Assembly: GCA_965205485.1 (NCBI GenBank)
Contig: OZ242180.1
Location: 3,424,001 to 3,488,000, forward strand
DNA length: 64,000 bases
Direction: 5' to 3'
DNA from: Candidatus Latescibacterota bacterium
GTDB lineage: Bacteria; Latescibacterota; UBA2968; GCA-2709665
The translations under genes were made by a program, and so were the position numbers. Numbering within the stretch: position 1 is the stretch's first letter; each line of letters starts with the position of its first letter. The notes beneath the pieces were generated by a model, which had not been told where the DNA came from, did no database searches, and worked only from the letters and a program-made list of their open reading frames with translations. Shown piece by piece: positions 1-64,000 of this stretch.

Positions 1-72
1 AGATGCTGAGAATTGCCACGAAGAGACTCTTCCTCGTTGTCGTTGCATGCAAAGCGTGAATCGGAGACCAGT

Positions 73-1167
73 ATGAAATCTACCAGACATCTATGGCCCA
101 TGTTGGCGGTTTTGTTTGTGGCATCGGACGCCAAGGCCAATGGCTTCGCCATGGGTCATCGTCACGTTCCAATAGTCGTAGACGTTGACGCAACCCTTTA
201 CACCGGTGAAACCGTGCGCTTGCGAGCTGGACAACCCATCTACCTTGACGACAGATCCCGGACCTATTATCGCGAAATTCCTGTCGAGTTACCGTCAGGC
301 GCACTGCCGGCATCACTCGATGGATACCGTCTTTATAGACAAAAGTCCTTGAAACGGAGCGCCGCTCTTCTTTCGTTGGAGGCCTCAGAGGAGACAAATC
401 CGATTGCGAGGACATGGCTATATCTCCTGGCCGGGCACTCATACGTAATAGCTGGCGGTTCTGCCGACAAGAGAGCAAATGAGGCGTACCATAAGGGATC
501 TGAACCGCCGCTAAACGTTTACAGTCCATACGGTCTATTCTTCAACGCAAAGCTTCTCGCAGTCAATCGGGACTATCGAGGGGCCAAGCGGATTCTGCAG
601 CGAATCCTGGAGAGATTTGGCGAGGGCGCAATTGATGCAGTTAGATCGACGCAACGTGTCAAACTATTTACAACCTATACTCATGGATCTGCCATAACCG
701 AGGGATATTTTAGCGGATTTCGCGGTCTTGACTGGTCTATCCAGGTCTTGGATAGGCTACTTGATGCACAGCAGAAATACCAAACGGTCGATCAAGGGAT
801 TGAGGCTGCGGATAGGCCGCAGGTCTGCTTTGATTACGCGACGGCTGTTGAAGATTTGTGGAAGTACTTCCCTCCGAAAGAATTCTTTGGATTTAAAAAG
901 CCCGATGAACCAGAGGAGGTGCTTCGACGTATTGTCACAGAATATCCTGCGTCGGACGTGGCACCGTTGGCCTACTTCCGGCTCCTGACTTACTACGAGG
1001 CCCCTTATGAATTCAACGGGGACGACGTTGCCAGATACCGATTCGAATTTCGCCAGATGACGAAGTTTTTGTCGAAGTATCCGGACAGCAAGCTAAGCGA
1101 TGACGCTCGGCAGAGACTGGCCGAGGCGGAGAAGTTCCTGAAGGACAGCGGAAATCCGCCAAGGTAG
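73..1167 (+). CDS. Secreted protein with C-terminal TPR/BamD-like helical repeats
   Basis: GGAGA RBS before ATG 73; signal-peptide-like N-terminus; EYPASDVAPLA and KYPDSKLSDDA motifs typical of BamD/TPR repeats. Confidence 0.6.
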   Translation: MKSTRHLWPMLAVLFVASDAKANGFAMGHRHVPIVVDVDATLYTGETVRLRAGQPIYLDDRSRTYYREIPVELPSGALPASLDGYRLYRQKSLKRSAALLSLEASEETNPIARTWLYLLAGHSYVIAGGSADKRANEAYHKGSEPPLNVYSPYGLFFNAKLLAVNRDYRGAKRILQRILERFGEGAIDAVRSTQRVKLFTTYTHGSAITEGYFSGFRGLDWSIQVLDRLLDAQQKYQTVDQGIEAADRPQVCFDYATAVEDLWKYFPPKEFFGFKKPDEPEEVLRRIVTEYPASDVAPLAYFRLLTYYEAPYEFNGDDVARYRFEFRQMTKFLSKYPDSKLSDDARQRLAEAEKFLKDSGNPPR

Positions 1168-1419
1168 TCGAAACGAGTCGCCCGGGCGGCAAATCCAGCT
1201 AACACGCCGGGCTTCGGCTCCCGCGAAATGGCGCCTCCAAACGTGGCCGGCCTATCACAGTAACGGCGCCAGCGCCACAATTGCCCTCCTGGGCTTCGTC
1301 TTGATAAGGGCGCAAGCGTTTAGCGCGGCAGGCTGCGGTTCCGGCTCATTCGGCAGTCTCACGAGAGGCGGGAACGGTAGAGGCCCTGCGAAGTGGACCG
1401 AGCCGGGGGACGGGTTTAA

Positions 1420-1998
1420 ATGAGATTCTCAGTCGTCAGCAGCAGTCTCGATGCCCGCAGTCGCAGCAGGGTGCTTGCCTCCATGTGTCGTACCGCCCTG
1501 GAGGACAAGGGGCATGCTGTCGACTTCATCAATCTTCGACAACTCGATCCACCGAATTTCGACGATGACGAGATCTATTCGTCCGAGGTTTACCAATCGT
1601 GCCACAGGATCATTGCGGCAGCCGACGCAATCATATTGGCCAGTCCGGTATACAACTGGGCGTGCTGCGCGGAGCTCAAGAAATTCGTCGAATATATGGG
1701 TTCTACGCCGCCAGGCGGATCGCTCAGAGGCGCTTTCTATGACAAGGTCGTGATGTTTGTCAATTCGGCCAGCTATCCGCACAGCTATATGGCGTTCGCT
1801 TCTCTCGCAACCTCCCTGATGCTTGATTTCAAGTGCATTGTCAGCCCCTACAATGTCTATGCGCACGGCGACAATTGGGGTGAGGGAGGCGAACTCGACG
1901 ACGCGACGACGTCCAGATTGGACAAGTCACTATCTGTACTGATTGAGCTTGCGGAGCGACTCAAGAGCCGATCATACGTGTCGAACTGGGAAATCTGA
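1420..1998 (+). CDS. NAD(P)H-dependent FMN reductase (flavodoxin-like fold)
   Basis: SSSLDARSRS N-terminal loop; ADAIILASPVYNW...ELKKFVE motif. Confidence 0.85.
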   Translation: MRFSVVSSSLDARSRSRVLASMCRTALEDKGHAVDFINLRQLDPPNFDDDEIYSSEVYQSCHRIIAAADAIILASPVYNWACCAELKKFVEYMGSTPPGGSLRGAFYDKVVMFVNSASYPHSYMAFASLATSLMLDFKCIVSPYNVYAHGDNWGEGGELDDATTSRLDKSLSVLIELAERLKSRSYVSNWEI

Positions 1999-2025
1999 CT
2001 CCAACTACAAACGGAAGGATCATCA

Positions 2026-3084
2026 ATGCCTCGCCATGACATTCATTGTCGTTTCTTTTCACAGGAAGACCTCCTTGCCGCAGGATGCCTGGACATCCGG
2101 ATGGCGATGGACGCTGCCGAATCGGCTATTCGTGCATTTGACAAAGGAGACGTTCTCTTTCCTGACAAGATCGTGCAGATCTTCAACGATGAAACCCAGG
2201 AGAGAATCAACTGCCTGCCGGCGACGTTCAAGGATAAGGAAATTTGCGGCATGAAGTGGGTGTCGGTCTTTCCACCGAATCCGGTTAAACATGGGATTCA
2301 GAATCTCTCGGCAGTGATCATCCTGTCCGAGATCGTCCATGGATTCCCGATCGCGTTCATGGAAGGCACGCTGTGTTCCAACATTCGAGTTGGGAGCATC
2401 GGCGCACTGGCCGCCAGATACCTGGCCCGTCAGGACGCAACATCGATCGGATTTATCGGCGCCGGTGAACAGGCAAAGATGCATTTGATCGCGATGAAGA
2501 CTGCCATACCGTCACTGAAGACGTGTCGTGTGGCCGCGAAGCTGGGTGCCGAGGAAGAACAGTTTACCAAGGAAATGTCTGCAATCGTTCCCGATATGGA
2601 TTTTTCGATCGCGAATTCAGACCTCGAACGTGCCATTGACGGAGCGGACATCATTGTCACGGCAACCAGTGCACAGGCGCCGCTGCTTAAGGCGGACTGG
2701 ATGAAACCCGGTGCTTTCTACAGTCACATTGGTGGCTGGGAAGATGAATACAACGTGGCGAAACTTTGCGATAAGATTGTATGCGATGACTGGGAGACCG
2801 TGAAACATAGAACACAGACGCTCAGTCGTATGTACAAGGAAGGCTTGCTGGCGGATGACGACTTGTACGCGAATCTCGTGGAATTGGTCCGTGGTACGAA
2901 GCCGGGGAGGGAGAACGACGACGAAAGAATCTATTTTAACGCGGTGGGTCTGGCCTACGTTGACGTCGGGATCGCCATTGCCATGTATGAGAGAGCCCTC
3001 GAAGCCGGCCTGGGACAGGATCTGCAAATTCAGCGCGAGATGATATTCGAGCATGCAGACCTCAAAGACTGGGTACGACTATGA
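2026..3084 (+). CDS. Ornithine cyclodeaminase/mu-crystallin family protein
   Basis: GMKWVSVFPPN, IGFIGAGEQA Rossmann motif, ADIIVTAT, GREND..FNAVGLAYVDV; AAGGA RBS. Confidence 0.9.
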   Translation: MPRHDIHCRFFSQEDLLAAGCLDIRMAMDAAESAIRAFDKGDVLFPDKIVQIFNDETQERINCLPATFKDKEICGMKWVSVFPPNPVKHGIQNLSAVIILSEIVHGFPIAFMEGTLCSNIRVGSIGALAARYLARQDATSIGFIGAGEQAKMHLIAMKTAIPSLKTCRVAAKLGAEEEQFTKEMSAIVPDMDFSIANSDLERAIDGADIIVTATSAQAPLLKADWMKPGAFYSHIGGWEDEYNVAKLCDKIVCDDWETVKHRTQTLSRMYKEGLLADDDLYANLVELVRGTKPGRENDDERIYFNAVGLAYVDVGIAIAMYERALEAGLGQDLQIQREMIFEHADLKDWVRL

Positions 3085-3622
3085 CCAATGCCTCCACGTG
3101 CGAAGGCCAGGAGAGATCATCATATAACAATCGCATGCGCAGGAACCGCGGATTCTGCAGCGACTGATTAATCTCAACTCTACAAAGACAACCGTCAATT
3201 TACCACAAAAAGCACAAAAGGCACAGAAAGTGACGGTGCAAAAACGGGGTCTTGAGGTCGTTGAGAGGGATGAAATCTCCCTTCACGTCCAGTGACCTCA
3301 AGTATGCGGGACATTTGACGTCAATTCGCCTTTGTTCTTCTGTATATATTCGACATTCAGGTCCCCGAATAATAGTGAATCAAGGCTAAGACGGCATCAC
3401 GGGGCCCCTGATGCTGGTCAATGGAGTCGACCGATACCGAATGAGATCCCCGCTGGAAAGTTTGTCCGGTGGGGATTCTGCACGGTGTCCGCTACCCGGC
3501 GCTTGCGTTCACCCCACAGGCATGGGCCGCAAGCGGCGAAGGATTCAGTTGAAATGGCGATAACCGGTCCGGGCAGTGATTGTCTCTCCCAAACAGGGCA
3601 GAATAGATCGGAGGTGTTCCTG

Positions 3623-4288
3623 GTGGATCTGAAATCGCAATCGTACCGCAGGCAGATGATCGAATACTATGACGGCGCCAAATATTCTTACGACTGGGAC
3701 GGCGTGCGGCAATCCTACATTGACGATGAAGCCAACTTGAGCGTCGAACAGAGACGCACAATTGAACAGATCCAGCGGGTGTTTTCCGGTCGTAAGGTGC
3801 TGGAACTCGCAGCTGGAGGGGGGCGATGGACGAAACACATCGCGCAAACAGCTGAATCGGTTTTAGCAACGGACACGTCTGAACAGGTGCTGGCAATCGG
3901 ACGTAGTTTGGTGAAGGCGGCGAATGTGAGGTTCGTCCAATCTGACGCATTCGATTTAGGCCAGCTAGACGAGCGTTTCGATGCTGCATTTCACTTCAAC
4001 TTCATCAATCATCTGTCGTACTCTGATTGGCCCCGTCTGGTGGAGAGCCTTCACAGAAAACTTACTCGCGGAGCTGTGGTTGTCATGGGGGGCCAACGAT
4101 ACCGGGCTCCTGAGAGCGACGACGGGATTGACTACTACTCAGACCGCGAGTGTTCCAATGGCAAACGCTATCGGCTCATCGACAATCTGCCGGATGAGGA
4201 CCAGGTGAAATTCGTGATCGGACATCTGGTTGAAGATATGGAGTTTACGATGGACAATCGCTGGTGGACAAAGTACACTGTTCCCTGA
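3623..4288 (+). CDS. Class I SAM-dependent methyltransferase
   Basis: VLELAAGGGRWT motif I; GGAGGT RBS before GTG 3623. Confidence 0.85.
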   Translation: MDLKSQSYRRQMIEYYDGAKYSYDWDGVRQSYIDDEANLSVEQRRTIEQIQRVFSGRKVLELAAGGGRWTKHIAQTAESVLATDTSEQVLAIGRSLVKAANVRFVQSDAFDLGQLDERFDAAFHFNFINHLSYSDWPRLVESLHRKLTRGAVVVMGGQRYRAPESDDGIDYYSDRECSNGKRYRLIDNLPDEDQVKFVIGHLVEDMEFTMDNRWWTKYTVP

Positions 4289-4369
4289 AATCCGGACGGG
4301 AGCAGGGTACACAGCTTTAACAGACACATCCGCCCACAGATTCAGATCTGATTCTGTCCCATTCGTCTT

Positions 4370-4394
4370 GTAGGGGCGCCCCTTGTGGGCGCCC
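4370..4394 (+). repeat. REP family 1 (GTAG-type) GTAGGGGCGCCCCTTGTGGGCGCCC
   Basis: GTAG plus imperfect palindrome; other copies at 25004 (+), 51134 (-), 54921 (-); partial or degenerate copies at 4963 and 49752. Confidence 0.85.
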
Positions 4395-4426
4395 GGCCTC
4401 CGGCTAACCGGCGGCAGGGGAATTCG

Positions 4427-4918
4427 ATGTTCTCAGATGCTTCAACTGTAGTGATCGCTTTGTTCCTCCTTGCTCCCATTCTCGTTGGTATTCTCTTCAG
4501 AGTCTTCAGTCCCCGAATGCGGTCAGTTATCGATGCACGAATGCTTACGGCAGATGAGCAAGTTGCGTTCCTCGAAGCGGCGGTGATGACGCTCTATATC
4601 GATGGTTACCTGGAAAAGTCCGAGGAAATCGCGTTACGGTCATTTCTCAAGACCAAAAAGTGGCGAATTGACGTCGAAAAAGAAATCGCCCGTATCCGCC
4701 CCAGAGCGTTGCGCGCTTTGCGGAATCCTATGGATTTGAATGCATATATGATTGGCATCAAAGAGAAGATATCCAGCGAAGAGGCGGCGGGTTCGATTTT
4801 ACTGGCCTGTACAGATTTGAGTGACCATGGCGGACCTTCGGGATGGATTGGTGAATCCGGATTTTTGATAAGTCTTGAACGCTTGTTGCGTGCTGACCAT
4901 GAACAGGGCCCAAATTGA
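4427..4918 (+). CDS. Membrane-anchored TerB-like helical protein
   Basis: N-terminal TM helix; IDGYLEKSEEIAL resembles the TerB ADG...E motif. Confidence 0.5.
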   Translation: MFSDASTVVIALFLLAPILVGILFRVFSPRMRSVIDARMLTADEQVAFLEAAVMTLYIDGYLEKSEEIALRSFLKTKKWRIDVEKEIARIRPRALRALRNPMDLNAYMIGIKEKISSEEAAGSILLACTDLSDHGGPSGWIGESGFLISLERLLRADHEQGPN

Positions 4919-5039
4919 TGAAGAGTGAATTTCGTCAAAGAATTCAAGGCATCGAAGGCGTCGGCGCCCGGCCTCCGGCTGCTCCGAGCAAGGCGCGGGA
5001 ATGCCCACTGCATGCAAAAGGCGGGAAGCAGGTGACATC

Positions 5040-8000
5040 ATGAACCGACGCGATGCTGTGTGGATTTTTTCTTTCCTGATCCTGGGCACACTCGGTCTCG
5101 CATGTTACGTTCATTTCTTTGACCGGGCCGTTCCCGTTGCCTCGCTTAACTTTCGTGTCAACCGCGAACAGGCTTTTCAGTCTGCCGAAGCATATCTCCA
5201 TGACCTCGGCTACGACCTCGCCGAATACGAGAGCGCTCAAGTCTTCTCCTATGCTCCCCTTCCCCAGATCTTCCTTGAACGGACCCTGGGCCTGGCAGAG
5301 GCCAACCGCCTCGTTCGGGATTGGGTCTCGGTATGGTTTTGGCGCATCCGCTATTTCAAACCGCTTCAGAAGGAAGAACTCCGTGTTCGCATCGATCCCG
5401 ACGGACGCGTCGTCGGGTTCACCCACAGCATCCTCGAGTCCGTGGAAGGCGCCAGCCTCCCGGAAGAGGATGCCCGGCACATCGCCGAGGCCTTCCTCAT
5501 CGACGTTCAGGGTCTTTCGCTCGACGATTTCGAACCCATCGAGGCCTCCAGCATCGACCGTCCCAAGCGGAGGGATCACACATTTACCTACCGCAAGAGG
5601 GATTTCGTCGTTGGCGATGATGGACACTACCGCCTGTACGTCGGTGTCCAGGGGGACAGGGTGGGTAGCTTCTACGAATACGTCAAGGTCCCGGAGACCT
5701 TTTCGCGCGACTACCGGGAGACCCGCTCCCGCGCCGGTCTACTCGCAAAAGTTGCCCGGGGATTTGCCCTCGCCCTGGGTCTTGCCATGGTCGTCGTCCT
5801 GGTGCGCAAGTACCGCCAGCGCACGCTCACCTGGCGTGTCGCTGTATCCATCGGTATCCTCGTGGGAGCAGCCTCCTTGCTCGGATCCATCAATGGCTAT
5901 CCGCTCAGTCTGTTCGGATTCGACACCATGGAGTCCTATGACTCCTTTATTCTCAACTTCATCTTCAACGGTCTCTCCAACGCCGCGGCAATGGCGTTCG
6001 TCGTTGCCGTGTGCGGCACGGCAGGCGGCGCCGCGGCGCAGGACATAAAGGGCTGGCGCAACCCCCTCGAGCGGATTTCTCTACGGCGCTGGCGGTCGGC
6101 GGGCTTTGCGCGCGTCACCCTTGTCGGTTATGGTCTGGCATTCGCGCACCTGGGTTACGTGACCCTCTTCTACATTCTGGGCCACGACTACCTCGGTGTC
6201 TGGTCGCCTGCCGCCATGACCCAATACAGCAATGCCTATAGCACGTACCTGCCCTGGATATATCCGCTCCTGACGGGTCTGGTGGCGGCCACGTTCGAGG
6301 AGTTCCTCTTCCGGCTTGTGGCAATCTCCCTCCTCCTTCGCTGGTTCAAGAGAAGCTGGCTGGCCGTTCTTGTTCCTGCTGTGGTTTGGGCCTTCCTCCA
6401 CGCTGACTATCCGCAGGAACCAATCTACATCCGAGGCCTGGAACTGACGATAGTTGGAGTCGTCCTCGGCATGGTCTTCCTGCGCTTTGGTGTCTGGGCG
6501 ACCATCATTTCCCACTACGTGTACAACTGCTTTCTTGGCGTCTATCCGATGCTTCAGTCCGACAGCCTCTATTTCAAGGTCTCGGGCATTCTCGCAGTCG
6601 CCATCATCTCCATCCCAGCCGTCCCCGCTATTTGGAGCGCCGTCCGCGGCCGCTTCGAGGACGAGCCCCGTGAACCCGTCCCAAAGGCGCCAGTGGCCGC
6701 ACCTCCGCCGTCTGCCCTTCCCGCGCAGCCGCCAGAGCCTCCGATCGAACGCAAGAGACCCTCTGACTACCTCGTCTCAGGCAGGGGCCTCCTCGTCTTT
6801 GGCATCCTCGGACTTTCGGGCTGGTGCGCATACTTCGCTTTCGAAACGCGGGATTTCGCCGAATACGCACGCGAAGAGGTCCCCACGCGAGCGCAGGCCA
6901 ATGAGTTAGCCGAAGGATATCGGGAGCAACTCGGAATCGAACTCGAAGGTTATCGCCGCACCACCAGATTCTCAAGCAGTCTCGGTTCCAAACACTTTAA
7001 ACACCTGCTGCGAAACGTCGACGTCGGGAGGGCGGATACGCTTGCGGCGGAGCACACGGCCTCCTGGCGCTGGATCGTACGATGGTTCAAGCCTCTTGAA
7101 AAGGAGGAACTCACCATCAGCATTGATGGCAACGGCGGCCTTTCATACGTCTCGCATGCAGTACCGGAAGGCCAGGAGGGTGCGGAACTCGCCATCGAAG
7201 ACGCACAGGAAGTGGCGGAAGCCTTCCTGCGCCAACATCTGAATCGGGATGTAACCGATACGACGCGCTACAAGCGTCTCGAAGCACGCTCCATCAAGCG
7301 CGAAAACCGGATGGATCACCGCTTTGTGTGGGAACGCACGGACATTAAGGTGGAAGAGGGCGAGTTTCGCATCGTCGCCTCTGTACAGGGCGACCGGATC
7401 GGCCTTGCGTATAAGGCCTACAAGGCGCCTGAAGAATTCATGCGCAAACAGAGAGAGAAGACTGCAAAGAGCACCATTGTATCTACTATCCGCACTATCG
7501 CCCTAATCGTAACCTTCGTTCTGGCCCTGATTTACCTGCTGCGCGCCTATCGGAACGGGCTGATCGAGTGGCGATTGCCCGTCTGTTTCGGCATCCTCTT
7601 TGGCGTATGCTCCATACTCGAGGGCCTCAACGAACTGCCCACATTCTACCGGGGCTTTGACACGAGTCAAGCTATGGGTACCTTCCTCATTGGCAAGCTT
7701 GTCGATGTTGTTCCGGGCTTCGTTTTCGCGACCATCTTCGCCCTGTTGATCTGCGCCCTCGGAGATACGCTGTTTCGCATCGAGCGTCCCGGAGAAATGC
7801 GCATCTCCGAATGGATCGACGTGTTCCGCCTGAAGGCGGGCGGCGCGGCGTTGTGGTGGCAGGTCGTCTTTCTGGTCGCGTGCTATTCCGGTATCACGGA
7901 GGGCGCCGGCGCTCTTGCCTCTTACGTGCGTCTCAACATTCTTTCGTACCACCCGGCCGCAAGAGGCGGCGTGCCCGCAAACGTCAATACCTACCTGCCC

Positions 8001-8450
8001 GCGTTCGGTGAGTTTGTCGACGAATTCAGCGGTATGCTCATCGGCCCCATTGGGGTCCTTGGTCTTCTTTTCGTCTGGTGGCGGGTCCTGGGCAGGACAA
8101 GCCTGATGGTTCTCGGCGTCTTCGTCGTTCTCATCTTCCAGTCCGTGGTCTCGCCGGCCAATGACCTCGACCACGCGGGCGAACTGTTCGCGACGAAGAG
8201 TCCAATCTGGCTGATCTCGGCTTACCTCATTGTGACGTATATCCGCTTCAACCTGCTCTTCTACGTCGTCAATGGCTGGAGTTCCATTCTGTTCGCGGGT
8301 TTCTGGTACCTTGAATTCGATGCCGACATATGGAAGCTCAACGGCATCCTGATGATCCTCCTGGGCCTCGCTCCCGTCGCATACGCGGTCATCGCAACGC
8401 GCCGCAACGCCGACAAAATTCCATCACATCGTCGAAGGACGGCGACATGA
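5040..8450 (+). CDS. Large polytopic membrane protein with CPBP (Abi/CAAX) intramembrane protease domain and duplicated extracytoplasmic domain
   Basis: EEFLFR, WAFLH and IISHYVYN CPBP motifs; internal repeat WRIRYFKPLQKEEL / WIVRWFKPLEKEEL. Confidence 0.85.
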   Translation: MNRRDAVWIFSFLILGTLGLACYVHFFDRAVPVASLNFRVNREQAFQSAEAYLHDLGYDLAEYESAQVFSYAPLPQIFLERTLGLAEANRLVRDWVSVWFWRIRYFKPLQKEELRVRIDPDGRVVGFTHSILESVEGASLPEEDARHIAEAFLIDVQGLSLDDFEPIEASSIDRPKRRDHTFTYRKRDFVVGDDGHYRLYVGVQGDRVGSFYEYVKVPETFSRDYRETRSRAGLLAKVARGFALALGLAMVVVLVRKYRQRTLTWRVAVSIGILVGAASLLGSINGYPLSLFGFDTMESYDSFILNFIFNGLSNAAAMAFVVAVCGTAGGAAAQDIKGWRNPLERISLRRWRSAGFARVTLVGYGLAFAHLGYVTLFYILGHDYLGVWSPAAMTQYSNAYSTYLPWIYPLLTGLVAATFEEFLFRLVAISLLLRWFKRSWLAVLVPAVVWAFLHADYPQEPIYIRGLELTIVGVVLGMVFLRFGVWATIISHYVYNCFLGVYPMLQSDSLYFKVSGILAVAIISIPAVPAIWSAVRGRFEDEPREPVPKAPVAAPPPSALPAQPPEPPIERKRPSDYLVSGRGLLVFGILGLSGWCAYFAFETRDFAEYAREEVPTRAQANELAEGYREQLGIELEGYRRTTRFSSSLGSKHFKHLLRNVDVGRADTLAAEHTASWRWIVRWFKPLEKEELTISIDGNGGLSYVSHAVPEGQEGAELAIEDAQEVAEAFLRQHLNRDVTDTTRYKRLEARSIKRENRMDHRFVWERTDIKVEEGEFRIVASVQGDRIGLAYKAYKAPEEFMRKQREKTAKSTIVSTIRTIALIVTFVLALIYLLRAYRNGLIEWRLPVCFGILFGVCSILEGLNELPTFYRGFDTSQAMGTFLIGKLVDVVPGFVFATIFALLICALGDTLFRIERPGEMRISEWIDVFRLKAGGAALWWQVVFLVACYSGITEGAGALASYVRLNILSYHPAARGGVPANVNTYLPAFGEFVDEFSGMLIGPIGVLGLLFVWWRVLGRTSLMVLGVFVVLIFQSVVSPANDLDHAGELFATKSPIWLISAYLIVTYIRFNLLFYVVNGWSSILFAGFWYLEFDADIWKLNGILMILLGLAPVAYAVIATRRNADKIPSHRRRTAT

Positions 8451-9088
8451 AATTCCTCTTCGTTTTCTTGCTGACACTTCTCTTCGCGGTATCGACGCGC
8501 GACGCCGATGCCGGCGGCGACGACGACTATGGCCGGAGCCGCCCCGGCGGCCTGATCATCCCCTGGCAAACGCTTCTTCAGGGAAGGGGCCTGGAAGGTT
8601 GGGGCGTGGCCGATTCGTCCAGTAAGTGGTCACGCGACGGTGAGGCCGTTGTCGGGCAACTGGACGGCAAACGCAAGTCCCATATTTTTCAGGGGGATTC
8701 CGGCTGGAAGAACTACGAGTATTCGCTTTTCGTTAAGCTGGAAAAGGGCTCGTGCATGCAGTTCCCCTTTCGCGTGACCGACGACAGAAGAGGCTTCTAC
8801 TTTGTGGAATTCGATTATGCCTGGCAGACGATTAACGTCACGTTGCGTGAGCCGGGCATCCACGGTGTCACCAAGCTCAGTGTCGTCAACTACGCTCTGG
8901 AGAAGGGACGGGAGTACCACCTCATCATCTCGGCGCGACACCGCTCGCTGACCACCTATATCGACGGTAAACTCGTCAACCAGGTGACCGATGGCAGATA
9001 CGACGGGGGAGGCATCGGCATCGCAATGTGGTGGGACACCCGGGCGACCTACCGCGATCCGAAGATACGGCACTACAAATGGCCGTAG
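8447..9088 (+). CDS. Secreted DUF1080 (3-keto-disaccharide hydrolase-like) domain protein
   Basis: Signal peptide; WQTLLQGRGLEGW, WKNYEY, TTYIDGKLV, GGIGI motifs; ATGA overlap with upstream gene. Confidence 0.7.
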   Translation: MKFLFVFLLTLLFAVSTRDADAGGDDDYGRSRPGGLIIPWQTLLQGRGLEGWGVADSSSKWSRDGEAVVGQLDGKRKSHIFQGDSGWKNYEYSLFVKLEKGSCMQFPFRVTDDRRGFYFVEFDYAWQTINVTLREPGIHGVTKLSVVNYALEKGREYHLIISARHRSLTTYIDGKLVNQVTDGRYDGGGIGIAMWWDTRATYRDPKIRHYKWP

Positions 9089-9186
9089 TATATGAGAGAG
9101 ACGGATTGCCGAGATTCGGCTGAACGGAAGCGGGAAAAACAGCTTTCAGCATTCAGCTTGAATCAAAAGCCCTTCTGACAACCGGT

Positions 9187-9423
9187 CCAATCACTCCCCC
9201 CTTGAGGGGGAGTCGCAGAAGCCGAGCCGGTCCCTGAGCCGCTGTCCTGAGCCTGTCGAAGGATTGTCGAAGGGCCCGGCGAATGGTCGAAGGCGCCTGC
9301 GACGGCTGATGCGGTGGGGGGATGTCAACGTCTTAACGAATACAAACAGCATGAATTGACAGGCGCGCATTTTGCGTTTTCGACAACACACTTTCCCTGA
9401 TTACAGACCTGTAGACGTTCAGG
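9187..9423 (+). mobile_element. Composite MITE/REP element A, copy 1 (5'-truncated)
   Basis: ACTCCCCC(C)TTGAGGGGGAGT palindrome + CGCAGAAGCCGAGCCG + nested CCTGAGCCTGTCGAAGG units + GACGGCTGATGCGGTGGGGG; matches copies at 27583, 34211, 63626. Confidence 0.85.
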
Positions 9424-9614
9424 GCCGTGGAGGACCAGAGGGGTCTTCGGGTGTGAAGTTTCGATGGTCAGAATTGGACGCCCACCTGTCCCGATTCGGA
9501 TTTTGCTTACCGTTGTAGATTTCGTTACATTTCCCCCAGGGTTTCGAAACGGACACGAGCGGCCTGCGACCGAGGACAATCTGCCCTCTTTTGCGGCTTG
9601 ATCCACGAACATCC

Positions 9615-9763
9615 GGAGCGAGGGCATCCTGCCCTCGAACTTCCTGTAACCCGCTAAAACCCGAATCAAGGGCTTATTGTTTCCCTTGCATCCGAAATCA
9701 TATTGAAAATGATGGCGCCAGAGCCGCGCGAGTCAGCCGTCGAGGGCAGGATGCCCTCGCTCC
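9615..9763. repeat. REP family 2 inverted doublet (GGAGCGAGGGCATCCTGCCCTCG), REPIN-like
   Basis: Copies at 9615-9637 and inverted at 9741-9763; same doublet reversed at 35351-35499. Confidence 0.85.
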
Positions 9764-9832
9764 CGGGAAGCCGATTTGTACAAGTGCTTCATTGCGAATC
9801 TTCAAGTTTGGTGTACAGCAGGTTTGGATAGT

Positions 9833-10270
9833 ATGAGTCATCCAATTTACCGAGTCGTTTCGTTCGAGATTGTCGGGCCCTATCGGATTCATGTCCGATT
9901 TAACGATCAGACGACTCAGGATATCGATTTTCGACCAGTACTTGAGGGCGAGTTGTTCGGACCTCTGGTGGACGAAGTGCTATTTAATCAGGTGCGCATC
10001 GATTCTGAAGTGCATACACTCGTCTGGCCTCAGCAGCCCGTTGAAAGAGCCCATCCGGGCTACGGCCGGCCCTTGCGGTCGAAATACTACGTTGCGCTCC
10101 CTCGCCGAATCGAGGGATGGGACTCGGTCGCGCGCCTTGTCTTCGACCACAATGGCTCGGCCTCGCCTGCAGAGCGACTTTATCAACGGACTGCTAATGG
10201 CGCTGACTTCGATCCTGCCACGCTTGACCAGGATTCGTATGTTTTCGTGGACGATAAACCGAATATGTGA
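9833..10270 (+). pseudogene. DUF2442 family protein interrupted by an in-frame 165-bp MITE, with its 3' end replaced by a repeat
   Basis: YRIHVRFND..IDF..LEGELFGPL..FNQVRID..TLVWP / NGADFDPATL split by 55 extra codons. Confidence 0.8.
10031..10195. mobile_element. 165-bp MITE with terminal inverted repeats
   Basis: Ends AGCAGCCCGTTGA ... TCAACGGACTGCT; internal hairpin TTGCGGTCGAA/TTCGACCACAA; removal restores WP-NGAD. Confidence 0.8.
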
Positions 10271-10333
10271 AAGTTGATAAAGGCGATTAGACTGCTGATT
10301 ACCAGGATACACCCGGTCACTGGACGTGAACGG
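10227..10333 (+). repeat. ~100-bp dispersed repeat B, copy 1
   Basis: ACCAGGATTCGTATGTTTTCGTGG...AAGTTGATAAAGGCGATTA...GATTACCAGGATACACC shared with 25471-25570. Confidence 0.85.
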
Positions 10334-10568
10334 AAAAATTGTCCTTCCTTACGACTATTTCGGTCCGTTTCGGAAAGTTTCGTCGCGGTGCCGCGTTGCG
10401 GTTTTCGCGAAACTTAGGTTGACGATTGGCCGGTTCACGAGGAAGAATTGAGGAGAATGGCCGGGCGTTGGTCGGATGCGCTGACAGCAAATGAACGAGG
10501 ATAACCAGGGCGCGGTTGTTGCAATTTAAACTCTACCGTGATCCGGCAGACCTCCACATCGGTTGACA

Positions 10569-10603
10569 CGACACCTCCGGCTTCGGGGGTGTCGAGTATT
10601 TTT
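10569..10603 (+). terminator. Putative intrinsic terminator
   Basis: CGACACCTCCG/CGGGGGTGTCG stem followed by AGTATTTTT. Confidence 0.5.
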
Positions 10604-10642
10604 ACTCCATGTGAGACCTGAGTCTCACGAACTCCCACACCA

Positions 10643-11083
10643 ATGAAAACCCGCCACAGAGCCTACGCGTATATCACGAGTGGGAGCCGGCTGCTTCTAT
10701 TTACGCAACCCGGAGCGCCGGATGCCGGCATTCAGGTTCCCGCAGGCACGATCGAGCCTGGTGAGAATCCTCGGGATGCGGTGATGCGAGAAGCAAGAGA
10801 GGAGACGGGATTGACCGGGCTCAGATATGTGCGGTTCCTTGCGCGGGATACAATGGACATGAGGTTTTGCGGGAGCGATGAACTGCAACATCGCTGGTTC
10901 TACCATCTGTCTGTGGAAGGACCAACGGAAGAAACCTGGCGTCACGGGGAATATGGCGAGGACGGATCTCTCATCCATCCGTTCGACTTCTTCTGGGCCG
11001 GCGTCGGGGCACTTCCCGAGCTCGTCTATGGATACGACGACAAGATTGACCTGCTGATGGAGTCGATGGAAACACACAAGTAG
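10643..11083 (+). CDS. NUDIX hydrolase
   Basis: PAGTIEPGENPRDAVMREAREETGL Nudix box. Confidence 0.9.
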   Translation: MKTRHRAYAYITSGSRLLLFTQPGAPDAGIQVPAGTIEPGENPRDAVMREAREETGLTGLRYVRFLARDTMDMRFCGSDELQHRWFYHLSVEGPTEETWRHGEYGEDGSLIHPFDFFWAGVGALPELVYGYDDKIDLLMESMETHK

Positions 11084-11209
11084 GGTACACGCCCGATAGT
11101 CGTCCGACGCCGAGCTCCACCACCCGTCCGGCGCCGTTGCGTTCGCAAACCCACATCGATTCGCGGACCGAAATTTCGTGAGCCGGAAAACGAACGAGAA
11201 GGATTCGTT

Positions 11210-11581
11210 ATGGAACTGATTCGTTCCTCGGACATCCAGGTGTTCAGCAATTCCGGAATTGAATCTCGACAACTGCTGTTTCCAGAGAACTCATCGTCGC
11301 AAAGGGTTACGATTACACAGGTCTCTGTCCCTCCTGGCGGCAAGAATCCGCCGCATCGACATAACGCATCGGAACAGATATGGATCGCCTTACAAGGTTC
11401 AGGAAATCTGCTTCTGGAAAACGGGGAGATAGCGGAATTCGCTGAAGGTGACGTTGTTCGGTTTGAGGAAGGTGACCTTCACGGGTTCTTCAATTCCGGA
11501 ACCCAGACCTTTGTCTACATGTCAGTTACATCACCACCGTTGAATTTTCGTGCGGCCTACGACAGTCACTGGTCGAGGTGA
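11210..11581 (+). CDS. Cupin domain protein
   Basis: HRHNASEQ...G and LHGFFN cupin motifs. Confidence 0.9.
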   Translation: MELIRSSDIQVFSNSGIESRQLLFPENSSSQRVTITQVSVPPGGKNPPHRHNASEQIWIALQGSGNLLLENGEIAEFAEGDVVRFEEGDLHGFFNSGTQTFVYMSVTSPPLNFRAAYDSHWSR

Positions 11582-11606
11582 TTGTCGGACCATTCTCTCC
11601 TTGCTT

Positions 11607-12566
11607 ATGACTGCTCCAAAACCACTCCTTACATACCAGGAATTCGTCGATTATGATCTTTCGCTTCCAATCGCGCAGGCCACTTGTTTAAAGGCCGGCA
11701 TCCCGGAACCGACCTCGATCCGACGATTGAAGCTCGGCGAGGTGAACGCGATCTTCGTGCTTGAGTTGCCCGGTGGTGCCTTGGTTGTTCTGAAGGTCTG
11801 GGTCAGATGCTCGGACGACGAGGTAATGCGAAGGGAAGAGGGGGTTATCAAAGTTGTCCAGCGCGTATCTGCAGTGCCCACGCCAGGCTGGATCTACGTC
11901 TCATCCGGTGACTCCATTCTCGCATATCCCCATGCTCTCATAGAATTCGCGAGTGGCGTCGATGGCGACCGGGTTTGGCGTGAGATAGGTTTCGAAGACA
12001 GGGAGAAAATCCTCACGCAATGTGCGTCTCAAATGCATGACCTCCACTCAATTCCTGTCGGTCCGGATACCGCCGCCATTCTCGGAGACCCGATGAGCGG
12101 AAGCGAGTGGCGGGAGTCTGAGGAGAACCGTTTCCAGCGGGCAATTGGGGACCTCCGGAAGCAAGGCTGGCTGGGAAAAGACACCCTTGATCGATGCACG
12201 GCGCTCTGGACCGACCATTCCGGTTCATTGGAAGCCGTGGAAGTTGATGCCCTTGTCCACTATGACTTTCAGTTGCATAATCTTCGTATAGACCCGGCGA
12301 CCCTGAATCTGCTGGCGGTTCTGGATTTTGGTAATGCGGCGCTTGCACCGGCATTCGCCGACTCCAGGGATTTGTATCTGAGCGTTTTCCTCAAATCGCC
12401 GGAACTGGCTGAATGCTTCTGGCGGACTTATGGAACGCTGAGTACCGAACTGGAACTGGTCCTGAGGCTTCACTCCGTTGCGAGGGTGTTGGAAATTCTC
12501 GCCGCGTACCAGGGTCCGACTCCGGGAGGTTGGGACCGGACAACCGTGCTGAAACTTCTCGAATAG
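11607..12566 (+). CDS. APH/choline kinase-like phosphotransferase
   Basis: LVHYDFQLHNL Brenner motif; VLDFG. Confidence 0.85.
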   Translation: MTAPKPLLTYQEFVDYDLSLPIAQATCLKAGIPEPTSIRRLKLGEVNAIFVLELPGGALVVLKVWVRCSDDEVMRREEGVIKVVQRVSAVPTPGWIYVSSGDSILAYPHALIEFASGVDGDRVWREIGFEDREKILTQCASQMHDLHSIPVGPDTAAILGDPMSGSEWRESEENRFQRAIGDLRKQGWLGKDTLDRCTALWTDHSGSLEAVEVDALVHYDFQLHNLRIDPATLNLLAVLDFGNAALAPAFADSRDLYLSVFLKSPELAECFWRTYGTLSTELELVLRLHSVARVLEILAAYQGPTPGGWDRTTVLKLLE

Positions 12567-12683
12567 ACGGCGGCCTGCAGAAGACTGGCAGACAAGCCAC
12601 ATCTGATGGATGGTAACGAAAGTTGACGGCAGAATTCGAACCACATTTCGGTATGCGCTTCGGGGACTGCGCTGCCATGGCCA

Positions 12684-13499
12684 GTGGTCCACGAACTATG
12701 TATATTGCCTGATCGAGACAACATTTGGACGACCTCGGATGGCACGGAAGTATGGCTTCGGAAACACAAGCAGATCGAGGGAGGAACGCGCATTTACAAC
12801 CAGAGCGAAGTATCCGATATGGTGCTGATTCCGTCAGGGGAATTCCTGATGGGAGCAGTGAATGACGATGATATGGGCTACACGGGAGCATTCCTCGATG
12901 AGAAGCCACAGCACATCGTCAACCTGGAAGCCTACTATATTGAAGTACATCTGGTTTCGGTAGAGCAGTATCACAGATTTATGCGGGCAGCGGACTATCG
13001 CCCTGTGACCTGGCAGGACAACTGGTTGCACGCCCCTCTGCAGCCTGTCAGGAGTATATCGTTGCCGGACGTTCTCGAATATTGTCATTGGGCCCGAAAA
13101 AGACTACCCACAGAGGCTGAATGGGAGAAGGCGGCTCGAGGTGGCCTGGACAATAAATCGTTTCCGTGGGGTGACGATGCATTTGATGGATCGCAGGCGG
13201 CAGATCGCACGAGAGAGGAAGGCCCGCCAGACATCGGCATGTTTCCACCAAACGGGTTTGGTCTCTACGACATGGTTGGTTCCTTGTGGCAATGGTGCAG
13301 AGATGACCGGCGACTCTATACAGAAGACCGCAGACACTGTCCTGTTGGACCCCTGGGCGGTGAAACACGGTCGGCGCGGGGAGGCGACTGGTATACCAGC
13401 CCGTTTCACAAGAGATGTTCCAGGCGGGGAAGCGTGCGTGTAAAAGGTGGATCGGGCAATTTGGGATTCCGTTGTGTCCGGGATGTTTTCAAAGACTGA
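12684..13499 (+). CDS. Formylglycine-generating enzyme (FGE-sulfatase) domain protein
   Basis: IPSGEFLMG, DEKPQH, RLPTEAEWEKAARGG, PNGFGLYDMVG, LGFRCV; start uncertain (12684 or 12819). Confidence 0.9.
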   Translation: MVHELCILPDRDNIWTTSDGTEVWLRKHKQIEGGTRIYNQSEVSDMVLIPSGEFLMGAVNDDDMGYTGAFLDEKPQHIVNLEAYYIEVHLVSVEQYHRFMRAADYRPVTWQDNWLHAPLQPVRSISLPDVLEYCHWARKRLPTEAEWEKAARGGLDNKSFPWGDDAFDGSQAADRTREEGPPDIGMFPPNGFGLYDMVGSLWQWCRDDRRLYTEDRRHCPVGPLGGETRSARGGDWYTSPFHKRCSRRGSVRVKGGSGNLGFRCVRDVFKD

Positions 13500-13721
13500 T
13501 TTGGCGGCGGTGACAAGCGGCAATGAGAACCTATAAGCGAAAACAAGCATAATTCCGCCCGACCGGGTAAGACAACACGACTCCCGGTGCTGGCCTCTGG
13601 TGTTTCAATTCAGCTGTCAACGACGTTTTCGTTTTTGCAGGTGCGTCGGTTTGTCGTTTTGGCACAATAAACGCGGATGGATCGACCACTGAACCACCGT
13701 TTACGAAAGGGGAGTATGACG

Positions 13722-14930
13722 ATGGACCATGAATTCAGCGTTCGTGCAGTACAGTGTGATCACCGGGCCTCCGACGAGGAGGTCTACGAAAACCTGGTAC
13801 GGGCGACCGCCCCCCTGTCGCGTTCATGGGAGAAGCTGCAGAGGGCTGGCCGCATCGCGCTCAAGTTCAACATGGGGCATACGAATGTGGCTCGTTTCAA
13901 GGGCCGCCGTCGAGAGCTCGTCGACGAAGCTGTCTTCCGCGCCGTCCTTCGGCTATTGCGTGAACGGACCTCAGCGACGCTTGTCGCCGCCGATACGTTC
14001 TGCCGGGATGCGTCCGGGGCCGCGACGGACTACTTCAACTATCTTCCGCTGCTCGAGGAATTCGACGTTGAGCACGCGGAGTCGAATTATCCCCCCTTCG
14101 CCGAATATGACGTACCGGGCGGTGGCTGCATGTTTCAGCGCTACACGCTCAGCCGGTGCTTCAGCGAAGCGGATGAGGTCGTTTCCGTCGCCAAGTTGAA
14201 GAACCACCTCTTCATGGGCGTCACACTGTGTACCAAGAACCTGTTCGGCCTCACACCCACGATCCCGCCCGAAGGTCGCGTACGCACCTATTTCCACCAC
14301 GCAATCCGGCTGTCCTACGTGCTTCCCGATCTGGCGCGCATTACCAATCCGTGTCTCAATATCATCGATGCCACGACCGGTCAATGGGGTCGTGAGTGGG
14401 ACGGCGAGGGACGCGTGTGCGACACCCTCATCGCGGGCGACCAGATCATCGCCACCGACGCCGTCGGCGCCAGCCTGATGGGACACGATCCCGCGTCGGA
14501 TTGGCCGACGCCGCCATTCCGTCGCGACCGCAACCATCTGCTCGTTGCCGCACAGAGCGGATTTGGAACGGTCAATCTGGACGAAATCGACTTCGAGAGC
14601 GAGGTCGAGGGTCCATTGAACGAATTCGACTCCGTCGAGGAAGACCCGCCCGAAATCATGGCCACGGTAAGGGAAACGGCTTGCGAACAGGGACTCTTCT
14701 ATCGCGATCGGATGCAGGCGATGATCGAGGAACACGGAGGGAATTTCGTGTATCTTCAGGATGGCGAGGTCAAGTGGAGCGGCGAAAACCCGGCGCACAT
14801 CAGGAGCCACCGAGAGTTTACCGGCAAGAAACCCGGCAGCGCGTTGTTCCTCAAAAAGGTCGATCCCGAGGAGCGCGAAGGCGAACGATTCGAAGCCTAT
14901 GAGGAATGCCTCGAGCGCCTGCGCGCGTGA
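13722..14930 (+). CDS. DUF362 domain protein
   Basis: VSVAKLKNHLFMGVTLCTKNLFG, LNIIDA, IATDAVGASLMG; GGAG RBS. Confidence 0.85.
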   Translation: MDHEFSVRAVQCDHRASDEEVYENLVRATAPLSRSWEKLQRAGRIALKFNMGHTNVARFKGRRRELVDEAVFRAVLRLLRERTSATLVAADTFCRDASGAATDYFNYLPLLEEFDVEHAESNYPPFAEYDVPGGGCMFQRYTLSRCFSEADEVVSVAKLKNHLFMGVTLCTKNLFGLTPTIPPEGRVRTYFHHAIRLSYVLPDLARITNPCLNIIDATTGQWGREWDGEGRVCDTLIAGDQIIATDAVGASLMGHDPASDWPTPPFRRDRNHLLVAAQSGFGTVNLDEIDFESEVEGPLNEFDSVEEDPPEIMATVRETACEQGLFYRDRMQAMIEEHGGNFVYLQDGEVKWSGENPAHIRSHREFTGKKPGSALFLKKVDPEEREGERFEAYEECLERLRA

Positions 14931-15005
14931 GTCTGGCGCGATCATTGCTTTTCAAGCTGCGGGTACCGCCGGCCCATTTTCCTCAGCATAGGAGGACAAA
15001 ACGGG

Positions 15006-15809
15006 ATGGTCCAGAGAAACTACCTGCTCCCCGGTGTATTCGTACTCGGCCTTGCATTTCCAGTCGTTGGCGAAGTTCGCAGCAAAGTAGAAGGTTTGAC
15101 ACGTGAAGACATCTACACAGCCGTCCAATCTCTTTCAAGGGAAAAGGACCTGTTCGCTGCCAGCGAATTCATACTCGGACTTGAAAACGAGTCAGAGATT
15201 GTTGAGGCTTACGGCAACCTTGTTCTGGACTGTTACTGGAAGGCCAAATCCACGGAGCAGGTGCTACACTTTGCAAATGCCGGTATCCACTATTGCCTGG
15301 CTAGAGCAGCCAGATACGATGGAAAGGATGACGATTCAGCAAAAAAGCTTCGATTTGCTGCCAAGAGGATGGCGACCGACGCAGCATCCTGTACCTGGAT
15401 CGGCTGGGAGGAGCCCGGGATTGCGATTTCACCAGACCAGATGCGACAGGGTCTTGCAATGGCACGATATAGCGTGCGGCAATTGCACGAGCTTGATCCA
15501 AGTGCCGTTCAGCTGGCGTTTACCTACTGGTTTCTCGGCGCACACCTCATTGCGATGGAGTCATATGGCGAAGCTCTTTCGGTCTTTGCGCAGGCGCGGG
15601 ATTACAGCAAGGCACATGGCTCCAAACCTGAGGAACTAGCGATGCTGGAGGGCTACATCGGGCTGACAAGGATTTTGAACGAAGAGAAAGACGTCGGCGA
15701 ATCGGAGTTCAGTTCCTCAGTATCGGCCCTGGAATCGCGCGAGAACCAGGATGCTGAGTTTTATGCGAAGCAGCTATTGAGTGTGCGTGCCTTCTTTGCG
15801 AAACAGTGA
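15006..15809 (+). CDS. Hypothetical secreted helical (TPR-like) protein
   Basis: AGGAGG RBS; signal-peptide-like N-terminus; 267-aa ORF. Confidence 0.6.
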   Translation: MVQRNYLLPGVFVLGLAFPVVGEVRSKVEGLTREDIYTAVQSLSREKDLFAASEFILGLENESEIVEAYGNLVLDCYWKAKSTEQVLHFANAGIHYCLARAARYDGKDDDSAKKLRFAAKRMATDAASCTWIGWEEPGIAISPDQMRQGLAMARYSVRQLHELDPSAVQLAFTYWFLGAHLIAMESYGEALSVFAQARDYSKAHGSKPEELAMLEGYIGLTRILNEEKDVGESEFSSSVSALESRENQDAEFYAKQLLSVRAFFAKQ

Positions 15810-16075
15810 AATGCAGGACGACGATCGCTTCTTCCGTCATCTCTTCTGAAAAACCAACGCGGCTCTTTAAACGAGCACCCCCCAGGGCACAGTTGCCTGG
15901 TCTCGAGGTGCAACCGATACGCGGGATCGCGGGCACCGAGAACGTCACATGCCTTTCGCAGGGCTCTCTTCGTCATGACTGAAAGTCATATTCGCATAGC
16001 TCCGGTGGGTTGGCGGTTGGCATGGACGCTCAAGCGATGTCTGCGTGAGTTGTTGGGGAACAGGATATTCGCGAG

Positions 16076-16906
16076 ATGAAGACTTTGGCGAACAGAGTTG
16101 CCGTGGTGACCGGAGCAAGTCGCGGAGGGGGGAAGGGCATTGCCACCGCGCTCGGCGAAGCCGGCGCGACTGTATATGTGACGGGACGCAGCATCCGAGG
16201 GAACCAGACCACAGACATCCCCAACGAAACCATTGAGGACACGGCAGAAACTGTGACTCAGCGGGGCGGCGAGGGGATTCCTGTGCGGGTAGATCACACT
16301 CAGGATGAACAGGTTGATGCACTTTTCAATCGAATAAAGAAAGATCAGAGTCGGCTGGATGTGCTCGTGAACAACGCCTGGGGCGGCTACGAGATGGGCG
16401 ATGGATTCTGGGGGCGTAAACGTTTTTGGGAGCTCCCAATTCGGCAGTGGGATCTCATGTACGGAGCCGGTTTGAGATCCCATTTGACGGCTGCTCGGGG
16501 CGCAATTTCGATCATGCTGGAGCAGCGGCACGGTCTGATTGTCAACACGACCAGTGGGATCAAACCGGACAGCAAGTTCCACCCGAATCTGTTCTATGAC
16601 ACGTTCAAGTCCGCGATATATAGAATGACGCATGGAATGGCAGAGGAATGCCGAAAAAACGGGATAGCAGTTATCCTGTTGTCGCTTGGCGACGAATACC
16701 AATACATGCGAACCTGGGAACCTGACGACAACACCAGACCTGAAGATCTGAAGAAGACGTTTACACCAGTTTACGCCGGCCGTGCGATCGCGGCTCTGGC
16801 TGGCGATCCGGATGTGATGAGCAAGGTCGAAGCGAGACCATATCTTGAAGTCCCCGACTTGGCCCGAGAGTACGGATTCAGAGACGTCGATGGTCGACAG
16901 CCCTGA
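16076..16906 (+). CDS. Short-chain dehydrogenase/reductase
   Basis: VTGASRGGG, LDVLVNNA and YDTFK (YxxxK) motifs. Confidence 0.92.
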   Translation: MKTLANRVAVVTGASRGGGKGIATALGEAGATVYVTGRSIRGNQTTDIPNETIEDTAETVTQRGGEGIPVRVDHTQDEQVDALFNRIKKDQSRLDVLVNNAWGGYEMGDGFWGRKRFWELPIRQWDLMYGAGLRSHLTAARGAISIMLEQRHGLIVNTTSGIKPDSKFHPNLFYDTFKSAIYRMTHGMAEECRKNGIAVILLSLGDEYQYMRTWEPDDNTRPEDLKKTFTPVYAGRAIAALAGDPDVMSKVEARPYLEVPDLAREYGFRDVDGRQP

Positions 16907-17035
16907 ACATTCGGGTCGTGAGATTTGCGATGACTTGACCCTCGGAGGTTCGCGGACCACGAGGGCGTTAGATGCCAGGTGTCTGAGCTCCACGGCGTGA
17001 GAAGACGAATACTCTGAGAAAGGATCCTCGACCCT

Positions 17036-17758
17036 TTGAGCTCGTTTATCAGTGATCAAGGACAGCCGATTGGATTTCCGATTCCGGATTGGGAACCGTG
17101 TCGGCCCCCTGCCAGGGAAGTCATGGAGGGCCGGTACTGCCGTCTGGAGCCCTTGAATCTGGACGAGCACTCGTGCGAACTTTACAACGCGATTTCTTCG
17201 GATGAAGATGGAGCCAGCTGGACGTATCTCGCCTATGGACCGTTCGAGAGTTTCGAGGACTACCGCTACTGGCTGTCCGGATGCCTCAAGAGCGACCCTC
17301 TCTTCTTCGCGATTAGGCCCAGCAGCGTGGGCAAGGTCCTCGGTCTCGCAAGTTACGTGAATATCGACCCGCTGAATGGCTGCATTGAGGTTGGGCACAT
17401 TTACTACCCCGAGCGCTTGAAACGGACACCAGCCGCCACTGAGGCGATGTATCTCATGATGAGACACGCGTTTGACCTCGGATACCGACGATACTCATGG
17501 AAATGTGATAGTCTCAATGCTGCTTCTCGAGCTGCGGCTCAGAGGCTCGGATTGTCGTATGAAGGCGTGTTCCGACATGCCAAGATTTACAATGGACGAA
17601 ATCGGGACACCGCCTGGTTTGCCGCGATTGACTCCGAATGGCCTGCTTTGCGAACGGCCTTTGAAACCTGGCTAAACCCGTCGAACTTTGACGAAGCGGG
17701 CAACCAACGCAAGAGGCTATCCGATCTGACGGCCCCGATACTCAAAGAAAAAGGCTGA
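17036..17758 (+). CDS. GNAT family N-acetyltransferase (RimJ/RimL-like)
   Basis: IEVGHI, LGYRRYSWKCDSLNAAS..AAQRLG, GRNRDTAW; TTG start. Confidence 0.9.
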   Translation: MSSFISDQGQPIGFPIPDWEPCRPPAREVMEGRYCRLEPLNLDEHSCELYNAISSDEDGASWTYLAYGPFESFEDYRYWLSGCLKSDPLFFAIRPSSVGKVLGLASYVNIDPLNGCIEVGHIYYPERLKRTPAATEAMYLMMRHAFDLGYRRYSWKCDSLNAASRAAAQRLGLSYEGVFRHAKIYNGRNRDTAWFAAIDSEWPALRTAFETWLNPSNFDEAGNQRKRLSDLTAPILKEKG

Positions 17759-17896
17759 TTGGTTCCTCTTGCCGCCCAATCGGCGTCGCTGAGTGGAAGG
17801 GCCCGCCCCGTCACGACCTCGGCGCGCACCATCGCAGACACCAGTCGTTGGCGGAAATCACTATTGAGAAATGTCCCGTTCAATTGGAGCAGGTCG

Positions 17897-18640
17897 TTGT
17901 CGAAAAAATGTCGTGAAGATTTCGAAGGCCTTGCGAAGGCTGGGCGGGTGGTTGCCGCTACGTTGAGAGAAATGGCGGGTTCCGTTCGCGCCGGAGTAAC
18001 CACAGCGGACGTTGATCGCGCCGGCGAGTTGGTGCTCGAGCGGTACGGCGCAACGTCCGCACCCCGGCTGTTCTACGGTTTTCCCGGCGTCAATCTTATC
18101 AGCGTCAATGACGAGATTGTTCACGGTATCCCGGGTGATCGAGTGCTTGAAAAGGGTGATATTGTAAGCCTGGACGTCACTGCCGAACTGAATGGCTACA
18201 TTGCAGATGCAGCTATCACCATCCCCATTCCTCCATGCACCCCGAAAGCCGTTGGATTGTGCAGGTGCGCCCGCACGGCATTTGAAATGGCGGTGGCCGT
18301 CGCTCGTGCGGGCAAACCGATCAACTGCATCGGCCGTGCCGTAGAGCAAGAGGTGACGCGACAAGGATTCCGGGTTGTCAGTGAGCTTACAGGGCATGGC
18401 ATCGGTCGCGTTATCCATGAAGACCCCATCGTTGCCAACACCTTTGATCCGCTCGATTCGACGCCGCTTACGAATGGTCTTGTGATCACGATCGAGCCAT
18501 TGATTGCCGAGAATCCGGCCCGGGCCGTTGAAGACAGCGACGGTTGGACCATGAAAACCTCGAACGGATCTCTCTCGGCTCATTATGAGCATACCGTTGT
18601 CATTACCGATGGCCGGCCTATCCTGCTGACTGCGGCTTGA
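17897..18640 (+). CDS. map: Type I methionine aminopeptidase
   Basis: SVNDEIVHGIPG, DIVSLD, GHGIG, TIEP and SAHYEHT motifs; probable TTG start after GGAG. Confidence 0.9.
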   Translation: MSKKCREDFEGLAKAGRVVAATLREMAGSVRAGVTTADVDRAGELVLERYGATSAPRLFYGFPGVNLISVNDEIVHGIPGDRVLEKGDIVSLDVTAELNGYIADAAITIPIPPCTPKAVGLCRCARTAFEMAVAVARAGKPINCIGRAVEQEVTRQGFRVVSELTGHGIGRVIHEDPIVANTFDPLDSTPLTNGLVITIEPLIAENPARAVEDSDGWTMKTSNGSLSAHYEHTVVITDGRPILLTAA

Positions 18641-18768
18641 GGACCCTGACTTCAAAAGGCACGCTCGTTCTCGGCTTCGTTGACGCGGTGCAAGCATGTC
18701 ACCACGCCTCGATTCGGACGCGGCCAAACGTAATGCGTCATTGGCGGACGTCTCAGAGGGCATTCGAA

Positions 18769-19671
18769 ATGGTCAGCCCTGAATGCCAACCAATAATCAT
18801 ACTTGGCGCAGAGCGCAGCGGGACATCCGTGGTTGCCGAGATGGTGCACACATGGGGCGCGTATGCAGGCGCTTCCAAAAAGTTGCACGCGGCTGACGCG
18901 CATGCGCCCAGAGGTTATTGGGAATACCTGCCGTTATGGGATTTTCTGGCCGAGTTAGGGGATTTTGCTTCCGGTGCGACCTGGTGGGACCGTGACTTTC
19001 AACATCGAATCGGAAATTATGCTTCTGACCCGGAGTATCGAACAAAAGCCGCTGTCCTGATGTCAGAGATGGACGAGGGTGGCCCCTGGTTCTGGAAGGA
19101 TCCTGCGCTCTGTCATTATCTCCCGTTTTTTAAACAGATATGGGGAGATGCGATTTATATAATCACAGTTCGCCACCCTCTGGATACAGCCGTGTCCTGG
19201 CAGAAGTTCATCATGCCGTCCAATTTGAACGACCGGATCTCGTTCCTGGCGATGAATCTGCTGCGCTGGCAGCACATGATGACGCTGATCCTGCGCCACA
19301 CCGAAGACGCTGCGCACCGGCTTTTTGTTGGATACGAAGATATCATGCGAAAACCACACGTGCAGGCCGAGAGATTGTCCAACTTCCTGAACTCGAAGTT
19401 CGAGAATCGAGACTCGCGAATTCAGCCGATGGCCGATACGGTTGATTCTCGATTGTGGCGCAATAATTGTGGAATCTCCTTTGACCGGGCGCCAGAGGCG
19501 ACAGAGCACCAGAAAGCGCTCTACGCCTTTGCAAGGCAGAAGATCATCGATCCATTTCACCCGTTCGACAGCGCCAGGTATCCGATGCCACCCGGATATC
19601 TTGAGTTTCTGAACATACAAGAGGCTTTGCTGAAGGCGTGTCGAGACCTTGAAACGGTTACGCACGCCTGA
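18769..19671 (+). CDS. Sulfotransferase family protein
   Basis: ILGAERSGTS PAPS loop; WKDP; RHPLDTAVS. Confidence 0.85.
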   Translation: MVSPECQPIIILGAERSGTSVVAEMVHTWGAYAGASKKLHAADAHAPRGYWEYLPLWDFLAELGDFASGATWWDRDFQHRIGNYASDPEYRTKAAVLMSEMDEGGPWFWKDPALCHYLPFFKQIWGDAIYIITVRHPLDTAVSWQKFIMPSNLNDRISFLAMNLLRWQHMMTLILRHTEDAAHRLFVGYEDIMRKPHVQAERLSNFLNSKFENRDSRIQPMADTVDSRLWRNNCGISFDRAPEATEHQKALYAFARQKIIDPFHPFDSARYPMPPGYLEFLNIQEALLKACRDLETVTHA

Positions 19672-19854
19672 AACCGCACCCCTTGTTGGGACGCATTCGA
19701 CCGAATGGCTGGGTACAAATGAAACCAAGTATGTTCAATCAGACGCAGAGTATTCCACATCCTGCCGCGCAGCAATTTGAGCTCCGCGCCTGTCGGCGCC
19801 TGGCCCTCGGCAACCCACATTCGCAGGTTTGCAAACTGGCGTGATGTTATTCCT

Positions 19855-20646
19855 ATGACGAACGCTATTGATTCAACGAACAACACAGAGCTCGTAGCAA
19901 CGCTGGAAGAGGCAGCGTTGAACGGGCTACCCGCGTTGCAAACAGAGTTCTACGACGGCTGGATCGTTCGAATGTCTGAGGGATACAGTCGCCGTGCCAA
20001 TTGTGTAGTCCCGCTGTACGGATCCACAACCCAGCTCCAGGAGAAGCTGGTTCATTGTGAAGCTGCGTACGCGCGGGCATCGCTACCTTGTCTTTTCAAG
20101 ATTTTTCCAACCTGTAAACCTGGGAATTTGGACGAGACATTGGCCCAGCGTCAATACTCCAGTGACGCCGAAACGCTGGTTCAAACCAAGCGACTTGAGG
20201 CCAGTCCCGATAGCTCCTCTGCCGTATCGCTATACGAATGTGCAACAGATGAGTGGTTCGAAACCTGGAGAGGTCTGTCTGATCGCAATCAGCACTCTGA
20301 GGTATTTCGCAGTCTGCTCAACGCCACCTCCACTCCGTCGGCCTATGTTATCGCCCGGACTGATGGTAAATCCGTAGGTTGCGCCCGCGCAGTTGTTTCG
20401 GGCTCAATCATAGGTCTCTTTGACTTGCTGGTAGATCCCGAGCATCGGGGACAGAGCTTTGGCCGTCGGCTCCTTGAGGCACGGCTAAAGTGGGGATTTG
20501 AGCAGGGAGCGCGTCTGGCATACCTGCAGGTGATGGCTAACAACGAGCCAGCTCTGGCTCTGCAACGCAAGTTTGGTTTCAGCGAGTTATACAGGTATTG
20601 GTATCGAGTGCAATCCGTCTCAGATTCGGAGGACACAAACTGTTGA
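19855..20646 (+). CDS. GNAT family N-acetyltransferase
   Basis: GYSRRAN; VDPEHRGQSFG; YLQVMANNEPA. Confidence 0.9.
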   Translation: MTNAIDSTNNTELVATLEEAALNGLPALQTEFYDGWIVRMSEGYSRRANCVVPLYGSTTQLQEKLVHCEAAYARASLPCLFKIFPTCKPGNLDETLAQRQYSSDAETLVQTKRLEASPDSSSAVSLYECATDEWFETWRGLSDRNQHSEVFRSLLNATSTPSAYVIARTDGKSVGCARAVVSGSIIGLFDLLVDPEHRGQSFGRRLLEARLKWGFEQGARLAYLQVMANNEPALALQRKFGFSELYRYWYRVQSVSDSEDTNC

Positions 20647-20713
20647 GGTCAACTCACCGCATAACACGTATGTGTCCAGCATCAGGCACGGCGAATCGTA
20701 TCGGGAGATCGAG

Positions 20714-21955
20714 ATGAACAAGCGAACAAGCTTCCAACTGTTGTTGGCAGCACTGTTGTTGAGCGGGTTTACGGTCGGCGCGAACCAGATTCCACCCTTG
20801 AACACCAACGTGCAAGAGAAGGTGACCGAGGTTGCCCCCGGATTGGTTCGGACGCACATATCCGCGGACTCGACCGGCGAGGGGCTTCCCCAGAACATCC
20901 ACGTGGCGGAGATAGACCTGCGGAAGTACCGAATGAAGATGGTCATGGCGATGAATCAGATCATCGGGCAGGAGGCGACAAGCGATATGGCAAGGAGATA
21001 CAACGCCCTTGTCGCCGTGAATGCAGGATACTCCTTTTCAAACAATGCGTGGAACATCTTTCACGGCGATCCAAGCGAGTTCTTTGTTCTGGATGGAAAG
21101 ATAATGAGCGAACCACGATCGCCCGGTCGCAGGAGCGTTGGAATCTGTACGAGGAACGACAGGCAGACCTTGATCGTCGCGGAACCACTGTTGAATATAA
21201 CGGTGACAATGGATGACAGTGAAGAGAGCGAGGTGACCGGAATCAACCGGAGACGAAACGAAGTCCGTGGATGGGATAAAGAAGGGGCCGAAAAAGAAGA
21301 ACTCGACAAGAATGACCTCATCCTCTATACACCGGAGTGGAACCGAAGTACACTCACCGACCGGAATGGTGTCGAGGCAATCGTGCGGGAGGATACGGTT
21401 TCAGCCCTCCACGACAATGCGGGATCCAATCTCATCCCTTCCAACGGATACGTCCTTTCCGGGTCCGGCAAGTACGCCGACTGCCTGAAGCAGCACGCGC
21501 GGGTGGGTTCAAAGGTGAAGATCAGCTATCAGCTGACCTCCCGGGAGAATCCGGGGAGCCCGCTTCCATTGGAAGATTGCAGCTATACGAGCGCCGGGAC
21601 ACTGCTGATTCGAGATGGCCGGCGGTTTACTGATTACGGCGCCGAGTCCTTTGAGCCCTGGTTTTATGATCTAAGACATCCCAGGACGGCGATAGGGATA
21701 TCAAGAGACAATAACACGCTATGGCTGATCGTCGCTGATGGTCGCCAGCCCAATCTGGCCATGGGGATGACCCTGCCGGAGCTCACGGATCTCCTTGCAG
21801 ACCTTGGGGCCCACAATGCCTATAACCTGGATGGAGGGGGTTCCAGCACGATGGTGGTCCGGGGTGAAGTGGTGAACAGTTATTCGGATATTCACCGGGG
21901 CGGCGTTCGCAAGGAGCGCCGCCGGTGCGATGCAATACTGGTGTTTCCGCGATAG
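20714..21955 (+). CDS. Secreted phosphodiester glycosidase (NAGPA/DUF2233) family protein
   Basis: Signal peptide; AVNAGY, HPRTAIG, DGRQ, AYNLDGGGSSTM. Confidence 0.9.
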   Translation: MNKRTSFQLLLAALLLSGFTVGANQIPPLNTNVQEKVTEVAPGLVRTHISADSTGEGLPQNIHVAEIDLRKYRMKMVMAMNQIIGQEATSDMARRYNALVAVNAGYSFSNNAWNIFHGDPSEFFVLDGKIMSEPRSPGRRSVGICTRNDRQTLIVAEPLLNITVTMDDSEESEVTGINRRRNEVRGWDKEGAEKEELDKNDLILYTPEWNRSTLTDRNGVEAIVREDTVSALHDNAGSNLIPSNGYVLSGSGKYADCLKQHARVGSKVKISYQLTSRENPGSPLPLEDCSYTSAGTLLIRDGRRFTDYGAESFEPWFYDLRHPRTAIGISRDNNTLWLIVADGRQPNLAMGMTLPELTDLLADLGAHNAYNLDGGGSSTMVVRGEVVNSYSDIHRGGVRKERRRCDAILVFPR

Positions 21956-22041
21956 GCGAAAACGGTAGCGCGACCGCTTGGAAGGCTTTCTGCGCGTTAC
22001 CATTGGCTGAATGTCGACTTAACGAAACGGGGCAAGCACGG

Positions 22042-22803
22042 ATGTCGATAGAACGAAGTGAAGACTTCATTCTCGCAGCTTTGTTCCTCTCTCGCTGCGG
22101 TCGCAAAGTAGACTCGGGCAGGCCGCTTCCACCTGAGGAATTGGGAACCGATTCATGGGCCAAAGCCTACGCGTCGTTCTTTGACGCACTTGGCGACGGC
22201 AGAAGTTTCCGAACCTTCCACAACAGTCTAAAGGCTTCACGTGATCAGTTCGACAGTCACGTCGACTCCGGACGTCGCGGCTGGCGGGTCGGGGGTCAAC
22301 CGAAGGCTCTTCCAAAACGAGATGCTCGCGTGCTGAAGCAGTGGAAAGCTCGTACCGACGCTGAGGTCTGGGAAGCGGTACGCCACCTTGTGGACGTCGA
22401 CGCCGTAACCATTCCTTCGTCCGTGCTGAGCGATCTTCAGGCCGAGTCGGTTGAGGATCGCGAGAAGGTAACAGTGGGCATTGAGGGAAATACCAAAGCT
22501 GTAGTGTCGCGAAGACGAGAACGAAGTCCTCGACTTCGGGCTGCGGCGCTACGAATTCATGGATACAAGTGCCAGGTGTGTGGATTTTCCTTTGAGCAGG
22601 TTTACGGCAGATGGGGGCGTGATTTCGCGGAGGTCCATCACATGCAGGAGCTCAGTACGGCGCCTGATGAAGGACTTGAAGTCGATCCGTGCCAAGACAT
22701 GTCGGTGGTCTGCAGCAATTGCCACCGTATGATCCACAGAAAAGCCAAGCATGCACTGACCCTCGACGAGCTAAGGGACATCATCGCCAAGACAGTATCG
22801 TAG
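22042..22803 (+). CDS. McrA-like HNH endonuclease with uncharacterised N-terminal domain
   Basis: EG..RERSPRLR..CQVCGFSF..YG..EVHH..CSNCHRMIH. Confidence 0.85.
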   Translation: MSIERSEDFILAALFLSRCGRKVDSGRPLPPEELGTDSWAKAYASFFDALGDGRSFRTFHNSLKASRDQFDSHVDSGRRGWRVGGQPKALPKRDARVLKQWKARTDAEVWEAVRHLVDVDAVTIPSSVLSDLQAESVEDREKVTVGIEGNTKAVVSRRRERSPRLRAAALRIHGYKCQVCGFSFEQVYGRWGRDFAEVHHMQELSTAPDEGLEVDPCQDMSVVCSNCHRMIHRKAKHALTLDELRDIIAKTVS

Positions 22804-22984
22804 TAGGCCGGTGAGCCTTTGCCAAAAATAAAACCGGTGTTGACACCTTGGCGGTACTTTGCTGGAGACAACATCCTCGCGCCCGGTTCGGCGCATGGGT
22901 GCCCTCTCCCAATCGTTTCTCGATTCGGGACATCGAACCGTAAATTCCAGGGCAATGTCTATCCTGATACGGGAAGCAATCATA

Positions 22985-23797
22985 ATGGTTAACACAGACC
23001 TGCCAGTGATTACACGAAGCAGATTGGTGTCTGATCTGTCGAGCCTGGGGCTTGTCTCGGGCGACACGGTGATGTTGCATGCTTCCGTCAGGGCGGTCGG
23101 CTGGATCGTTGGGGGGCCTGACATGGTACTTCGGGCGATCCTGTACGTGATCGGTTCAACGGGAACCTTGATGATGTACATCAAGTGCGAGGATCCATTG
23201 AACGAAATTGACGATTGGCCGGAGGACTGGCAGAAAGCCTATCTGGCAGAGTGTCCACCGTTCGATCCGTACCGGACTCGCGCCAATCGTCGATGGAGCA
23301 TCCTTACGGAGTACCTGCGCACGTGGCCCGAGGTCCGATGCAGCGACCATCCCGAGGCGCGGGTGGCGGCAGTCGGGGCAAAGGCGGAATGGATAACGGC
23401 AGACCATCCGTTGCAATTCGGCTATGGCGCAGGTTCCCCGCTTGAGAAGTTGTGTGACGTTGGGGGGAAGGTTCTGTTGCTGGGGCCGCTCTTTGATAGC
23501 CTGACCATACTTCACTACGCGGAGCATCTGGCCGCCATACCCGATAAGAGAACCGAGCGCTATCGTTGGCCAGTGTTGCGAGATGGCAGGCGCGAATGGA
23601 TCGGGTTCGAACAGTTCGATACGTCCAGCGGAATCGTTGACCGGCTCCACGGTGACTATTTCCAGCGCATAGTAGTAGAATTTCTCGATCACGGAAGCGT
23701 CGCGCGGTCGAAGGTTGGCGCCGCGGACTCGTATCTGTTCCATGCAAGGGACCTGGCGGACTTTGCCATCGAATGGCTGGAGAGAAAACTCGGCTAG
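22985..23797 (+). CDS. Aminoglycoside 3-N-acetyltransferase family (AAC(3)) protein
   Basis: MLHASVRAVGWIVGG, PPFDP, EYLRTWP, SDHP, GYGAGSPL, TILHYAE. Confidence 0.88.
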   Translation: MVNTDLPVITRSRLVSDLSSLGLVSGDTVMLHASVRAVGWIVGGPDMVLRAILYVIGSTGTLMMYIKCEDPLNEIDDWPEDWQKAYLAECPPFDPYRTRANRRWSILTEYLRTWPEVRCSDHPEARVAAVGAKAEWITADHPLQFGYGAGSPLEKLCDVGGKVLLLGPLFDSLTILHYAEHLAAIPDKRTERYRWPVLRDGRREWIGFEQFDTSSGIVDRLHGDYFQRIVVEFLDHGSVARSKVGAADSYLFHARDLADFAIEWLERKLG

Positions 23798-23881
23798 ACT
23801 CTGTGAATCCCGCACAGCGGTCAACGGCGTTGTTCGGAGTGTCGAAGGCGTTAACCAGCGCTTGTTAGATGCATTCTTGAA

Positions 23882-24940
23882 ATGTTCGTTCTCAATCTCA
23901 CACGCTCGCAGCGTGAATCCTACGGATTGATCTGGGGGAGCTTCACAAACTTCGATTGGACCTTTCTGGGCCGCGAGAGGACGTTTGGATTCTACGGCAG
24001 ATTGGGAGTGGATGTAGCTGGACGCGTAGACCTGCTTGGTCTATGCGTGGTTTGCTCGGCAAAACACACAGTTGATGAACACGGAGGCTTGCCGAAACAT
24101 CTCAGACAGAAGCTGTGTTCCAGATCAGGGAATCCTGCTCATGAGCCTGCCGACTGGAATGTTGAATTCATGGTCTCCGAAAATGCCGGAGGAACCGCGG
24201 CGAGTCATCTTCTGCTGAGCTATGGTGACTCGAGTGACCTGAGAAAAGTCCATTTCAGTCGCTTCGAGTCGAAAGCGAAGGAGACGAATGATCCACTTGT
24301 AGCCAGAAACGAATACTACCCGGTCAGCACGAGAGCGTGTCCGGAAGCCGCAAAAGAGATCGCGGTTTCAGACCTGCAATCTCTCGTTTCACAAAACCCC
24401 GTGGTTGCCCTCACGGGAGCCGGAGTTTCCGCAAGCAGCGGCATCCCGACCTTCAGAGGAGCACAGGGATTGGAGCGGCACTTCCCGTTGCATGAACCGT
24501 TTCCTGGCGCCGTGGCGGAATTCATGATCGAAAGGCCTCGAGAACTCGCGAGGATTCTTGTGAGATTTCAAGCTGCATTCATCCAGGCGGAACCCAACGA
24601 TGCGCACAGGGCTCTGGCGGATCTCGAGGAGAGAGGGCGTGTCCGGCACATTATTACAGGCAATGGAGATAAGCTCCACGAGAGGGCGGGATCTGTGAAC
24701 GTCCACCTGAAGAAACCTGACGACTTCAAACCGGGTGCGAGTGGATGGGCGTGGCTATCTGAAGGCAACGTCCTTCTGGCAGTCGGGCTCGGGAGAGACG
24801 AACATGGGTTGATCAGTTATGCCCGCGACAGCGGCATACAGATCGTTTCGGTTTCTCCCGACCGGCCGGAGTTTCTCCACAAGGAAGACTTATTCGTGCA
24901 GGGAAAAGCGGAAAACGTGCTGCCACGTCTCGCGGGCTGA
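23882..24940 (+). CDS. Atypical Sir2 family protein with extra N-terminal domain
   Basis: LTGAGVSASSGIPTFRG, EPNDAH, IITGNGDKLHERAGS; no Zn-binding cysteines in the sirtuin domain. Confidence 0.8.
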   Translation: MFVLNLTRSQRESYGLIWGSFTNFDWTFLGRERTFGFYGRLGVDVAGRVDLLGLCVVCSAKHTVDEHGGLPKHLRQKLCSRSGNPAHEPADWNVEFMVSENAGGTAASHLLLSYGDSSDLRKVHFSRFESKAKETNDPLVARNEYYPVSTRACPEAAKEIAVSDLQSLVSQNPVVALTGAGVSASSGIPTFRGAQGLERHFPLHEPFPGAVAEFMIERPRELARILVRFQAAFIQAEPNDAHRALADLEERGRVRHIITGNGDKLHERAGSVNVHLKKPDDFKPGASGWAWLSEGNVLLAVGLGRDEHGLISYARDSGIQIVSVSPDRPEFLHKEDLFVQGKAENVLPRLAG

Positions 24941-25003
24941 AAGTTGTTGCAGTCGACACGCCCCGACGCCCTCCCACAGCCCTGACTGACTCTCCGTAGC
25001 ATT

Positions 25004-25028
25004 GTAGGGGCGTCCCTTGTGGGCGCCC
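25004..25028 (+). repeat. REP family 1 copy
   Basis: GTAGGGGCGTCCCTTGTGGGCGCCC. Confidence 0.85.
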
Positions 25029-25060
25029 GCCAAACGCAGTTTTAACTCACGAGGTGAACC

Positions 25061-25471
25061 ATGAAGTCCAAGCTGAAGAACGTCCTGGCAGTCATCGTCG
25101 GTGTTGTTGTCGGCAGTATCGCGAATATGATTCTGGTCACGGTAGGGCCTTATGTCATTCCACCTCCCGATGGCGTCGACGTGACCGACGTGGAATCCAT
25201 TAAGGCTTCGATGCATCTTTTTGAGTTCAGACATTTCATCTTCCCGTTCCTGGCACATGCACTGGGGACCCTTGTGGGCGCATATCTGGCCGCCCTCATC
25301 GCCGCAAGCTACAGGATGGCAGTGGCGATGGTGGTGGGTGGATTCTTCCTGATCGGCGGCATCGCGAACACTTTCATGATAGGGGGACCTGTCCTGTTTA
25401 CGGTCGTGGACCTGGTTGGCGCGTACATACCGATGGCCTGGATAGGCGGAAGATTGAGCGGCAGAAACTAA
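25061..25471 (+). CDS. Small 4-TM membrane protein
   Basis: GAGGT RBS; four hydrophobic segments. Confidence 0.8.
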   Translation: MKSKLKNVLAVIVGVVVGSIANMILVTVGPYVIPPPDGVDVTDVESIKASMHLFEFRHFIFPFLAHALGTLVGAYLAALIAASYRMAVAMVVGGFFLIGGIANTFMIGGPVLFTVVDLVGAYIPMAWIGGRLSGRN

Positions 25472-25570
25472 CCAGGATTCGTATGTTTTCGTGGCGGTTA
25501 AATCGAATATATACAAGTTGATAAAGGCGATTAAACTGCGGATTACCAGGATACACCGGGACGTGAATGG
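25471..25570 (+). repeat. ~100-bp dispersed repeat B, copy 2
   Basis: Similar to 10227-10333; begins at the TAA stop of the upstream gene. Confidence 0.85.
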
Positions 25571-25612
25571 CCTGTTCGGCCCCTCAGACCTCTCTCCCCG
25601 GCCCCTCAGAAG

Positions 25613-25810
25613 CGGGTAGACGGGAGCCGGTAGAGGGGAGAGAATTGCCTGTCCTCGTGAGGATCCCCCCTCCTTCGTAGGTCCGTAAGACGGGAGAGGG
25701 GGAGAAAACCGGGTAGACGGGAGCATTGCCGGATTTCATCTACCGCACGGATTTACCCTCTTACCTCTACCCGCCTTTTTTTCTACCGTCTCACCTCTCC
25801 CGTCTCCCCG
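25613..25810. repeat. Mirrored short-motif repeat (GGTAGACGGGAG units followed by reverse-complement-like units)
   Basis: GGGTAGACGGGAG twice plus variants, then CTACC and CTCCCGTCT units. Confidence 0.6.
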
Positions 25811-25895
25811 CATTCAAGCTTTTCGTAGCCAATTTGACTGTTGCCTTTCTTCGATTCGAGGTAATCACAACACAATGATATAGGAGGTCGGAGGC

Positions 25896-26291
25896 ATGGC
25901 CCGTGAGATCATACATCCGGCAAGCGTACACTCGACGGCGGGGGTGGGCTACTCTCACGTCGCAAGGGCCGGCGACACCGTGTACATCGCCGGTCAGATC
26001 GCCCTGGATCCGGGGGGCAATCTGGTAGGAAAGGGCGATATCGAGGCGCAGACACACCAGGTCTACGCGAATCTTCAGGCCATCCTGGAGGAACTCGGCG
26101 GGAGTCTTGAAGACATCGTCAAGCTGACCACATACCTGACCGATCGGAGTCATCTGGATGCCTTTCGCCGTGTCCGCAACCGCTTCTTCACGGACGCGTT
26201 CCCACCGAACACGTTATTGTTCGTCAGCGGCCTCGCTCACCCCGATTATCTGGTCGAGATCGAAGCCGTCGCTTATCTCCCGGGAAGTTAA
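25896..26291 (+). CDS. RidA/YjgF family protein
   Basis: YSH, VYIAGQ, DIVKLTTYLTD, LVEIEAVA; AGGAGG RBS. Confidence 0.92.
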   Translation: MAREIIHPASVHSTAGVGYSHVARAGDTVYIAGQIALDPGGNLVGKGDIEAQTHQVYANLQAILEELGGSLEDIVKLTTYLTDRSHLDAFRRVRNRFFTDAFPPNTLLFVSGLAHPDYLVEIEAVAYLPGS

Positions 26292-26368
26292 TCGTATAGG
26301 TGGATCAGTGTCCTGCCTCCAAAATACGTCGAAATTATCCCGCCGATTCATACCGTCTCGGTGAAACG

Positions 26369-26570
26369 TGGTCATTGCCAGTGCTGAGCTTGTCGAAGCA
26401 AGCTTGTCGAAATGCCCGCGTTTCACTATTCGCAAGGGGCCAATCGACATTTCTTCGCCGACCCTTCGACCCTTCGACAGGCTCAGAGACCACAGGCTCA
26501 GGGAGCGGCTCAGGGCTGACGCGCTGATATCTGAGCCAGTCGAAGGCGCCGTCCTGAGCTTGTCGAAGGA
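26369..26570. repeat. Cluster of REP family 4 units (CTGAGCTTGTCGAAG / CTTCGACAGGCTCAG)
   Basis: Multiple direct and inverted copies of the motif. Confidence 0.8.
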
Positions 26571-26631
26571 ATGCGAGCGGGGCGACTCGACAGGTGAATT
26601 CACGCAACTATTCCTGGGAAAGCACACAGAT

Positions 26632-27591
26632 ATGGACAAGATATCAATTGCAACCTGGAAAGCCGAAGACCTGGCGCAGGTGATGGACCTCTGGCAGAGG
26701 ACGTTTGCAGCCCGGAAATACGAATTCCGGATCGATGAAGCCGGTTTTCGGCAACGGGTCCTGGCGCATCAGGACTTCGACCCGGAGGGGGCGATTACAG
26801 CGAAGGTGGAAGGCAGGGTTGTGGGGTTCGTGCTGGCCGTCGCGCCCGGTGTCGAAGAGACGGGATTCCTGAGCGTGTTGATCGTGGATTCGGATTATCG
26901 GCGAACGGGGATTGGCGGCAGGCTCCTGGACGCCGCGGAGGAGTTTCTATCCGGTTGCGGCAAGACGGAGATGCGGATCGGTTACAAGGGAAATCCTATT
27001 ACCTTCGCGACCGGCGTCGATATGAAGACCGCGGCCTATACGTTTTTCCTGAATCAAGGTTTTCGCAACCGCGGGTCGGTGAGTCTGTTTATGGAAACGA
27101 CGTTCGCGGAGTTTGAGCTTCGGGAGGAGATTAAGGGTTATATCGAAGAAAACCGGTCTCGGGGTATCCTGTTCGGTTTCTGCGAAGCGGGGCATCGGAA
27201 TGCGCTGGGTGAGTTTATGGAAGCACTGTTCCCGGGTGGTTGGGAGGCTTCTGTAAAGTCCTGTCTGGACGGCGATCCGCCCTATCCCGTGTTAATCGCG
27301 ACACACGGGCCGGCGGTGGTGGGTTTTGCCGGGCCGGTCCGAATTGGAAATGATGGAAGGGGCGGCTTTACCGGGATCGGGACGCGCCCGAACTACCGGC
27401 GGGGCAAGATCGGAACGGTGCTGTTCAATCTGATGTGCGCGGAGTTTAAGAAACGCGGTGTGGTACGCAATACGCTCCATACCGGACTGAACAATCCGGC
27501 CCAGGAGATATATTTCGGCGCGGGGTACAGGGTGCGCCAACTGGTGGATTACGGCCTGGTGAAACGGTTAGACTCACACCTGAAGACTTAA
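26632..27591 (+). CDS. Tandem GNAT-domain acetyltransferase
   Basis: VDSDYRRTGIG and TRPNYRRGKIG acetyl-CoA motifs. Confidence 0.88.
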   Translation: MDKISIATWKAEDLAQVMDLWQRTFAARKYEFRIDEAGFRQRVLAHQDFDPEGAITAKVEGRVVGFVLAVAPGVEETGFLSVLIVDSDYRRTGIGGRLLDAAEEFLSGCGKTEMRIGYKGNPITFATGVDMKTAAYTFFLNQGFRNRGSVSLFMETTFAEFELREEIKGYIEENRSRGILFGFCEAGHRNALGEFMEALFPGGWEASVKSCLDGDPPYPVLIATHGPAVVGFAGPVRIGNDGRGGFTGIGTRPNYRRGKIGTVLFNLMCAEFKKRGVVRNTLHTGLNNPAQEIYFGAGYRVRQLVDYGLVKRLDSHLKT

Positions 27592-27830
27592 ACTCAGATT
27601 ACGTAGATGTATAATCATGCTTGCTTGCATACGTAATGGTGTTGGAACCCCCCCCACCGCATCAGCAGTCACCGGCCCTTCGACAAGCTCAGGGGACGGC
27701 TCTGCTTCTGCGACTCCCCCTCAAGGGGGGAGTAATTGGTTTATCAAGCCGGCGCGTGCATTTCTTGCCACCCATTCGGTTGCGGCTGAGCATTGCGAAG
27801 CCACGCTATGGTAATCGGGAACAATTCGGC
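27583..27830 (-). mobile_element. Composite MITE/REP element A, copy 2
   Basis: Reverse complement aligns with 63626-63895, including the upstream arm and AAGTCTT end. Confidence 0.8.
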
Positions 27831-27934
27831 TTTCTCTTGAAACGCTCTGGCATGGCTATGACGCCGCGATCCCGGTTCGTGAACGGCAGGGACATGGTCG
27901 AATACTAATTTCGGCATTGACGGGAACGCAGACG

Positions 27935-28615
27935 ATGGGCCCAAAGACTGACGACCATGGATGGGGAGATGAAGTCAAGCCGCGCTCGGGTCACAGCGGT
28001 CGCGCCGGTATCGACAGAATATTAAAAGAGGTACGGCGAGGTGATTTGAGTGCAGTAAAACGGCACCTCGAGCGTGATCCGTCGCTGCTGCAGGCGAAAA
28101 GCGGCGGGCACAATCGGACGTTTCTGTGGGAAGCGACGCGCGGCAACCGGATAAATGTCGTGCGGTTTTTGTTGCGGGCGGGAGCGGATCCCAATGTCCC
28201 GGGTCGGACTCGTGCGGAGATACCGGTGCTCCTGAAGCCCTATTGTATCGCGCGGCGCTATCGCAGGCCCGAAATCGCTGACCTGCTGGCTAAAGCGGGT
28301 TCCGTCATGGATATCTATTCGGCGTGTTTCCTGGGGGACGTGGACCGCGTGAAGCAGTGCCTGCAAGCAGATCCGCGTCTGCTGACCGAAGAACAGGACG
28401 ACGACTCCGTCTGGCGCGTGACCCCATTGCACTATGCGGTGACTGGAGGCCACGAGCAACTCAGCCGGTGGTTGATCAGCGAGGGCGCGCTCGTGAAGCC
28501 GTATACACGGTTGTTGTGCGATGCGGCCGTAAGGATGAAACACGCGCACCTGCTACCCGTTCTGGAAGAGGGTGGCGCCGATCCTGAACTGCTCGAGAAC
28601 TGGGGCGAAATTTGA
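27935..28615 (+). CDS. Ankyrin repeat protein
   Basis: VVRFLLRAGADPN and TPLHYAVTGGH. Confidence 0.85.
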   Translation: MGPKTDDHGWGDEVKPRSGHSGRAGIDRILKEVRRGDLSAVKRHLERDPSLLQAKSGGHNRTFLWEATRGNRINVVRFLLRAGADPNVPGRTRAEIPVLLKPYCIARRYRRPEIADLLAKAGSVMDIYSACFLGDVDRVKQCLQADPRLLTEEQDDDSVWRVTPLHYAVTGGHEQLSRWLISEGALVKPYTRLLCDAAVRMKHAHLLPVLEEGGADPELLENWGEI

Positions 28616-28693
28616 ATCTGTCGCTACGCATTCGTGGTCCGCGGGCAACTTGGATAAGTAAATGGGTTCCATCTTCAGTTCGAGGAGGATGAC

Positions 28694-29500
28694 TTGTCAG
28701 ATCCCCTTCATTTCGTCCACATCAGCGACACACACTTGGGACACAAGAGAGATTGGGTCGCTCTGGGCAACCACCCTTTCCGAAATCTGCTGCAGGTCCT
28801 TGATGCGATCGATAGCCTTCCGACCCGGCCTCGATTCATAATTCATACCGGCGACGTCGCGAATCATGACACGGAAGTCGCATACGAGTTGGCTGCCGAA
28901 GCATTCTCGCAGGTCGCAATTCCGATGTACTTCGTCACAGGAAACCATGATACCCGCGATTATATGCGCAAACATCTGTCGATGGGGCCCAGAGAGGATG
29001 TCCTGTCCGATTCAGATCTGAACTGTTATCGATTCTCCATTGAAGGCGAGCGGTTTCTGGTTCTGGATTCGAAACAGCCTTACGATGAAGCCGGCCACTT
29101 TGGCAAGGTGACGGAAGACCAGCTGGATTTCGTTCGAACGGAGGTTGGCCGGCACAACGGGTCATTGACTGTCTTCATTCATCATTCGCCGCTCGATATG
29201 GATTCCAGGTGGTACTCCAAATACGTGGGAATGCTGAATGGTTCGGAACTACATGAAGCGTTGTTGCCGGCAAGAGATCGAGTCCGGGGCGTTTTCTTCG
29301 GACACGTTCATCGTGGGACCCACATACACAAGGACGGCATCGCGTACATCAGCGTTGGAAGCACATTCTGCCAGCTGAACTATTGGCCCGATGAACAGAA
29401 AGTGAACTTTGACGAAAAGCATCCGCCGTGCTTCAACTTTGTCACCCTCCATGCGGACAGAACAATCGTCAAGGAGCACACGGTCGCTCCGGACGAATAG
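28694..29500 (+). CDS. Metallophosphoesterase (CpdA/Icc-like)
   Basis: HISDTH, HTGDV, GNHD, HH, GHVH; GGAGG RBS and TTG start. Confidence 0.9.
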   Translation: MSDPLHFVHISDTHLGHKRDWVALGNHPFRNLLQVLDAIDSLPTRPRFIIHTGDVANHDTEVAYELAAEAFSQVAIPMYFVTGNHDTRDYMRKHLSMGPREDVLSDSDLNCYRFSIEGERFLVLDSKQPYDEAGHFGKVTEDQLDFVRTEVGRHNGSLTVFIHHSPLDMDSRWYSKYVGMLNGSELHEALLPARDRVRGVFFGHVHRGTHIHKDGIAYISVGSTFCQLNYWPDEQKVNFDEKHPPCFNFVTLHADRTIVKEHTVAPDE

Positions 29501-29523
29501 ACCGCCGGCGACAAGACGTAACC

Positions 29524-29760
29524 GTGCGCAAAGAGTGGAAAGCGAGGAATGTAGTCGGCGAGAACCTCATACGGGAGTTGTCACAATTCAACCCGCACTG
29601 GCGCTACCAATGCGATGCAGAGAAGAGACGGCTTTTCGCCTCTCGTGGGGACGCGTCCCTCGAATTCGAGCATATCGGAACCACATCCGTGAACGGTCTT
29701 GGATCAAGACCATTCATTGACATAGGCGTGATGTCCGATCGAACGGAGGGCGGCGCGTGA
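29524..29760 (+). pseudogene. GrpB-family nucleotidyltransferase N-terminal fragment
   Basis: EHIGTTSVNGLGSRPFIDI resembles GrpB HIGSTSVPGLAAKPIIDI; stops soon after. Confidence 0.7.
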
Positions 29761-29792
29761 CCCGGCGACGGGTGATCTGATGTGGCCTCAAC

Positions 29793-30356
29793 ATGGACGG
29801 AACATACTTCGACACGATCATCGCCAGATATCCCACACTGAGTGGCTCGATGGGGCAACTTCGTCCCGATGTCCACTTCCGCAGATTTGAAGAGAAGTTG
29901 GCCTCGACGATTTGCGGCTCCTCGTACGTCATTCCTTTCGTCTCCAATAGTCACTGCCTCGTCACCAGGCGTTCCAACGGGAAATGGGTATTGCCGGGAG
30001 GAACGCTCGAACCCGGGGAGACATGGGAGGAGGCTGGGCGCCGCGAGCTGTTGGAGGAAACGGGGAGCATTCCTGGAAATCTCCATCCGATCGGAATGTA
30101 TTACTGCGTGTCCGGAGTTGACCGCCCCCGGCTATCCCAGTTTCCGCACCCGGAACACGTTCGGGTCGTATCGTGGGCAAACGTGGTACAAAACACAGTG
30201 AAAAGACCCGATCCGGACTCAAACAGCAGAATTGTGGAAGTACGGACAGTCCACTACAAACGAGCAGCGGCGCTGTTCGGTCCTGAAGCTGCGGACTTCG
30301 GGGAACTTTATCAACTCGCTCATGAATTCAAGCAGAGCCAATGTTCCAGGTCGTGA
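29793..30356 (+). CDS. NUDIX hydrolase
   Basis: LPGGTLEPGETWEEAGRRELLEETG. Confidence 0.9.
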   Translation: MDGTYFDTIIARYPTLSGSMGQLRPDVHFRRFEEKLASTICGSSYVIPFVSNSHCLVTRRSNGKWVLPGGTLEPGETWEEAGRRELLEETGSIPGNLHPIGMYYCVSGVDRPRLSQFPHPEHVRVVSWANVVQNTVKRPDPDSNSRIVEVRTVHYKRAAALFGPEAADFGELYQLAHEFKQSQCSRS

Positions 30357-30552
30357 AAGGATAGTTGCCCGCCAATTTCAATCACGACGTCGCGTAACCA
30401 GAAACAGCGAGCAGGTTTTCTGCCATAAGTCGAAGTAGCACCCGGCCCGATCATCGATTCGAGCACCGCCTCGGTTACTAAAACCGGCCATTGTCCTGCA
30501 TTGAGCACTGCCTCAGTTCCGGACCCTCTGGTCAACAAAGGAGGTAGCGTTC

Positions 30553-30936
30553 ATGGGCGATTCATCGAATTTCCCCGATTCAGTTGAACTGGGGCGCATG
30601 GCGCCCTGCATTGCAGTCAGCAATGTCGAGAAGTCCGTGGCATTCTACGCGTCGATGCTGGGAATGCGCAAGACGTTCGAGAACGGGAATCCGGTCGGGT
30701 TTGTGATCATGAAGAAAGACCGGGCCGAGTTGCACCTGTCGTTGCGCCGTGACAAAGAGTCAAGCACTCACAACGTCGCGCACCTGAAAGTGAGTGATGC
30801 GAACGCGCTTTACAATCATCTCAGCAACTCGGGAGTACGGATCATCAAGGGACTGCGCGATCAGCAATACGGTCTTCGGGACTTCGTCATCGCAGACCCT
30901 GATGGCAATCGAATTGACATAGGGCAACCGCTTTAA
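30553..30936 (+). CDS. VOC/glyoxalase family protein
   Basis: SVAFY, YGLRDFVIADPDGNRI; GGAGGT RBS. Confidence 0.92.
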   Translation: MGDSSNFPDSVELGRMAPCIAVSNVEKSVAFYASMLGMRKTFENGNPVGFVIMKKDRAELHLSLRRDKESSTHNVAHLKVSDANALYNHLSNSGVRIIKGLRDQQYGLRDFVIADPDGNRIDIGQPL

Positions 30937-31051
30937 GGAGCCCTGCTGGCAAAACGCGATGATCGGGCCCGGGACCCTTCGCTGACTTCATCGTCGCCCT
31001 GGCAGGCTTCACCTGCGCTGCCGGCGTCGGTGATATTTCAAGGAAATCGAA

Positions 31052-31933
31052 TTGAAGCGAATCATCCACGTCGTCGGGCTTCAGAAATCAGGCACTTCTC
31101 TCCTGGTCAGAATGCTCGAGAACACCGGCATGGCCGAATTCCTCGGAGGGCGAGGAAGAACAGAAGGCGGAATAGACTGGGGCAACAGGCCGTCGTTTAC
31201 GCCCACGGCGTTTCCTGCCGGTGTCATCTATCAGCGAAATTCGGGAGACGAGGGTCATGAGATTGGCGCCGGCGATGCGACTCCGGACACGGTGGAGTAC
31301 GTACGCAGGGATGCGGAAGCCAGACTTGATTCCCTTCCAACGGAATTGGGCATCAGCAAATGCCCGTACAGTACGGTTCGGCTTCCCTGGATCAGGGCAA
31401 TTCTACCTGGTATGTTCGTTGTTGCCGTTGTCAGAAAACCGGTCTCGAATACCTTCTCGCTTCTCAAACGATTCCGGCACGTCGACGGATCGCGCGGGCC
31501 GGAAGACGGCTGGTGGGGTGTCAAGCCATGCGGATGGCGGGAAATGGTATCTTCCGACAAGATCACTCAGGTTGCAAACCAGTGGAACGCCGTCAATTCA
31601 AAGCTGTGGCAGGACCGCCGGCTGGTTGATCGGTTCGTTCGGTACGACATCCTGTGTCGATACCCTAAGGAAACCCTTGAGGGGTTGCTGGGCGGTGCGC
31701 TTGAAGAAAAAGTGACTCTGGAGCGCGAATTCCCGGTGCTTCGAGACTTCGACGATGAATACCTCAGGGGTTCAGGACTCGAGCCCAAGCGGCGGAAGTG
31801 GATAGACTTGAACGAACTGGTCCTGTTTCGAGATGACGACCCGGAAATCGGTCCCCTGTCCACCAACGAGATCGACACTGTCAGACAGATCTGTGAGAGT
31901 ACTTCCCGAACGCTTGGTCTGATGGACTGTTGA
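31052..31933 (+). CDS. Sulfotransferase-like P-loop protein
   Basis: VVGLQKSGTS, KCP, VRKP motifs. Confidence 0.75.
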   Translation: MKRIIHVVGLQKSGTSLLVRMLENTGMAEFLGGRGRTEGGIDWGNRPSFTPTAFPAGVIYQRNSGDEGHEIGAGDATPDTVEYVRRDAEARLDSLPTELGISKCPYSTVRLPWIRAILPGMFVVAVVRKPVSNTFSLLKRFRHVDGSRGPEDGWWGVKPCGWREMVSSDKITQVANQWNAVNSKLWQDRRLVDRFVRYDILCRYPKETLEGLLGGALEEKVTLEREFPVLRDFDDEYLRGSGLEPKRRKWIDLNELVLFRDDDPEIGPLSTNEIDTVRQICESTSRTLGLMDC

Positions 31934-32013
31934 TTGTTGTGATCCCTGCGCGGTGTAGTTTGCTGGCACGGGTTTTGTTGCAGTAGAAAACGTCGAGTGA
32001 AAGGTGGTAAAAG

Positions 32014-32805
32014 GTGATCACGCACAAAGAGAGAGACACGTTCGAACTCTACAGCCATCCGGAGATCTATGACGTTGCCTTCTCATGGGATCTCTCTGAC
32101 GAGATACGCTTCTTCAAACGCGTCTTTGAAATGCACGTACCGTTCCCTGTGAACGACGTTCTCGAACCGGCCTGTGGCACTGGGCGAATGCTGCGAGCGC
32201 TGGCTGGCGCTGGGATCCAGGTCACGGGTTATGACGCCAACCCGTCCATGGCGCAGTACGCAAAGGACTCGATTGCAGCGGATGGCACAGATTTCCGCGT
32301 GATGCTTGCCGAAATGGCATCCGCTGAGATCCCCGGCTTATTCGATGCAGCGGTGAATTCGATTAACAGCATCGGATACCTGCACTCCGATGACGATATC
32401 GTCTCGCATCTGCGAATGACCGGTTCATCACTCCGGGAGGAGGGGGTCTACGTTCTCCATCTTAACTTCGCCCATACGGGTGATCTCCCGGATGGTGATC
32501 ATTGGACGCAAGAACGCGGCGGCATTCGCGTGAGTACGTCGTGGAGAATCCTGAACGAAGACAGAGAATCGAGATTGTGTCACCAGGTATGCACGATTGT
32601 GGTCGAGCAGAATGGGAAAACCGATCGATATGAGGAGAGCCATACGTTAAGGCTTTGGCTTTTTTCCGATCTGGTGAAACTGGCACACAAATCCGAAGCA
32701 TTCGAAGTCGCGGCGATTTACGGGGAGGATTTCGTAGAGATTGAGGATAAAGAGCACGTGTCCGGCGAACATGGAAACGTCTACGTGATACTCCGGAAAG
32801 TCTGA
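32014..32805 (+). CDS. Class I SAM-dependent methyltransferase
   Basis: VLEPACGTGR motif I. Confidence 0.9.
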   Translation: MITHKERDTFELYSHPEIYDVAFSWDLSDEIRFFKRVFEMHVPFPVNDVLEPACGTGRMLRALAGAGIQVTGYDANPSMAQYAKDSIAADGTDFRVMLAEMASAEIPGLFDAAVNSINSIGYLHSDDDIVSHLRMTGSSLREEGVYVLHLNFAHTGDLPDGDHWTQERGGIRVSTSWRILNEDRESRLCHQVCTIVVEQNGKTDRYEESHTLRLWLFSDLVKLAHKSEAFEVAAIYGEDFVEIEDKEHVSGEHGNVYVILRKV

Positions 32806-32882
32806 TCACTCACGGGAGATGAAATGCCGATCTCGACTCGCCGCGGCTCCAGGCAGCAGGCGATGAAGAACCCCAATACTGA

Positions 32883-32911
32883 TTGCGACGATTACAGATA
32901 ATGGCTATCTT
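32883..32911 (+). promoter_or_regulatory. Putative sigma70 promoter of hicBA
   Basis: TTGCGA-17bp-TATCTT upstream of hicB. Confidence 0.4.
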
Positions 32912-32965
32912 TGTTCAGTTAAATGGCATCATTAGCAATCAGGAAAGAAGCCATCGGATAGAGAT

Positions 32966-33187
32966 ATGAGCGATTTTAGGTTCAGGGTACTCATTGTGCA
33001 GGACGAAGACGGTATTTTCGTGGCTGAGGTCCCCGCGTTACCGGGGTGTATTTCACAGGGTTCTACGCGACAGGAAGCCCTGGCAAATGCCCGGGAAGCC
33101 ATCGAACTCTATATCGAGAGTCTTGAAGCCCACGGAGACCCGATTCCACCCGCAATTGCGGAACAAATCGTCGAGATCAAGATGTGA
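32966..33187 (+). CDS. hicB: HicB family antitoxin (short form)
   Basis: VPALPGCISQGSTRQEALANAREAIELY. Confidence 0.92.
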   Translation: MSDFRFRVLIVQDEDGIFVAEVPALPGCISQGSTRQEALANAREAIELYIESLEAHGDPIPPAIAEQIVEIKM

Positions 33188-33397
33188 GCCCGCTCCCGGT
33201 TGTCTCCGGTCGCGACGTTGTCAGCGCATAGGGCAAGAAAGGCTATGAGTACGATCGTCAACGCAGTAGCCACATCGTCTTACGACTCAATCGAGAACCT
33301 TATCGCCGAATCGTTGTCCCCAACCATAGGCAGGTTGCCAAAGGCGATCATTCGCGAGGCGGGATTGACCGTGGATGAATTTAACGCCTTGTTGTGA
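33184..33397 (+). pseudogene. hicA: HicA family toxin pseudogene
   Basis: MSPLPVVSGRDVVSA*GKKGY..RQRSSHI..VVPNH..AKG then frameshift to AIIREAGLTVDEF; TAG at 33229 and deletion near 33345. Confidence 0.88.
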
Positions 33398-33455
33398 GGT
33401 CGTTTCTCGCCATCGTTGGATGGATTCTGATACCCATCGGACGTTGAAACACGAG

Positions 33456-33490
33456 ACGGGGTGATGAACACCCCGTTACTTTTTTTATTT
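33456..33490 (+). terminator. Intrinsic terminator
   Basis: ACGGGGTG/CACCCCGT stem followed by a T-rich tract. Confidence 0.75.
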
Positions 33491-33766
33491 TTGCTCCGTA
33501 TCCGTATTTTCCCCAAAAGCCTCAATATTCGGTGGATCGCGGAACTTGCCCTGAGCTTGCAGAAGAGAACCCTGACCTGACAGGTACCACTCGGCAACCC
33601 TCGACAGCATCAGCGACCACGATCTCAGGGCCAATGCTTCGGTTGGAAACCGGAAAGACGCCCCAAAAGTGGCATTCAAGGACAGATCGAGAACAAAATC
33701 GATCTTGAACCCTGGTCTCTGATTTCCGATTTTGCGGATTAACCGACAGCGCACCGAGGAACTGAA

Positions 33767-33961
33767 ATGAAGCTTTTTCTGGAACTCACAGATTCACAAA
33801 ACGAAAAGTTGGATTCAACCGCCAGACGACTTGGAATACGTCCGGAGGAGCTTGCAAAGGAAGCGTTGGATGAATTGCTTGATAAGCTTCAAGAGGATTT
33901 CGAGGCCGCGGCACAGCGCGTCTTAAGCAAGAATGAGGAACTCTATAGAAGGCTGAGTTAA
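33767..33961 (+). CDS. Putative antitoxin (RHH/CopG-like) partner of Doc
   Basis: Ends ..[20 protein letters not shown] overlap with doc; GAGGA RBS. Confidence 0.8.
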
Positions 33962-34299
33962 TGAGGTATCTCTCTCTGGCAAAGGTGATCGAACTTCACA
34001 GACGCGTTGTTGATCAAAGTTGCGGAGCACCGGGGTTGCGCGATACAAGCAGATTAGAGTCGGCCGTTGCGCAACCCCGAATTTCTTTTGAGGGGCGGGA
34101 TCTATATCCTTCGCTGATCGAGAAAGCAGGCGCATTATGCTTTTCCCTGGTGCAGAACCATCCGTTTGTCGACGGGAACAAGAGATTGGGCCATGCAGCG
34201 ATGGAACGTACCCTGGCGCGCTTCGCTATACTCAGCCGTAACCAGGTAGGTGGAAGTGAACACGCGAGATCGCCTAACGGTTCAATCACTCCCCCTTGA
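33961..34299 (+). pseudogene. doc: Doc/Fic toxin with 3' end replaced by element A
   Basis: HPFVDGNKR Fic motif; sequence from about 34211 is repeat element A. Confidence 0.85.
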
Positions 34300-34471
34300 G
34301 GGGGAGTCGCAGAAGCCGAGCCGTCCCCTGAGCACTTGCCCTGAGCTTGTCGAAGGGGCAGGCGACGGCTGATGCGGTGGGGGATTTCAACGCATTACCG
34401 TATTCAAGCAGCACGGCTAAACATGCAGGCATCTTGTATAGAAGCCCTGTTGTAAAGATCTGACGTTCAGG
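34211..34471 (+). mobile_element. Composite MITE/REP element A, copy 3
   Basis: Same palindrome and arms as the other copies. Confidence 0.85.
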
Positions 34472-34592
34472 TATACTTCTATCGGTCCCCCGTGCCAGCG
34501 CGATAGAACCAGATAATCCTTGCCATTGTGGATTGACTTGATGGATTCCGGGTCAAGCCATCGGAGTTGATCTGGAATGAGAGGAGGAAGCG

Positions 34593-35087
34593 ATGGAAGT
34601 GATCCGACTCGCTGATATGCTGCCGGTCAGCCAATGTGTCGCAAAATGCGACAGTGAACATCTTGTTCTATCGGGATACGGCTACGTCCGCACCCCCGGG
34701 GTATACGAGGTACCGCTGACGATCGAAGCGGAGGCGAAGACGGATTCGACAAACCTGCGCCTCCACTTCGCGAAAGGGCACGTAATATTGAATTGGGAAG
34801 CCGTTCCGGACCAGTTGGCATGCTACGAACCGGTGTACGGGCATGCGTTCCATGTCAGGGGAAAGGGACGGATTCCGCAGGATTCATGGGTAAAGGTGTC
34901 GTGGTTGATCGAGCGGGATTTCATGCGTGTGCTGGTCGACGATGAACTCAGATATACGAACGAGGGAGAAACTGGTGATGAGTTTCATCGGATCGATTAT
35001 CGGGGTCTGATTGGTCCCGTTTGCATCGGGCCGGGGTGGGGTTCAACCGTGACCGTCCGGTCTCTGGCCGTCGAGGAGTCGGACTGA
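34593..35087 (+). CDS. Hypothetical protein (possible beta-sandwich)
   Basis: GAGGAGG RBS; 164-aa ORF. Confidence 0.65.
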   Translation: MEVIRLADMLPVSQCVAKCDSEHLVLSGYGYVRTPGVYEVPLTIEAEAKTDSTNLRLHFAKGHVILNWEAVPDQLACYEPVYGHAFHVRGKGRIPQDSWVKVSWLIERDFMRVLVDDELRYTNEGETGDEFHRIDYRGLIGPVCIGPGWGSTVTVRSLAVEESD

Positions 35088-35350
35088 TCGTGACAGGAAG
35101 GTTCATAGAGACCGCGGAACGACAATGCGAGCAAGATCCTTATCGCGCGACCTCGGACAACCCGATGAGTCGCTTTGGTTCATAATTCCGTATGACTGCT
35201 ATCCAAGATAGTTTAGAAAAGACGATCTTGGATGCGTAAGTACCTGATTTTCTTGAAAGCCGCTTCGAAGTGCCAATACAGGTCGCCTTCTTTTGGCCAC
35301 GGTTGCCCAAGACAAGAATCGATTTGGGACCGGTGTGGTTGGTGTTCCCG

Positions 35351-35499
35351 GGAGCGAGGGCATCCTGCCCTCGACGTCGGATAACTCGGTGCACAAGGTG
35401 TTTTCCGCGAACAGGTGTCAGATTTAATGGACGCGTCAGTCCCTCGACGTCGGATAGGGGTCGGTGACGCGAAGTTCGAGGGCAGGATGCCCTCGCTCC
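35351..35499. repeat. REP family 2 inverted doublet
   Basis: 35351-35373 and inverted 35477-35499; internal CCCTCGACGTCGGATA duplication. Confidence 0.85.
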
Positions 35500-35608
35500 G
35501 GTTACAGGTGGATCATGTCGTGATGGCGGTTGGGAAAGACGATTTTGGACAGGTGTGATTCCCTACCTTTTCGACAGGGTGTTCGTTAGATGGAATGGAG
35601 CCGATGAG

Positions 35609-35977
35609 ATGTTCAAAGAGGCGGTACCAATTCTGGGCGTATCGAGTTCGGAGGCTGCCGAGGAATTCTACTGCCGAAAACTCGGGTTCCGTCGCGTGTA
35701 CGCCTGGCGGCCCGACCCGACAAAGCTTGACCCCTGCTATATGGGTGTCGTCCGGGATTCGGCCCACGTCGTCATTTCCTCGTTTCCCGGTGACGGTCCG
35801 CCCGGGGCGCGGACCGTTCAGATCTACGTCGAAGACGCGGCGGCCGTCTACGCGGAGTACGGGCAAGCCGGTATCGCAGTCGGAGAACTCTCGGACCAGA
35901 GCTGGGGAAATATCGAGTTCAGCTTCGAGGATCCCGACGGTAACAGTCTGTGTATCGCGCAGGACAAGATCGGGTAG
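35609..35977 (+). CDS. VOC/bleomycin-resistance family protein
   Basis: AVPIL, EFYCRKLGF, WGNIEFSFEDPDGN. Confidence 0.9.
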   Translation: MFKEAVPILGVSSSEAAEEFYCRKLGFRRVYAWRPDPTKLDPCYMGVVRDSAHVVISSFPGDGPPGARTVQIYVEDAAAVYAEYGQAGIAVGELSDQSWGNIEFSFEDPDGNSLCIAQDKIG

Positions 35978-36078
35978 TACTCACTCCGTGGAACACAGCG
36001 CCGAAATTCCGACTCGCTATGTCACCAAGATATCCGGCGAGTACGAAACGCTGGAGTTGTCTTGCAGGATGCAGCTGA

Positions 36079-38448
36079 ATGTTGAAATCGCACCTCATCG
36101 TTTCCTGGCGCAGTCTTTCGAGACACAAGGTCGTTTCAATATTAAACGTCTCAGGGATGGCGGCAGGTATCTCTGTCGTATTATTGATCGCAATCTACGC
36201 ACAGTACGAACTCAGCTATGACCGGTTTCACAAGAATGCCGAGAGGATTTTCCGTCTGTCAGTGCGTCAGAAATTCGATAATGGTGAACGCATCTGGCAT
36301 CAATCCGCCTGGTTCATGGGCCCGCGTCTGACTGAAGAATATCCCTTTGTCCATGACTACGTCCGGTTTTTCCGCTTTAACAGAGTGATCGAGTTCCAGG
36401 ACCGCAATATCCGCGCGTCGGGTTACAGTGTCGATGCCAGCGTATTTGATATATTCACCTTTCCACTGGTAAAGGGAGATGCACGGACTGCGCTCGCAAG
36501 GCCCTTTTCGATTGTAATTACAGAATCCCTGGCGAGAAAGCTGTTTGGGAATCAAGATCCCCTGGAAAGGGTCATCAAAGCGGGGGAATTCAAGGGCAAA
36601 TCGTATTTCTTGACGGTAACCGGTGTCCTGAAGGACGTTCCCCGGAATTCGCATATTTCATTCGACTATCTGTTCTCTATAAACAGTGTAACCAGCCATC
36701 TCCCGACCTATTTCAATTCCAAAGGCTGGATGTCCGTATACACGTACGTGCTGCTTGATGACGGCTATCCTTCCAGGGGCTTCGTTGCGCAAGAACGAGA
36801 GTTCATCCGGGAATTCTACGGAAATCGAGACGCCGAACGCTTTCAACTCTCTCTGCAGCCATTGACGGATATCCATCTTGATCCAACTGTAAATCAACAG
36901 TTCTCGGCAAATGTGAGTCTCAGCCGATCCGTCTATATCTACGTCCCTGTAGTGCTGGCGATATTCATTTTGGTCGGTGTCTGTACCAACGTTGTGAACT
37001 TAAACACGGCCCGATCTCTGGACCGCTCGAGGGAAATCGGAGCCAGAAGGGTTTTTGGGGCAAGGCGATCCGAACCGGTTTTTCAGATAGCGGCAGACTC
37101 TCTCTTGATCGTCTCAGCGTCGCTGCTGGCTTCTGTTGTGATCACTTATTCGTGTCTGCCCTATCTGAATCGCCTCACGCTCACGGGGCAATCATACGAG
37201 TTTGAACACGTTACCAGCGTATTAACAACACTTTGCGTGCCTGTCTTCCTGGTTTGTATCGGCGCCGGGAGTTTGCCCGTCCTCTGGCTGGTCAGGGGAC
37301 AGCCCGCAAATATCGCGGAAGGCAAATTGGCATTCAGAACGGCAGCGTGGTTGCGGAATGTGCTGTTTCTGTTTCAGGTAGGGATTTCCACACTTCTGCT
37401 GATTGTTGCTTCAATCGTATACTTGCAGTTGGACCATATCGACAAAAGGAACCTGGGTCTGACGCCAGACCACGTCTTCTATTTTTCCACGCCGGGCCTT
37501 TCGACGCATCAACGCCTGTCGATAGAGCGGGAGTTGAGGCGATCACCATTGATTCTCAACATCGCGTCGGGCGGCATCCCGGGAGGAGTTCTTCAAAGCT
37601 ACACGGCACGAGGTCGTTCCGTTTCTGGCAATGTATCCATCCGGAGTCTCGCGGCGAGTCGTCACTACCTGGAGACCCTGGGCATCGAACTCAAGCAGGG
37701 GCGGGATTTTTTCGCCGAAGATGAATATCAACGCACCTGTCTACTCAATGAAACAGCCGTGCGACTGCTGGGACTGGAGTCGCCGATCGGGGAGGAAATC
37801 ACCTGGTGGAGAAAACGTCGAACGGTTGTGGGTGTGGTCAGGGATTTCAAATTTGTGGCACCGCACAAGCCGGTCGAGCCGCTGGGAATTTTCCTTGTAC
37901 AAAGCGGGTCTGGCATATTGGCGAGAATCCAACCGGAACGCACTGAAGATGCGGTAGACTGGATCCATCAGGGATGGTCACGAATCGCGCCCCGGACCGC
38001 ATTCCCGTCGAATAGCGGGTTCTTGACCGAGCGGTTTGAGCGATGGTATGCAAGAGAACGTGGCTCAAACAGGATAGTCGGCATCTGCACAGGCATCACG
38101 CTGTTGTTGGCCGGCATGGGTCTGGCGGGCTTCGTCAAGTTGACGGTTGAACAGGACACAAAGCAAATAGGAGTACGAAGAGTCCTGGGGGCATCGAAAT
38201 GGCGGGTCGTGGCGATGTACTCAGGGAAGTTTATATTTGCAGGACTCCTGGCCAGCGTCCTGGCGTGGCCTGTCGCATACTATGTCATGTCCCGATGGCT
38301 GCAGGATTTCTCCTATCGAGTTCAGCTGAGTGCGGATGTGTTTGTTTATTCGACGTTGCTTTCTCTATCGATCGTTATGTTTATTGTCGCCGGACAAACC
38401 CTTCGGGCGGCCAGGCTGAATCCCGTAAACGCCATTCGTGAAGAGTAA
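36079..38448 (+). CDS. ABC transporter permease (MacB/FtsX family, duplicated)
   Basis: YELSYDRFH, REIGARRVFGA, IGVRRVLGAS, RAARLNPVNAIR. Confidence 0.92.
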   Translation: MLKSHLIVSWRSLSRHKVVSILNVSGMAAGISVVLLIAIYAQYELSYDRFHKNAERIFRLSVRQKFDNGERIWHQSAWFMGPRLTEEYPFVHDYVRFFRFNRVIEFQDRNIRASGYSVDASVFDIFTFPLVKGDARTALARPFSIVITESLARKLFGNQDPLERVIKAGEFKGKSYFLTVTGVLKDVPRNSHISFDYLFSINSVTSHLPTYFNSKGWMSVYTYVLLDDGYPSRGFVAQEREFIREFYGNRDAERFQLSLQPLTDIHLDPTVNQQFSANVSLSRSVYIYVPVVLAIFILVGVCTNVVNLNTARSLDRSREIGARRVFGARRSEPVFQIAADSLLIVSASLLASVVITYSCLPYLNRLTLTGQSYEFEHVTSVLTTLCVPVFLVCIGAGSLPVLWLVRGQPANIAEGKLAFRTAAWLRNVLFLFQVGISTLLLIVASIVYLQLDHIDKRNLGLTPDHVFYFSTPGLSTHQRLSIERELRRSPLILNIASGGIPGGVLQSYTARGRSVSGNVSIRSLAASRHYLETLGIELKQGRDFFAEDEYQRTCLLNETAVRLLGLESPIGEEITWWRKRRTVVGVVRDFKFVAPHKPVEPLGIFLVQSGSGILARIQPERTEDAVDWIHQGWSRIAPRTAFPSNSGFLTERFERWYARERGSNRIVGICTGITLLLAGMGLAGFVKLTVEQDTKQIGVRRVLGASKWRVVAMYSGKFIFAGLLASVLAWPVAYYVMSRWLQDFSYRVQLSADVFVYSTLLSLSIVMFIVAGQTLRAARLNPVNAIREE

Positions 38449-38582
38449 TGGAGACTGGTGTCCAGAAACCTTTGGATTTTCAGAGATAAGGCTCAAAAAG
38501 CGGCTTCAATTGGCGATTTTGTACGTGTCCGACCCGGATAACGAAAACCGGGTGGTCATCAGCCGGTGTTTGTTGCAACGCA

Positions 38583-38785
38583 TGTCTTTCTGAGAGGAGC
38601 CGAAAAATCTCTCGCCGCTTCCGTTCCGCGCTGCAGGCGGACGTGCTGCCTCTCAGGTATCGACACGTGAAAATCCCACGTGGATGATCCGATGCTGCAG
38701 TAGATCCTTCGTCGGCCTGGTGGCCCCTTCGACATTTCGACAAGCTCAATGCAAGCACGCTCAGGGCAAGTCCTCTGGATGACAG
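38583..38785. repeat. TGTCATCCTGAG-type REP units with nested family 4 core
   Basis: 38695-38785 is the reverse complement of 60428-60515, with an identical ~50-bp core. Confidence 0.8.
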
Positions 38786-38849
38786 TCTTCGCGAAGGCAG
38801 GACCGACGCGTTGCGGCAATGGCTGCGGACGACTATCACCACCGTCTAT

Positions 38850-39020
38850 TTCGTGTAAATTCGCGCCATTCGTAGTTATGATTTTGTCTTTCAGCCTTTT
38901 TTCTGGTTTCTTGTCTATTCGCCGTTTCGTTTTCTGGTGTCATTCGCGTTTATTCGTGTAATTCGTAGTTTCGCCTTTTCGTTTTTCGCCGTTTCGTATT
39001 CTCGTCTTTTCGCAGTTAAT
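38850..39020 (+). repeat. T-rich short-period repeat (TTCGTG/TTCGCG/TTCGTAGTT units)
   Basis: Repeated ATTCG(C/T)G motifs at roughly 9-bp period. Confidence 0.6.
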
Positions 39021-39044
39021 CAAACCCGTTTTTGGGCAGGTGTG

Positions 39045-39707
39045 ATGTCGTTCAGGATTGCAAACGATCCGGAGGCCGATTATCGAGCGTTTGTCAGGGC
39101 GGCCTACGACCGATGCGCGATGGACTATGCGAACCAGCGAAGTCCCGCGGCCGGTGCGGAACTCAACCTTATCGAAGAACGCCTGGCGCCGGGCTCAAGA
39201 GTCCTTGACGTCGGCTGTGGGGCCGGTATCCCGGTGGTGAAGCAACTTTCTAATAAATTTGAAGTTACCGGGGTCGACATCTCATCGAGCATGATCGGTA
39301 TGGCGAGGGAAAACGTCCCTTCAGCCACGTTCATCCGCGCCGATATAACGGAGACCGGATTCCTCGAGGCCTGCTTCGATGCAATTGTTAGCTACTACGC
39401 GATCTTCCATATTCCGAGACAGGAGCATCGGGAACTCTTTCGGCGGTTCGCGCGATGGCTCAGGCCGGGCGGACTCCTTCTGTTTACGGTTGCACCGAAA
39501 GATGACGGGCCCGGATACACTGAGGATGACTTCTTCGGCGAGACCATGTACTGGAGCAACTTTGGGCCCGGGACGTACAGGAAGATTCTCACTGAAACCG
39601 GATTTGAAGTTAAACGGGAAGGGTTTGCGGTAGCCGGGCTTGCGGACGTTGAGGGGCAGACAGAAGTGCATCCATTCTTCTTCGCCGTTAGAAACGAGCT
39701 GTCCTGA
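39045..39707 (+). CDS. Class I SAM-dependent methyltransferase
   Basis: VLDVGCGAG, VTGVDIS, WLRPGG. Confidence 0.9.
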   Translation: MSFRIANDPEADYRAFVRAAYDRCAMDYANQRSPAAGAELNLIEERLAPGSRVLDVGCGAGIPVVKQLSNKFEVTGVDISSSMIGMARENVPSATFIRADITETGFLEACFDAIVSYYAIFHIPRQEHRELFRRFARWLRPGGLLLFTVAPKDDGPGYTEDDFFGETMYWSNFGPGTYRKILTETGFEVKREGFAVAGLADVEGQTEVHPFFFAVRNELS

Positions 39708-39792
39708 TCAGGTCATTCTCGTGTGGCGTGCGGCCGCGCCTTAGACCGTGCCCCCGCGTCAGTTGAGCGCCGAACGATTGGAGATCCGATTT

Positions 39793-40599
39793 GTGGAAAT
39801 TGACCAGGAACGCCTGAAGTCCATCCTGAATCAGGAACATTCGTACTATGGGTCAACGCCAGCGAAGTACCGCACCGACGGAAATATCGCCCCTCGGGCA
39901 CGGGAGATAATTGCTTCGCAGTTTCACCCCGAGATGCGGGTGCTGGATATCGGTTGCGGGAGTGGCGGGACACTTCTGCAGAATGCCAATCGCATTGGCT
40001 CGGCGCTCGGCGTCGACAATGACCACACACACATCGAATTGGCTGAAAAAGAACGTGAGACGAGGCAAGTCCGGAATGTGGAGTTCAGACTTCTCGATTT
40101 TCTTGCGGAAGGTAACGCCCTGGAGCCTGAGTCGTTCGACTTCGTCTATTCCGAACGTTCGCCTATCGGATACGACAGCTCCGGTGTACAGGCGGCTCTT
40201 CGGGTTCTGAAACCTGGCGGCCTTATCTTTTGCGAACTGATCGGCGAACTGCACCATCAGGAAGTGCGCGAAGTCTTTGGCGATCGTACGCGGCTGTCCC
40301 AGACGATAACGGTTCAGGACCAGATGCGGGTCTCTATGGAGAGGAGCGGTGTAGGGATTCGTCTTGCAGCCGACGTCGTCGAAAAGAGAATCTATCCGGA
40401 TGTCTACGAATGGCTCCAGTTCCAGTGTTCCATCTGGGCATGGGCCGGAGGAACCCTTCCGTGTTGTGATGACCCTCGCCTGAAGCTGTTCGCTGAACGC
40501 AACACGACATCATCCGGTGAGATCGAGACCACACACCACGTCGTCTGGGTCGGAGGCGTCAGACTTCCCGAAAATCCATATCCGGAACGCGTTTCTTGA
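39793..40599 (+). CDS. Class I SAM-dependent methyltransferase
   Basis: VLDIGCGSG, VLKPGG; GGAGA RBS before GTG 39793. Confidence 0.88.
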   Translation: MEIDQERLKSILNQEHSYYGSTPAKYRTDGNIAPRAREIIASQFHPEMRVLDIGCGSGGTLLQNANRIGSALGVDNDHTHIELAEKERETRQVRNVEFRLLDFLAEGNALEPESFDFVYSERSPIGYDSSGVQAALRVLKPGGLIFCELIGELHHQEVREVFGDRTRLSQTITVQDQMRVSMERSGVGIRLAADVVEKRIYPDVYEWLQFQCSIWAWAGGTLPCCDDPRLKLFAERNTTSSGEIETTHHVVWVGGVRLPENPYPERVS

Positions 40600-40610
40600 G
40601 GGGATAATTC

Positions 40611-41291
40611 ATGGCAAGGTTTATAGGCATTGGCGAGTGTGAATCTGTTTCGGGCGCCGCGGTTGTCATCGACGTGATGCGGGCGTATACCGTCGCCGCC
40701 TGGGCTTTGCATCTGGGCGCCGCGCGTATGATTCTGGTTGACGACCTTGATGTAGCCCTGGAGCTCAAGTCGCGATTTCCAGGATCTCTGGCATTGAAGG
40801 ACGGCGCGCCGGCAGAGGGCTTCGATCTGTACAATTCGCCCGCGGACATTCAGGAAGCGGATATTCGCGGCAAGACCATCGTGCAGCGGACAACCGCAGG
40901 AACGATCGGCGCCGTTGCCGTCCGCCACTGCAGGCCACTGATCTGCACGGGCTTCGTCTGCGCATCGGCCGTCGCCCGGAGATTGCGCGGCCTGGCGCCC
41001 GATGAGTTGACCTACGTGGTGACGGGCGAGGACGGAACGGCTGAAGAGGATCTCGCGTGCGCGGAATACGTCGATGCTCTCGTTCGAAATCCCGATACCG
41101 ATCATGCCCCGTATATCCAGCGGGCTTCAGAGTCCAAAGCGGCGGTCGATATCCGTCAGGCAGCGGCAGAGGGCTACCCGGGCATCAATCCACGAGACGT
41201 CGAAATGTGCGTGGATGTCAACCGTTTCAATTTTACGCTTGAAGCTTCGATGGAAGACGAGCTTCTCGTGCTGAGGAAACGTCAAGTATAG
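40611..41291 (+). CDS. 2-phosphosulfolactate phosphatase (ComB) family protein
   Basis: VVIDVMRAYT, NSP, TTAGT, EDLACA. Confidence 0.88.
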   Translation: MARFIGIGECESVSGAAVVIDVMRAYTVAAWALHLGAARMILVDDLDVALELKSRFPGSLALKDGAPAEGFDLYNSPADIQEADIRGKTIVQRTTAGTIGAVAVRHCRPLICTGFVCASAVARRLRGLAPDELTYVVTGEDGTAEEDLACAEYVDALVRNPDTDHAPYIQRASESKAAVDIRQAAAEGYPGINPRDVEMCVDVNRFNFTLEASMEDELLVLRKRQV

Positions 41292-41425
41292 GTTCCATTC
41301 ATTACGGGAGATCTGCCCGGCGGCACGTAACGCTTTCCGCCGACTTCTCGCCGGTCGAGTCACCGGGCCGATCCGGACGTTATCCGCGCTGCAATGTCAC
41401 ACTGATCCTCTGAAAGAGTACATCT

Positions 41426-42238
41426 GTGGAAGCTTCAAAGATTACGTTCGTCAGCGATCGGGATGGGACGTTCGATCTCTTCGTTATGAACCCGGACGGA
41501 AGCGATCAGACGAATATTACCTGTACCGACGGGTGGGAGGAAGATCATCCGCGATGGTCGCCCGACGGAAAGTGTATTGCGTATTGCGACCGGCGTCACG
41601 GTAAGGGGGAGATTTACCTGATCGATGTCGATGGGGGTCGATCCATACGACTGACTCATAATTCGGCTCCGGATCTTCGTCCGCATTGGTCGCCGGATGG
41701 GCAGACGCTCATCTTTACCACCGATCGCGACGACAACGTCGAAATCTTCGCGATGAACCGCGACGGCTCCAACCAGCGAAATCTGACCAATCATCCGGCG
41801 CGGGAACTCGAGTCGACCTGGTCTCCCGACGGCGCTCAGATTGCGTTTACCTCGGACCGCGATGGAAAGTCGCAGATATATGTGATGAACCCCGACGGCA
41901 GCCGCCAGCGAAGGCTGCACGTTTCGCACGGGGACGACGACGATCCTGCATGGTCGCCGGACGGCAGGTGGATTGCCTTCAAATCGGACCGAGACGGCGA
42001 CACGCAGATATACGTGATGAAAGCGGACGGGTCCGATCCCAGACGCCTCACCAAACTTGAAGGGGGTGTTGGCGAGGTCTCGTGGTCTCCGGACGGCCAT
42101 CAGATGGTCTTCACAGCCAAAGAAGACGGCCGCCAGCAGATTTATCGAATCGATTTCGACGGCGGGAACCTGATCAACCTGTCCAACAGTCGTGCTAACG
42201 ACTTCGCTCCGGATTGGGGACCAGCGATCGAGGCGTGA
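41426..42238 (+). CDS. TolB-like PD40 repeat beta-propeller protein
   Basis: Repeated P.WSPDG..IAF.SDRDG. Confidence 0.92.
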   Translation: MEASKITFVSDRDGTFDLFVMNPDGSDQTNITCTDGWEEDHPRWSPDGKCIAYCDRRHGKGEIYLIDVDGGRSIRLTHNSAPDLRPHWSPDGQTLIFTTDRDDNVEIFAMNRDGSNQRNLTNHPARELESTWSPDGAQIAFTSDRDGKSQIYVMNPDGSRQRRLHVSHGDDDDPAWSPDGRWIAFKSDRDGDTQIYVMKADGSDPRRLTKLEGGVGEVSWSPDGHQMVFTAKEDGRQQIYRIDFDGGNLINLSNSRANDFAPDWGPAIEA

Positions 42239-42315
42239 GCGATCAAGGCTTCCTGTCTGGTTGCGGGCACGTCCGCGCCACGCCCCTGATGTGTGTAGAA
42301 TAATGGAGGTTCGCA

Positions 42316-42696
42316 GTGCGATTCAACGGCATCTGCATCGTAACAGACAATGTGCCTCGATTATGCGCCTTCTACAGGAGGATTCTACAACTCCCACCTG
42401 AAGACGCGAACATCTTCGAGATTATTCCGACGGAGGGAGCGGTTTTGTCTATCTACTCATCGAAACGCACGGAGAATGCTGCGCCCGGATGCCTGGAGGG
42501 GTCAGGAAACGGCAGGTATACCATCGAGTTCGAAGTAGAAGACGTCGACCGGGAATTTGAACGTCTAACGGCGATGGATGTCGAGGTCGTCAAACCGCCC
42601 ACGACCCAACCATGGGGTCGCCGGTCCGTCTGGTTTCGCGATCCGGATCGCAACATCGTCAACTTCTACGCCAATACGCAGGTTCAAGGTGGCTGA
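42316..42696 (+). CDS. VOC family protein
   Basis: IEFEVEDVD, QPWGRRSVWFRDPDRN; GGAGG RBS. Confidence 0.9.
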   Translation: MRFNGICIVTDNVPRLCAFYRRILQLPPEDANIFEIIPTEGAVLSIYSSKRTENAAPGCLEGSGNGRYTIEFEVEDVDREFERLTAMDVEVVKPPTTQPWGRRSVWFRDPDRNIVNFYANTQVQGG

Positions 42697-42713
42697 GAAA
42701 GACGTAAACGGAC

Positions 42714-43652
42714 ATGACCTCGTCTCGAGTTAAACCGTGGCGTATTCGCCGATTGTATATGCTGGACCGGCAGGGTATCTGCGACGATGAGCTTCTTCTT
42801 GAGGTCGGATGGGGCCTCTTCGCCCGCGCGCAGGATGTGCTGGCGTTTCATCGCGCCCTCCGTGGAGAAGTCACCTGCGACAAGTGTCGGTCCATTGTCC
42901 ATCGCTCAATACGTGACCGGCAGCTTCAGACCAGAGAAGCCGAGGAGGCCCGCACCCGGTGTTTTCCTTGTCCGTCCTGCGGCCGAACCACTTCGTGGCC
43001 GGAATGCGCGAGTCCGCTGACGAAGAAGCCAAGGTGCCTCCGCTGCTGGGACAGTTTGCAGTGGCACTATTCCACAAACACGCTGTCGTGTTCTCGATGT
43101 AGCCGAAAGTGGCAATGGAACGTATACAGCAAATCGCCCAAGCGGCAGACCAGACTTCCATGCCCGCATTGCGGAGATATCATCCGGCGACCGAAACGAG
43201 AAAGACCGAAGCCGGTTGCGGCGGTTCCTGAAGGCGAATCAAGTGAGTTGACGTGTCCCAGGTGCGGCAGACCGGGCGCTCGTTGCGAAGGTTCATTCAA
43301 GTGCGCTCATTGCGGGTACGAACGCCCATGGCGCGCGTTTGCCAGGATGCTGAGAACGAAGGACGAACAACTGGAATGCGGCCAGTGCGGCCACACGTTC
43401 ACCTGGCACACGTGGCGGCGAGAACATAGTGATGCAAACATACGCACCGGGAATACAGCCGGGATTCGTGCGTTTGTATCGCAGTGGAAAACCGCGAAGA
43501 CCCCTCAGGCGCAGATGATCGAGATCGACAACCTGCTGCACACGATCCATGGCCGGGGCGCGATGGCGGCTGTTTTCATCGAGGGCAACCAGCAGACGGC
43601 AGCAGAGCTGCTGGATGAACTGGCCGGCCACGACACGACCACGGCGAAGTAG
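42714..43652 (+). CDS. Hypothetical multi-zinc-ribbon protein
   Basis: Eight CxxC motifs. Confidence 0.7.
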   Translation: MTSSRVKPWRIRRLYMLDRQGICDDELLLEVGWGLFARAQDVLAFHRALRGEVTCDKCRSIVHRSIRDRQLQTREAEEARTRCFPCPSCGRTTSWPECASPLTKKPRCLRCWDSLQWHYSTNTLSCSRCSRKWQWNVYSKSPKRQTRLPCPHCGDIIRRPKRERPKPVAAVPEGESSELTCPRCGRPGARCEGSFKCAHCGYERPWRAFARMLRTKDEQLECGQCGHTFTWHTWRREHSDANIRTGNTAGIRAFVSQWKTAKTPQAQMIEIDNLLHTIHGRGAMAAVFIEGNQQTAAELLDELAGHDTTTAK

Positions 43653-43711
43653 ACGCGCTAGTTAAAGCTGATTTCGTATATACAGCGGCACCGCTATCAC
43701 GAAAGCGCTGA

Positions 43712-44532
43712 ATGGATCGAATAGCGGCACATTACGGGAAAAAGAGCGAAAGCCAACGCCTCCTGAGCGGCCGGGGCGAACTGGAATTCGTCCGCACGAA
43801 GCGGATCATCGAACAGTTTCTGCCGTACGAAACCGGACTGTCGATCGCCGACGTCGGCGGAGGTTCCGGTCCCTACGCGTTCTGGCTTGCCGGGAAGGGA
43901 CATCGGGTCTCCCTGTTCGATCTGGTCCCCAAACACATTGATGAGGCTGTGTCGATTAACAGGACCGCGCGAAGACCTCTCGCCCGGATCGAGGTCGCCG
44001 ATGTACGGTCGATCGAACTTGGATCCGGACAGCACGACGTCGTGTTGCTCCTGGGACCGCTGTATCATCTCACCAGCGCAAAGGAACGCAGGCAGGTCCT
44101 GCGGAAAGCCGCCGATTGGCTGTCACCCGACGGCGTCGGGTACGTGGCATACATCTCACGGTTTGCGTCGATGCTGGATGGTTTCACGCAACGACTCTAC
44201 GTAGACCCGGAATTCCTGGATATTGTGAAGCAGGACCTGGAAACGGGCGTCCACAGACCCAACAGGGACAATACGAGGTACTTTACCGACGCGTATTTCC
44301 ACCATCCCGATGAGATCGAACGGGAAGCCGAGGAGGCGCATCTACAGGTCGTGGACCTCATCGCGCCGTGGAGGGAATTGCCTGGATGTGGCAGAATTTC
44401 GACGAGATGTGGGCAGACCCGCGAGAACGCGCGATCATGCTCGAGATGGTCGACCGAACGGACCGGGACCGTTCGCTCATGGGCGCAAGCAGCCACATTC
44501 TTCTGGTTTTCAAGAAGCAGGCCGTCGAGTGA
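43712..44532 (+). pseudogene. SAM-dependent methyltransferase with frameshift near 44363
   Basis: ADVGGGSG, LLLGPLYHL; the natural C-terminus VEGIAW..SSHILL lies in another frame. Confidence 0.8.
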
Positions 44533-44889
44533 CGACAGGAATTGCACCAAACGGAAACGCCCCGTTGTCAAAATGGGCAACCCGAAAACATGGTTCTACG
44601 TACTTCGCAACACTTCGACGAGCTCAGGTAATTGCCTACGAAAGGGACACCGGTCGAGGTTTACCAGCCAGATTTAGTGCATCGGCCTATTGACTTTCAT
44701 TGAGCTATACCAGACGCCGGCATTGACCATGTAATTACCGCTTTTCGAAGCAACTCATCGACGAATGGCAGTACATTTCATCTCCGCGGCTAAGGGAGGA
44801 ATCGAAATCGCCAATAGGGATGATTCAGAGCATTGAGACGACGTACGTTTGGAATCATCACTACCCGACGAATCTCGCGAAAACTACTT

Positions 44890-44918
44890 TTGCCTTGGTG
44901 AGGTTTTGGGTGTAGACT
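44890..44918 (+). promoter_or_regulatory. Putative sigma70 promoter
   Basis: TTGCCT-17bp-TAGACT upstream of the GNAT gene with GGAGG RBS. Confidence 0.45.
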
Positions 44919-44985
44919 GCGCGGCCGGGTTAGGGATGATTATTTGCAATTGATTGGGCGCAATTGATGAACGTAGGAGGCAACA

Positions 44986-45387
44986 ATGCGCATTCGGGAG
45001 TTCAAGTTATCAGATGCTGAATGCCTTGTGGAGATTCTTCGACTGAATGGCCAATATTCCAGGGCAGATGTTGAAGGACCAGACGCTATGGAGAGATTCG
45101 CTCAACACGACATAACGCTGTTCCTGGTAGCCGAGGAAGCAGGTCGACCGACGGGATTGTTGCGCGCCGTATATGACGGCTCAAGAGCTATGGTACACCT
45201 TCTTTCGATACATCCTGAATTTCGTGGCAAGGGAGTCGGTTCAGATCTGCTTTCAGCTGCTCAAACCGAACTACGGCGCCGTGGCGCTCCTGGACTAAGT
45301 GTTACTGTAACCGAGGAGAGTGCAGGATTTTGGGAAAGGCACGGGTTTAGCCGCTTACCGGTCTTCCTGATGCTAAAGGACTTCTGA
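44986..45387 (+). CDS. GNAT family N-acetyltransferase
   Basis: IHPEFRGKGVG, FWERHGF. Confidence 0.9.
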   Translation: MRIREFKLSDAECLVEILRLNGQYSRADVEGPDAMERFAQHDITLFLVAEEAGRPTGLLRAVYDGSRAMVHLLSIHPEFRGKGVGSDLLSAAQTELRRRGAPGLSVTVTEESAGFWERHGFSRLPVFLMLKDF

Positions 45388-45653
45388 TAACATTGAGATA
45401 ATGAACAACGTTTAACGCCTCGATCTGTCGGAACACTCTGATTTGCTTCGTGAAACCGGATCAGTTCTGCGTAAAGATCCGAAATTGCAGAAAATCCTGC
45501 GGGTGATGGTGTGGCAAGATTCGCAGATTACGCAAATTTAACGCGGTTGATCCGGCAACCTGGATATGTCACGCGGTATACGGACAAAAATGGCACGGAC
45601 ATTCGTCAATCTAAGCAAACATACGTGAGAGTTGAGAAAGGAGAGGAACAGGC

Positions 45654-46988
45654 ATGCTTCGAATCCAATTGACAATCGCGCAGACGTTGATTGCTGCGCT
45701 GATCCCCATTTCCTCGGTGATTGCCGACGAGTGGCCGCAGTGGCGAGGGCCGAACCGGGACGGTGTATGGCGTGAAACCGGAATATTGGAGGCGTTCGAC
45801 GGGCCGGGGGTCCCGATCCGCTGGCGGGTGCCCATCGGCAGCGGCTACAGCGGCCCGAGCGTCGCCGATGGACGTGTCTACGTTACCGACCGGCTGGCGA
45901 AACCGAAACAGGTTGAACGGGTCCGTTGTTTCGCGTGGGAAACGGGAGAACTGCTATGGTCCTACACGTACGACTGCGAGTACAGAATTGACTACGTTGC
46001 CGGCCCCCGGGCGACGGTTACCGTGCATAAGGGTCTGGCCTACGCCCTCGGGGCGATGGGTCATCTCCACTGTTTCGATGCGGTCACGGGCGAATTGAAG
46101 TGGAAAAGAGAATTGAACGCGGAATACAATATCGCGATGCCGACGTGGGGCATCGCCAGCGCGCCTATCGTCGAAGGATCGAACCTGATCGTACAGATCG
46201 GCGGCACGCCCGATGCATGCATTGTCGCGTTCGACCGGGAAACGGGAGCAGAGAGATGGAAAGCCCTTGGCGATAAGGCATCTTATTCCGCCCCAATTGT
46301 GATTACGCAGGGCACGGCGCGCGTTCTGGTCGTTCGGACGGCTGAGAGCATCGCCGGTCTCAATCCGCAGACCGGCGGCGTATATTGGCGCCATCCGTTT
46401 CCGCCAAATCGCATGGAGATCGGAATCGCAAGTCCGGTCCTTTATCGGAACGAGTTGTTTTTTACTGACTTCTTTGACGGCTCGCTGCTGCTGATTTTGA
46501 ATCCGGACGAACCATCGATGAAACCCGGCTGGCACCGCAGGGGAGAGAGCGAAAGAAACACGGACGCGCTCCATTCGACGATGTCGACCCCGGTCCGCAT
46601 TGGCGAATTCATTTACGGCGTGGACAGCTACGGGGAACTCCGCTGTCTCGACGCCCGCAACGGCGATCGCATCTGGGAAGACCTCACGGCGGTACCCAAA
46701 GCCCGTTGGAGCAACATCCATTTTATCAGGAACGGAGACAGGGTCTGGATGTTCAATGAACGGGGAGAACTGTTGATCACCACGCTCTCGCCGGACGGGC
46801 TGAACATCATCAGCCGCGCGAAACTCATCGAACCCACGCGAGACCAGTTGAATCGCAGAGGCGGCGTCACGTGGTCGCATCCCGCTTTCGCCTATAAACA
46901 CGTGTTCGCCCGAAACGACGAGGAACTGGTCTGCGCCAGTCTGGCGAAGTCTGAAAGCGCGGGAGATCACGCCCCGGGAAACCGATAA
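45654..46988 (+). CDS. Secreted PQQ-like beta-propeller repeat protein
   Basis: Signal peptide; DEWPQWRGPNRDG, GYSGP, WSHPA. Confidence 0.9.
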   Translation: MLRIQLTIAQTLIAALIPISSVIADEWPQWRGPNRDGVWRETGILEAFDGPGVPIRWRVPIGSGYSGPSVADGRVYVTDRLAKPKQVERVRCFAWETGELLWSYTYDCEYRIDYVAGPRATVTVHKGLAYALGAMGHLHCFDAVTGELKWKRELNAEYNIAMPTWGIASAPIVEGSNLIVQIGGTPDACIVAFDRETGAERWKALGDKASYSAPIVITQGTARVLVVRTAESIAGLNPQTGGVYWRHPFPPNRMEIGIASPVLYRNELFFTDFFDGSLLLILNPDEPSMKPGWHRRGESERNTDALHSTMSTPVRIGEFIYGVDSYGELRCLDARNGDRIWEDLTAVPKARWSNIHFIRNGDRVWMFNERGELLITTLSPDGLNIISRAKLIEPTRDQLNRRGGVTWSHPAFAYKHVFARNDEELVCASLAKSESAGDHAPGNR

Positions 46989-47040
46989 TGCACGCCTGCA
47001 ATGTCCATCCCACCTTCACACCCGCTTCCCGAGCAGCCGA

Positions 47041-48111
47041 ATGTCGTTAGAGCACGCGGATCCGGATAACTCGCCGCCGGAAGACTCTGCAGTTCTTGAA
47101 GCCATCCTGATTGGGCCTCAACTTGAACGTTTCTGTGACGAGTTCGGGCTGACGCCTGGAGAGCTCGAACCCGACTTCACCGGATGGTCCAAGCACATCA
47201 TCAAGTCTCCGGATCATGTCTTTCTGTTTCCAAGACATCCAAAATACCAGTGTTCTCTGAATGTCGAGTTGGAACTATACAGGCTCTTCAGCGAACTGGA
47301 TCAATTGCCCGTGCCCAGGCACGTAAGGGCGGTCGAGAACCGCGAATTGAGCCCGTACCGGTTCGGCGTTGTCACGCGGCTGCACGGGATCCTGCTCGGA
47401 AACATCGAACACAGGTTAGGCGCAAGCGACTATGAGGAATTGCTTCGCACGATCGGACGGCTCACGGCGATCTGGCACAACCTTGATTTGGGTCATAAAA
47501 CTGATTTCCTGAAACCACTGTCTCAGGATATGGACGGCGATCATGGCGACTCGTATCGATGGCTGTATGGGGCGCTGCGTTCGGGTTTGCCGGGCGAAGC
47601 ACCGGATTTAATCGCTTCATCGGTCCGCGAATTGGCTGCAGGAGGCGGCACGGAGGATTTCGGTGACCTGAACTCCGCCTCGACGATAGACCAGTGGCAG
47701 AGGGCGTTGTCAGAATTGGCGGGGATGGACGACGTGCTGCTTCATGGCGATATCCACGAAGACCAGATTCTCGTCCGTTCCGAACGGGACCTGGAAGTAA
47801 CCGGGATCCTGGACTGGGGAAACGCAGGTTTCGGGAATCCCGCCCTTGAGTTCAACTTCGGAGAATGGGGCGCTGAGATCTGGCGTTACCGGGATAGATT
47901 CGGCACGTTTAGAGAGGTAATCTGGCGGGAGTACCTTCACGCACTGGGACTTGACGGACCGTCGTGGGAGGCCATACACATCCTTTACACCCTGCAGGAA
48001 CTCATCTGGACGATGACTGCGCGAAAGCCCATCGGAAACGAAGGTGGATCGTACGAGTCCGAAATGCGAAGGCTGCTTCGGATATTGAGAGAGACGACAG
48101 AAATGCTTTGA
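47041..48111 (+). CDS. APH-family phosphotransferase
   Basis: LLHGDIHEDQIL, GILDWG. Confidence 0.85.
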   Translation: MSLEHADPDNSPPEDSAVLEAILIGPQLERFCDEFGLTPGELEPDFTGWSKHIIKSPDHVFLFPRHPKYQCSLNVELELYRLFSELDQLPVPRHVRAVENRELSPYRFGVVTRLHGILLGNIEHRLGASDYEELLRTIGRLTAIWHNLDLGHKTDFLKPLSQDMDGDHGDSYRWLYGALRSGLPGEAPDLIASSVRELAAGGGTEDFGDLNSASTIDQWQRALSELAGMDDVLLHGDIHEDQILVRSERDLEVTGILDWGNAGFGNPALEFNFGEWGAEIWRYRDRFGTFREVIWREYLHALGLDGPSWEAIHILYTLQELIWTMTARKPIGNEGGSYESEMRRLLRILRETTEML

Positions 48112-48142
48112 AAAGTGAGTTCGCGATCCGTGTGAGATTGAG

Positions 48143-48835
48143 ATGATTAATGTATTGTTGTTCGACGTCGGGGAGACCATTCTCGATGCCGAAGGTCAGC
48201 AGGATGCCCTGATGGAAGTGCATCGAACCACACTTGCCAGATTCGGATTCGAAATGTCCGTTGAAGAGTACCGGCTTCTGGACAGTGACAAGATATCGCA
48301 GTTCGTTCCGAGTCCCATGCACGCCATCACCCGGCACTTTGCCGGATCTGACGCGTCCCTCTTCGATGAGATTACAGAGCAGGTGCGATCTCACTATCCG
48401 GAGATTCGGTCTCTCGGGTATCGCCTTTATTCCGGAGCCGCTGTGATACTGGAGCAGTTGGCTGAGAAATACACGCTCGCGCTGGCCGGCAACGCGCCGG
48501 CGAGTATCACAAACGTCCTCGACGATCTTGGCGTACTCCGCTGGTTTCAACACAGGGAGGTGTCGGGTAGTATTGGGATCAAAAAGCCCGATGAGCGTTT
48601 CTTTCACACGATACTCGACATGGGCGGATTTTCGCCTTCGCAGGCGATCATGATCGGTGATCGCCTCGACAACGATATCATTCCGGCAAAAAGGCTTGGC
48701 ATCCGGACCATCTGGTTCCGGCAGGGGAGATATGCCGCGCTGGAACCACGGGAACCGGATGAAGTCCCGGACGAGACGATTACCAACCTGGAAGACCTGC
48801 CCTCGGCGGTAGCTTCAATCACGAAGAGGGTCTGA
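48143..48835 (+). CDS. HAD-superfamily hydrolase
   Basis: FDVGET, KPD, IGDRLDND. Confidence 0.92.
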   Translation: MINVLLFDVGETILDAEGQQDALMEVHRTTLARFGFEMSVEEYRLLDSDKISQFVPSPMHAITRHFAGSDASLFDEITEQVRSHYPEIRSLGYRLYSGAAVILEQLAEKYTLALAGNAPASITNVLDDLGVLRWFQHREVSGSIGIKKPDERFFHTILDMGGFSPSQAIMIGDRLDNDIIPAKRLGIRTIWFRQGRYAALEPREPDEVPDETITNLEDLPSAVASITKRV

Positions 48836-48925
48836 ATTTCGACGGCGGTACGTTGCATATATTGCGGCGCTTTCCGTTACGCAAGCCGTGTCAAAAAGTC
48901 AGCAGCCGTTGGGAGGTCGATTTAA

Positions 48926-49729
48926 ATGGCCAAAGACATCTCCGCCAGGCCGCGGCAATACTGGGATGAATACGCGTCCCGGTTCAAGCATAGAAGCCTT
49001 GCGGATGCCTACGAGCTTCGTCCGCCATATCCGGACGAGGCGTATGAAATAATGAGAGAGTTGCTTGGTGCGTCGCCGGGCAGGATCCTGGACGTCGGAT
49101 GCGGGACGGGTAAGATCGCGCGGAACCTCGTCGAATACGTGGATGGTGTGGATGCAGTTGACTTTTCGTACGAGATGATTCGCGTCGGACAGTCACTGAA
49201 CAACGGGGATCATCCGCGTCTCAGATGGATCTGTGGCCGGACGGAGGACGTGGATCTGAACCCCCCGTATTCCCTGGTGACAGCGGGCGCCAGTATTCAT
49301 TGGATGGAGTGGAGCAAGGTCTTTCCGAGATTCAGGCAAGCGTTGCCGGATTGTGGGTACGTTGTCATTGTGGACGGCGACAGGCCCGTCGAGCCGCCCT
49401 GGCGGGATGCAGAGCTTGTGTTGATTCGAGAGTTTTCGACGAACCCGCACTATGAGGACGTCGACCTGATTCAGGAACTCAAACAGCGGGGACACCTTCT
49501 CCCGTTCGGAGACAAACAGACTGAACCCGTTCATTTTTCGCAATCGATACGGGACTACGTCGGTTCGTTTCATTCGCGCGAAAGTATGTCAGTCGAACAC
49601 ATGGGCAGGAAAAACGCGGCGGTCTTCGATGCCGAATTGACGAGCATCCTCCGCGACTACGCGGATGAAGCCGGGATGCTGAGCTTTATTCTCCAGACGC
49701 GGGTTTCGTGGGGAAGGCCGCTCGGCTAG
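48926..49729 (+). CDS. Class I SAM-dependent methyltransferase
   Basis: RPPYP, ILDVGCGTG, SIHWM. Confidence 0.92.
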   Translation: MAKDISARPRQYWDEYASRFKHRSLADAYELRPPYPDEAYEIMRELLGASPGRILDVGCGTGKIARNLVEYVDGVDAVDFSYEMIRVGQSLNNGDHPRLRWICGRTEDVDLNPPYSLVTAGASIHWMEWSKVFPRFRQALPDCGYVVIVDGDRPVEPPWRDAELVLIREFSTNPHYEDVDLIQELKQRGHLLPFGDKQTEPVHFSQSIRDYVGSFHSRESMSVEHMGRKNAAVFDAELTSILRDYADEAGMLSFILQTRVSWGRPLG

Positions 49730-49751
49730 AGAAATCAGCGGATTGCCGAGC

Positions 49752-49793
49752 GGAGGCCGGGCGCACACAGGGGACGCTCGTGCCTGTCAATGA
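49752..49793 (-). repeat. Degenerate REP family 1 copy with flanks
   Basis: GGAGGCCGGGCGC is the reverse complement of 4389-4401; TGTCAATGA also follows the 54921 copy. Confidence 0.6.
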
Positions 49794-49829
49794 TGTCCAA
49801 ACAACCACGCCGGGACGAAAGGAGCAGCA

Positions 49830-50201
49830 ATGAAGATGAGTAATCCCTACCGATCTGCAGTCGGAGTCGCGCTTGCGACAGCGTTGATACTCCTCTGGGT
49901 GAACGGCGCGGTCGGCGTGATCGGATCGGAGAACAACGACGCGAACCTGATGTATATCGGCGTGCTCGGCATTGGAGTCATCGGCGCCGTCGTCGCGCGA
50001 TTCCAGCCGCGCGGCATGTCATTCGCGCTGTTCGCCACGGCGATCGCTCAGGCGCTCGTGACCCTGGTGGCGATAATCGGAGAGTTGGGCTCTCCAGCCA
50101 GCGGTTCGCTGGATCTCTTGCTCCTGAACGGGCTCTTCATCGCTTTATGGGTCATGTCGGCCTGTTTGTTCCGGCAGACCGCGCGGACTGCCGCCGCTTG
50201 A
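49830..50201 (+). CDS. Small 4-TM membrane protein
   Basis: AGGAG RBS; LWVNGAVGVIGSE; four hydrophobic segments. Confidence 0.85.
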   Translation: MKMSNPYRSAVGVALATALILLWVNGAVGVIGSENNDANLMYIGVLGIGVIGAVVARFQPRGMSFALFATAIAQALVTLVAIIGELGSPASGSLDLLLLNGLFIALWVMSACLFRQTARTAAA

Positions 50202-50219
50202 GGTCGGGAAGAGCAACCC

Positions 50220-51036
50220 ATGACTTCGTCTGAAACGGCGCCGCCTCTCGGTACATTCTCCTGGTTCGGCTACGAACTGCCTCTCTCTGATCGCCTGAGG
50301 TTGATCAGGAAGAGTGGTTTCAGTCACACGTTTCTGTGGATGGGAAATCAGGAACCGATGGTTGAATCCGGTCGTGCTCACGAAATGCCCGCAATGACTG
50401 CAGATGCCGGACTCGCCATTGATCACGTCCATGCGTCATACGACAATGCGAATGCGTTCTGGTCCGACAGCCCCGCCGAACGCGATGTTGTGGTCGATGA
50501 GAACCTTGAGCTGATCGAGTACTGCTGCCGGCATTCCATTTCCTGCATCGTGCTGCACGTCACGAAGGGGCCAACACCGCCTCCGTCTCGCACGGAAGGC
50601 CTGGAGATCTTTCGAAGACTGGGAGAGGAGGCGGCAAGAAGCGGGATCAGGTTGGCGCTCGAGAATACAAGGGTTACCGGTCGTGTGGACTTCATTCTGA
50701 ATGAGCTTCCTCTTGAGAGCCTGGGCTTGTGCTACGACAGTTCGCACGACACCCTGTATTCCGATACGCCCGGCGTTGTGCTTGGACAAGTGGGCGCATC
50801 GTCTCTTCACGACGCACTTTTCGGACACTGACGGTCGGGCTGACGTTCACTGGCTGCCGATGAAGGGAATCGTAAATTGGGATGCTGTATCCAGTGCGTA
50901 TCCCTCGTCGCACCCGGGCCCGATAATGATTGAGGCGGTCCCCCAAGACCCCGCGCAACCACCCGCTGAGTTTCTCGATGATGCGTACCGGACGGCAGTC
51001 AGACTGAGAGAGAGGCTGCTTGCCGGACACGAGTAG
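50220..51036 (+). pseudogene. Sugar phosphate isomerase/AP endonuclease 2 TIM barrel with frameshift near 50784
   Basis: LALEN, CYDSSH, then HFSD..DVHWLP..G.VNW..MIE in the shifted frame. Confidence 0.8.
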
Positions 51037-51103
51037 CGACGATAAGTCGAATTGACACGCCGTTCGCAATTGGTCCGGAGGCGGTCCATTAAGAAAGTAC
51101 GGT

Positions 51104-51159
51104 CAGAGGCAGTAATGGACGAAGCGAAACGGCGGGCGCCGACAAGGGACGCCCCTACA
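51104..51159 (+). repeat. Empty-site copy of the sulfotransferase gene flanks, including a REP family 1 copy (51134-51158, minus strand)
   Basis: 25/27 identity to 54103-54129 directly followed by 26/29 identity to 54918-54946. Confidence 0.85.
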
Positions 51160-51253
51160 GGGCGAGGAGCAGCGTTCGCGGTCTGGCGAACTGACACCCG
51201 ACAAGCAGCTCTGGTAGTTGTCTCGCGGAATCCACACCAAACAGGAGACACGA

Positions 51254-52642
51254 ATGACCCTGCAACTCAGAGCAGTCCTCTTCCTTGCGGTTGTGTGTCA
51301 GACCACTTCGGTCCCGGCGCAAGCCGCAAGTCTCATCGCAGGTCCGCTGATCGGCCATACCACAACGACGTCGGCAACGATCTGGGTTGAAACGGACGCC
51401 GCCGCGACGGTTCGAATTGACTACTGGGTTGAGCCCCGGGTCATGTTTCACCGGACCTTTAAAGAGCCGATGTCCAGGGGCTCAGCCGAAGCAAGAACGG
51501 AATCAACGACGCCATATACGTGCGCCATCGAACTTTCCGGTCTGCCACCGGGGCGGCTGGTCTATTACGATGTCTACGTCGACGGCAAGATAGTACGTCC
51601 CCTGACCGTCCAGGTGTTTCCACTTATGCCGCCCGAATCGATCTTGGAAACAGAACCCGAACGAATCACTGAATTCACAGTCGCCTTCGGATCGTGCAAT
51701 CTGCCCGCGAGAGTGCCTGTTCAATCGATCTGGTCACAGGTTGCGAGGTTCCGCCCGGCCGCCTTTCTGTTTATCGGCGACAACAATTACATGCCGGGGA
51801 AGGCGGAAGGATTTGATCTCCCCGAAGGCAGCGTCAGAGAGATCATGTCCCTCTACCATCGGAGATTCAGGCAGGTCCCCGGGCTCAGAGACATCGTCGC
51901 CACCACACCCAGCTACGGCATCTGGGACGACCACGACTTCGGACCGAACAATTCCGACCGGACATTCAGGTGGCGGGATCTCGCAATCGAGACGTTTCGC
52001 CGTTACTGGCCGAACCCATACCCCGAGTCCTCGGGTGCGCCCGGCGTCTTCCACAGGTTCCGGATAGCCGACGTAGAGTTCTTCATGCTCGACAACCGCT
52101 CTCACAGGGACCCAAACGAAGCGGAGGACAGATCCACGATGTTTGGTGAGGGCCAACTCGAATGGCTCAAGGCCAAACTGAAGAGCAGCACGGCCACCTT
52201 CAAGGTGATCGCTTCCGGCGGTACGGCGGTTGTTGATGAAACCGGAGAGACATGGTCGAATTTCGGCGACGAACGCGATCGGTTCTTCGCGTGGCTCTTT
52301 GAGGAAGATATCACCGGCGTCTTCTTTCTCGCCGGGGATTGGCACTCGGGTGTACTCCATCGCCTGGACCGACCGGGGTTTGACTATCCACTCTATGAAC
52401 TCATGAGTTCAAATCTGGCCGTCCGACGACGCAACCCGGATCCCACGCCCGGTGGAGGAGCCCTTCGGGGCGGAGGTCCTCAATCGGCGGCGCCATACGT
52501 CAGAGACTACAACTTCGGGCTTTTGAGGTTTGTTGGAGAGAAAGGCAACCGGGAAGTCTATCTTCAAATCATCGACGACACAGGCAAGATCAGAATCAGC
52601 CAGCTACTCTCAGAAGAATATCTGAGGCCGATAGAGGACTAA
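51254..52642 (+). CDS. Alkaline phosphatase D (PhoD) family protein
   Basis: FGSC, IGDNNY, WDDHD, LDNR, GDWH; signal peptide; AGGAG RBS. Confidence 0.9.
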   Translation: MTLQLRAVLFLAVVCQTTSVPAQAASLIAGPLIGHTTTTSATIWVETDAAATVRIDYWVEPRVMFHRTFKEPMSRGSAEARTESTTPYTCAIELSGLPPGRLVYYDVYVDGKIVRPLTVQVFPLMPPESILETEPERITEFTVAFGSCNLPARVPVQSIWSQVARFRPAAFLFIGDNNYMPGKAEGFDLPEGSVREIMSLYHRRFRQVPGLRDIVATTPSYGIWDDHDFGPNNSDRTFRWRDLAIETFRRYWPNPYPESSGAPGVFHRFRIADVEFFMLDNRSHRDPNEAEDRSTMFGEGQLEWLKAKLKSSTATFKVIASGGTAVVDETGETWSNFGDERDRFFAWLFEEDITGVFFLAGDWHSGVLHRLDRPGFDYPLYELMSSNLAVRRRNPDPTPGGGALRGGGPQSAAPYVRDYNFGLLRFVGEKGNREVYLQIIDDTGKIRISQLLSEEYLRPIED

Positions 52643-52803
52643 GGGCGCGTCCCTCGACACGATTCACAAGGGCCTCGTGAAAACCTCCTCCGGCCCAACT
52701 TGACCGAGGAAAGACCGCGATCACCCAAGACACCTGCCTGAGAACGGATTCGAGATCTACTGTGCGGGAACTGAGCGGCACGAGACTGGGATGGAGAGTA
52801 AAT

Positions 52804-52926
52804 ATGGAACAGCGACCAGAGGTGTCGGAGCTGGCGTTGGAAGGCGCTGCTTCTGTATACGAGTTCATCGAACGCACGTCCGTTCCAACGGCAGAAGGTG
52901 TACGCTGGCAGAGCGGCTGCGCTTGA
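52804..52926 (+). pseudogene. 40-codon gene stub
   Basis: GGAGAG RBS + ATG; protein-like sequence MEQRPEVSELALEGAASVYEFIERTSVPTAEGVRW that ends abruptly. Confidence 0.4.
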
Positions 52927-53193
52927 CCTTGGGCATGCCCTCACCACCGGTCGACAGTTTTTTGGCAGGATCCGGGTGAAGGCTCAGTGGTACAGCTTGG
53001 GACTCGCGAACCAGGAGCCACCTTCGCTATTCGGGAATTTCGGTAATGGGAATTACGCTGGGTCGTGGCTCCGTCGCATTTGCATCTTCAGTGAATCCTG
53101 GTGTCAAGGTTCATGGCAGGCGAACGACACCGTGCGCCAGCGAACCATTGGGTGAAACCGCGCATCATATAGCTGCCTCGGAGCGTCGTAGCT

Positions 53194-53961
53194 ATGTCAG
53201 CACCTGTAATTGCCGAAGACCGAGCGTGGGAAATCGCAGACACTTTCGCTGCAGAGAGCCGTGAGGTCTTGGGCGCTCACCTGACGGCGGTTGTGGCCGT
53301 GGGATCGCTGCCTGCAGGTTCCTACGTCCCGGGCAGAAGTGATATTGATTTGGTCGTGGTTGCAAGGGACGCTTGCCCGGAAGGCCTTCTGTCTGAAATC
53401 AAGGAGATGGCCAGGCGATATTGGGTGAAGTACGGATTCTCAAAGGGATTCGGAGGATATGGCATTCATGAATCCGACCTCAGCCCTCCATTCGGCAGAC
53501 TCCACGATATGGTCTACGAGATTCTTCAACTCAAGCAGCAAGGACGGGTGATTCTGGGGCATCTGGACCTGTCGGCGATTCCGGATCCTTCGGAGGACGA
53601 TATGAGGCGGTCCCTGGCTGATCTTGTGCCAGACCTTCTCGGGGCCTGGAAACGCAACTTTCCGGCCCCAATCGACGTCGCCGACGCACGCGTCAACAAC
53701 ATCATCTACTGGCTTCGAATCTTGGTTTGGGACCGAACTGGCGAGTATGTTCTTGGTAAACGTAACGTCCTTCCGGCGTTTTCGAACCTGCCTGGTAGTG
53801 ACTCGATTCTGGAAATGTTGACCCCGATCAGATTGTACCTCAATCAAGAGTCAGATTGTCCGGGGGACGTCAAGCGTTACTGTCGGGAGGTAGAAACATT
53901 CGTCCTTGGCGAAGTCGAATGGGTTCGCAGGGCAGCACCTGATCGAATGTTGGAAGATTGA
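53194..53961 (+). CDS. Pol-beta-type nucleotidyltransferase domain protein
   Basis: VGSLPAGSYVPGRSDIDL. Confidence 0.8.
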   Translation: MSAPVIAEDRAWEIADTFAAESREVLGAHLTAVVAVGSLPAGSYVPGRSDIDLVVVARDACPEGLLSEIKEMARRYWVKYGFSKGFGGYGIHESDLSPPFGRLHDMVYEILQLKQQGRVILGHLDLSAIPDPSEDDMRRSLADLVPDLLGAWKRNFPAPIDVADARVNNIIYWLRILVWDRTGEYVLGKRNVLPAFSNLPGSDSILEMLTPIRLYLNQESDCPGDVKRYCREVETFVLGEVEWVRRAAPDRMLED

Positions 53962-54113
53962 ACTTCCTGTCTTGCGTTGTAGCACTATCGTGCATTGGAA
54001 TTCAACAACCCGAATCACGGGTCGCAATTCGGGGCGCGGAAGCTTTTCTTTCCAGACTTTGGTTTAGTCTGACCCTCTTGATACTGCTTGAAGAGCCCCG
54101 CCCAGAGGCAGTA

Positions 54114-54914
54114 ATGGACGAGGTGAAACAACTGGAATCACTCATCGGGGCTGCGCGGCAGGATGATGCTCACCAGACCTTCTCGTACCATGGATGGGTC
54201 GTGCCAGAGTACAAATGCCTGTGCATGACAATTCCAAAGGTTGCCTGTACTACGGTAAAGGTGACGCTATACCATCTGGCTGGAAACCCGGCGCCGGCGG
54301 AACCGAACGACATTCACGGTCTCGACGTCGGGTTGTTTGTCGGGAAATACAGCACTGAAGAGATCATCGAGATGCTGACCTCGCCGGAATGGGTGAGATT
54401 CTGCTTTGTCCGCAATCCGTATCATCGGTTGCTCTCGGCTTACAAGTCAAAGATCGGGAACACGCGGGATACCCAATATTCATGGTTACAGGATGCAATT
54501 CGGGGAAGATTCAGCTGCCCTGACGATGATCAAGGTAGTGCCAACATGGTGACGTTTGTGGACTTAGTTCATTTCCTGTCAGACTGCGGAGGGAAGGTGC
54601 GATACGAGCTCAAGCCGGACGCCATCTTCGACGGACACTTCAATGCTCAGACTAGGATTCTCAGGCAGGACTTGATCGAATATGATTTCATCGGCCGCTT
54701 CGAGAATTTCGCCGCCGATTTCAAGACTGTACTGGCACGGCTCGGCGCTCCGGTTGAAACGGTCGCGCTTGTCTCGGAAAGGCGGAACGTATCGGCCCAT
54801 GTACCACTGGACGAGGTGTACAATCCCCAGTTGGCGGCTCTGACCTATGAAGTCTATCGAAACGACTTCGAGGCCTTCGAGTACGGCAGGGATAGCTGGC
54901 TCTGCGGATCGTGA
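54114..54914 (+). CDS. Sulfotransferase family 2 protein
   Basis: IPKVACTT, FVRNPYHRLLSAY, YDFIGRFE, DFEAFEY. Confidence 0.9.
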   Translation: MDEVKQLESLIGAARQDDAHQTFSYHGWVVPEYKCLCMTIPKVACTTVKVTLYHLAGNPAPAEPNDIHGLDVGLFVGKYSTEEIIEMLTSPEWVRFCFVRNPYHRLLSAYKSKIGNTRDTQYSWLQDAIRGRFSCPDDDQGSANMVTFVDLVHFLSDCGGKVRYELKPDAIFDGHFNAQTRILRQDLIEYDFIGRFENFAADFKTVLARLGAPVETVALVSERRNVSAHVPLDEVYNPQLAALTYEVYRNDFEAFEYGRDSWLCGS

Positions 54915-54920
54915 AACGCC

Positions 54921-54945
54921 GGGCGCCCACAACGGACGCCCCTAC
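54921..54945 (-). repeat. REP family 1 copy
   Basis: GGGCGCCCACAACGGACGCCCCTAC. Confidence 0.85.
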
Positions 54946-55146
54946 AATGTCAATGACCGCCCATAAGCGGCCAAAACGGGATCGGCCTAGAGCGACCACT
55001 GCAAGATCGGCATAGTCAGGCCAGACCAGGCAAGGCGAGGAGACGTAAATACGCGCGAATCTATGGAAACATCGCCGCGATAATGACGATTGAAGACCGT
55101 TAGTCTGCCAGCAAAGGTATCGGGCGGGGTTATCAGGAGATGTCAG

Positions 55147-55554
55147 ATGAAGGATCAACTCGATTGCGTGAGGCATTTTCATGAGGTGTTCCAGTGTCAC
55201 CTGGAGCGAACACCTGTTGCAGAACTGCCTTCGGACACAAGCGAATGGCGTATCCGAATGTTAATGGAGGAGTTAGAGGAATATCGAGCGGCCGTGCGTG
55301 ACAATGGCATCGTCGAGATCGCGGACGCCCTTACCGACATGCTTTACGTGCTTATTGGTACATTTATCGCTCATGGGCTGCATGATATTGCCGAATCGCT
55401 TTTCGATGAGGTCCACCGGAGCAACATGAGCAAGCTGGATGAGCAGGGTAAGACCATATTCAGGAGTTGCGGCAAAGTGTTGAAGTCAGAACGGTTTTCG
55501 GAACCGAATTTGCGGTCGATCATAGCGAGGATCGGCCACGATGAGCCGGGGTAG
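55147..55554 (+). CDS. MazG-like / PRA-PH nucleotide pyrophosphohydrolase
   Basis: EELEEY, EIADALTDMLYV, EVHRSNMSK, GKVLK. Confidence 0.9.
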   Translation: MKDQLDCVRHFHEVFQCHLERTPVAELPSDTSEWRIRMLMEELEEYRAAVRDNGIVEIADALTDMLYVLIGTFIAHGLHDIAESLFDEVHRSNMSKLDEQGKTIFRSCGKVLKSERFSEPNLRSIIARIGHDEPG

Positions 55555-55595
55555 ATAACTGGATCACAGCGGGAAACATCGTTGGAATTGAAACC

Positions 55596-56147
55596 ATGTC
55601 TGAGAATATAACGCGCGGGAGTACGGAAGATCCGAATCCTGTCCAGCTTGGACTGATCCGGGAAATTCATGAAGCATTGACAGCGCGTTCCATCCCGCAC
55701 TGGTTGGGCGGGGGTTGGGCGTTGGATTTTCTGCTGGGGGAAATCACGCGCGTACACGGCGACGTCGATTGGGCAATATGGAAGTCAGATGCGCCGGATG
55801 TGACCGTTCGTCTCGGATCCCTGGGGTATTCCCGCCAGCAAGTCCGGCATCCTGAAGAACACATCGGGTTTTACAAACGCGATCAGTATGTCAGTTTTGG
55901 GCTGCTCGAGAAGACTTTGTCCGGGGATGTGGTTACATCCGGCCGTTGGACCGATTGGCCCTATCCGCATAGCGCCTTTTGTGCGCCGGAGGGACGGCTG
56001 GGTGACTTATCCTGCCCGATCCTCAGCGCTGAGGCCCAACTGGACGAAAAGGTCAACTTTCACAAGCACCCTGCCGGCGCGCCACTTAGAGAAGAGGATA
56101 TTCCTGCGATCGAGAGGCTGCGCAGGTACATTGCGGGTCGCCGGTGA
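55596..56147 (+). CDS. ANT(2'')/Lnu-like nucleotidyltransferase
   Basis: WLGGGWALDFLLGEITRVHGDVD. Confidence 0.85.
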   Translation: MSENITRGSTEDPNPVQLGLIREIHEALTARSIPHWLGGGWALDFLLGEITRVHGDVDWAIWKSDAPDVTVRLGSLGYSRQQVRHPEEHIGFYKRDQYVSFGLLEKTLSGDVVTSGRWTDWPYPHSAFCAPEGRLGDLSCPILSAEAQLDEKVNFHKHPAGAPLREEDIPAIERLRRYIAGRR

Positions 56148-56276
56148 GAATTGTCGGTACATCTCGAATCACGAATTCGTCCACGCCGGACTTCACGCAA
56201 TCCATTTGCCAGACGAGATGAATCGGCGGTCGAATGGTGAGGAATTTTCGGGACAGGACACTAATGGCAATCCAAA

Positions 56277-57062
56277 ATGATTGAAGATTCCTATCGCTTG
56301 GCAGCGAAGCATTACGATGCCGCATACAATGTCAAGGAGGACCTGGTCGACAGGGACTTCTATCTGGATCTGGCCAACGAGTATGGCGGTCCGGTCCTCG
56401 AGCTTGGCTGCGGGACCGGCAGAATCACTTTACCGGTTGCCCGGAAGGGTCTTGATGTCACGGGGGTTGACGCATCCCGTTCGATGCTGGCGGTCTTGCG
56501 GGCAAAGCTCGAAGAAGAACCCGCAGAAGTACAACGCCGGGTACGAGTCGTTCAGGGCGATTTCCGTACAGGCCGTTTTGGTGACCAGTTTCCTCTGGTC
56601 GTCATTCCGTTCAGACCCATGCAGCATATGTACACCGCGGAAGATCAACTTGCCGCCCTGAGAAACGCCGGTCGCCATCTGAAAGACGGTGGAATCCTGG
56701 CGTTCGACGTCTTCAATCCCCGCTTCGACAAGCTGCTTTCCGGTGACGGCGAAGAGCACCTGGAATTAGAGTGGCCGGAGGAAGACGGGAACGGTCGGAC
56801 CATCCGGCGGTATTTCGTGAAGAACGGGTACGACCCGGTCAACCTGGTGTTATCGGGCCGGTTTATCTTCCGGCTCTGCGAGGGCGACCATGTACTATCG
56901 GAGGAAGCCGAGAACTTCAAAATGAGCGTCTATACCTATCCACATCTCAAAGCGCTTATCTCCGCGGCAGGTCTTGGGATCGTGGGAGAATTCGGATCGT
57001 TTGACCGGAAACCAATAGGGCCGGAATCGCCTGAGATGATCTTCCTTCTGAAACGACAGTAA
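56277..57062 (+). CDS. Class I SAM-dependent methyltransferase
   Basis: VLELGCGTGR, VTGVDAS, HLKDGG. Confidence 0.92.
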   Translation: MIEDSYRLAAKHYDAAYNVKEDLVDRDFYLDLANEYGGPVLELGCGTGRITLPVARKGLDVTGVDASRSMLAVLRAKLEEEPAEVQRRVRVVQGDFRTGRFGDQFPLVVIPFRPMQHMYTAEDQLAALRNAGRHLKDGGILAFDVFNPRFDKLLSGDGEEHLELEWPEEDGNGRTIRRYFVKNGYDPVNLVLSGRFIFRLCEGDHVLSEEAENFKMSVYTYPHLKALISAAGLGIVGEFGSFDRKPIGPESPEMIFLLKRQ

Positions 57063-57152
57063 CGAGATGACTTCGCAATCTCCTGCCAGTGAATACGCGC
57101 AAGACCGGACGGCTCACCGGTATTCGATACTGACGATGTACGAAAGGGAAGA

Positions 57153-57671
57153 ATGAAGACCGTCGTCCGAATTTCAGGAATACTGATCATGCATGACGGC
57201 ATCATGCTCGTGAAGTGCGATGGTATTGACGACTATCTCCTGCCCGGCGGAAAGCTCGAGCCCGGCGAGTCGGACCTGGATGCACTACGTCGGGAACTTA
57301 TGGAAGAACTCAACGTTATACCGACGGAACCCGAATTCTTCGGCGAATACGAGCGTATCGGCTACCCTCCGGAAGCGGTGGAACGATACAGGGTGAGGGT
57401 CCGGGCTTACTTCACCGGATTCGACGGAGAACCGGTTCCGGACCGGGACGAGGTGCTTGAGATCGCCTGGGCATCGATGGCCGATCTCGAATCAGGGAGG
57501 TATCAATTGAACCCAATCTTGCGGAATCACATTCTTCCGGAACTCAAGCGACAGAAGAAGCTCTGTTTTCCTCCAGTGCCAACGCAGTCGACATCCATAG
57601 CCCATACAACCAAAGATCCGGAAACTCTCTTTCAGCCACCGTATCGTGCTTCAGGGCAGTCAGTAAAGTAG
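57153..57671 (+). CDS. NUDIX hydrolase
   Basis: LPGGKLEPGESDLDALRRELMEEL. Confidence 0.9.
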   Translation: MKTVVRISGILIMHDGIMLVKCDGIDDYLLPGGKLEPGESDLDALRRELMEELNVIPTEPEFFGEYERIGYPPEAVERYRVRVRAYFTGFDGEPVPDRDEVLEIAWASMADLESGRYQLNPILRNHILPELKRQKKLCFPPVPTQSTSIAHTTKDPETLFQPPYRASGQSVK

Positions 57672-57705
57672 CATCCCAAAACTTCAGCGCAGGGAGGGGC
57701 GCAGC

Positions 57706-58068
57706 ATGCAAAAGGTTCAGGGATTCGGCGGATTCTTCTTTCGGGCAAAGGACCCGGATCGCCTCACGAAGTGGTATCACGATCATCTCGGCATCAATCC
57801 TGCTCCGACGAACATGGAGATGACGCCATGGGTGACCGGGTCCGGGGTCACGGTCTTCTCACCTTTCGATGATGACACGGACTATTTCGCAGCGGATAAG
57901 TCTTTCATGCTGAATTTCCGCGTGGCCGATTTGGACGCGATGATCACACAACTGAAGTCCGCCGATATTGAGGTGAGCCACGAAAGCGAGATGGAGGGCA
58001 TCGGCCGCTTCGCCCGCATCCACGACCCCGAAGGAAATGCGATCGAGCTTTGGGAACCCGCATCGTGA
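57706..58068 (+). CDS. VOC family protein
   Basis: GGFFFRAKDP, LNFRVADLD, DPEGNAIELWEP. Confidence 0.92.
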   Translation: MQKVQGFGGFFFRAKDPDRLTKWYHDHLGINPAPTNMEMTPWVTGSGVTVFSPFDDDTDYFAADKSFMLNFRVADLDAMITQLKSADIEVSHESEMEGIGRFARIHDPEGNAIELWEPAS

Positions 58069-58121
58069 GATGAAAGCCTATGCTGGTCGGCGCGACGTCG
58101 CGTGAGAAAGCCGGAACCTAC

Positions 58122-58454
58122 ATGCCTGAATTCATCACCTTCAAACGCTGGTCCCTCAGAGACGGGCGTGAGGAGTCTGAACTCTTCAGGCTTGTCCGAG
58201 AGGAGATCATTCCTCACTACGAGAAACTTCCGGGCTGTCTCCGCCTGGGATTGTTGCAAATTGCAGGTACCCGTTCCTACCTTGCTCTTCAACACTGGAA
58301 GAATCGCGACACCTGGCGCGCAACTGTCGAGTCCGACGACTATGAATCCTGGTTTCAAGCGTACGCGCCAATGCTCGAGCGCTGGGACGAATTAATGATC
58401 TTTGAAGAAGAATGGGAGAGTGAAGACGTGCTAAACATCGGGAGCGGCGCCTGA
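58122..58454 (+). CDS. ABM-like (dimeric alpha/beta barrel) protein
   Basis: LPGC..YLALQHW pattern; about 110 aa. Confidence 0.55.
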   Translation: MPEFITFKRWSLRDGREESELFRLVREEIIPHYEKLPGCLRLGLLQIAGTRSYLALQHWKNRDTWRATVESDDYESWFQAYAPMLERWDELMIFEEEWESEDVLNIGSGA

Positions 58455-58472
58455 CAGCGATGTATACCAGCG

Positions 58473-59057
58473 ATGACCATACATCAATTCGGAAATGAAG
58501 TCCTTGACGTCCTTCGGAGGCATCTGGGGCCGGGAAACGTCAACTTCCGCGGTTCATTTGCCTCAGGGAAGGTTGATGATTACAGCGACGTTGACCTCGA
58601 GGCCAGGGTCCATGTTGAGCTCACGCAGGGGTTTTTCGATTCCTTATCGGCGTGTCTGAAGAAGCATTTCGGAGCATTCTCCGTACGGTTTGATCCGCAA
58701 CAGAAGGGCGACCGGATGGCGCAGAACATAATGGTCAATCTTCATGAATATCCTTTGTTCTGGAGGATTGAACTCAATATCAAGTCGGACCAAGACACTT
58801 CTCAGAAATGGCCTTTGCCGTTTCCGGACTGGTGTGTCGCCACGTCCGCGTTCTGGAACGTCGTCTGGGCGGTAAAGCGAGCCAGGCGGGGCGAGTGTGA
58901 TGCCGGTCACTACGTGTTCAACGCATGCGAGAAACTGGGTCGCCCCGGTCTGGCGTATTCAGTTGAGAACGTTGAGATTTTGCTTTCGGAATTGTGTGAG
59001 TTTCACGACGTTGACAGGGTTCTCGTGTCGAGACTCCGCAACGAAATCACGCGCTGA
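58473..59057 (+). CDS. Nucleotidyltransferase domain protein
   Basis: RGSFASGKVDDYSDVDL. Confidence 0.8.
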   Translation: MTIHQFGNEVLDVLRRHLGPGNVNFRGSFASGKVDDYSDVDLEARVHVELTQGFFDSLSACLKKHFGAFSVRFDPQQKGDRMAQNIMVNLHEYPLFWRIELNIKSDQDTSQKWPLPFPDWCVATSAFWNVVWAVKRARRGECDAGHYVFNACEKLGRPGLAYSVENVEILLSELCEFHDVDRVLVSRLRNEITR

Positions 59058-59067
59058 GGACCGGTAG

Positions 59068-59869
59068 ATGGTTTCTGTCCTGGAAGACGATTCGGATCCT
59101 GCTATCATTGCTGCGATTGAGCGGAACAACATCGATCTTTTCCTCTTTGCGGCTACCATGGGGCAAAAGACGATACTGCGGGAAGAAGACTTCACCGGGG
59201 TCATTGGCAAGCCGTGGTGGCCGAACTATCTGGTCGAACCGTGTTTCAGGGAAGAAAACCTCGAAAGCCGAATCCGCGAGATCCGCGAAGGTATCGAGCA
59301 GAGGAAGCTGCCGCCGCTCCTGAAGTTCGGCCCGAGCGCGGCGCCGAAGAATCTGAGGACCCGTCTCCTGAACAGCGGGTTCGTAGCGATGGATCACAAT
59401 CCGCCGGGAATGGCGATGCGATTGGATGGTTTGGGCGAGGAGCGTCCAATACCACTCGACCTCAGGATAGAACGCGTGGGTGATGACGCCGGACTTCGCG
59501 AATGGTTGTCCTTTTTCACGCTGTTCGAATTCGATATGTTCAAAGTTCTCATGGATTTGCCCGAAGTGAGGCTCTATCTGGGGAGGATCGACGGTAAAGC
59601 GATCGGGACTTCGATGATGTTTCTCTCATGCGGGCGTTGCCGGGCTGTATCAAGTGGAAGTTTTGCCGGAACAACGGAGGCGGGGAATCGGGACCGCGAT
59701 GACGCTTTCGCCGATGGAGGACGCATGTCAACTGGGGTACCGGACCGCCGTCCTGCAGGCGTCGAAATTGGGGGAACCGGTGTACCGGAAGATCGGTTTC
59801 AAGTCGTACTTCAGGTACAATTATTGCCATCCGAAAGGATGTACGTTTGCGAGATTCATGGCCGCGTGA
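59068..59869 (+). pseudogene. GNAT acetyltransferase with frameshift near 59632
   Basis: Acetyl-CoA motif VLPEQRRRGIG..LQAS..YRKIGF lies in the shifted frame. Confidence 0.8.
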
Positions 59870-59948
59870 GAATTATCGCTGAGAAAACCAATAGAAATGA
59901 TCTCGTTTACCACACCTGAAACTGACAAATGAAAGGGGTAATTTCGCG

Positions 59949-60332
59949 ATGAAAATCATACTCAATGGCGTTTTCGTTGAAGATCAGGACAAGGCTCTGA
60001 AGTTCTATACCGAGACGCTGGGCTTCGTCAAAAAGCACGATGTGCCTGTTGGAGAATTCAGGTGGCTGACAGTCGTCTCACCCGGCGACCAGGAAGGCAC
60101 TGAGCTTCTGCTCGAGCCGAACGAGAATCCGGTAGCGAAGACATATCAGAAAGGGATATTCGAACAGGGTATTGCTGCGACCTGCTTCGGCGTAGACGAT
60201 ATCCGCGCAGAGCATGAGCGACTAAGCGCGCTCGGCGTGAAGTTTACGTTGGCGCCGACCGAGTGGGAGGACATCATCATGGCCATTTTTGACGATACCT
60301 GCGGAAATCTCATTCAGATCATGCAGCGGTAG
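59949..60332 (+). CDS. VOC family protein
   Basis: VEDQDKALKFYTETLGF, FDDTCGNLIQ. Confidence 0.93.
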   Translation: MKIILNGVFVEDQDKALKFYTETLGFVKKHDVPVGEFRWLTVVSPGDQEGTELLLEPNENPVAKTYQKGIFEQGIAATCFGVDDIRAEHERLSALGVKFTLAPTEWEDIIMAIFDDTCGNLIQIMQR

Positions 60333-60365
60333 AGCCTGGACCACGAAGCATCTCGCTCAACGTCA

Positions 60366-60515
60366 CTCAGGATGACATGTTGCCCCTCAAATCTCCATGA
60401 AGTGTCTCAGAGACACTCGTACATGAGCTGTCCTCCTGAGGACTTGCCCTGAGCGTGCTTGCATTGAGCTTGTCGAAATGTCGAAGGGTGCCGTCATGCT
60501 GACGAGGGATCTCCT
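60366..60515. repeat. TGTCATCCTGAG-type REP with nested family 4 core
   Basis: CTCAGGATGACA at 60366; 60428-60515 is an inverted copy of 38695-38785. Confidence 0.8.
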
Positions 60516-60653
60516 GCTGCGAGGGATAATGTCCGGGGCTCAATTGGTCGCCACGACCCGACAGGCAGCACAAGGTCTCCATTTATTCGAGGTATTGGGT
60601 CCGGCGAGTACAGCCGCCTTGCAGAAACTGGCGGGCACGGATTAGAGGCGACC

Positions 60654-61427
60654 GTGGATACCTTTATTAAGTCAGGAACCAGGTTTCACATCGAGGTCGG
60701 GATATCGTCTATGCCCGGACTTGTACGATGGACGACCTGGGGAAATCACGACATTCAACAGTCCTATCTGCTCTCCGCACGCGATGGAGCAGTTCTTGTT
60801 GATCCGATACAGCCGATAGGCAGACAGGCTCTGAATGCCCTGAAAAAATACGCCGACGGTCGATTCCAGGCTGTAATCTGCACGAGTCCGAACCATGAAC
60901 GCGATGCTGAGTGGTTCCGCGAACGTTTCAGGATACCGGTATACGGCCCTGAGCCCGCTCCTGCCCGTTCCCGCATAAGACTGAAGTCGGATGTACTATA
61001 TCGAGATGGGGAAATCCTTCCCGGGAACATTCGAGCGATCTGGTCAGGGGATAGGCGAGGTGAGATGTGGCTGCATCGGGAGACCTTCAACGCATCCGGG
61101 GTTCTGATTTGCGCAGACTCGATTTACGGTCAGTCCCGGAGGGGAGGCTTCGACGGTGCGACCGTATCGTATTGGATGCGGGAGGGCGGCATTCGGCTGC
61201 AAATGGATGGGGACGTCGGTCGTGGCGAAATGAAGCGCCGGTTTGAACGTCTTGTCGATTTCGACTTTGAGATTGTCCTCAACGGTCACAACCCGCGTCC
61301 TATTGAGAATGCGAAATCCGCCCTCGAGACAGCGCTGACTCAGGGTGAATATGAGACGCATCCCAAGGGCGCATTCAGTGTTATAGAGGCAGAATTATCC
61401 TGTCCCGGCAGACATGACGAGTCGTGA
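60654..61427 (+). CDS. Metallo-beta-lactamase-fold-like protein (degenerate motif)
   Basis: VLVDP, TSPNHERD, CAD, NGH; start uncertain. Confidence 0.6.
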   Translation: MDTFIKSGTRFHIEVGISSMPGLVRWTTWGNHDIQQSYLLSARDGAVLVDPIQPIGRQALNALKKYADGRFQAVICTSPNHERDAEWFRERFRIPVYGPEPAPARSRIRLKSDVLYRDGEILPGNIRAIWSGDRRGEMWLHRETFNASGVLICADSIYGQSRRGGFDGATVSYWMREGGIRLQMDGDVGRGEMKRRFERLVDFDFEIVLNGHNPRPIENAKSALETALTQGEYETHPKGAFSVIEAELSCPGRHDES

Positions 61428-61932
61428 AACAGAAATCGATTCTGCTGTAATTCGTCGCGCCAGATCTGACGAAGCACCCAAACTCACCGCTCTGTCCCGC
61501 AGGTCCAAGGGATACTGGCGATATGATGATGCTTTCCTCTCGGCGTGCGAAAAAGAGCTATCGGTTTCTGAAGCAGAATTGGCGCACAATCCTGCATATG
61601 TGATCGAAGAATCCGGACGAGTAATCGGATTCTATATCCTCCAACCGCGCTCCACAAGCGATGTCGAGTTGACGTTTCTCTTTGTTGAGCCGGTTGAAAT
61701 CGGACGTGGAAACGGGGGACGTCTGATGCGTCATGCCATATCAACAGCATCAAACCTGGAATTCAGGACGATGCACATTCAAGGCGACCCGCATGCCGAC
61801 GGGTTCTATCTTGCAATGGGCGCCCGGAAGATCGGTACCAGACGTTCACAGAGCATTCCGGAACGCGAACTGCCTCTTTACAACATTGACCTGGACGTCA
61901 GGGAAGCGTCGTCTGATTTGCAGAGTGAGTGA
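61414..61932 (+). CDS. GNAT family N-acetyltransferase
   Basis: RSKGYWRY, LFVEP..GRGNG, DPHADGFY..MGA. Confidence 0.9.
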   Translation: MTSRETEIDSAVIRRARSDEAPKLTALSRRSKGYWRYDDAFLSACEKELSVSEAELAHNPAYVIEESGRVIGFYILQPRSTSDVELTFLFVEPVEIGRGNGGRLMRHAISTASNLEFRTMHIQGDPHADGFYLAMGARKIGTRRSQSIPERELPLYNIDLDVREASSDLQSE

Positions 61933-61948
61933 ATTTTCATTCCGGCCG

Positions 61949-62040
61949 CCCTTCGCCGACCCTTCGACCCTTCGACAATCCTTCGGCAGGCTCTGGACAA
62001 CGGCTCAGGGACCGCAAGCTCAGGGAGCGGCTCCGGGCGC
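61949..62040. repeat. REP family 4 cluster
   Basis: CTTCGCCGACCCTTCGACCCTTCGACA..GCTCAGGGAGCGGCTC similar to 26453-26515. Confidence 0.8.
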
Positions 62041-62156
62041 CTGCTCTGGATAGGCTCTCGTACGACATGCTCTGTTCCCGGGCTCAACAGAAAGACGCCG
62101 CCGTGATGGCCGCGCCTTGATTTGTCTCGATTAGCCTATCTGTTGAGATTACCGTT

Positions 62157-63430
62157 CTAATCGATCTTTCCGTGCCTGCGAAGCACGGCGTCGATATCGT
62201 CCAGCCCGTTCCCTTCCTGGTTCCCTCGAACTTCAATCCCGCGTTCAGCAGCATGTCGATCACGGCCGGATAGTCGGCACCGGGTCTCGGCGAATTGATC
62301 GCGAAATGCAGAACCGTGCCCATGGCGGTGCCGCCGAACTCGTTCCGCAATTCGAGCGAGGGGCCGCGATCGAGGATCATGGCCATGGTGTCGAGATGTC
62401 CCTGGGAAGCGGCCCACATCAGGGCGGTCATCTTCCACGTGCCCTGCGCGTCCACGTCCGCGCCCTTTGCCAGCAAGTATTCGGCAATGTCTGTCCGGCC
62501 GAACCGGCAGGCATCTTCAAACGCGGCTGCAAGTTCCGCCTCAGATACGCCCCGTTCTTCAACGAACTCCCTCGTCAGGTCCAACCGGCCCAGTCCCGCG
62601 GCCATTGCGACCGTCTTTACCTCCGCCCCCAGGCGCACCAGTGCGGCGGCCGATTCGGGATAACCGAATTTAAGGGCCAGACGTACCGGCGCGTCGTCTC
62701 CTTTCACGCCATTCACTTTGGATCCCGCCTTCACGAATATCTTAATCAGTTCCGTCGCCACACCCATATGATGCGGATGTACGCTGGTGACCAGCGCCAA
62801 CATGGGAGTGTCATCCGAATTGCCCATCCCGCACAGGGCGTCCACCTCCGCGCCGGCATCCAGCAATAGCCGCGCGATTTCGGGCGCATTGGCGGGCGAC
62901 CGCTGGCGAAAGTCCTCGATGCCGTTGGCCGCGAGGTAATACAACAGCGTCGCCCTGTGGATGCGCGCCGAACGGGCGTGGGCCAAAGCCGGGTTTTCGC
63001 GCAAGAGCGACCGGAGTCTGGCGAGGTCTCCATCGACCACGGCGTCGGCCGCGACCTCGAACTCGGCTCCCTCCGAAGTTTGGCGCGTTTCATCGTCGCA
63101 GAACCTGACGAATGCATCCCAACCCACAAAGCTGTGGGCATGCGCAATGAGAGCCTGGGCATCGGCCAGCTCAAACCCGGCGCCACCTTCCCTAGCCTCC
63201 TCCGACGTCTCGCGGGCGCTTTTTTCGACTTCGCCTATAGCCCGTTCCCAACTTCCCCGCACAAAGTCCGTCAGGTCGGGTCCGGAACTTCGGACGATCG
63301 ACTCGAGCCACTCGCCGCACCGCTCGGTCAGTGCGTTGGCATTCTCCGACTGTGCTGCCTCGACGAGTTCCTCAGCGAGCTTTGTATAATCTTTGAGAAC
63401 TGGCCGTGCGGGTAGTGGGAGTGTGTCCAT
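62157..63430 (-). CDS. Ankyrin repeat protein (probable 1-nt frameshift near 62205)
   Basis: LLDAGAEVD, YLLAKGADVD, TALMWAA; the likely C-terminus LDDIDAVLRRHG is in the adjacent frame ending at 62157. Confidence 0.85.
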
Positions 63431-63466
63431 GCAATGGTCCAATCGATAGAGTGTGGCACGAAGTGA

Positions 63467-63500
63467 TTAGCTGTCAGCTATCAGCCGTCAGCAATCAGCT
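63467..63500 (+). repeat. 7-bp tandem repeat (consensus TCAGCnn)
   Basis: TTAGCTG TCAGCTA TCAGCCG TCAGCAA TCAGCT; shorter copy near 9141. Confidence 0.7.
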
Positions 63501-63625
63501 TAAAACAGAAACCGAATCAGGTGACGACCGTGCCATTATGTGGACGACCGCGAAAGGCGAACATCTTCCCCCGGGCCACAACAGAAAAAGCGAAACCGGT
63601 CTGATATCAAACTTAAAAAATCGCG

Positions 63626-63895
63626 GCCGCTGTTTCAAGCATTATGCCCTAGCGCGGCTTCCCTTTGCACAACCGTAGCCAAATAGGTGGTCGGGTACGC
63701 TCGCGCCGGTTTGATGGACCAATCACTCCCCCTTGAGGGGGAGTCGCAGAAGCCGAGCCGTCCCCTGAGCCGTTGTCCTGAGCCTGCCGAAGGGTTGTCG
63801 AAGGGTCGGCGACGGCTGATGCGGTGGGGGGATTCCAACACCATTCCGTATGCAAGCAGCATGATTAAACATGCACGCATTTTCGTTGAAGTCTT
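63626..63895 (+). mobile_element. Composite MITE/REP element A, copy 4 (most complete)
   Basis: Full upstream arm, palindrome, nested units and downstream arm. Confidence 0.85.
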
Positions 63896-64000
63896 ACTGT
63901 ATTACTGCAAGCCCGTTTTTCAGTTAAAATTACGAAGCATAGTGGTTTTGAAGCGATTGTGTTATATTGATGACGCGGCTGCGATCGTCGAATTGGCCGG

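Follow-up and report, generated by a model that had tools for sequence, protein, structure and literature searches.

A 180-kb chromosomal cassette array in Candidatus Latescibacterota, probably built by a tyrosine recombinase lacking the integron-specific domain

Integron integrases are, by accepted definition, marked by an extra domain, which is described as required for single-strand recombination. Published accounts call this IntI insertion essential for integron function (PMC8138268, PMC4889954), and canonical attC sites carry an extrahelical G at position 16 (PMC5027507). Sedentary chromosomal integrons such as the Vibrio super-integrons, together with CALINs, are described in the sections cited (PMC4889954, PMC5371416) as long co-oriented arrays of one-gene cassettes with AAC...GTT cores, crossover at G|TT and left cores that mirror the upstream right core. 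The locus reported here resembles them in all these respects; as in Vibrio super-integrons, the leading-strand template carries its bottom strand and, in the manner of CALINs, an array is left after integrase loss. It differs from super-integrons in an integrase without the ~35-residue IntI insertion and in old cassettes that lack sites and behave like core genes, and from canonical attC in site spacers of 1 and 5 nt, with position 11 rather than the G at position 16 unpaired.

In the 'inverted-integrase' integrons of Treponema and others (Cury 2016, section 18), the integrase is co-oriented with its cassettes and the insertion site lies at its 3' end, as here; those integrases are, in that section, IntI by an IntI-specific profile, whereas the domain is absent here and a shorter relative of the enzyme also occurs in a divergent layout. 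According to the same study (PMC4889954; Figs S1, S5), four recombinases found near attC sites fall between IntI and Xer. The 'integron-like' tyrosine recombinase subgroup (Smyshlyaev 2021, PMC8138268; NCBIfam NF040815) shares the Phage_int_SAM_4 plus catalytic domain make-up of the present enzyme, but its insertion-less members are assigned no cassette role in the subgroup description cited. The literature covered yielded no description of such a system.

Extent and gene content of the array

The stretch of DNA analysed (the window; 64,000 nt, positions 3,424,001-3,488,000 of the source genome, G000; other G-numbers denote genomes compared) is the middle part of an array of about 180 kb (179 kb), from approximately 3,373,485 to 3,551,800, at a locus conserved within one Candidatus Latescibacterota genus. 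We read it, with a probability of roughly 0.85, as the old middle of a chromosomal cassette array whose integrase is no longer intact and which was likely built cassette by cassette by a tyrosine recombinase without the integron-specific domain. The original prediction had placed the array's ends at 73 and 61,932, well inside its actual bounds, but was right that it is strictly co-oriented: all 71 gene calls between window positions 100 and 61,932 are on the + strand, none of eight long minus-strand ORFs tested matched Pfam, and 152 of 156 genes in the whole array share one strand. No same-strand run in G000 is longer than the one to which the window belongs, with 87 genes of 100 aa or more (3,398,090-3,485,932); the runner-up among 778 runs in 3,731 genes has 41.

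73..61932, + strand: old middle of the array with 71 gene calls, all co-oriented; probably former cassettes, now under purifying selection
62084..63442, - strand: ankyrin-repeat gene, likely arrived by a different route; only four array genes of 120 aa or more, this one included, are on the minus strand

By Pfam the window encodes seven SAM methyltransferases, five VOC, three NUDIX and five GNAT proteins, HicB, Fic/Doc and two APH proteins, which agrees with the families predicted to recur except for GNAT, of which six had been counted. AAC(3)-like genes, sulfotransferases and toxin-antitoxin modules are also present in the window, and the array also carries aminoglycoside-modifying-like and beta-lactamase-like genes. 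Homologues of genes from the window and from the 3' part of the array occur elsewhere as cassettes between sites, including those of three window genes; the orthologues of the NUDIX gene in G011 and G013 are followed by attC-like sites.

10643..11083, + strand: NUDIX gene; in G016 a homologue with 81% identity forms a cassette flanked by two strong sites
28694..29500, + strand: metallophosphoesterase gene; in G070 a homologue with 84% identity forms a cassette flanked by sites
55596..56147, + strand: aminoglycoside-2''-adenylyltransferase-like gene; in G070 a homologue with 75% identity forms a cassette flanked by sites

Decayed sites, an integrase stub and an attI-like segment

The predicted absence of an intact attC stands, in that a strict geometry scan of 200 kb of G000 found no site; what had been missed are decayed remnants. 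Searching the window for direct repeats, tRNA genes and Rfam families brought up no cassette repeat. A profile built from relatives' sites matched G000 16 times, 11 of them inside the array and all 11 on the + strand. Counted per 20 kb from the 5' end, G000 has 4, 4, 2 and 2 matches and none thereafter. The remnants in the window are:

1198..1330, + strand: attC-like site of the long form, decayed, following the first gene (13.2 and 12.2 bits); a fuller copy with both ends is present in G013
15909..15946, + strand: intergenic attC-like remnant, 3' half (9.4 bits)
16942..16970, + strand: weak attC-like remnant, 3' end (6.3 bits); the G009 orthologue of the gene upstream is followed by a 14-bit site
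19776..19849, + strand: best attC-like remnant of the window, scoring 24.6 bits (window E 1e-6) and, under model R1, 19.6 bits; right core present and left core gone, with orthologous sites in G014 and G009
22870..22930, + strand: weak attC-like remnant (6.5 bits, alone not significant)

Clustered attC-like remnants and no IntI are a combination that fits a CALIN. No intact integrase gene was found in G000 either, as predicted: PF00589 returned two genes only, XerD-like and XerC-like by sequence and alignment, PF13495 matched no gene besides the XerC-like one, and an IntI search returned nothing. A recombinase stub does, however, lie upstream of the window, with an attI-like segment directly after it.

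Genome 3,373,266-3,373,355 (L006:9266-9355): integrase stub, the last codons of a tyrosine recombinase, about 50.5-50.7 kb upstream of the window
L006:9356-9491: attI-like segment directly after the stub, upstream of the window; predicted crossover between genome positions 3,373,484 and 3,373,485

Stub and attI-like site are conserved in all seven aligned genomes, which diverge immediately after TAGTTA (G|TTA). A crude scan of 600 nt around the G000 attI-like site found no match to a sigma-70-like promoter (Pc).

Cassette marks in relatives

In six relatives, all 173 profile matches are on the gene strand, the seeds agreeing by construction. The attC-like sites carry AAC/GTT cores, and in 18 of 37 intervals the left core matches the right core of the upstream site, compared with 1 of 37 in which it matches that of its own site (shuffles gave a mean of 1.7 and at most 8); in other arrays the left core mirrors the previous right core in 26 of 39 cases and its own in 4 (shuffle maximum 8). 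The sites have spacers of 1 and 5 nt and, at position 11, a base that stays unpaired and is mostly A or T on the bottom strand; the best folding register, with a net +3 offset and a bulge 4 nt after AAC, was found in 47 of 96 sites. Bottom-strand hairpin folding gave z of -3.5 to -6.4 for five of seven sites and -1.4 for the G000 site. Model R1 scores sequence alone because RNAalifold gave no consensus pairs, the geometry coming from a separate script; a first hairpin scan with overly rigid geometry returned few sites and no strand bias.

Mapped cassette starts fall at G|TT and are identical behind different upstream sites: among 107 ends, 20 pairs share a cassette start after differing sites, six of them attI versus attC. 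Metagenome contigs from sponge and marine samples (two studies) show another cassette order, with a distal G070 cassette joined to the attI-like site at most 3 nt from the predicted crossover.

Age and selection

The 5' cassettes have dS of 0.13-0.25, compared with 0.31-0.84 for window genes and 0.21-0.72 for flanking genes, so that window dS is near or above that of the flanks; dN/dS of window genes is 0.14-0.18. Window genes are inherited vertically under purifying selection. Conserved synteny had been proposed as the mark of an ordinary region, and gene order is indeed largely conserved (25-44 of the 62 window genes keep their order across relatives), but that reading misleads, since the order reflects an old, fixed array.

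Counting against the cassette reading, only 13 of 62 window genes have a site-followed orthologue in any of seven genomes.

Alternatively, the region could be an ordinary hot spot of gene transfer where new genes are kept co-oriented by selection (leading strand, read-through transcription) and where no part but the 5' end was at any time an integron. This is in keeping with the lack of detected remnants beyond ~80 kb from the 5' end in G000, with the absence of a shared motif among the listed indel junctions (of 78) in the old part, and with the position of the region on the leading strand. An equal genome-wide strand bias had likewise been raised as a reason to call the region ordinary, but the leading-strand gene fraction is just 0.59 across the whole genome, so general strand bias does not explain the co-orientation. 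The cassette homologues of window and 3'-part genes, the retention in two relatives of site clusters 140-160 kb into the array, and the transposase-like look, by a label read from sequence, of the only two gene clusters seen on both strands also argue against a hot spot, which we regard as very unlikely; orientation relative to replication fits large sedentary integrons as characterized in the sections cited (PMC5371416).

REP/MITE elements in the spacers

The elements reported in the spacers could instead, together with a RAYT-type transposase, have captured and oriented the genes. REP-like repeats do occupy several spacers, and of the 32 copies of a 195-bp element in the genome, 7 fall within the array where 1.1 would be expected, six of them on one strand. 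However, the REP/MITE families of the window are genome-wide at 20-50 copies each, they lie in both orientations in relatives' arrays, and G000 (97% complete) has no match to the Y1/RAYT transposase (PF01797), so the elements are later occupants rather than capture sites. Mappable cassette ends at G|TT already largely refute this explanation, to which we give hardly any weight.

A recombinase without the IntI insertion

Returning to the cassette array and its stub, a recombinase gene stands at the same position in G011 (frameshifted) and G013 (5'-truncated); other damaged copies have an internal deletion (G054) or an internal stop (G070), and this frequent damage speaks against the enzyme as builder of the array. 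The short forms of G066 and G071 are intact. The G052 copy, a long form at L124:1087-2217, is full length, with catalytic R225, K250, H315, R318, H341 and Y350 intact by alignment. The enzyme consists of Phage_int_SAM_4 and catalytic domains without the IntI-specific insertion (~35 aa near patch III; 37 columns absent relative to the G017 IntI); TIGR02249 matches it in two separate stretches, under the cut-off, and, in the comparison with the 'integron-like' subgroup (NF040815), the G011 fragment stays under both cut-offs (193.5 of 220; 190.9 of 265). Its best structural match is VchIntIA (2A3V), with archaeal XerA next. The N-terminal extension of the long form gave no fold match at Z of at least 5. 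A HARP-like role is unsupported, PF07443 (HARP family) appearing in 1 of 120 homologue matches and extension-less short forms, found in divergent layout in G066, G069, G070 and G071, also standing at array heads.

Named homologues include Clostridia and Dehalococcoidia. The recombinase tree does not separate insertion-less enzymes as sisters of IntI from insertion-less enzymes as its ancestors (AU p = 0.31), so that ancestral status is not established; IS91-associated recombinases, which have the same domain make-up and also lack the insertion, nest within site-associated enzymes. Close kin lie beside IS91 transposases at 37 of 80 metagenome loci, so family membership is by itself no proof of cassettes; short-spacer sites occur at 1 of these 37 loci versus 12 of the 43 others. 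The sequence profile found no sites on the metagenome loci (73 of 80 listed) and a sequence-free scan did, so the site sequence is lineage-specific. A plasmid search returned homologues of <60% identity only, several annotated next to IS91.

Two candidates were dropped: the true IntI region of G017 as array ancestor, because it is not homologous to the array, and a pipolin, suggested by the DNA polymerase B gene on the flank. That gene is carried by 35 of 41 genomes, and its arrangement relative to the right flank gene is different in genus g6. The comparison with the G017 region revealed the recombinase remnant.

A canonical IntI, lost or acting from elsewhere, might also have built the array, with the insertion-less recombinase as passenger or later replacement. 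IntI occurs in 13 of 132 genomes of the class, G061 combines a true IntI with 40 profile matches and no insertion-less enzyme was found there, and the option accords with the essential role given to the domain in the accounts cited above. Nevertheless, IntI is missing from G000, 14/14 congeners and 21/21 genomes of genus g6; IntI-adjacent regions gave no profile matches and have sites of canonical geometry; in two families the insertion-less gene directly borders the attI-like site; and G070, G016, G066, G069 and G071, none of them IntI-positive, have sites beside that gene. The short-spacer register was found in 7 of 12 insertion-less recombinase regions and in none of six IntI regions, and a strict scan found seven canonical attC sites in IntI regions versus one in all insertion-less regions. 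Against the insertion-less enzyme, four of the 12 recombinases of this kind had no sites found nearby (G017, G117 on the upstream side only, G065 and G020), and G052, with the intact enzyme, has one weak site on a short contig. On balance we consider a canonical IntI unlikely.

Discussion

From co-location and matching site geometry, the insertion-less recombinase itself likely performs the cassette reaction. Circular cassettes, each closed at a folded single-stranded site, would have entered at the attI-like site; single-strand use would set their orientation, and each new cassette would push older ones downstream. Sites of old cassettes may then have eroded, freezing useful genes in place, with G000 probably losing the enzyme last. 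The alternatives first offered for this DNA, a fossilised super-integron or a different mechanism, both capture something: the stub, attI-like site, decaying remnants and intact versions in relatives bear out the former, and the latter is partly right because integrase and site geometry are non-canonical.

More tentatively, and with somewhat less than even confidence, there may be a second, widespread integron class, whose recombinase would lack the IntI domain and act on folded single-stranded sites with a short-spacer geometry of their own. Canonical attC and the IntI domain would in that case be later elaborations of this older system, and its arrays, up to 170-240 kb long, would become permanent accessory islands under selection that IntI/attC-based tools do not see. 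A cassette system that dispenses with the extra domain, its site shape changed to match, would put to the test how integrons emerged from Xer-like enzymes. Cassette clusters without an integrase might find an explanation in it too, as might the seeming lack of integrons in lineages where such enzymes occur, Clostridia and Dehalococcoidia among them. For the organism, ~3.5% of G000, including aminoglycoside-modifying-like and beta-lactamase-like genes, was likely acquired by cassette capture, and one genus appears to display the whole life cycle: 5' capture, exchange between species, site decay, fixation by selection and enzyme loss.

Strand bias, gene content and extent of the array

In the source genome (one contig of 5.13 Mb, 60% GC; window at 3,424,001-3,488,000), all 71 of 71 gene calls between window positions 100 and 61,932 lie on the + strand, in agreement with the strict co-orientation originally claimed, and the same-strand run that holds the window comprises 87 genes, the longest in the genome (second longest, 41). 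Since dnaA lies at 1.663 Mb and GC skew reverses near 4.1 Mb, + is the leading strand at the window; the leading-strand gene fraction of the whole genome is only 0.59, which argues against an equal genome-wide strand bias. None of eight long minus-strand ORFs tested in the window had a Pfam match. Pfam assigned 7 methyltransferases, 5 VOC, 3 NUDIX and 5 GNAT proteins, with HicB and Fic/Doc, so that the recurrence of families, TA-type genes included, holds apart from the sixth GNAT gene originally counted. The window sits inside a 179-kb low-GC3 island whose flanking genes encode a DNA polymerase B and a sulfite-oxidase-like protein; of its 156 genes of 120 aa or more, 152 are on +. Genes resembling aminoglycoside-modifying and beta-lactamase families occur among the putative former cassettes, and one ankyrin-repeat cluster differs from the cassette genes in its minus-strand position, seen in six genomes. 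Several REP-like families do occupy the spacers, as had been reported, but they are genome-wide where checked, and the genome holds no RAYT-type gene, for which a search had been suggested; a ~195-bp non-coding element has 32 copies in the genome, 7 of them in the array.

Features in the window and in separate sequence segments (L-numbers)
Window 22859-23797, 55596-56147, 11550-12566 and 47041-48111; L011:3170-3910; L010:12626-13735: AAC(3)-, ANT(2'')-, APH-, AadA- and beta-lactamase-like genes, by family resemblance
Window 62084-63442 and 27917-28615; L008:13286-15871: ankyrin-repeat genes
Window 10224-10420 and 25471-25560; L006:9495-9695, just after the attI-like crossover: ~195-bp element
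Window 9190-9373, 34220-34435, 63657-63883; 4365-4395, 25000-25029; 26453-26573, 61951-62038: REP-like repeats in spacers

The same island in congeners

Flanking genes place the same island in congeners, six of 14 of which were compared (G006 in part only); islands covered in full, five in number, measure 170-241 kb, and all six congeners carry 90-98% of their island genes on one strand. Congeners have 29-45 of 62 window genes in common, and gene-order comparison revealed many single-gene indels and relocations with strand preserved, as expected of a cassette system, although order is also largely kept (25-44 of 62 window genes). Only two gene clusters were found on both strands, both transposase-like as read from sequence, and no motif was found at indel junctions of the array's old part, among the junctions listed. 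Window genes show dN/dS of 0.14-0.18, and their dS is close to or higher than the values for flanking genes, while dS of the 5' cassettes is 2-3 times lower than that of window genes; from these contrasts we infer that the 5' end has probably undergone recent exchange, with vertical inheritance and selection in the window. A four-gene minus-strand block (clusters 278-281), BREX-like by resemblance only, lies just before the ankyrin gene in G014, G013, G009 and G011 and is absent from the source genome's array.

Recombinase and attI-like site

In a side comparison, the IntI of a relative (G017) matched an ORF with which the array begins on its 5' side. Congeners G011 and G013 carry a tyrosine recombinase there, co-oriented with the cassettes; in the source genome, G006 and G014 it is reduced to its last codons. 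The reported lack of an integrase holds for intact genes, as the source genome has XerC-like and XerD-like genes only and no IntI. A conserved segment (attI-like site) follows the stub's stop codon, and sequences diverge directly past TAGTTA in 7 of 7 aligned genomes.

Platform remnants in the source genome
L006:9266-9355 (genome 3,373,266-3,373,355): recombinase stub, 50.7 kb upstream of the window
Between genome 3,373,484 and 3,373,485: predicted crossover

At E 1e-45, 25 of the 132 genomes of the class contain a match to the recombinase. The full copy in G052 (376 aa) has every catalytic residue and lacks the IntI-specific insertion, and the fragment in G011 does not reach the cut-off of either TIGR02249 or NF040815. 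Structure prediction (mean pLDDT 87) gave VchIntIA as the closest match, followed by XerA. There are at least 2,782 homologues, those named including Dehalococcoidia and Clostridia, and several copies among relatives are broken. IS91-linked recombinases nest in one clade with the site-associated enzymes in a 29-row tree, which does not order gain of the IntI insertion (AU p 0.31). One genome, G017, has true IntI, then directly an insertion-less recombinase and an IS91 transposase, twice (L120:13528-16960 and L103/L104). In G016 (L172/L173), the short-form recombinase lies within its array on the opposite strand, flanked to left and right by same-strand sites. Inside arrays of G013 (L033/L032), G011 (L072), G014 (L024), G009 and G012, there are further copies of the attI-like segment or of the integrase 3' end, which suggests duplication or re-insertion of the platform itself.

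attC-like sites and their decay

First cassettes of G009, G011, G013 and G014 terminate in TAAC...GTTA palindromes, 5 of 7 tested folding well. A profile was built from 33 palindromes. In six relatives all of its 173 matches, the seeds among them, follow the gene strand; in the source genome 9 of 10 fall within the island, and 65 of 105 class genomes have a match. A second profile, built from 72 sites of relatives, gave three window matches at ≥8 bits, all on + and all intergenic, set beside five in total across both strands of 20 control windows. Matches per 20 kb from the 5' end of the array in the source genome number 4, 4, 2, 2, then none. Far from this array in the source genome, a second small, integrase-less cluster, co-oriented in 12 of its 14 genes, holds one strong site of this type (C1:1,782,438-1,782,517, minus strand, 53.6 bits) and a partial one (C1:1,777,139-1,777,174, minus strand; segment L175).

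Sequence signs of cassette behaviour

Circle insertion in integrons predicts that a left core mirrors the previous site's right core. This was the case in 18 of 37 intervals, versus 1 of 37 for the site's own right core (shuffle mean 1.7), and in six other arrays in 26 versus 4 of 39. Among 107 mapped ends, 20 pairs show one cassette with an identical starting base behind two different upstream sites; six of these pairs contrast attI with attC. Homologues of the window genes at 10,643, 28,694 and 55,596 (75-84% identity) are site-flanked cassettes in G016 and G070, and 13 of 62 window genes have a site behind an orthologue in at least one of seven genomes. In metagenomes (4 of 24 listed runs compared with the G070 array), contigs from two studies join a cassette that is distal in G070 to the attI-like site, at most 3 nt from the predicted crossover, and in a further join, on one contig, two non-adjacent cassettes meet at their cores. 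These contigs, from other strains or species (90% likeness), show differing cassette orders only, not present activity or the responsible enzyme.

Site geometry

Pairing over the 96 sites joins left positions 2-3 to right 6-7 and left 5-13 to right 8-16 (57-73%) and leaves position 4 unpaired, usually with T or A in the top strand; this register is the best fit in 47 of 96. The unpaired base is here at position 11, whereas canonical attC has G at position 16 (PMC5027507). In a scan on cores and pairing only, the new register appeared in 7 of 12 insertion-less regions versus 0 of 6 IntI regions; canonical sites numbered seven in the IntI regions (n = 6), with one in the G071 insertion-less region. 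In G070, 48 profile matches adjoin a divergent short-form recombinase, and 4 of 12 insertion-less neighbourhoods showed no attC-like sites. Among 80 metagenome loci, short-spacer sites occurred at 12 of 43 without IS91 versus 1 of 37 with it (shuffled loci, 0-1 sites). G061 combines 40 profile matches with a true IntI; an insertion-less enzyme was not found there.

Short-spacer site clusters in G061
C2:5,233-31,503
C3:310,508-312,370

A probable fossil, non-canonical array

The array falls outside the canonical integrons, since it departs from them in two defining features. The IntI insertion is treated as defining or essential in PMC4889954, PMC9024848, PMC8138268, PMC5027507, PMC5371416 and bioRxiv 2022.02.06.479319, and a literature search with little coverage of subscription papers found no account of insertion-less enzymes operating cassette arrays. 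As judged from sequence, the array appears to work like a sedentary integron and, with its stub, attI-like site and decayed sites, is probably now a fossil in this genome, in line with the original prediction of a fossilised super-integron.

Follow-up and report, generated by a model that had tools for sequence, protein, structure and literature searches.

Within the 64,000-nucleotide stretch of a Candidatus Latescibacterota genome analysed here (the window; the genome is denoted G000), a 56-bp sequence at 51104-51159 reads as the empty form of a cassette whose filled form, a sulfotransferase gene, lies about 3 kb downstream. This arrangement raises the question of whether the site captures genes or is what remained after a gene was lost.

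The empty site and the filled copy

The empty site and its surroundings comprise the following features.

50220-51036, plus strand: TIM-barrel gene of the xylose-isomerase-like type (PF01261), broken into two reading frames in the assembly
51104-51130, plus strand: remnant of a sulfotransferase allele, made up of the RBS leader and the first 16 coding nt (ATG at 51115, ATT in G014)
51126-51130, plus strand: GAAAC, the junction word common to both ends of the inferred deletion
51131-51159, minus strand: GTAG-type REP, with GTAG foot and hairpin read on this strand; 69 copies in the genome
51160-51174, plus strand: first 15 nt of the post-REP tail A, common to the scars of G004 and G014
51175-51253, plus strand: phoD leader, present only in G000 among 13 array stretches compared, with the joint of the phoD block near its left end
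51254-52642, plus strand: PhoD-like phosphatase gene (PF09423), not seen at the same place in G004, G006 and G014

The filled copy and its neighbours follow downstream.

53194-53961, plus strand: nucleotidyltransferase-like gene (PF01909 matched weakly and under the cut-off), with 94% identity to the G002 gene
54103-54914, plus strand: intact sulfotransferase gene (PF03567, 266 aa, ATG at 54114) with its RBS leader
54911-54917, plus strand: GTGAAAC over the sulfotransferase stop codon
54918-54946, minus strand: second copy of the same GTAG-type REP as in the empty site
54947-55021, plus strand: post-REP tail B, not present behind the empty site; a distinct repeat in ~21-nt units that also matches other parts of the genome
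55147-55554, plus strand: PRA-PH family gene (PF01503), which directly follows the scar in G004 and G014

Comparison within the window reproduced the two matches reported in the first-pass annotation: the left half of the empty site (51104-51130) is identical to 54103-54129 at 25 of 27 positions, and the right half (51131-51159) to 54918-54946 at 26 of 29. The left-half match exceeds chance. Direct pairs of 27-mers with two or fewer mismatches were absent from 40 dinucleotide-keeping shuffles of the window, and only two copies of the left 27-mer occur in the 5.1-Mb genome with up to six mismatches allowed. The right halves match because both are copies of a dispersed REP, the 69 copies being counted at up to six mismatches in 29 nt. 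The likeness ends at both edges of the 56 bp: the upstream flanks are dissimilar, and the sequences following the REP are of different types (tail A behind the empty site, tail B behind the filled copy).

GTGAAAC is indeed found at 54123-54129, where it spans codons 4-6 of the sulfotransferase, and again at 54911, 788 bp away, where it holds the TGA stop. The proposal that removing these 788 bp recreates the empty form stands as a close approximation (51 of 56 positions match after removal in silico) but not as an identity. The junction itself is not GTGAAAC, as had been thought; with GCGAAAC in the empty site, the two ends have only GAAAC (5 bp) in common. Rfam searches returned no match at E values up to 0.1, and promoter and terminator counts were at the level of shuffled sequence.

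The scar in related genomes

The TIM-barrel gene is the upstream anchor of the empty site in G000, G004 and G014 and of an intact sulfotransferase in G006, and scar and intact gene thus hold the same place in different species. In both G004 and G014 the order is TIM-barrel gene, scar and PRA-PH gene, and an intact sulfotransferase was found in neither. The three scars have a common breakpoint and tail A, and the start codon has been lost in G014. The scar appears to be older than G000, as it is common to G004 and G014. In G006, the intact gene behind the TIM-barrel gene starts with GCGAAAC and is followed by GTGAAAC, the REP and tail B; at the orthologous position, the short word occurs at either end of an undeleted allele. 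Over the 97 nt ending at the junction, the scars agree at 83-85 positions among themselves, versus 77-82 with G006. The exact parent allele (TIM-barrel gene, intact gene, REP and tail A) is not in any genome seen, G006 having tail B; tail A resembles the sequence behind the intact sulfotransferase of G008.

Microhomology-mediated (slippage-type) deletions have a short identical word at both ends, of which one is kept, and no recombinase site. The scar resembles such events in the word shared by its two ends, and junction words across the array vary by event. It differs in that three events reuse one REP edge, suggesting a local, hairpin-assisted hotspot. The empty site is most likely the retained start of a sulfotransferase gene fused to a REP, made by an illegitimate deletion in the ancestor of G000, G004 and G014. 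The GAAAC in codons 4-6 and the GAAAC at the REP edge would be the ends of this deletion, which likely happened once, in the common ancestor of the three; this order of events is the most parsimonious one for alleles that are mosaic and unrooted. The deletion would have come about by end-joining or replication slippage across 5-6 bp of microhomology, probably helped by the REP hairpin, and without a site-specific recombinase. The scar likely derives, via the GAAAC microhomology, from an allele other than the filled copy, since it reads GCGAAAC rather than GTGAAAC and its outer flanks are unlike those of the filled copy. G012 contains a second, independent sulfotransferase scar with another right end, 2-bp microhomology and no REP; the 5' breakpoints of the two independent scars lie no more than 2-3 nt apart.

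The REP element and the ends of deletions

The right half of the scar has a GTAG foot, a hairpin and 69 dispersed intergenic copies, some as inverted pairs, and in these traits it resembles the GTAG-type REPs described in PMC3733652; it is assigned to that type rather than to a numbered GTAG family. The two REPs fold at -6.3 and -8.7 kcal/mol as DNA. GAAAC was considered as part of the REP consensus and rejected, since 4 of 85 copies, the two REPs here among them, have it at that position and 19 of 85 have GAAA close by.

The 5' edge of this REP, with its GAAAC, is the end point of three deletions that appear to be separate: the scar, a loss of ~44 bp in G000 and G006, and a loss of 4.9 kb in G005. 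The ~44-bp loss, from a 50-bp spacer between stop and REP that is kept in G002 and G008, likely made the GTGAAAC at 54911-54917 itself. Together with the coincidence of the 5' breaks, the convergence of three deletions on one REP edge is poorly predicted by plain random microhomology.

Among the gene-sized indels of the array, 12 of 68 have at least 4 bp of junction identity versus a null of 1.8%, none of these junction words is GAAAC, and about half look like insertion-sequence target duplications. A general hotspot at the REP or at GAAAC was rejected (0 and 1 of 136 indel ends, respectively, in an automated set that missed the three REP-edge events through its filters). Other array genes have left similar scars. 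A first screen for remnants of 5' ends gave at least 118 rows and was too noisy; refiltering for gene-start remnants left 28 rows in 17 gene clusters, some from mis-called starts, among which only the three scars behind the TIM-barrel gene touch the GTAG-type REP.

The surrounding array

The setting is an eroded integron-like array of ~180 kb. The scar lies ~100 kb down this old cassette array, where the attC sites have decayed, and the head recombinase has been lost from G000. Sites resembling attC occur near the array head, fade with distance and are absent from the scar locus. The model used for these sites (R1) was built from these arrays in the present analysis and is not that of IntegronFinder. 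In G000, 13 sites matched it with E values of 2 or lower (0.01 or lower for 7 of them), each on the plus strand, and the relatives gave 131 matches, all in array orientation; four of the six inner pairs covary. A single match lies in the window.

19773-19852, plus strand: attC-like site (27.5 bits), 31 kb upstream of the scar

R1 found no match at the scar or the filled copy, and with filters off it found none at the stop-to-REP spacers or scars of 13 loci, its three matches at E up to 5 all lying elsewhere. The strict pattern RYYYAAC...GTTRRRY had retrieved only two intergenic regions in ~145 kb of G000, and the later model did better. A 195-bp repeat of the array was also considered as attC-like and was rejected, as its 49 matches genome-wide are in both orientations and it behaves as a MITE.

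The array, not the scar, resembles a CALIN or sedentary chromosomal integron as characterized in PMC4889954: there are at least two co-oriented attC-like sites with inverse core, core and paired inner boxes, no intI lies nearby, and the sequence beyond the G|TT of one and the same attC varies between genomes. Unlike such systems, it loses its attC sites progressively away from the head until none is left here, and the scar is not an attC product. A complete integron was not recovered. The head recombinases of G011 and G013 are without ~40 residues of true IntI and below the TIGR02249 cut-off (214 bits for the G013 protein against 265), and the IntI-specific insertion is missing from both. The only tyrosine recombinases of G000 are XerC/XerD-like and encoded elsewhere in the genome, while a 93-bp match to the 3' end of the head recombinase (53 coding nt) remains at its array head.

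Alternative explanations

The first-pass annotation had raised the possibility of a REP-adjacent acceptor site that supplies an RBS and start codon and captures incoming genes. The alternation of empty and filled forms at the TIM-barrel locus (G006 filled; G000, G004 and G014 empty) is what such a site would produce, but the left flank behaves as part of one gene. Among 15 genomes of the genus, 8 contain its pattern, with nine matches in all, six being the sulfotransferase's own start and three the scar (the reversed control pattern has none in the 15), and the flank precedes no other gene in these genomes; the same flanks around different genes, suggested as the mark of a capture site, were thus not found. 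Comparison of homologues, also suggested, gave a common start, hence one not supplied by the site: in all 30 aligned (of 98 found) the start coincides with one shared Met or lies a few residues from it, close homologues begin Mx(E/D)(V/A/T)KQL or near it, and this N-terminus is kept down to ~60% identity. Furthermore, the 5' end of the intact gene stays the same across four distinct upstream contexts, and its stop has no REP of the same sense behind it in G001, G003 and G009. The left half is therefore the sulfotransferase's own RBS and first codons. A left flank confined to this gene and an N-terminus shared by homologues are what the first-pass annotation had named as refuting a capture site; the empty site appears not to be one, and an acceptor that takes up genes is hardly credible. 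Neither a 788-bp circle nor the 788-bp deletion joint was present in the contigs of four runs, contigs being assemblies that drop rare variants. Many variant contigs show that several related strains are present in the samples, and the frameshift in the TIM-barrel gene is absent from several contigs, features that would suit an assembly artefact. Such an artefact is nevertheless very unlikely, to the point of being negligible, as contigs of runs X17 (51078-51302, no differences) and X19 (51099-51345, one difference), possibly the assembly's own sample, bridge the scar, and two separately assembled congeners (G004 and G014) share the junction.

A further proposal was that a duplicated cassette had lost its body through the repeat, that is, a one-off tandem duplication in G000 followed by loss of 788 bp via the 7-bp GTGAAAC. 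Two copies 3 kb apart in the same orientation, the 51 of 56 matches and the local duplicates of other genes in relatives' arrays agree with it, and a microhomology deletion is retained in kind. However, the scar predates the genome, being present in G004 and G014 without an intact copy found; its parent read GCGAAAC, as in G006; its upstream flank and post-REP tail are not those of the filled copy; and 25 of 27 is the usual allele distance between species here. The shared scar largely refutes this decidedly improbable history, leaving only an ancient duplication in the common ancestor, which the favoured reading already includes. The convergence of three deletions on the REP edge raises the possibility of an enzymatic cut there. 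The integrase-like recombinase of the array could have acted on a decayed attC end (...GAAAC|G) and a look-alike in codons 4-6, or RAYT/TnpA-REP could have joined the strands. GAAAC may be a decayed attC end, since 6 of 66 distinct attC-like sites have it ahead of their G|TT core; the G002 spacer behind the stop begins like an attC 5' end, and weak Y1-transposase matches, not typed as RAYT, occur in 8 of 15 genus genomes. Against this, neither junction has a GTT core, R1 finds nothing at these places in the 13 loci even with filters off, and the attC profile gave no significant score behind the stop in any of 7 alleles (best p 0.07-0.6), so that the idea of GAAAC as an attC relic did not reach significance. 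Profile scores upstream of the four TIM-linked sulfotransferase starts gave p of 0.02, 0.10, 0.11 and 0.49. Excision between two attC sites would take the whole gene rather than leave 16 coding nt, in agreement with the earlier view that this is not standard IntI recombination, even though the array has attC-like sites at its head. TnpA-REP, according to PMC3479197, cuts at a CT dinucleotide; the junction word has no CT on the REP strand, G000 has no Y1-transposase match, and 0 of 136 other indel ends hold this REP. An enzymatic cut is accordingly considered quite unlikely. A related scenario, also held to be unlikely, is that after decay of attC and integrase the REP hairpins become preferred deletion ends and genes are lost nearly cassette by cassette without a recombinase; the GAAAC before the REP would then be the last relic of the gene's own attC, reused by three independent deletions.

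Origin of the intact copy

Under the favoured reading of the empty site as a deletion scar, the intact copy 3 kb away is a different allele with other flanks. Allele exchange is visible in the alignments: between G000 and G006, identity in the sulfotransferase gene is 83-93% in the first 500 nt and 97-100% in the final 300, while the nucleotidyltransferases of G000 and G002 stand at 94% versus 80-89% for the other genes. It is somewhat favoured that G000 regained the intact copy, with phoD and the nucleotidyltransferase gene, by homologous exchange with a congener; that it kept the copy from an ancestral two-copy state is slightly less probable. Homology-facilitated illegitimate recombination would explain the block of phoD, nucleotidyltransferase and sulfotransferase, homologous on the PRA-PH side and with a non-homologous joint near 51174, and the ancestral two-copy state fits the block too. 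Contig depth is ~2x higher from 54207 onward in three runs, which hints weakly at a second strain whose 5' context differs.

Significance

As a single scar, this locus carries small weight, and its study removes one candidate capture system. It does offer a clean case in which an old cassette array without attC and integrase still changes by short-homology deletion and by allele exchange between species, processes that together can mimic the two forms of a cassette site, empty and filled. That one REP edge was used repeatedly offers a modest lead open to testing; of greater interest are the array as such and the atypical recombinase at its head.

Sequence of the scar and of the intact gene

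The remnant of a sulfotransferase gene start lies upstream of an intact copy of the gene, among the following features:

50220-51036, TIM-barrel gene (PF01261)
51104-51130, sulfotransferase start remnant, left half of the scar
51131-51159, REP (minus strand), right half of the scar
51254-52642, phoD
53194-53961, nucleotidyltransferase-like gene
54103-54914, intact sulfotransferase gene
54918-54946, REP of the filled copy
54947-55021, tail B, one of two sequence types found 3' of the REP
55147-55554, PRA-PH gene (PF01503)

The first-pass annotation had read the scar as the empty site, and the intact gene as the filled site, of one cassette joined at GTGAAAC. The matches it described are present, with 25/27 in the left half and 26/29 in the right, and GTGAAAC does occur at 54123 and 54911, 788 bp apart. 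Removal of these 788 bp recreates the empty form approximately (51/56 matches) but not exactly. The empty site reads GCGAAAC and shares only GAAAC with the filled one at the junction. The left match is not due to chance, as 40 dinucleotide-keeping shuffles of the window gave 0 comparable pairs, and the genome holds only these two copies with up to 6 mismatches allowed. The right half, a REP carrying a hairpin and a GTAG foot, fits the GTAG-type class described in PMC3733652; it has 69 genome copies and therefore does not require a common origin with the filled copy. The scar is bridged by contigs of two runs with 0-1 differences, and no 788-bp skip or circle joint was found among the listed contig joints, which cannot prove absence. 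The TIM-barrel gene runs over two reading frames. Several contigs have a 1-base gap at 50782-50790, so the break may come from misassembly or from variation between strains.

Array setting

No other co-oriented run in the genome is as long as the one that contains the window (101 called genes, 113 kb, from our own simple gene caller); a second run, of 46 genes, comes after it. Relatives share these genes and broadly their order, apart from local rearrangements, gains, losses and duplicates. An attC model built from 22 sites of these arrays, with covarying inner pairs, gives 13 matches in the source genome (G000), all on the + strand (12 upstream of the window, one at 19773). In relatives it gives 131, every one of them oriented with the array. 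Among placed matches (E ≤0.02, n=109), 6 lie within 20 kb of the TIM-barrel gene and 79 >60 kb upstream of it. In each of three groups, sequences 3' of G|TT differ behind one and the same site, a hallmark of cassette recombination. Judged with this model, made from the arrays themselves, the array fits the CALIN definition of PMC4889954. A literature search of limited coverage found no account of these arrays or such remnants.

The tyrosine recombinase at the array head (L116:1171-2172; L118:1171-1983) is co-oriented with the array and lacks the IntI insertion. In two congeners, G011 and G013, about 40 residues of true IntI are missing and the N-terminus looks damaged, being apparently frameshifted in G011 and joined to another gene's N-terminus in G013; in the source genome only a short 3'-end match is left (G000:C1, about 3373300-3373400). 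Further recombinase C-terminal fragments lie within the arrays of G003, G008 and G013. A divergent family B DNA polymerase gene (G000:C1:3370292-3372418; L034:6295-8421, minus strand) sits just before the head, as it does in G003, G013 and G014. There is also a 195-bp MITE-like repeat (49 genome-wide matches; window copies at 3385, 10224 and 25476); near the head most copies point along the array, and in G006 the repeat interrupts PRA-PH. The cargo includes an APH-family kinase (47041-48111) and an aminoglycoside-2''-adenylyltransferase-family gene (55596-56147); APH-type kinases and aminoglycoside adenylyltransferases are typical cassette cargo.

Capture and recombinase readings

The scar is not an acceptor site, nor is it an attC product. 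Capture of genes at a REP-adjacent site supplying the RBS and start codon had been proposed. Searching 15 genus genomes with a degenerate left-flank pattern gave 9 matches in 8 of them (control pattern, 0); the gene's own start accounts for 6 and the scar for 3. Of 98 homologues, 30 were aligned, and in all of these the start lies at or close to the same Met, the close ones sharing the N-terminal pattern; the intact gene keeps the same 5' start in four different upstream contexts. This reading is rejected: in these 15 genomes the flank is restricted to the sulfotransferase start or its scar, and the N-terminus is native. That standard IntI recombination is not involved, as originally noted, holds for this junction. 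Neither the attC model nor profile scoring found a clear attC at the scar or the sulfotransferase, although GAAAC stands 5' of G|TT in 6/66 distinct attC-like sites. No Y1 transposase match was obtained in the source genome, and TnpA-REP cuts at CT according to PMC3479197, whereas the scar junction word has no CT.

Origin of the scar and of the neighbouring intact copy

The sulfotransferase is found in 7/15 genus genomes. In G006 it is intact immediately 3' of the TIM-barrel gene and begins with GCGAAAC, while G004 and G014 have the same scar as the source genome there, followed by the PRA-PH gene; the gene search found no intact copy in either. The three scars, one of which (G014) has lost the ATG, fit one origin, since they have the breakpoint and the initial post-REP bases in common and are slightly closer to one another (83-85/97) than to G006 (77-82/97).

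The other original proposal, a duplicated cassette that lost its body next door, is contradicted by the post-REP tail and the upstream flank, both of which differ between scar and filled copy; the scar did not arise from its neighbor. Tail A follows the scars and resembles sequence 3' of the intact G008 gene, while tail B, a repeat of ~21-nt units with further genomic matches (G000:C1 copies at 71093, 187560, 2547626 and 3765320), stands 3' of the REP in G000, G002 and G006, where the site is filled, and in a G005 deletion allele. The G008 gene (L107) has an internal stop, with a weak attC-like 3' half (E 4.6) ~200-280 bp 3' of it.

Alleles in this genus are mosaic. The sulfotransferases of G000 and G006 are 83-93% alike in the first 500 nt and 97-100% in the last 300, and the nucleotidyltransferases of G000 and G002 are 94% alike vs 80-89% for other genes. 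The source genome is somewhat more probably a scar haplotype that regained the phoD-nucleotidyltransferase-sulfotransferase block by exchange; retention of two copies from an ancestor has the lesser, still substantial, probability. A contig of one run from another sample joins 51174 to 55133, the G004/G014 layout, its short side being just 30 letters. The exact parent allele of the scar occurs in none of the genomes seen. The phoD leader and first ~7 codons (51254-51275) do not match those of G002, G008 and G013, pointing to replacement of the 5' end.

Probable deletions ending at the REP edge

At the edge of this REP, three events seem to terminate in GAAAC: the scar, a ~44-bp loss between stop and REP, and a 4.9-kb deletion in G005. 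The ~44 bp are missing in G000 and G006, and a 50-bp spacer is kept in G002 and G008; this loss likely created the 3' GTGAAAC. G012 has lost the sulfotransferase independently, leaving 14 coding nt and another right end with no REP, and its 5' break lies within 2-3 nt of that of the TIM-barrel scar. These near-coincident breaks, together with the three REP-edge events, count against a purely random picture. A hairpin favoring slippage, with ready microhomology, would be the simplest account of the reuse. Other array copies of the REP mostly keep their flanks, and this REP was found at 0/136 other indel ends. It is unlikely that decayed arrays in general show such reuse.

Microhomology deletion is a recognized class of deletion, and the scar works like one. 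Junction identity of at least 4 bp was found in 12/68 gene-sized indels (null 1.8%), a count that junction refinement may inflate; all words differ, none is GAAAC, and roughly half resemble target duplications of insertion sequences. Among 645 genes with supported starts, a filtered search for remnants returned 28 rows in 17 clusters, some of them caused by mis-called starts; only the three TIM-barrel scars touch this REP. Gene-start scars are ordinary in these arrays, and the scar described here is real but ordinary.
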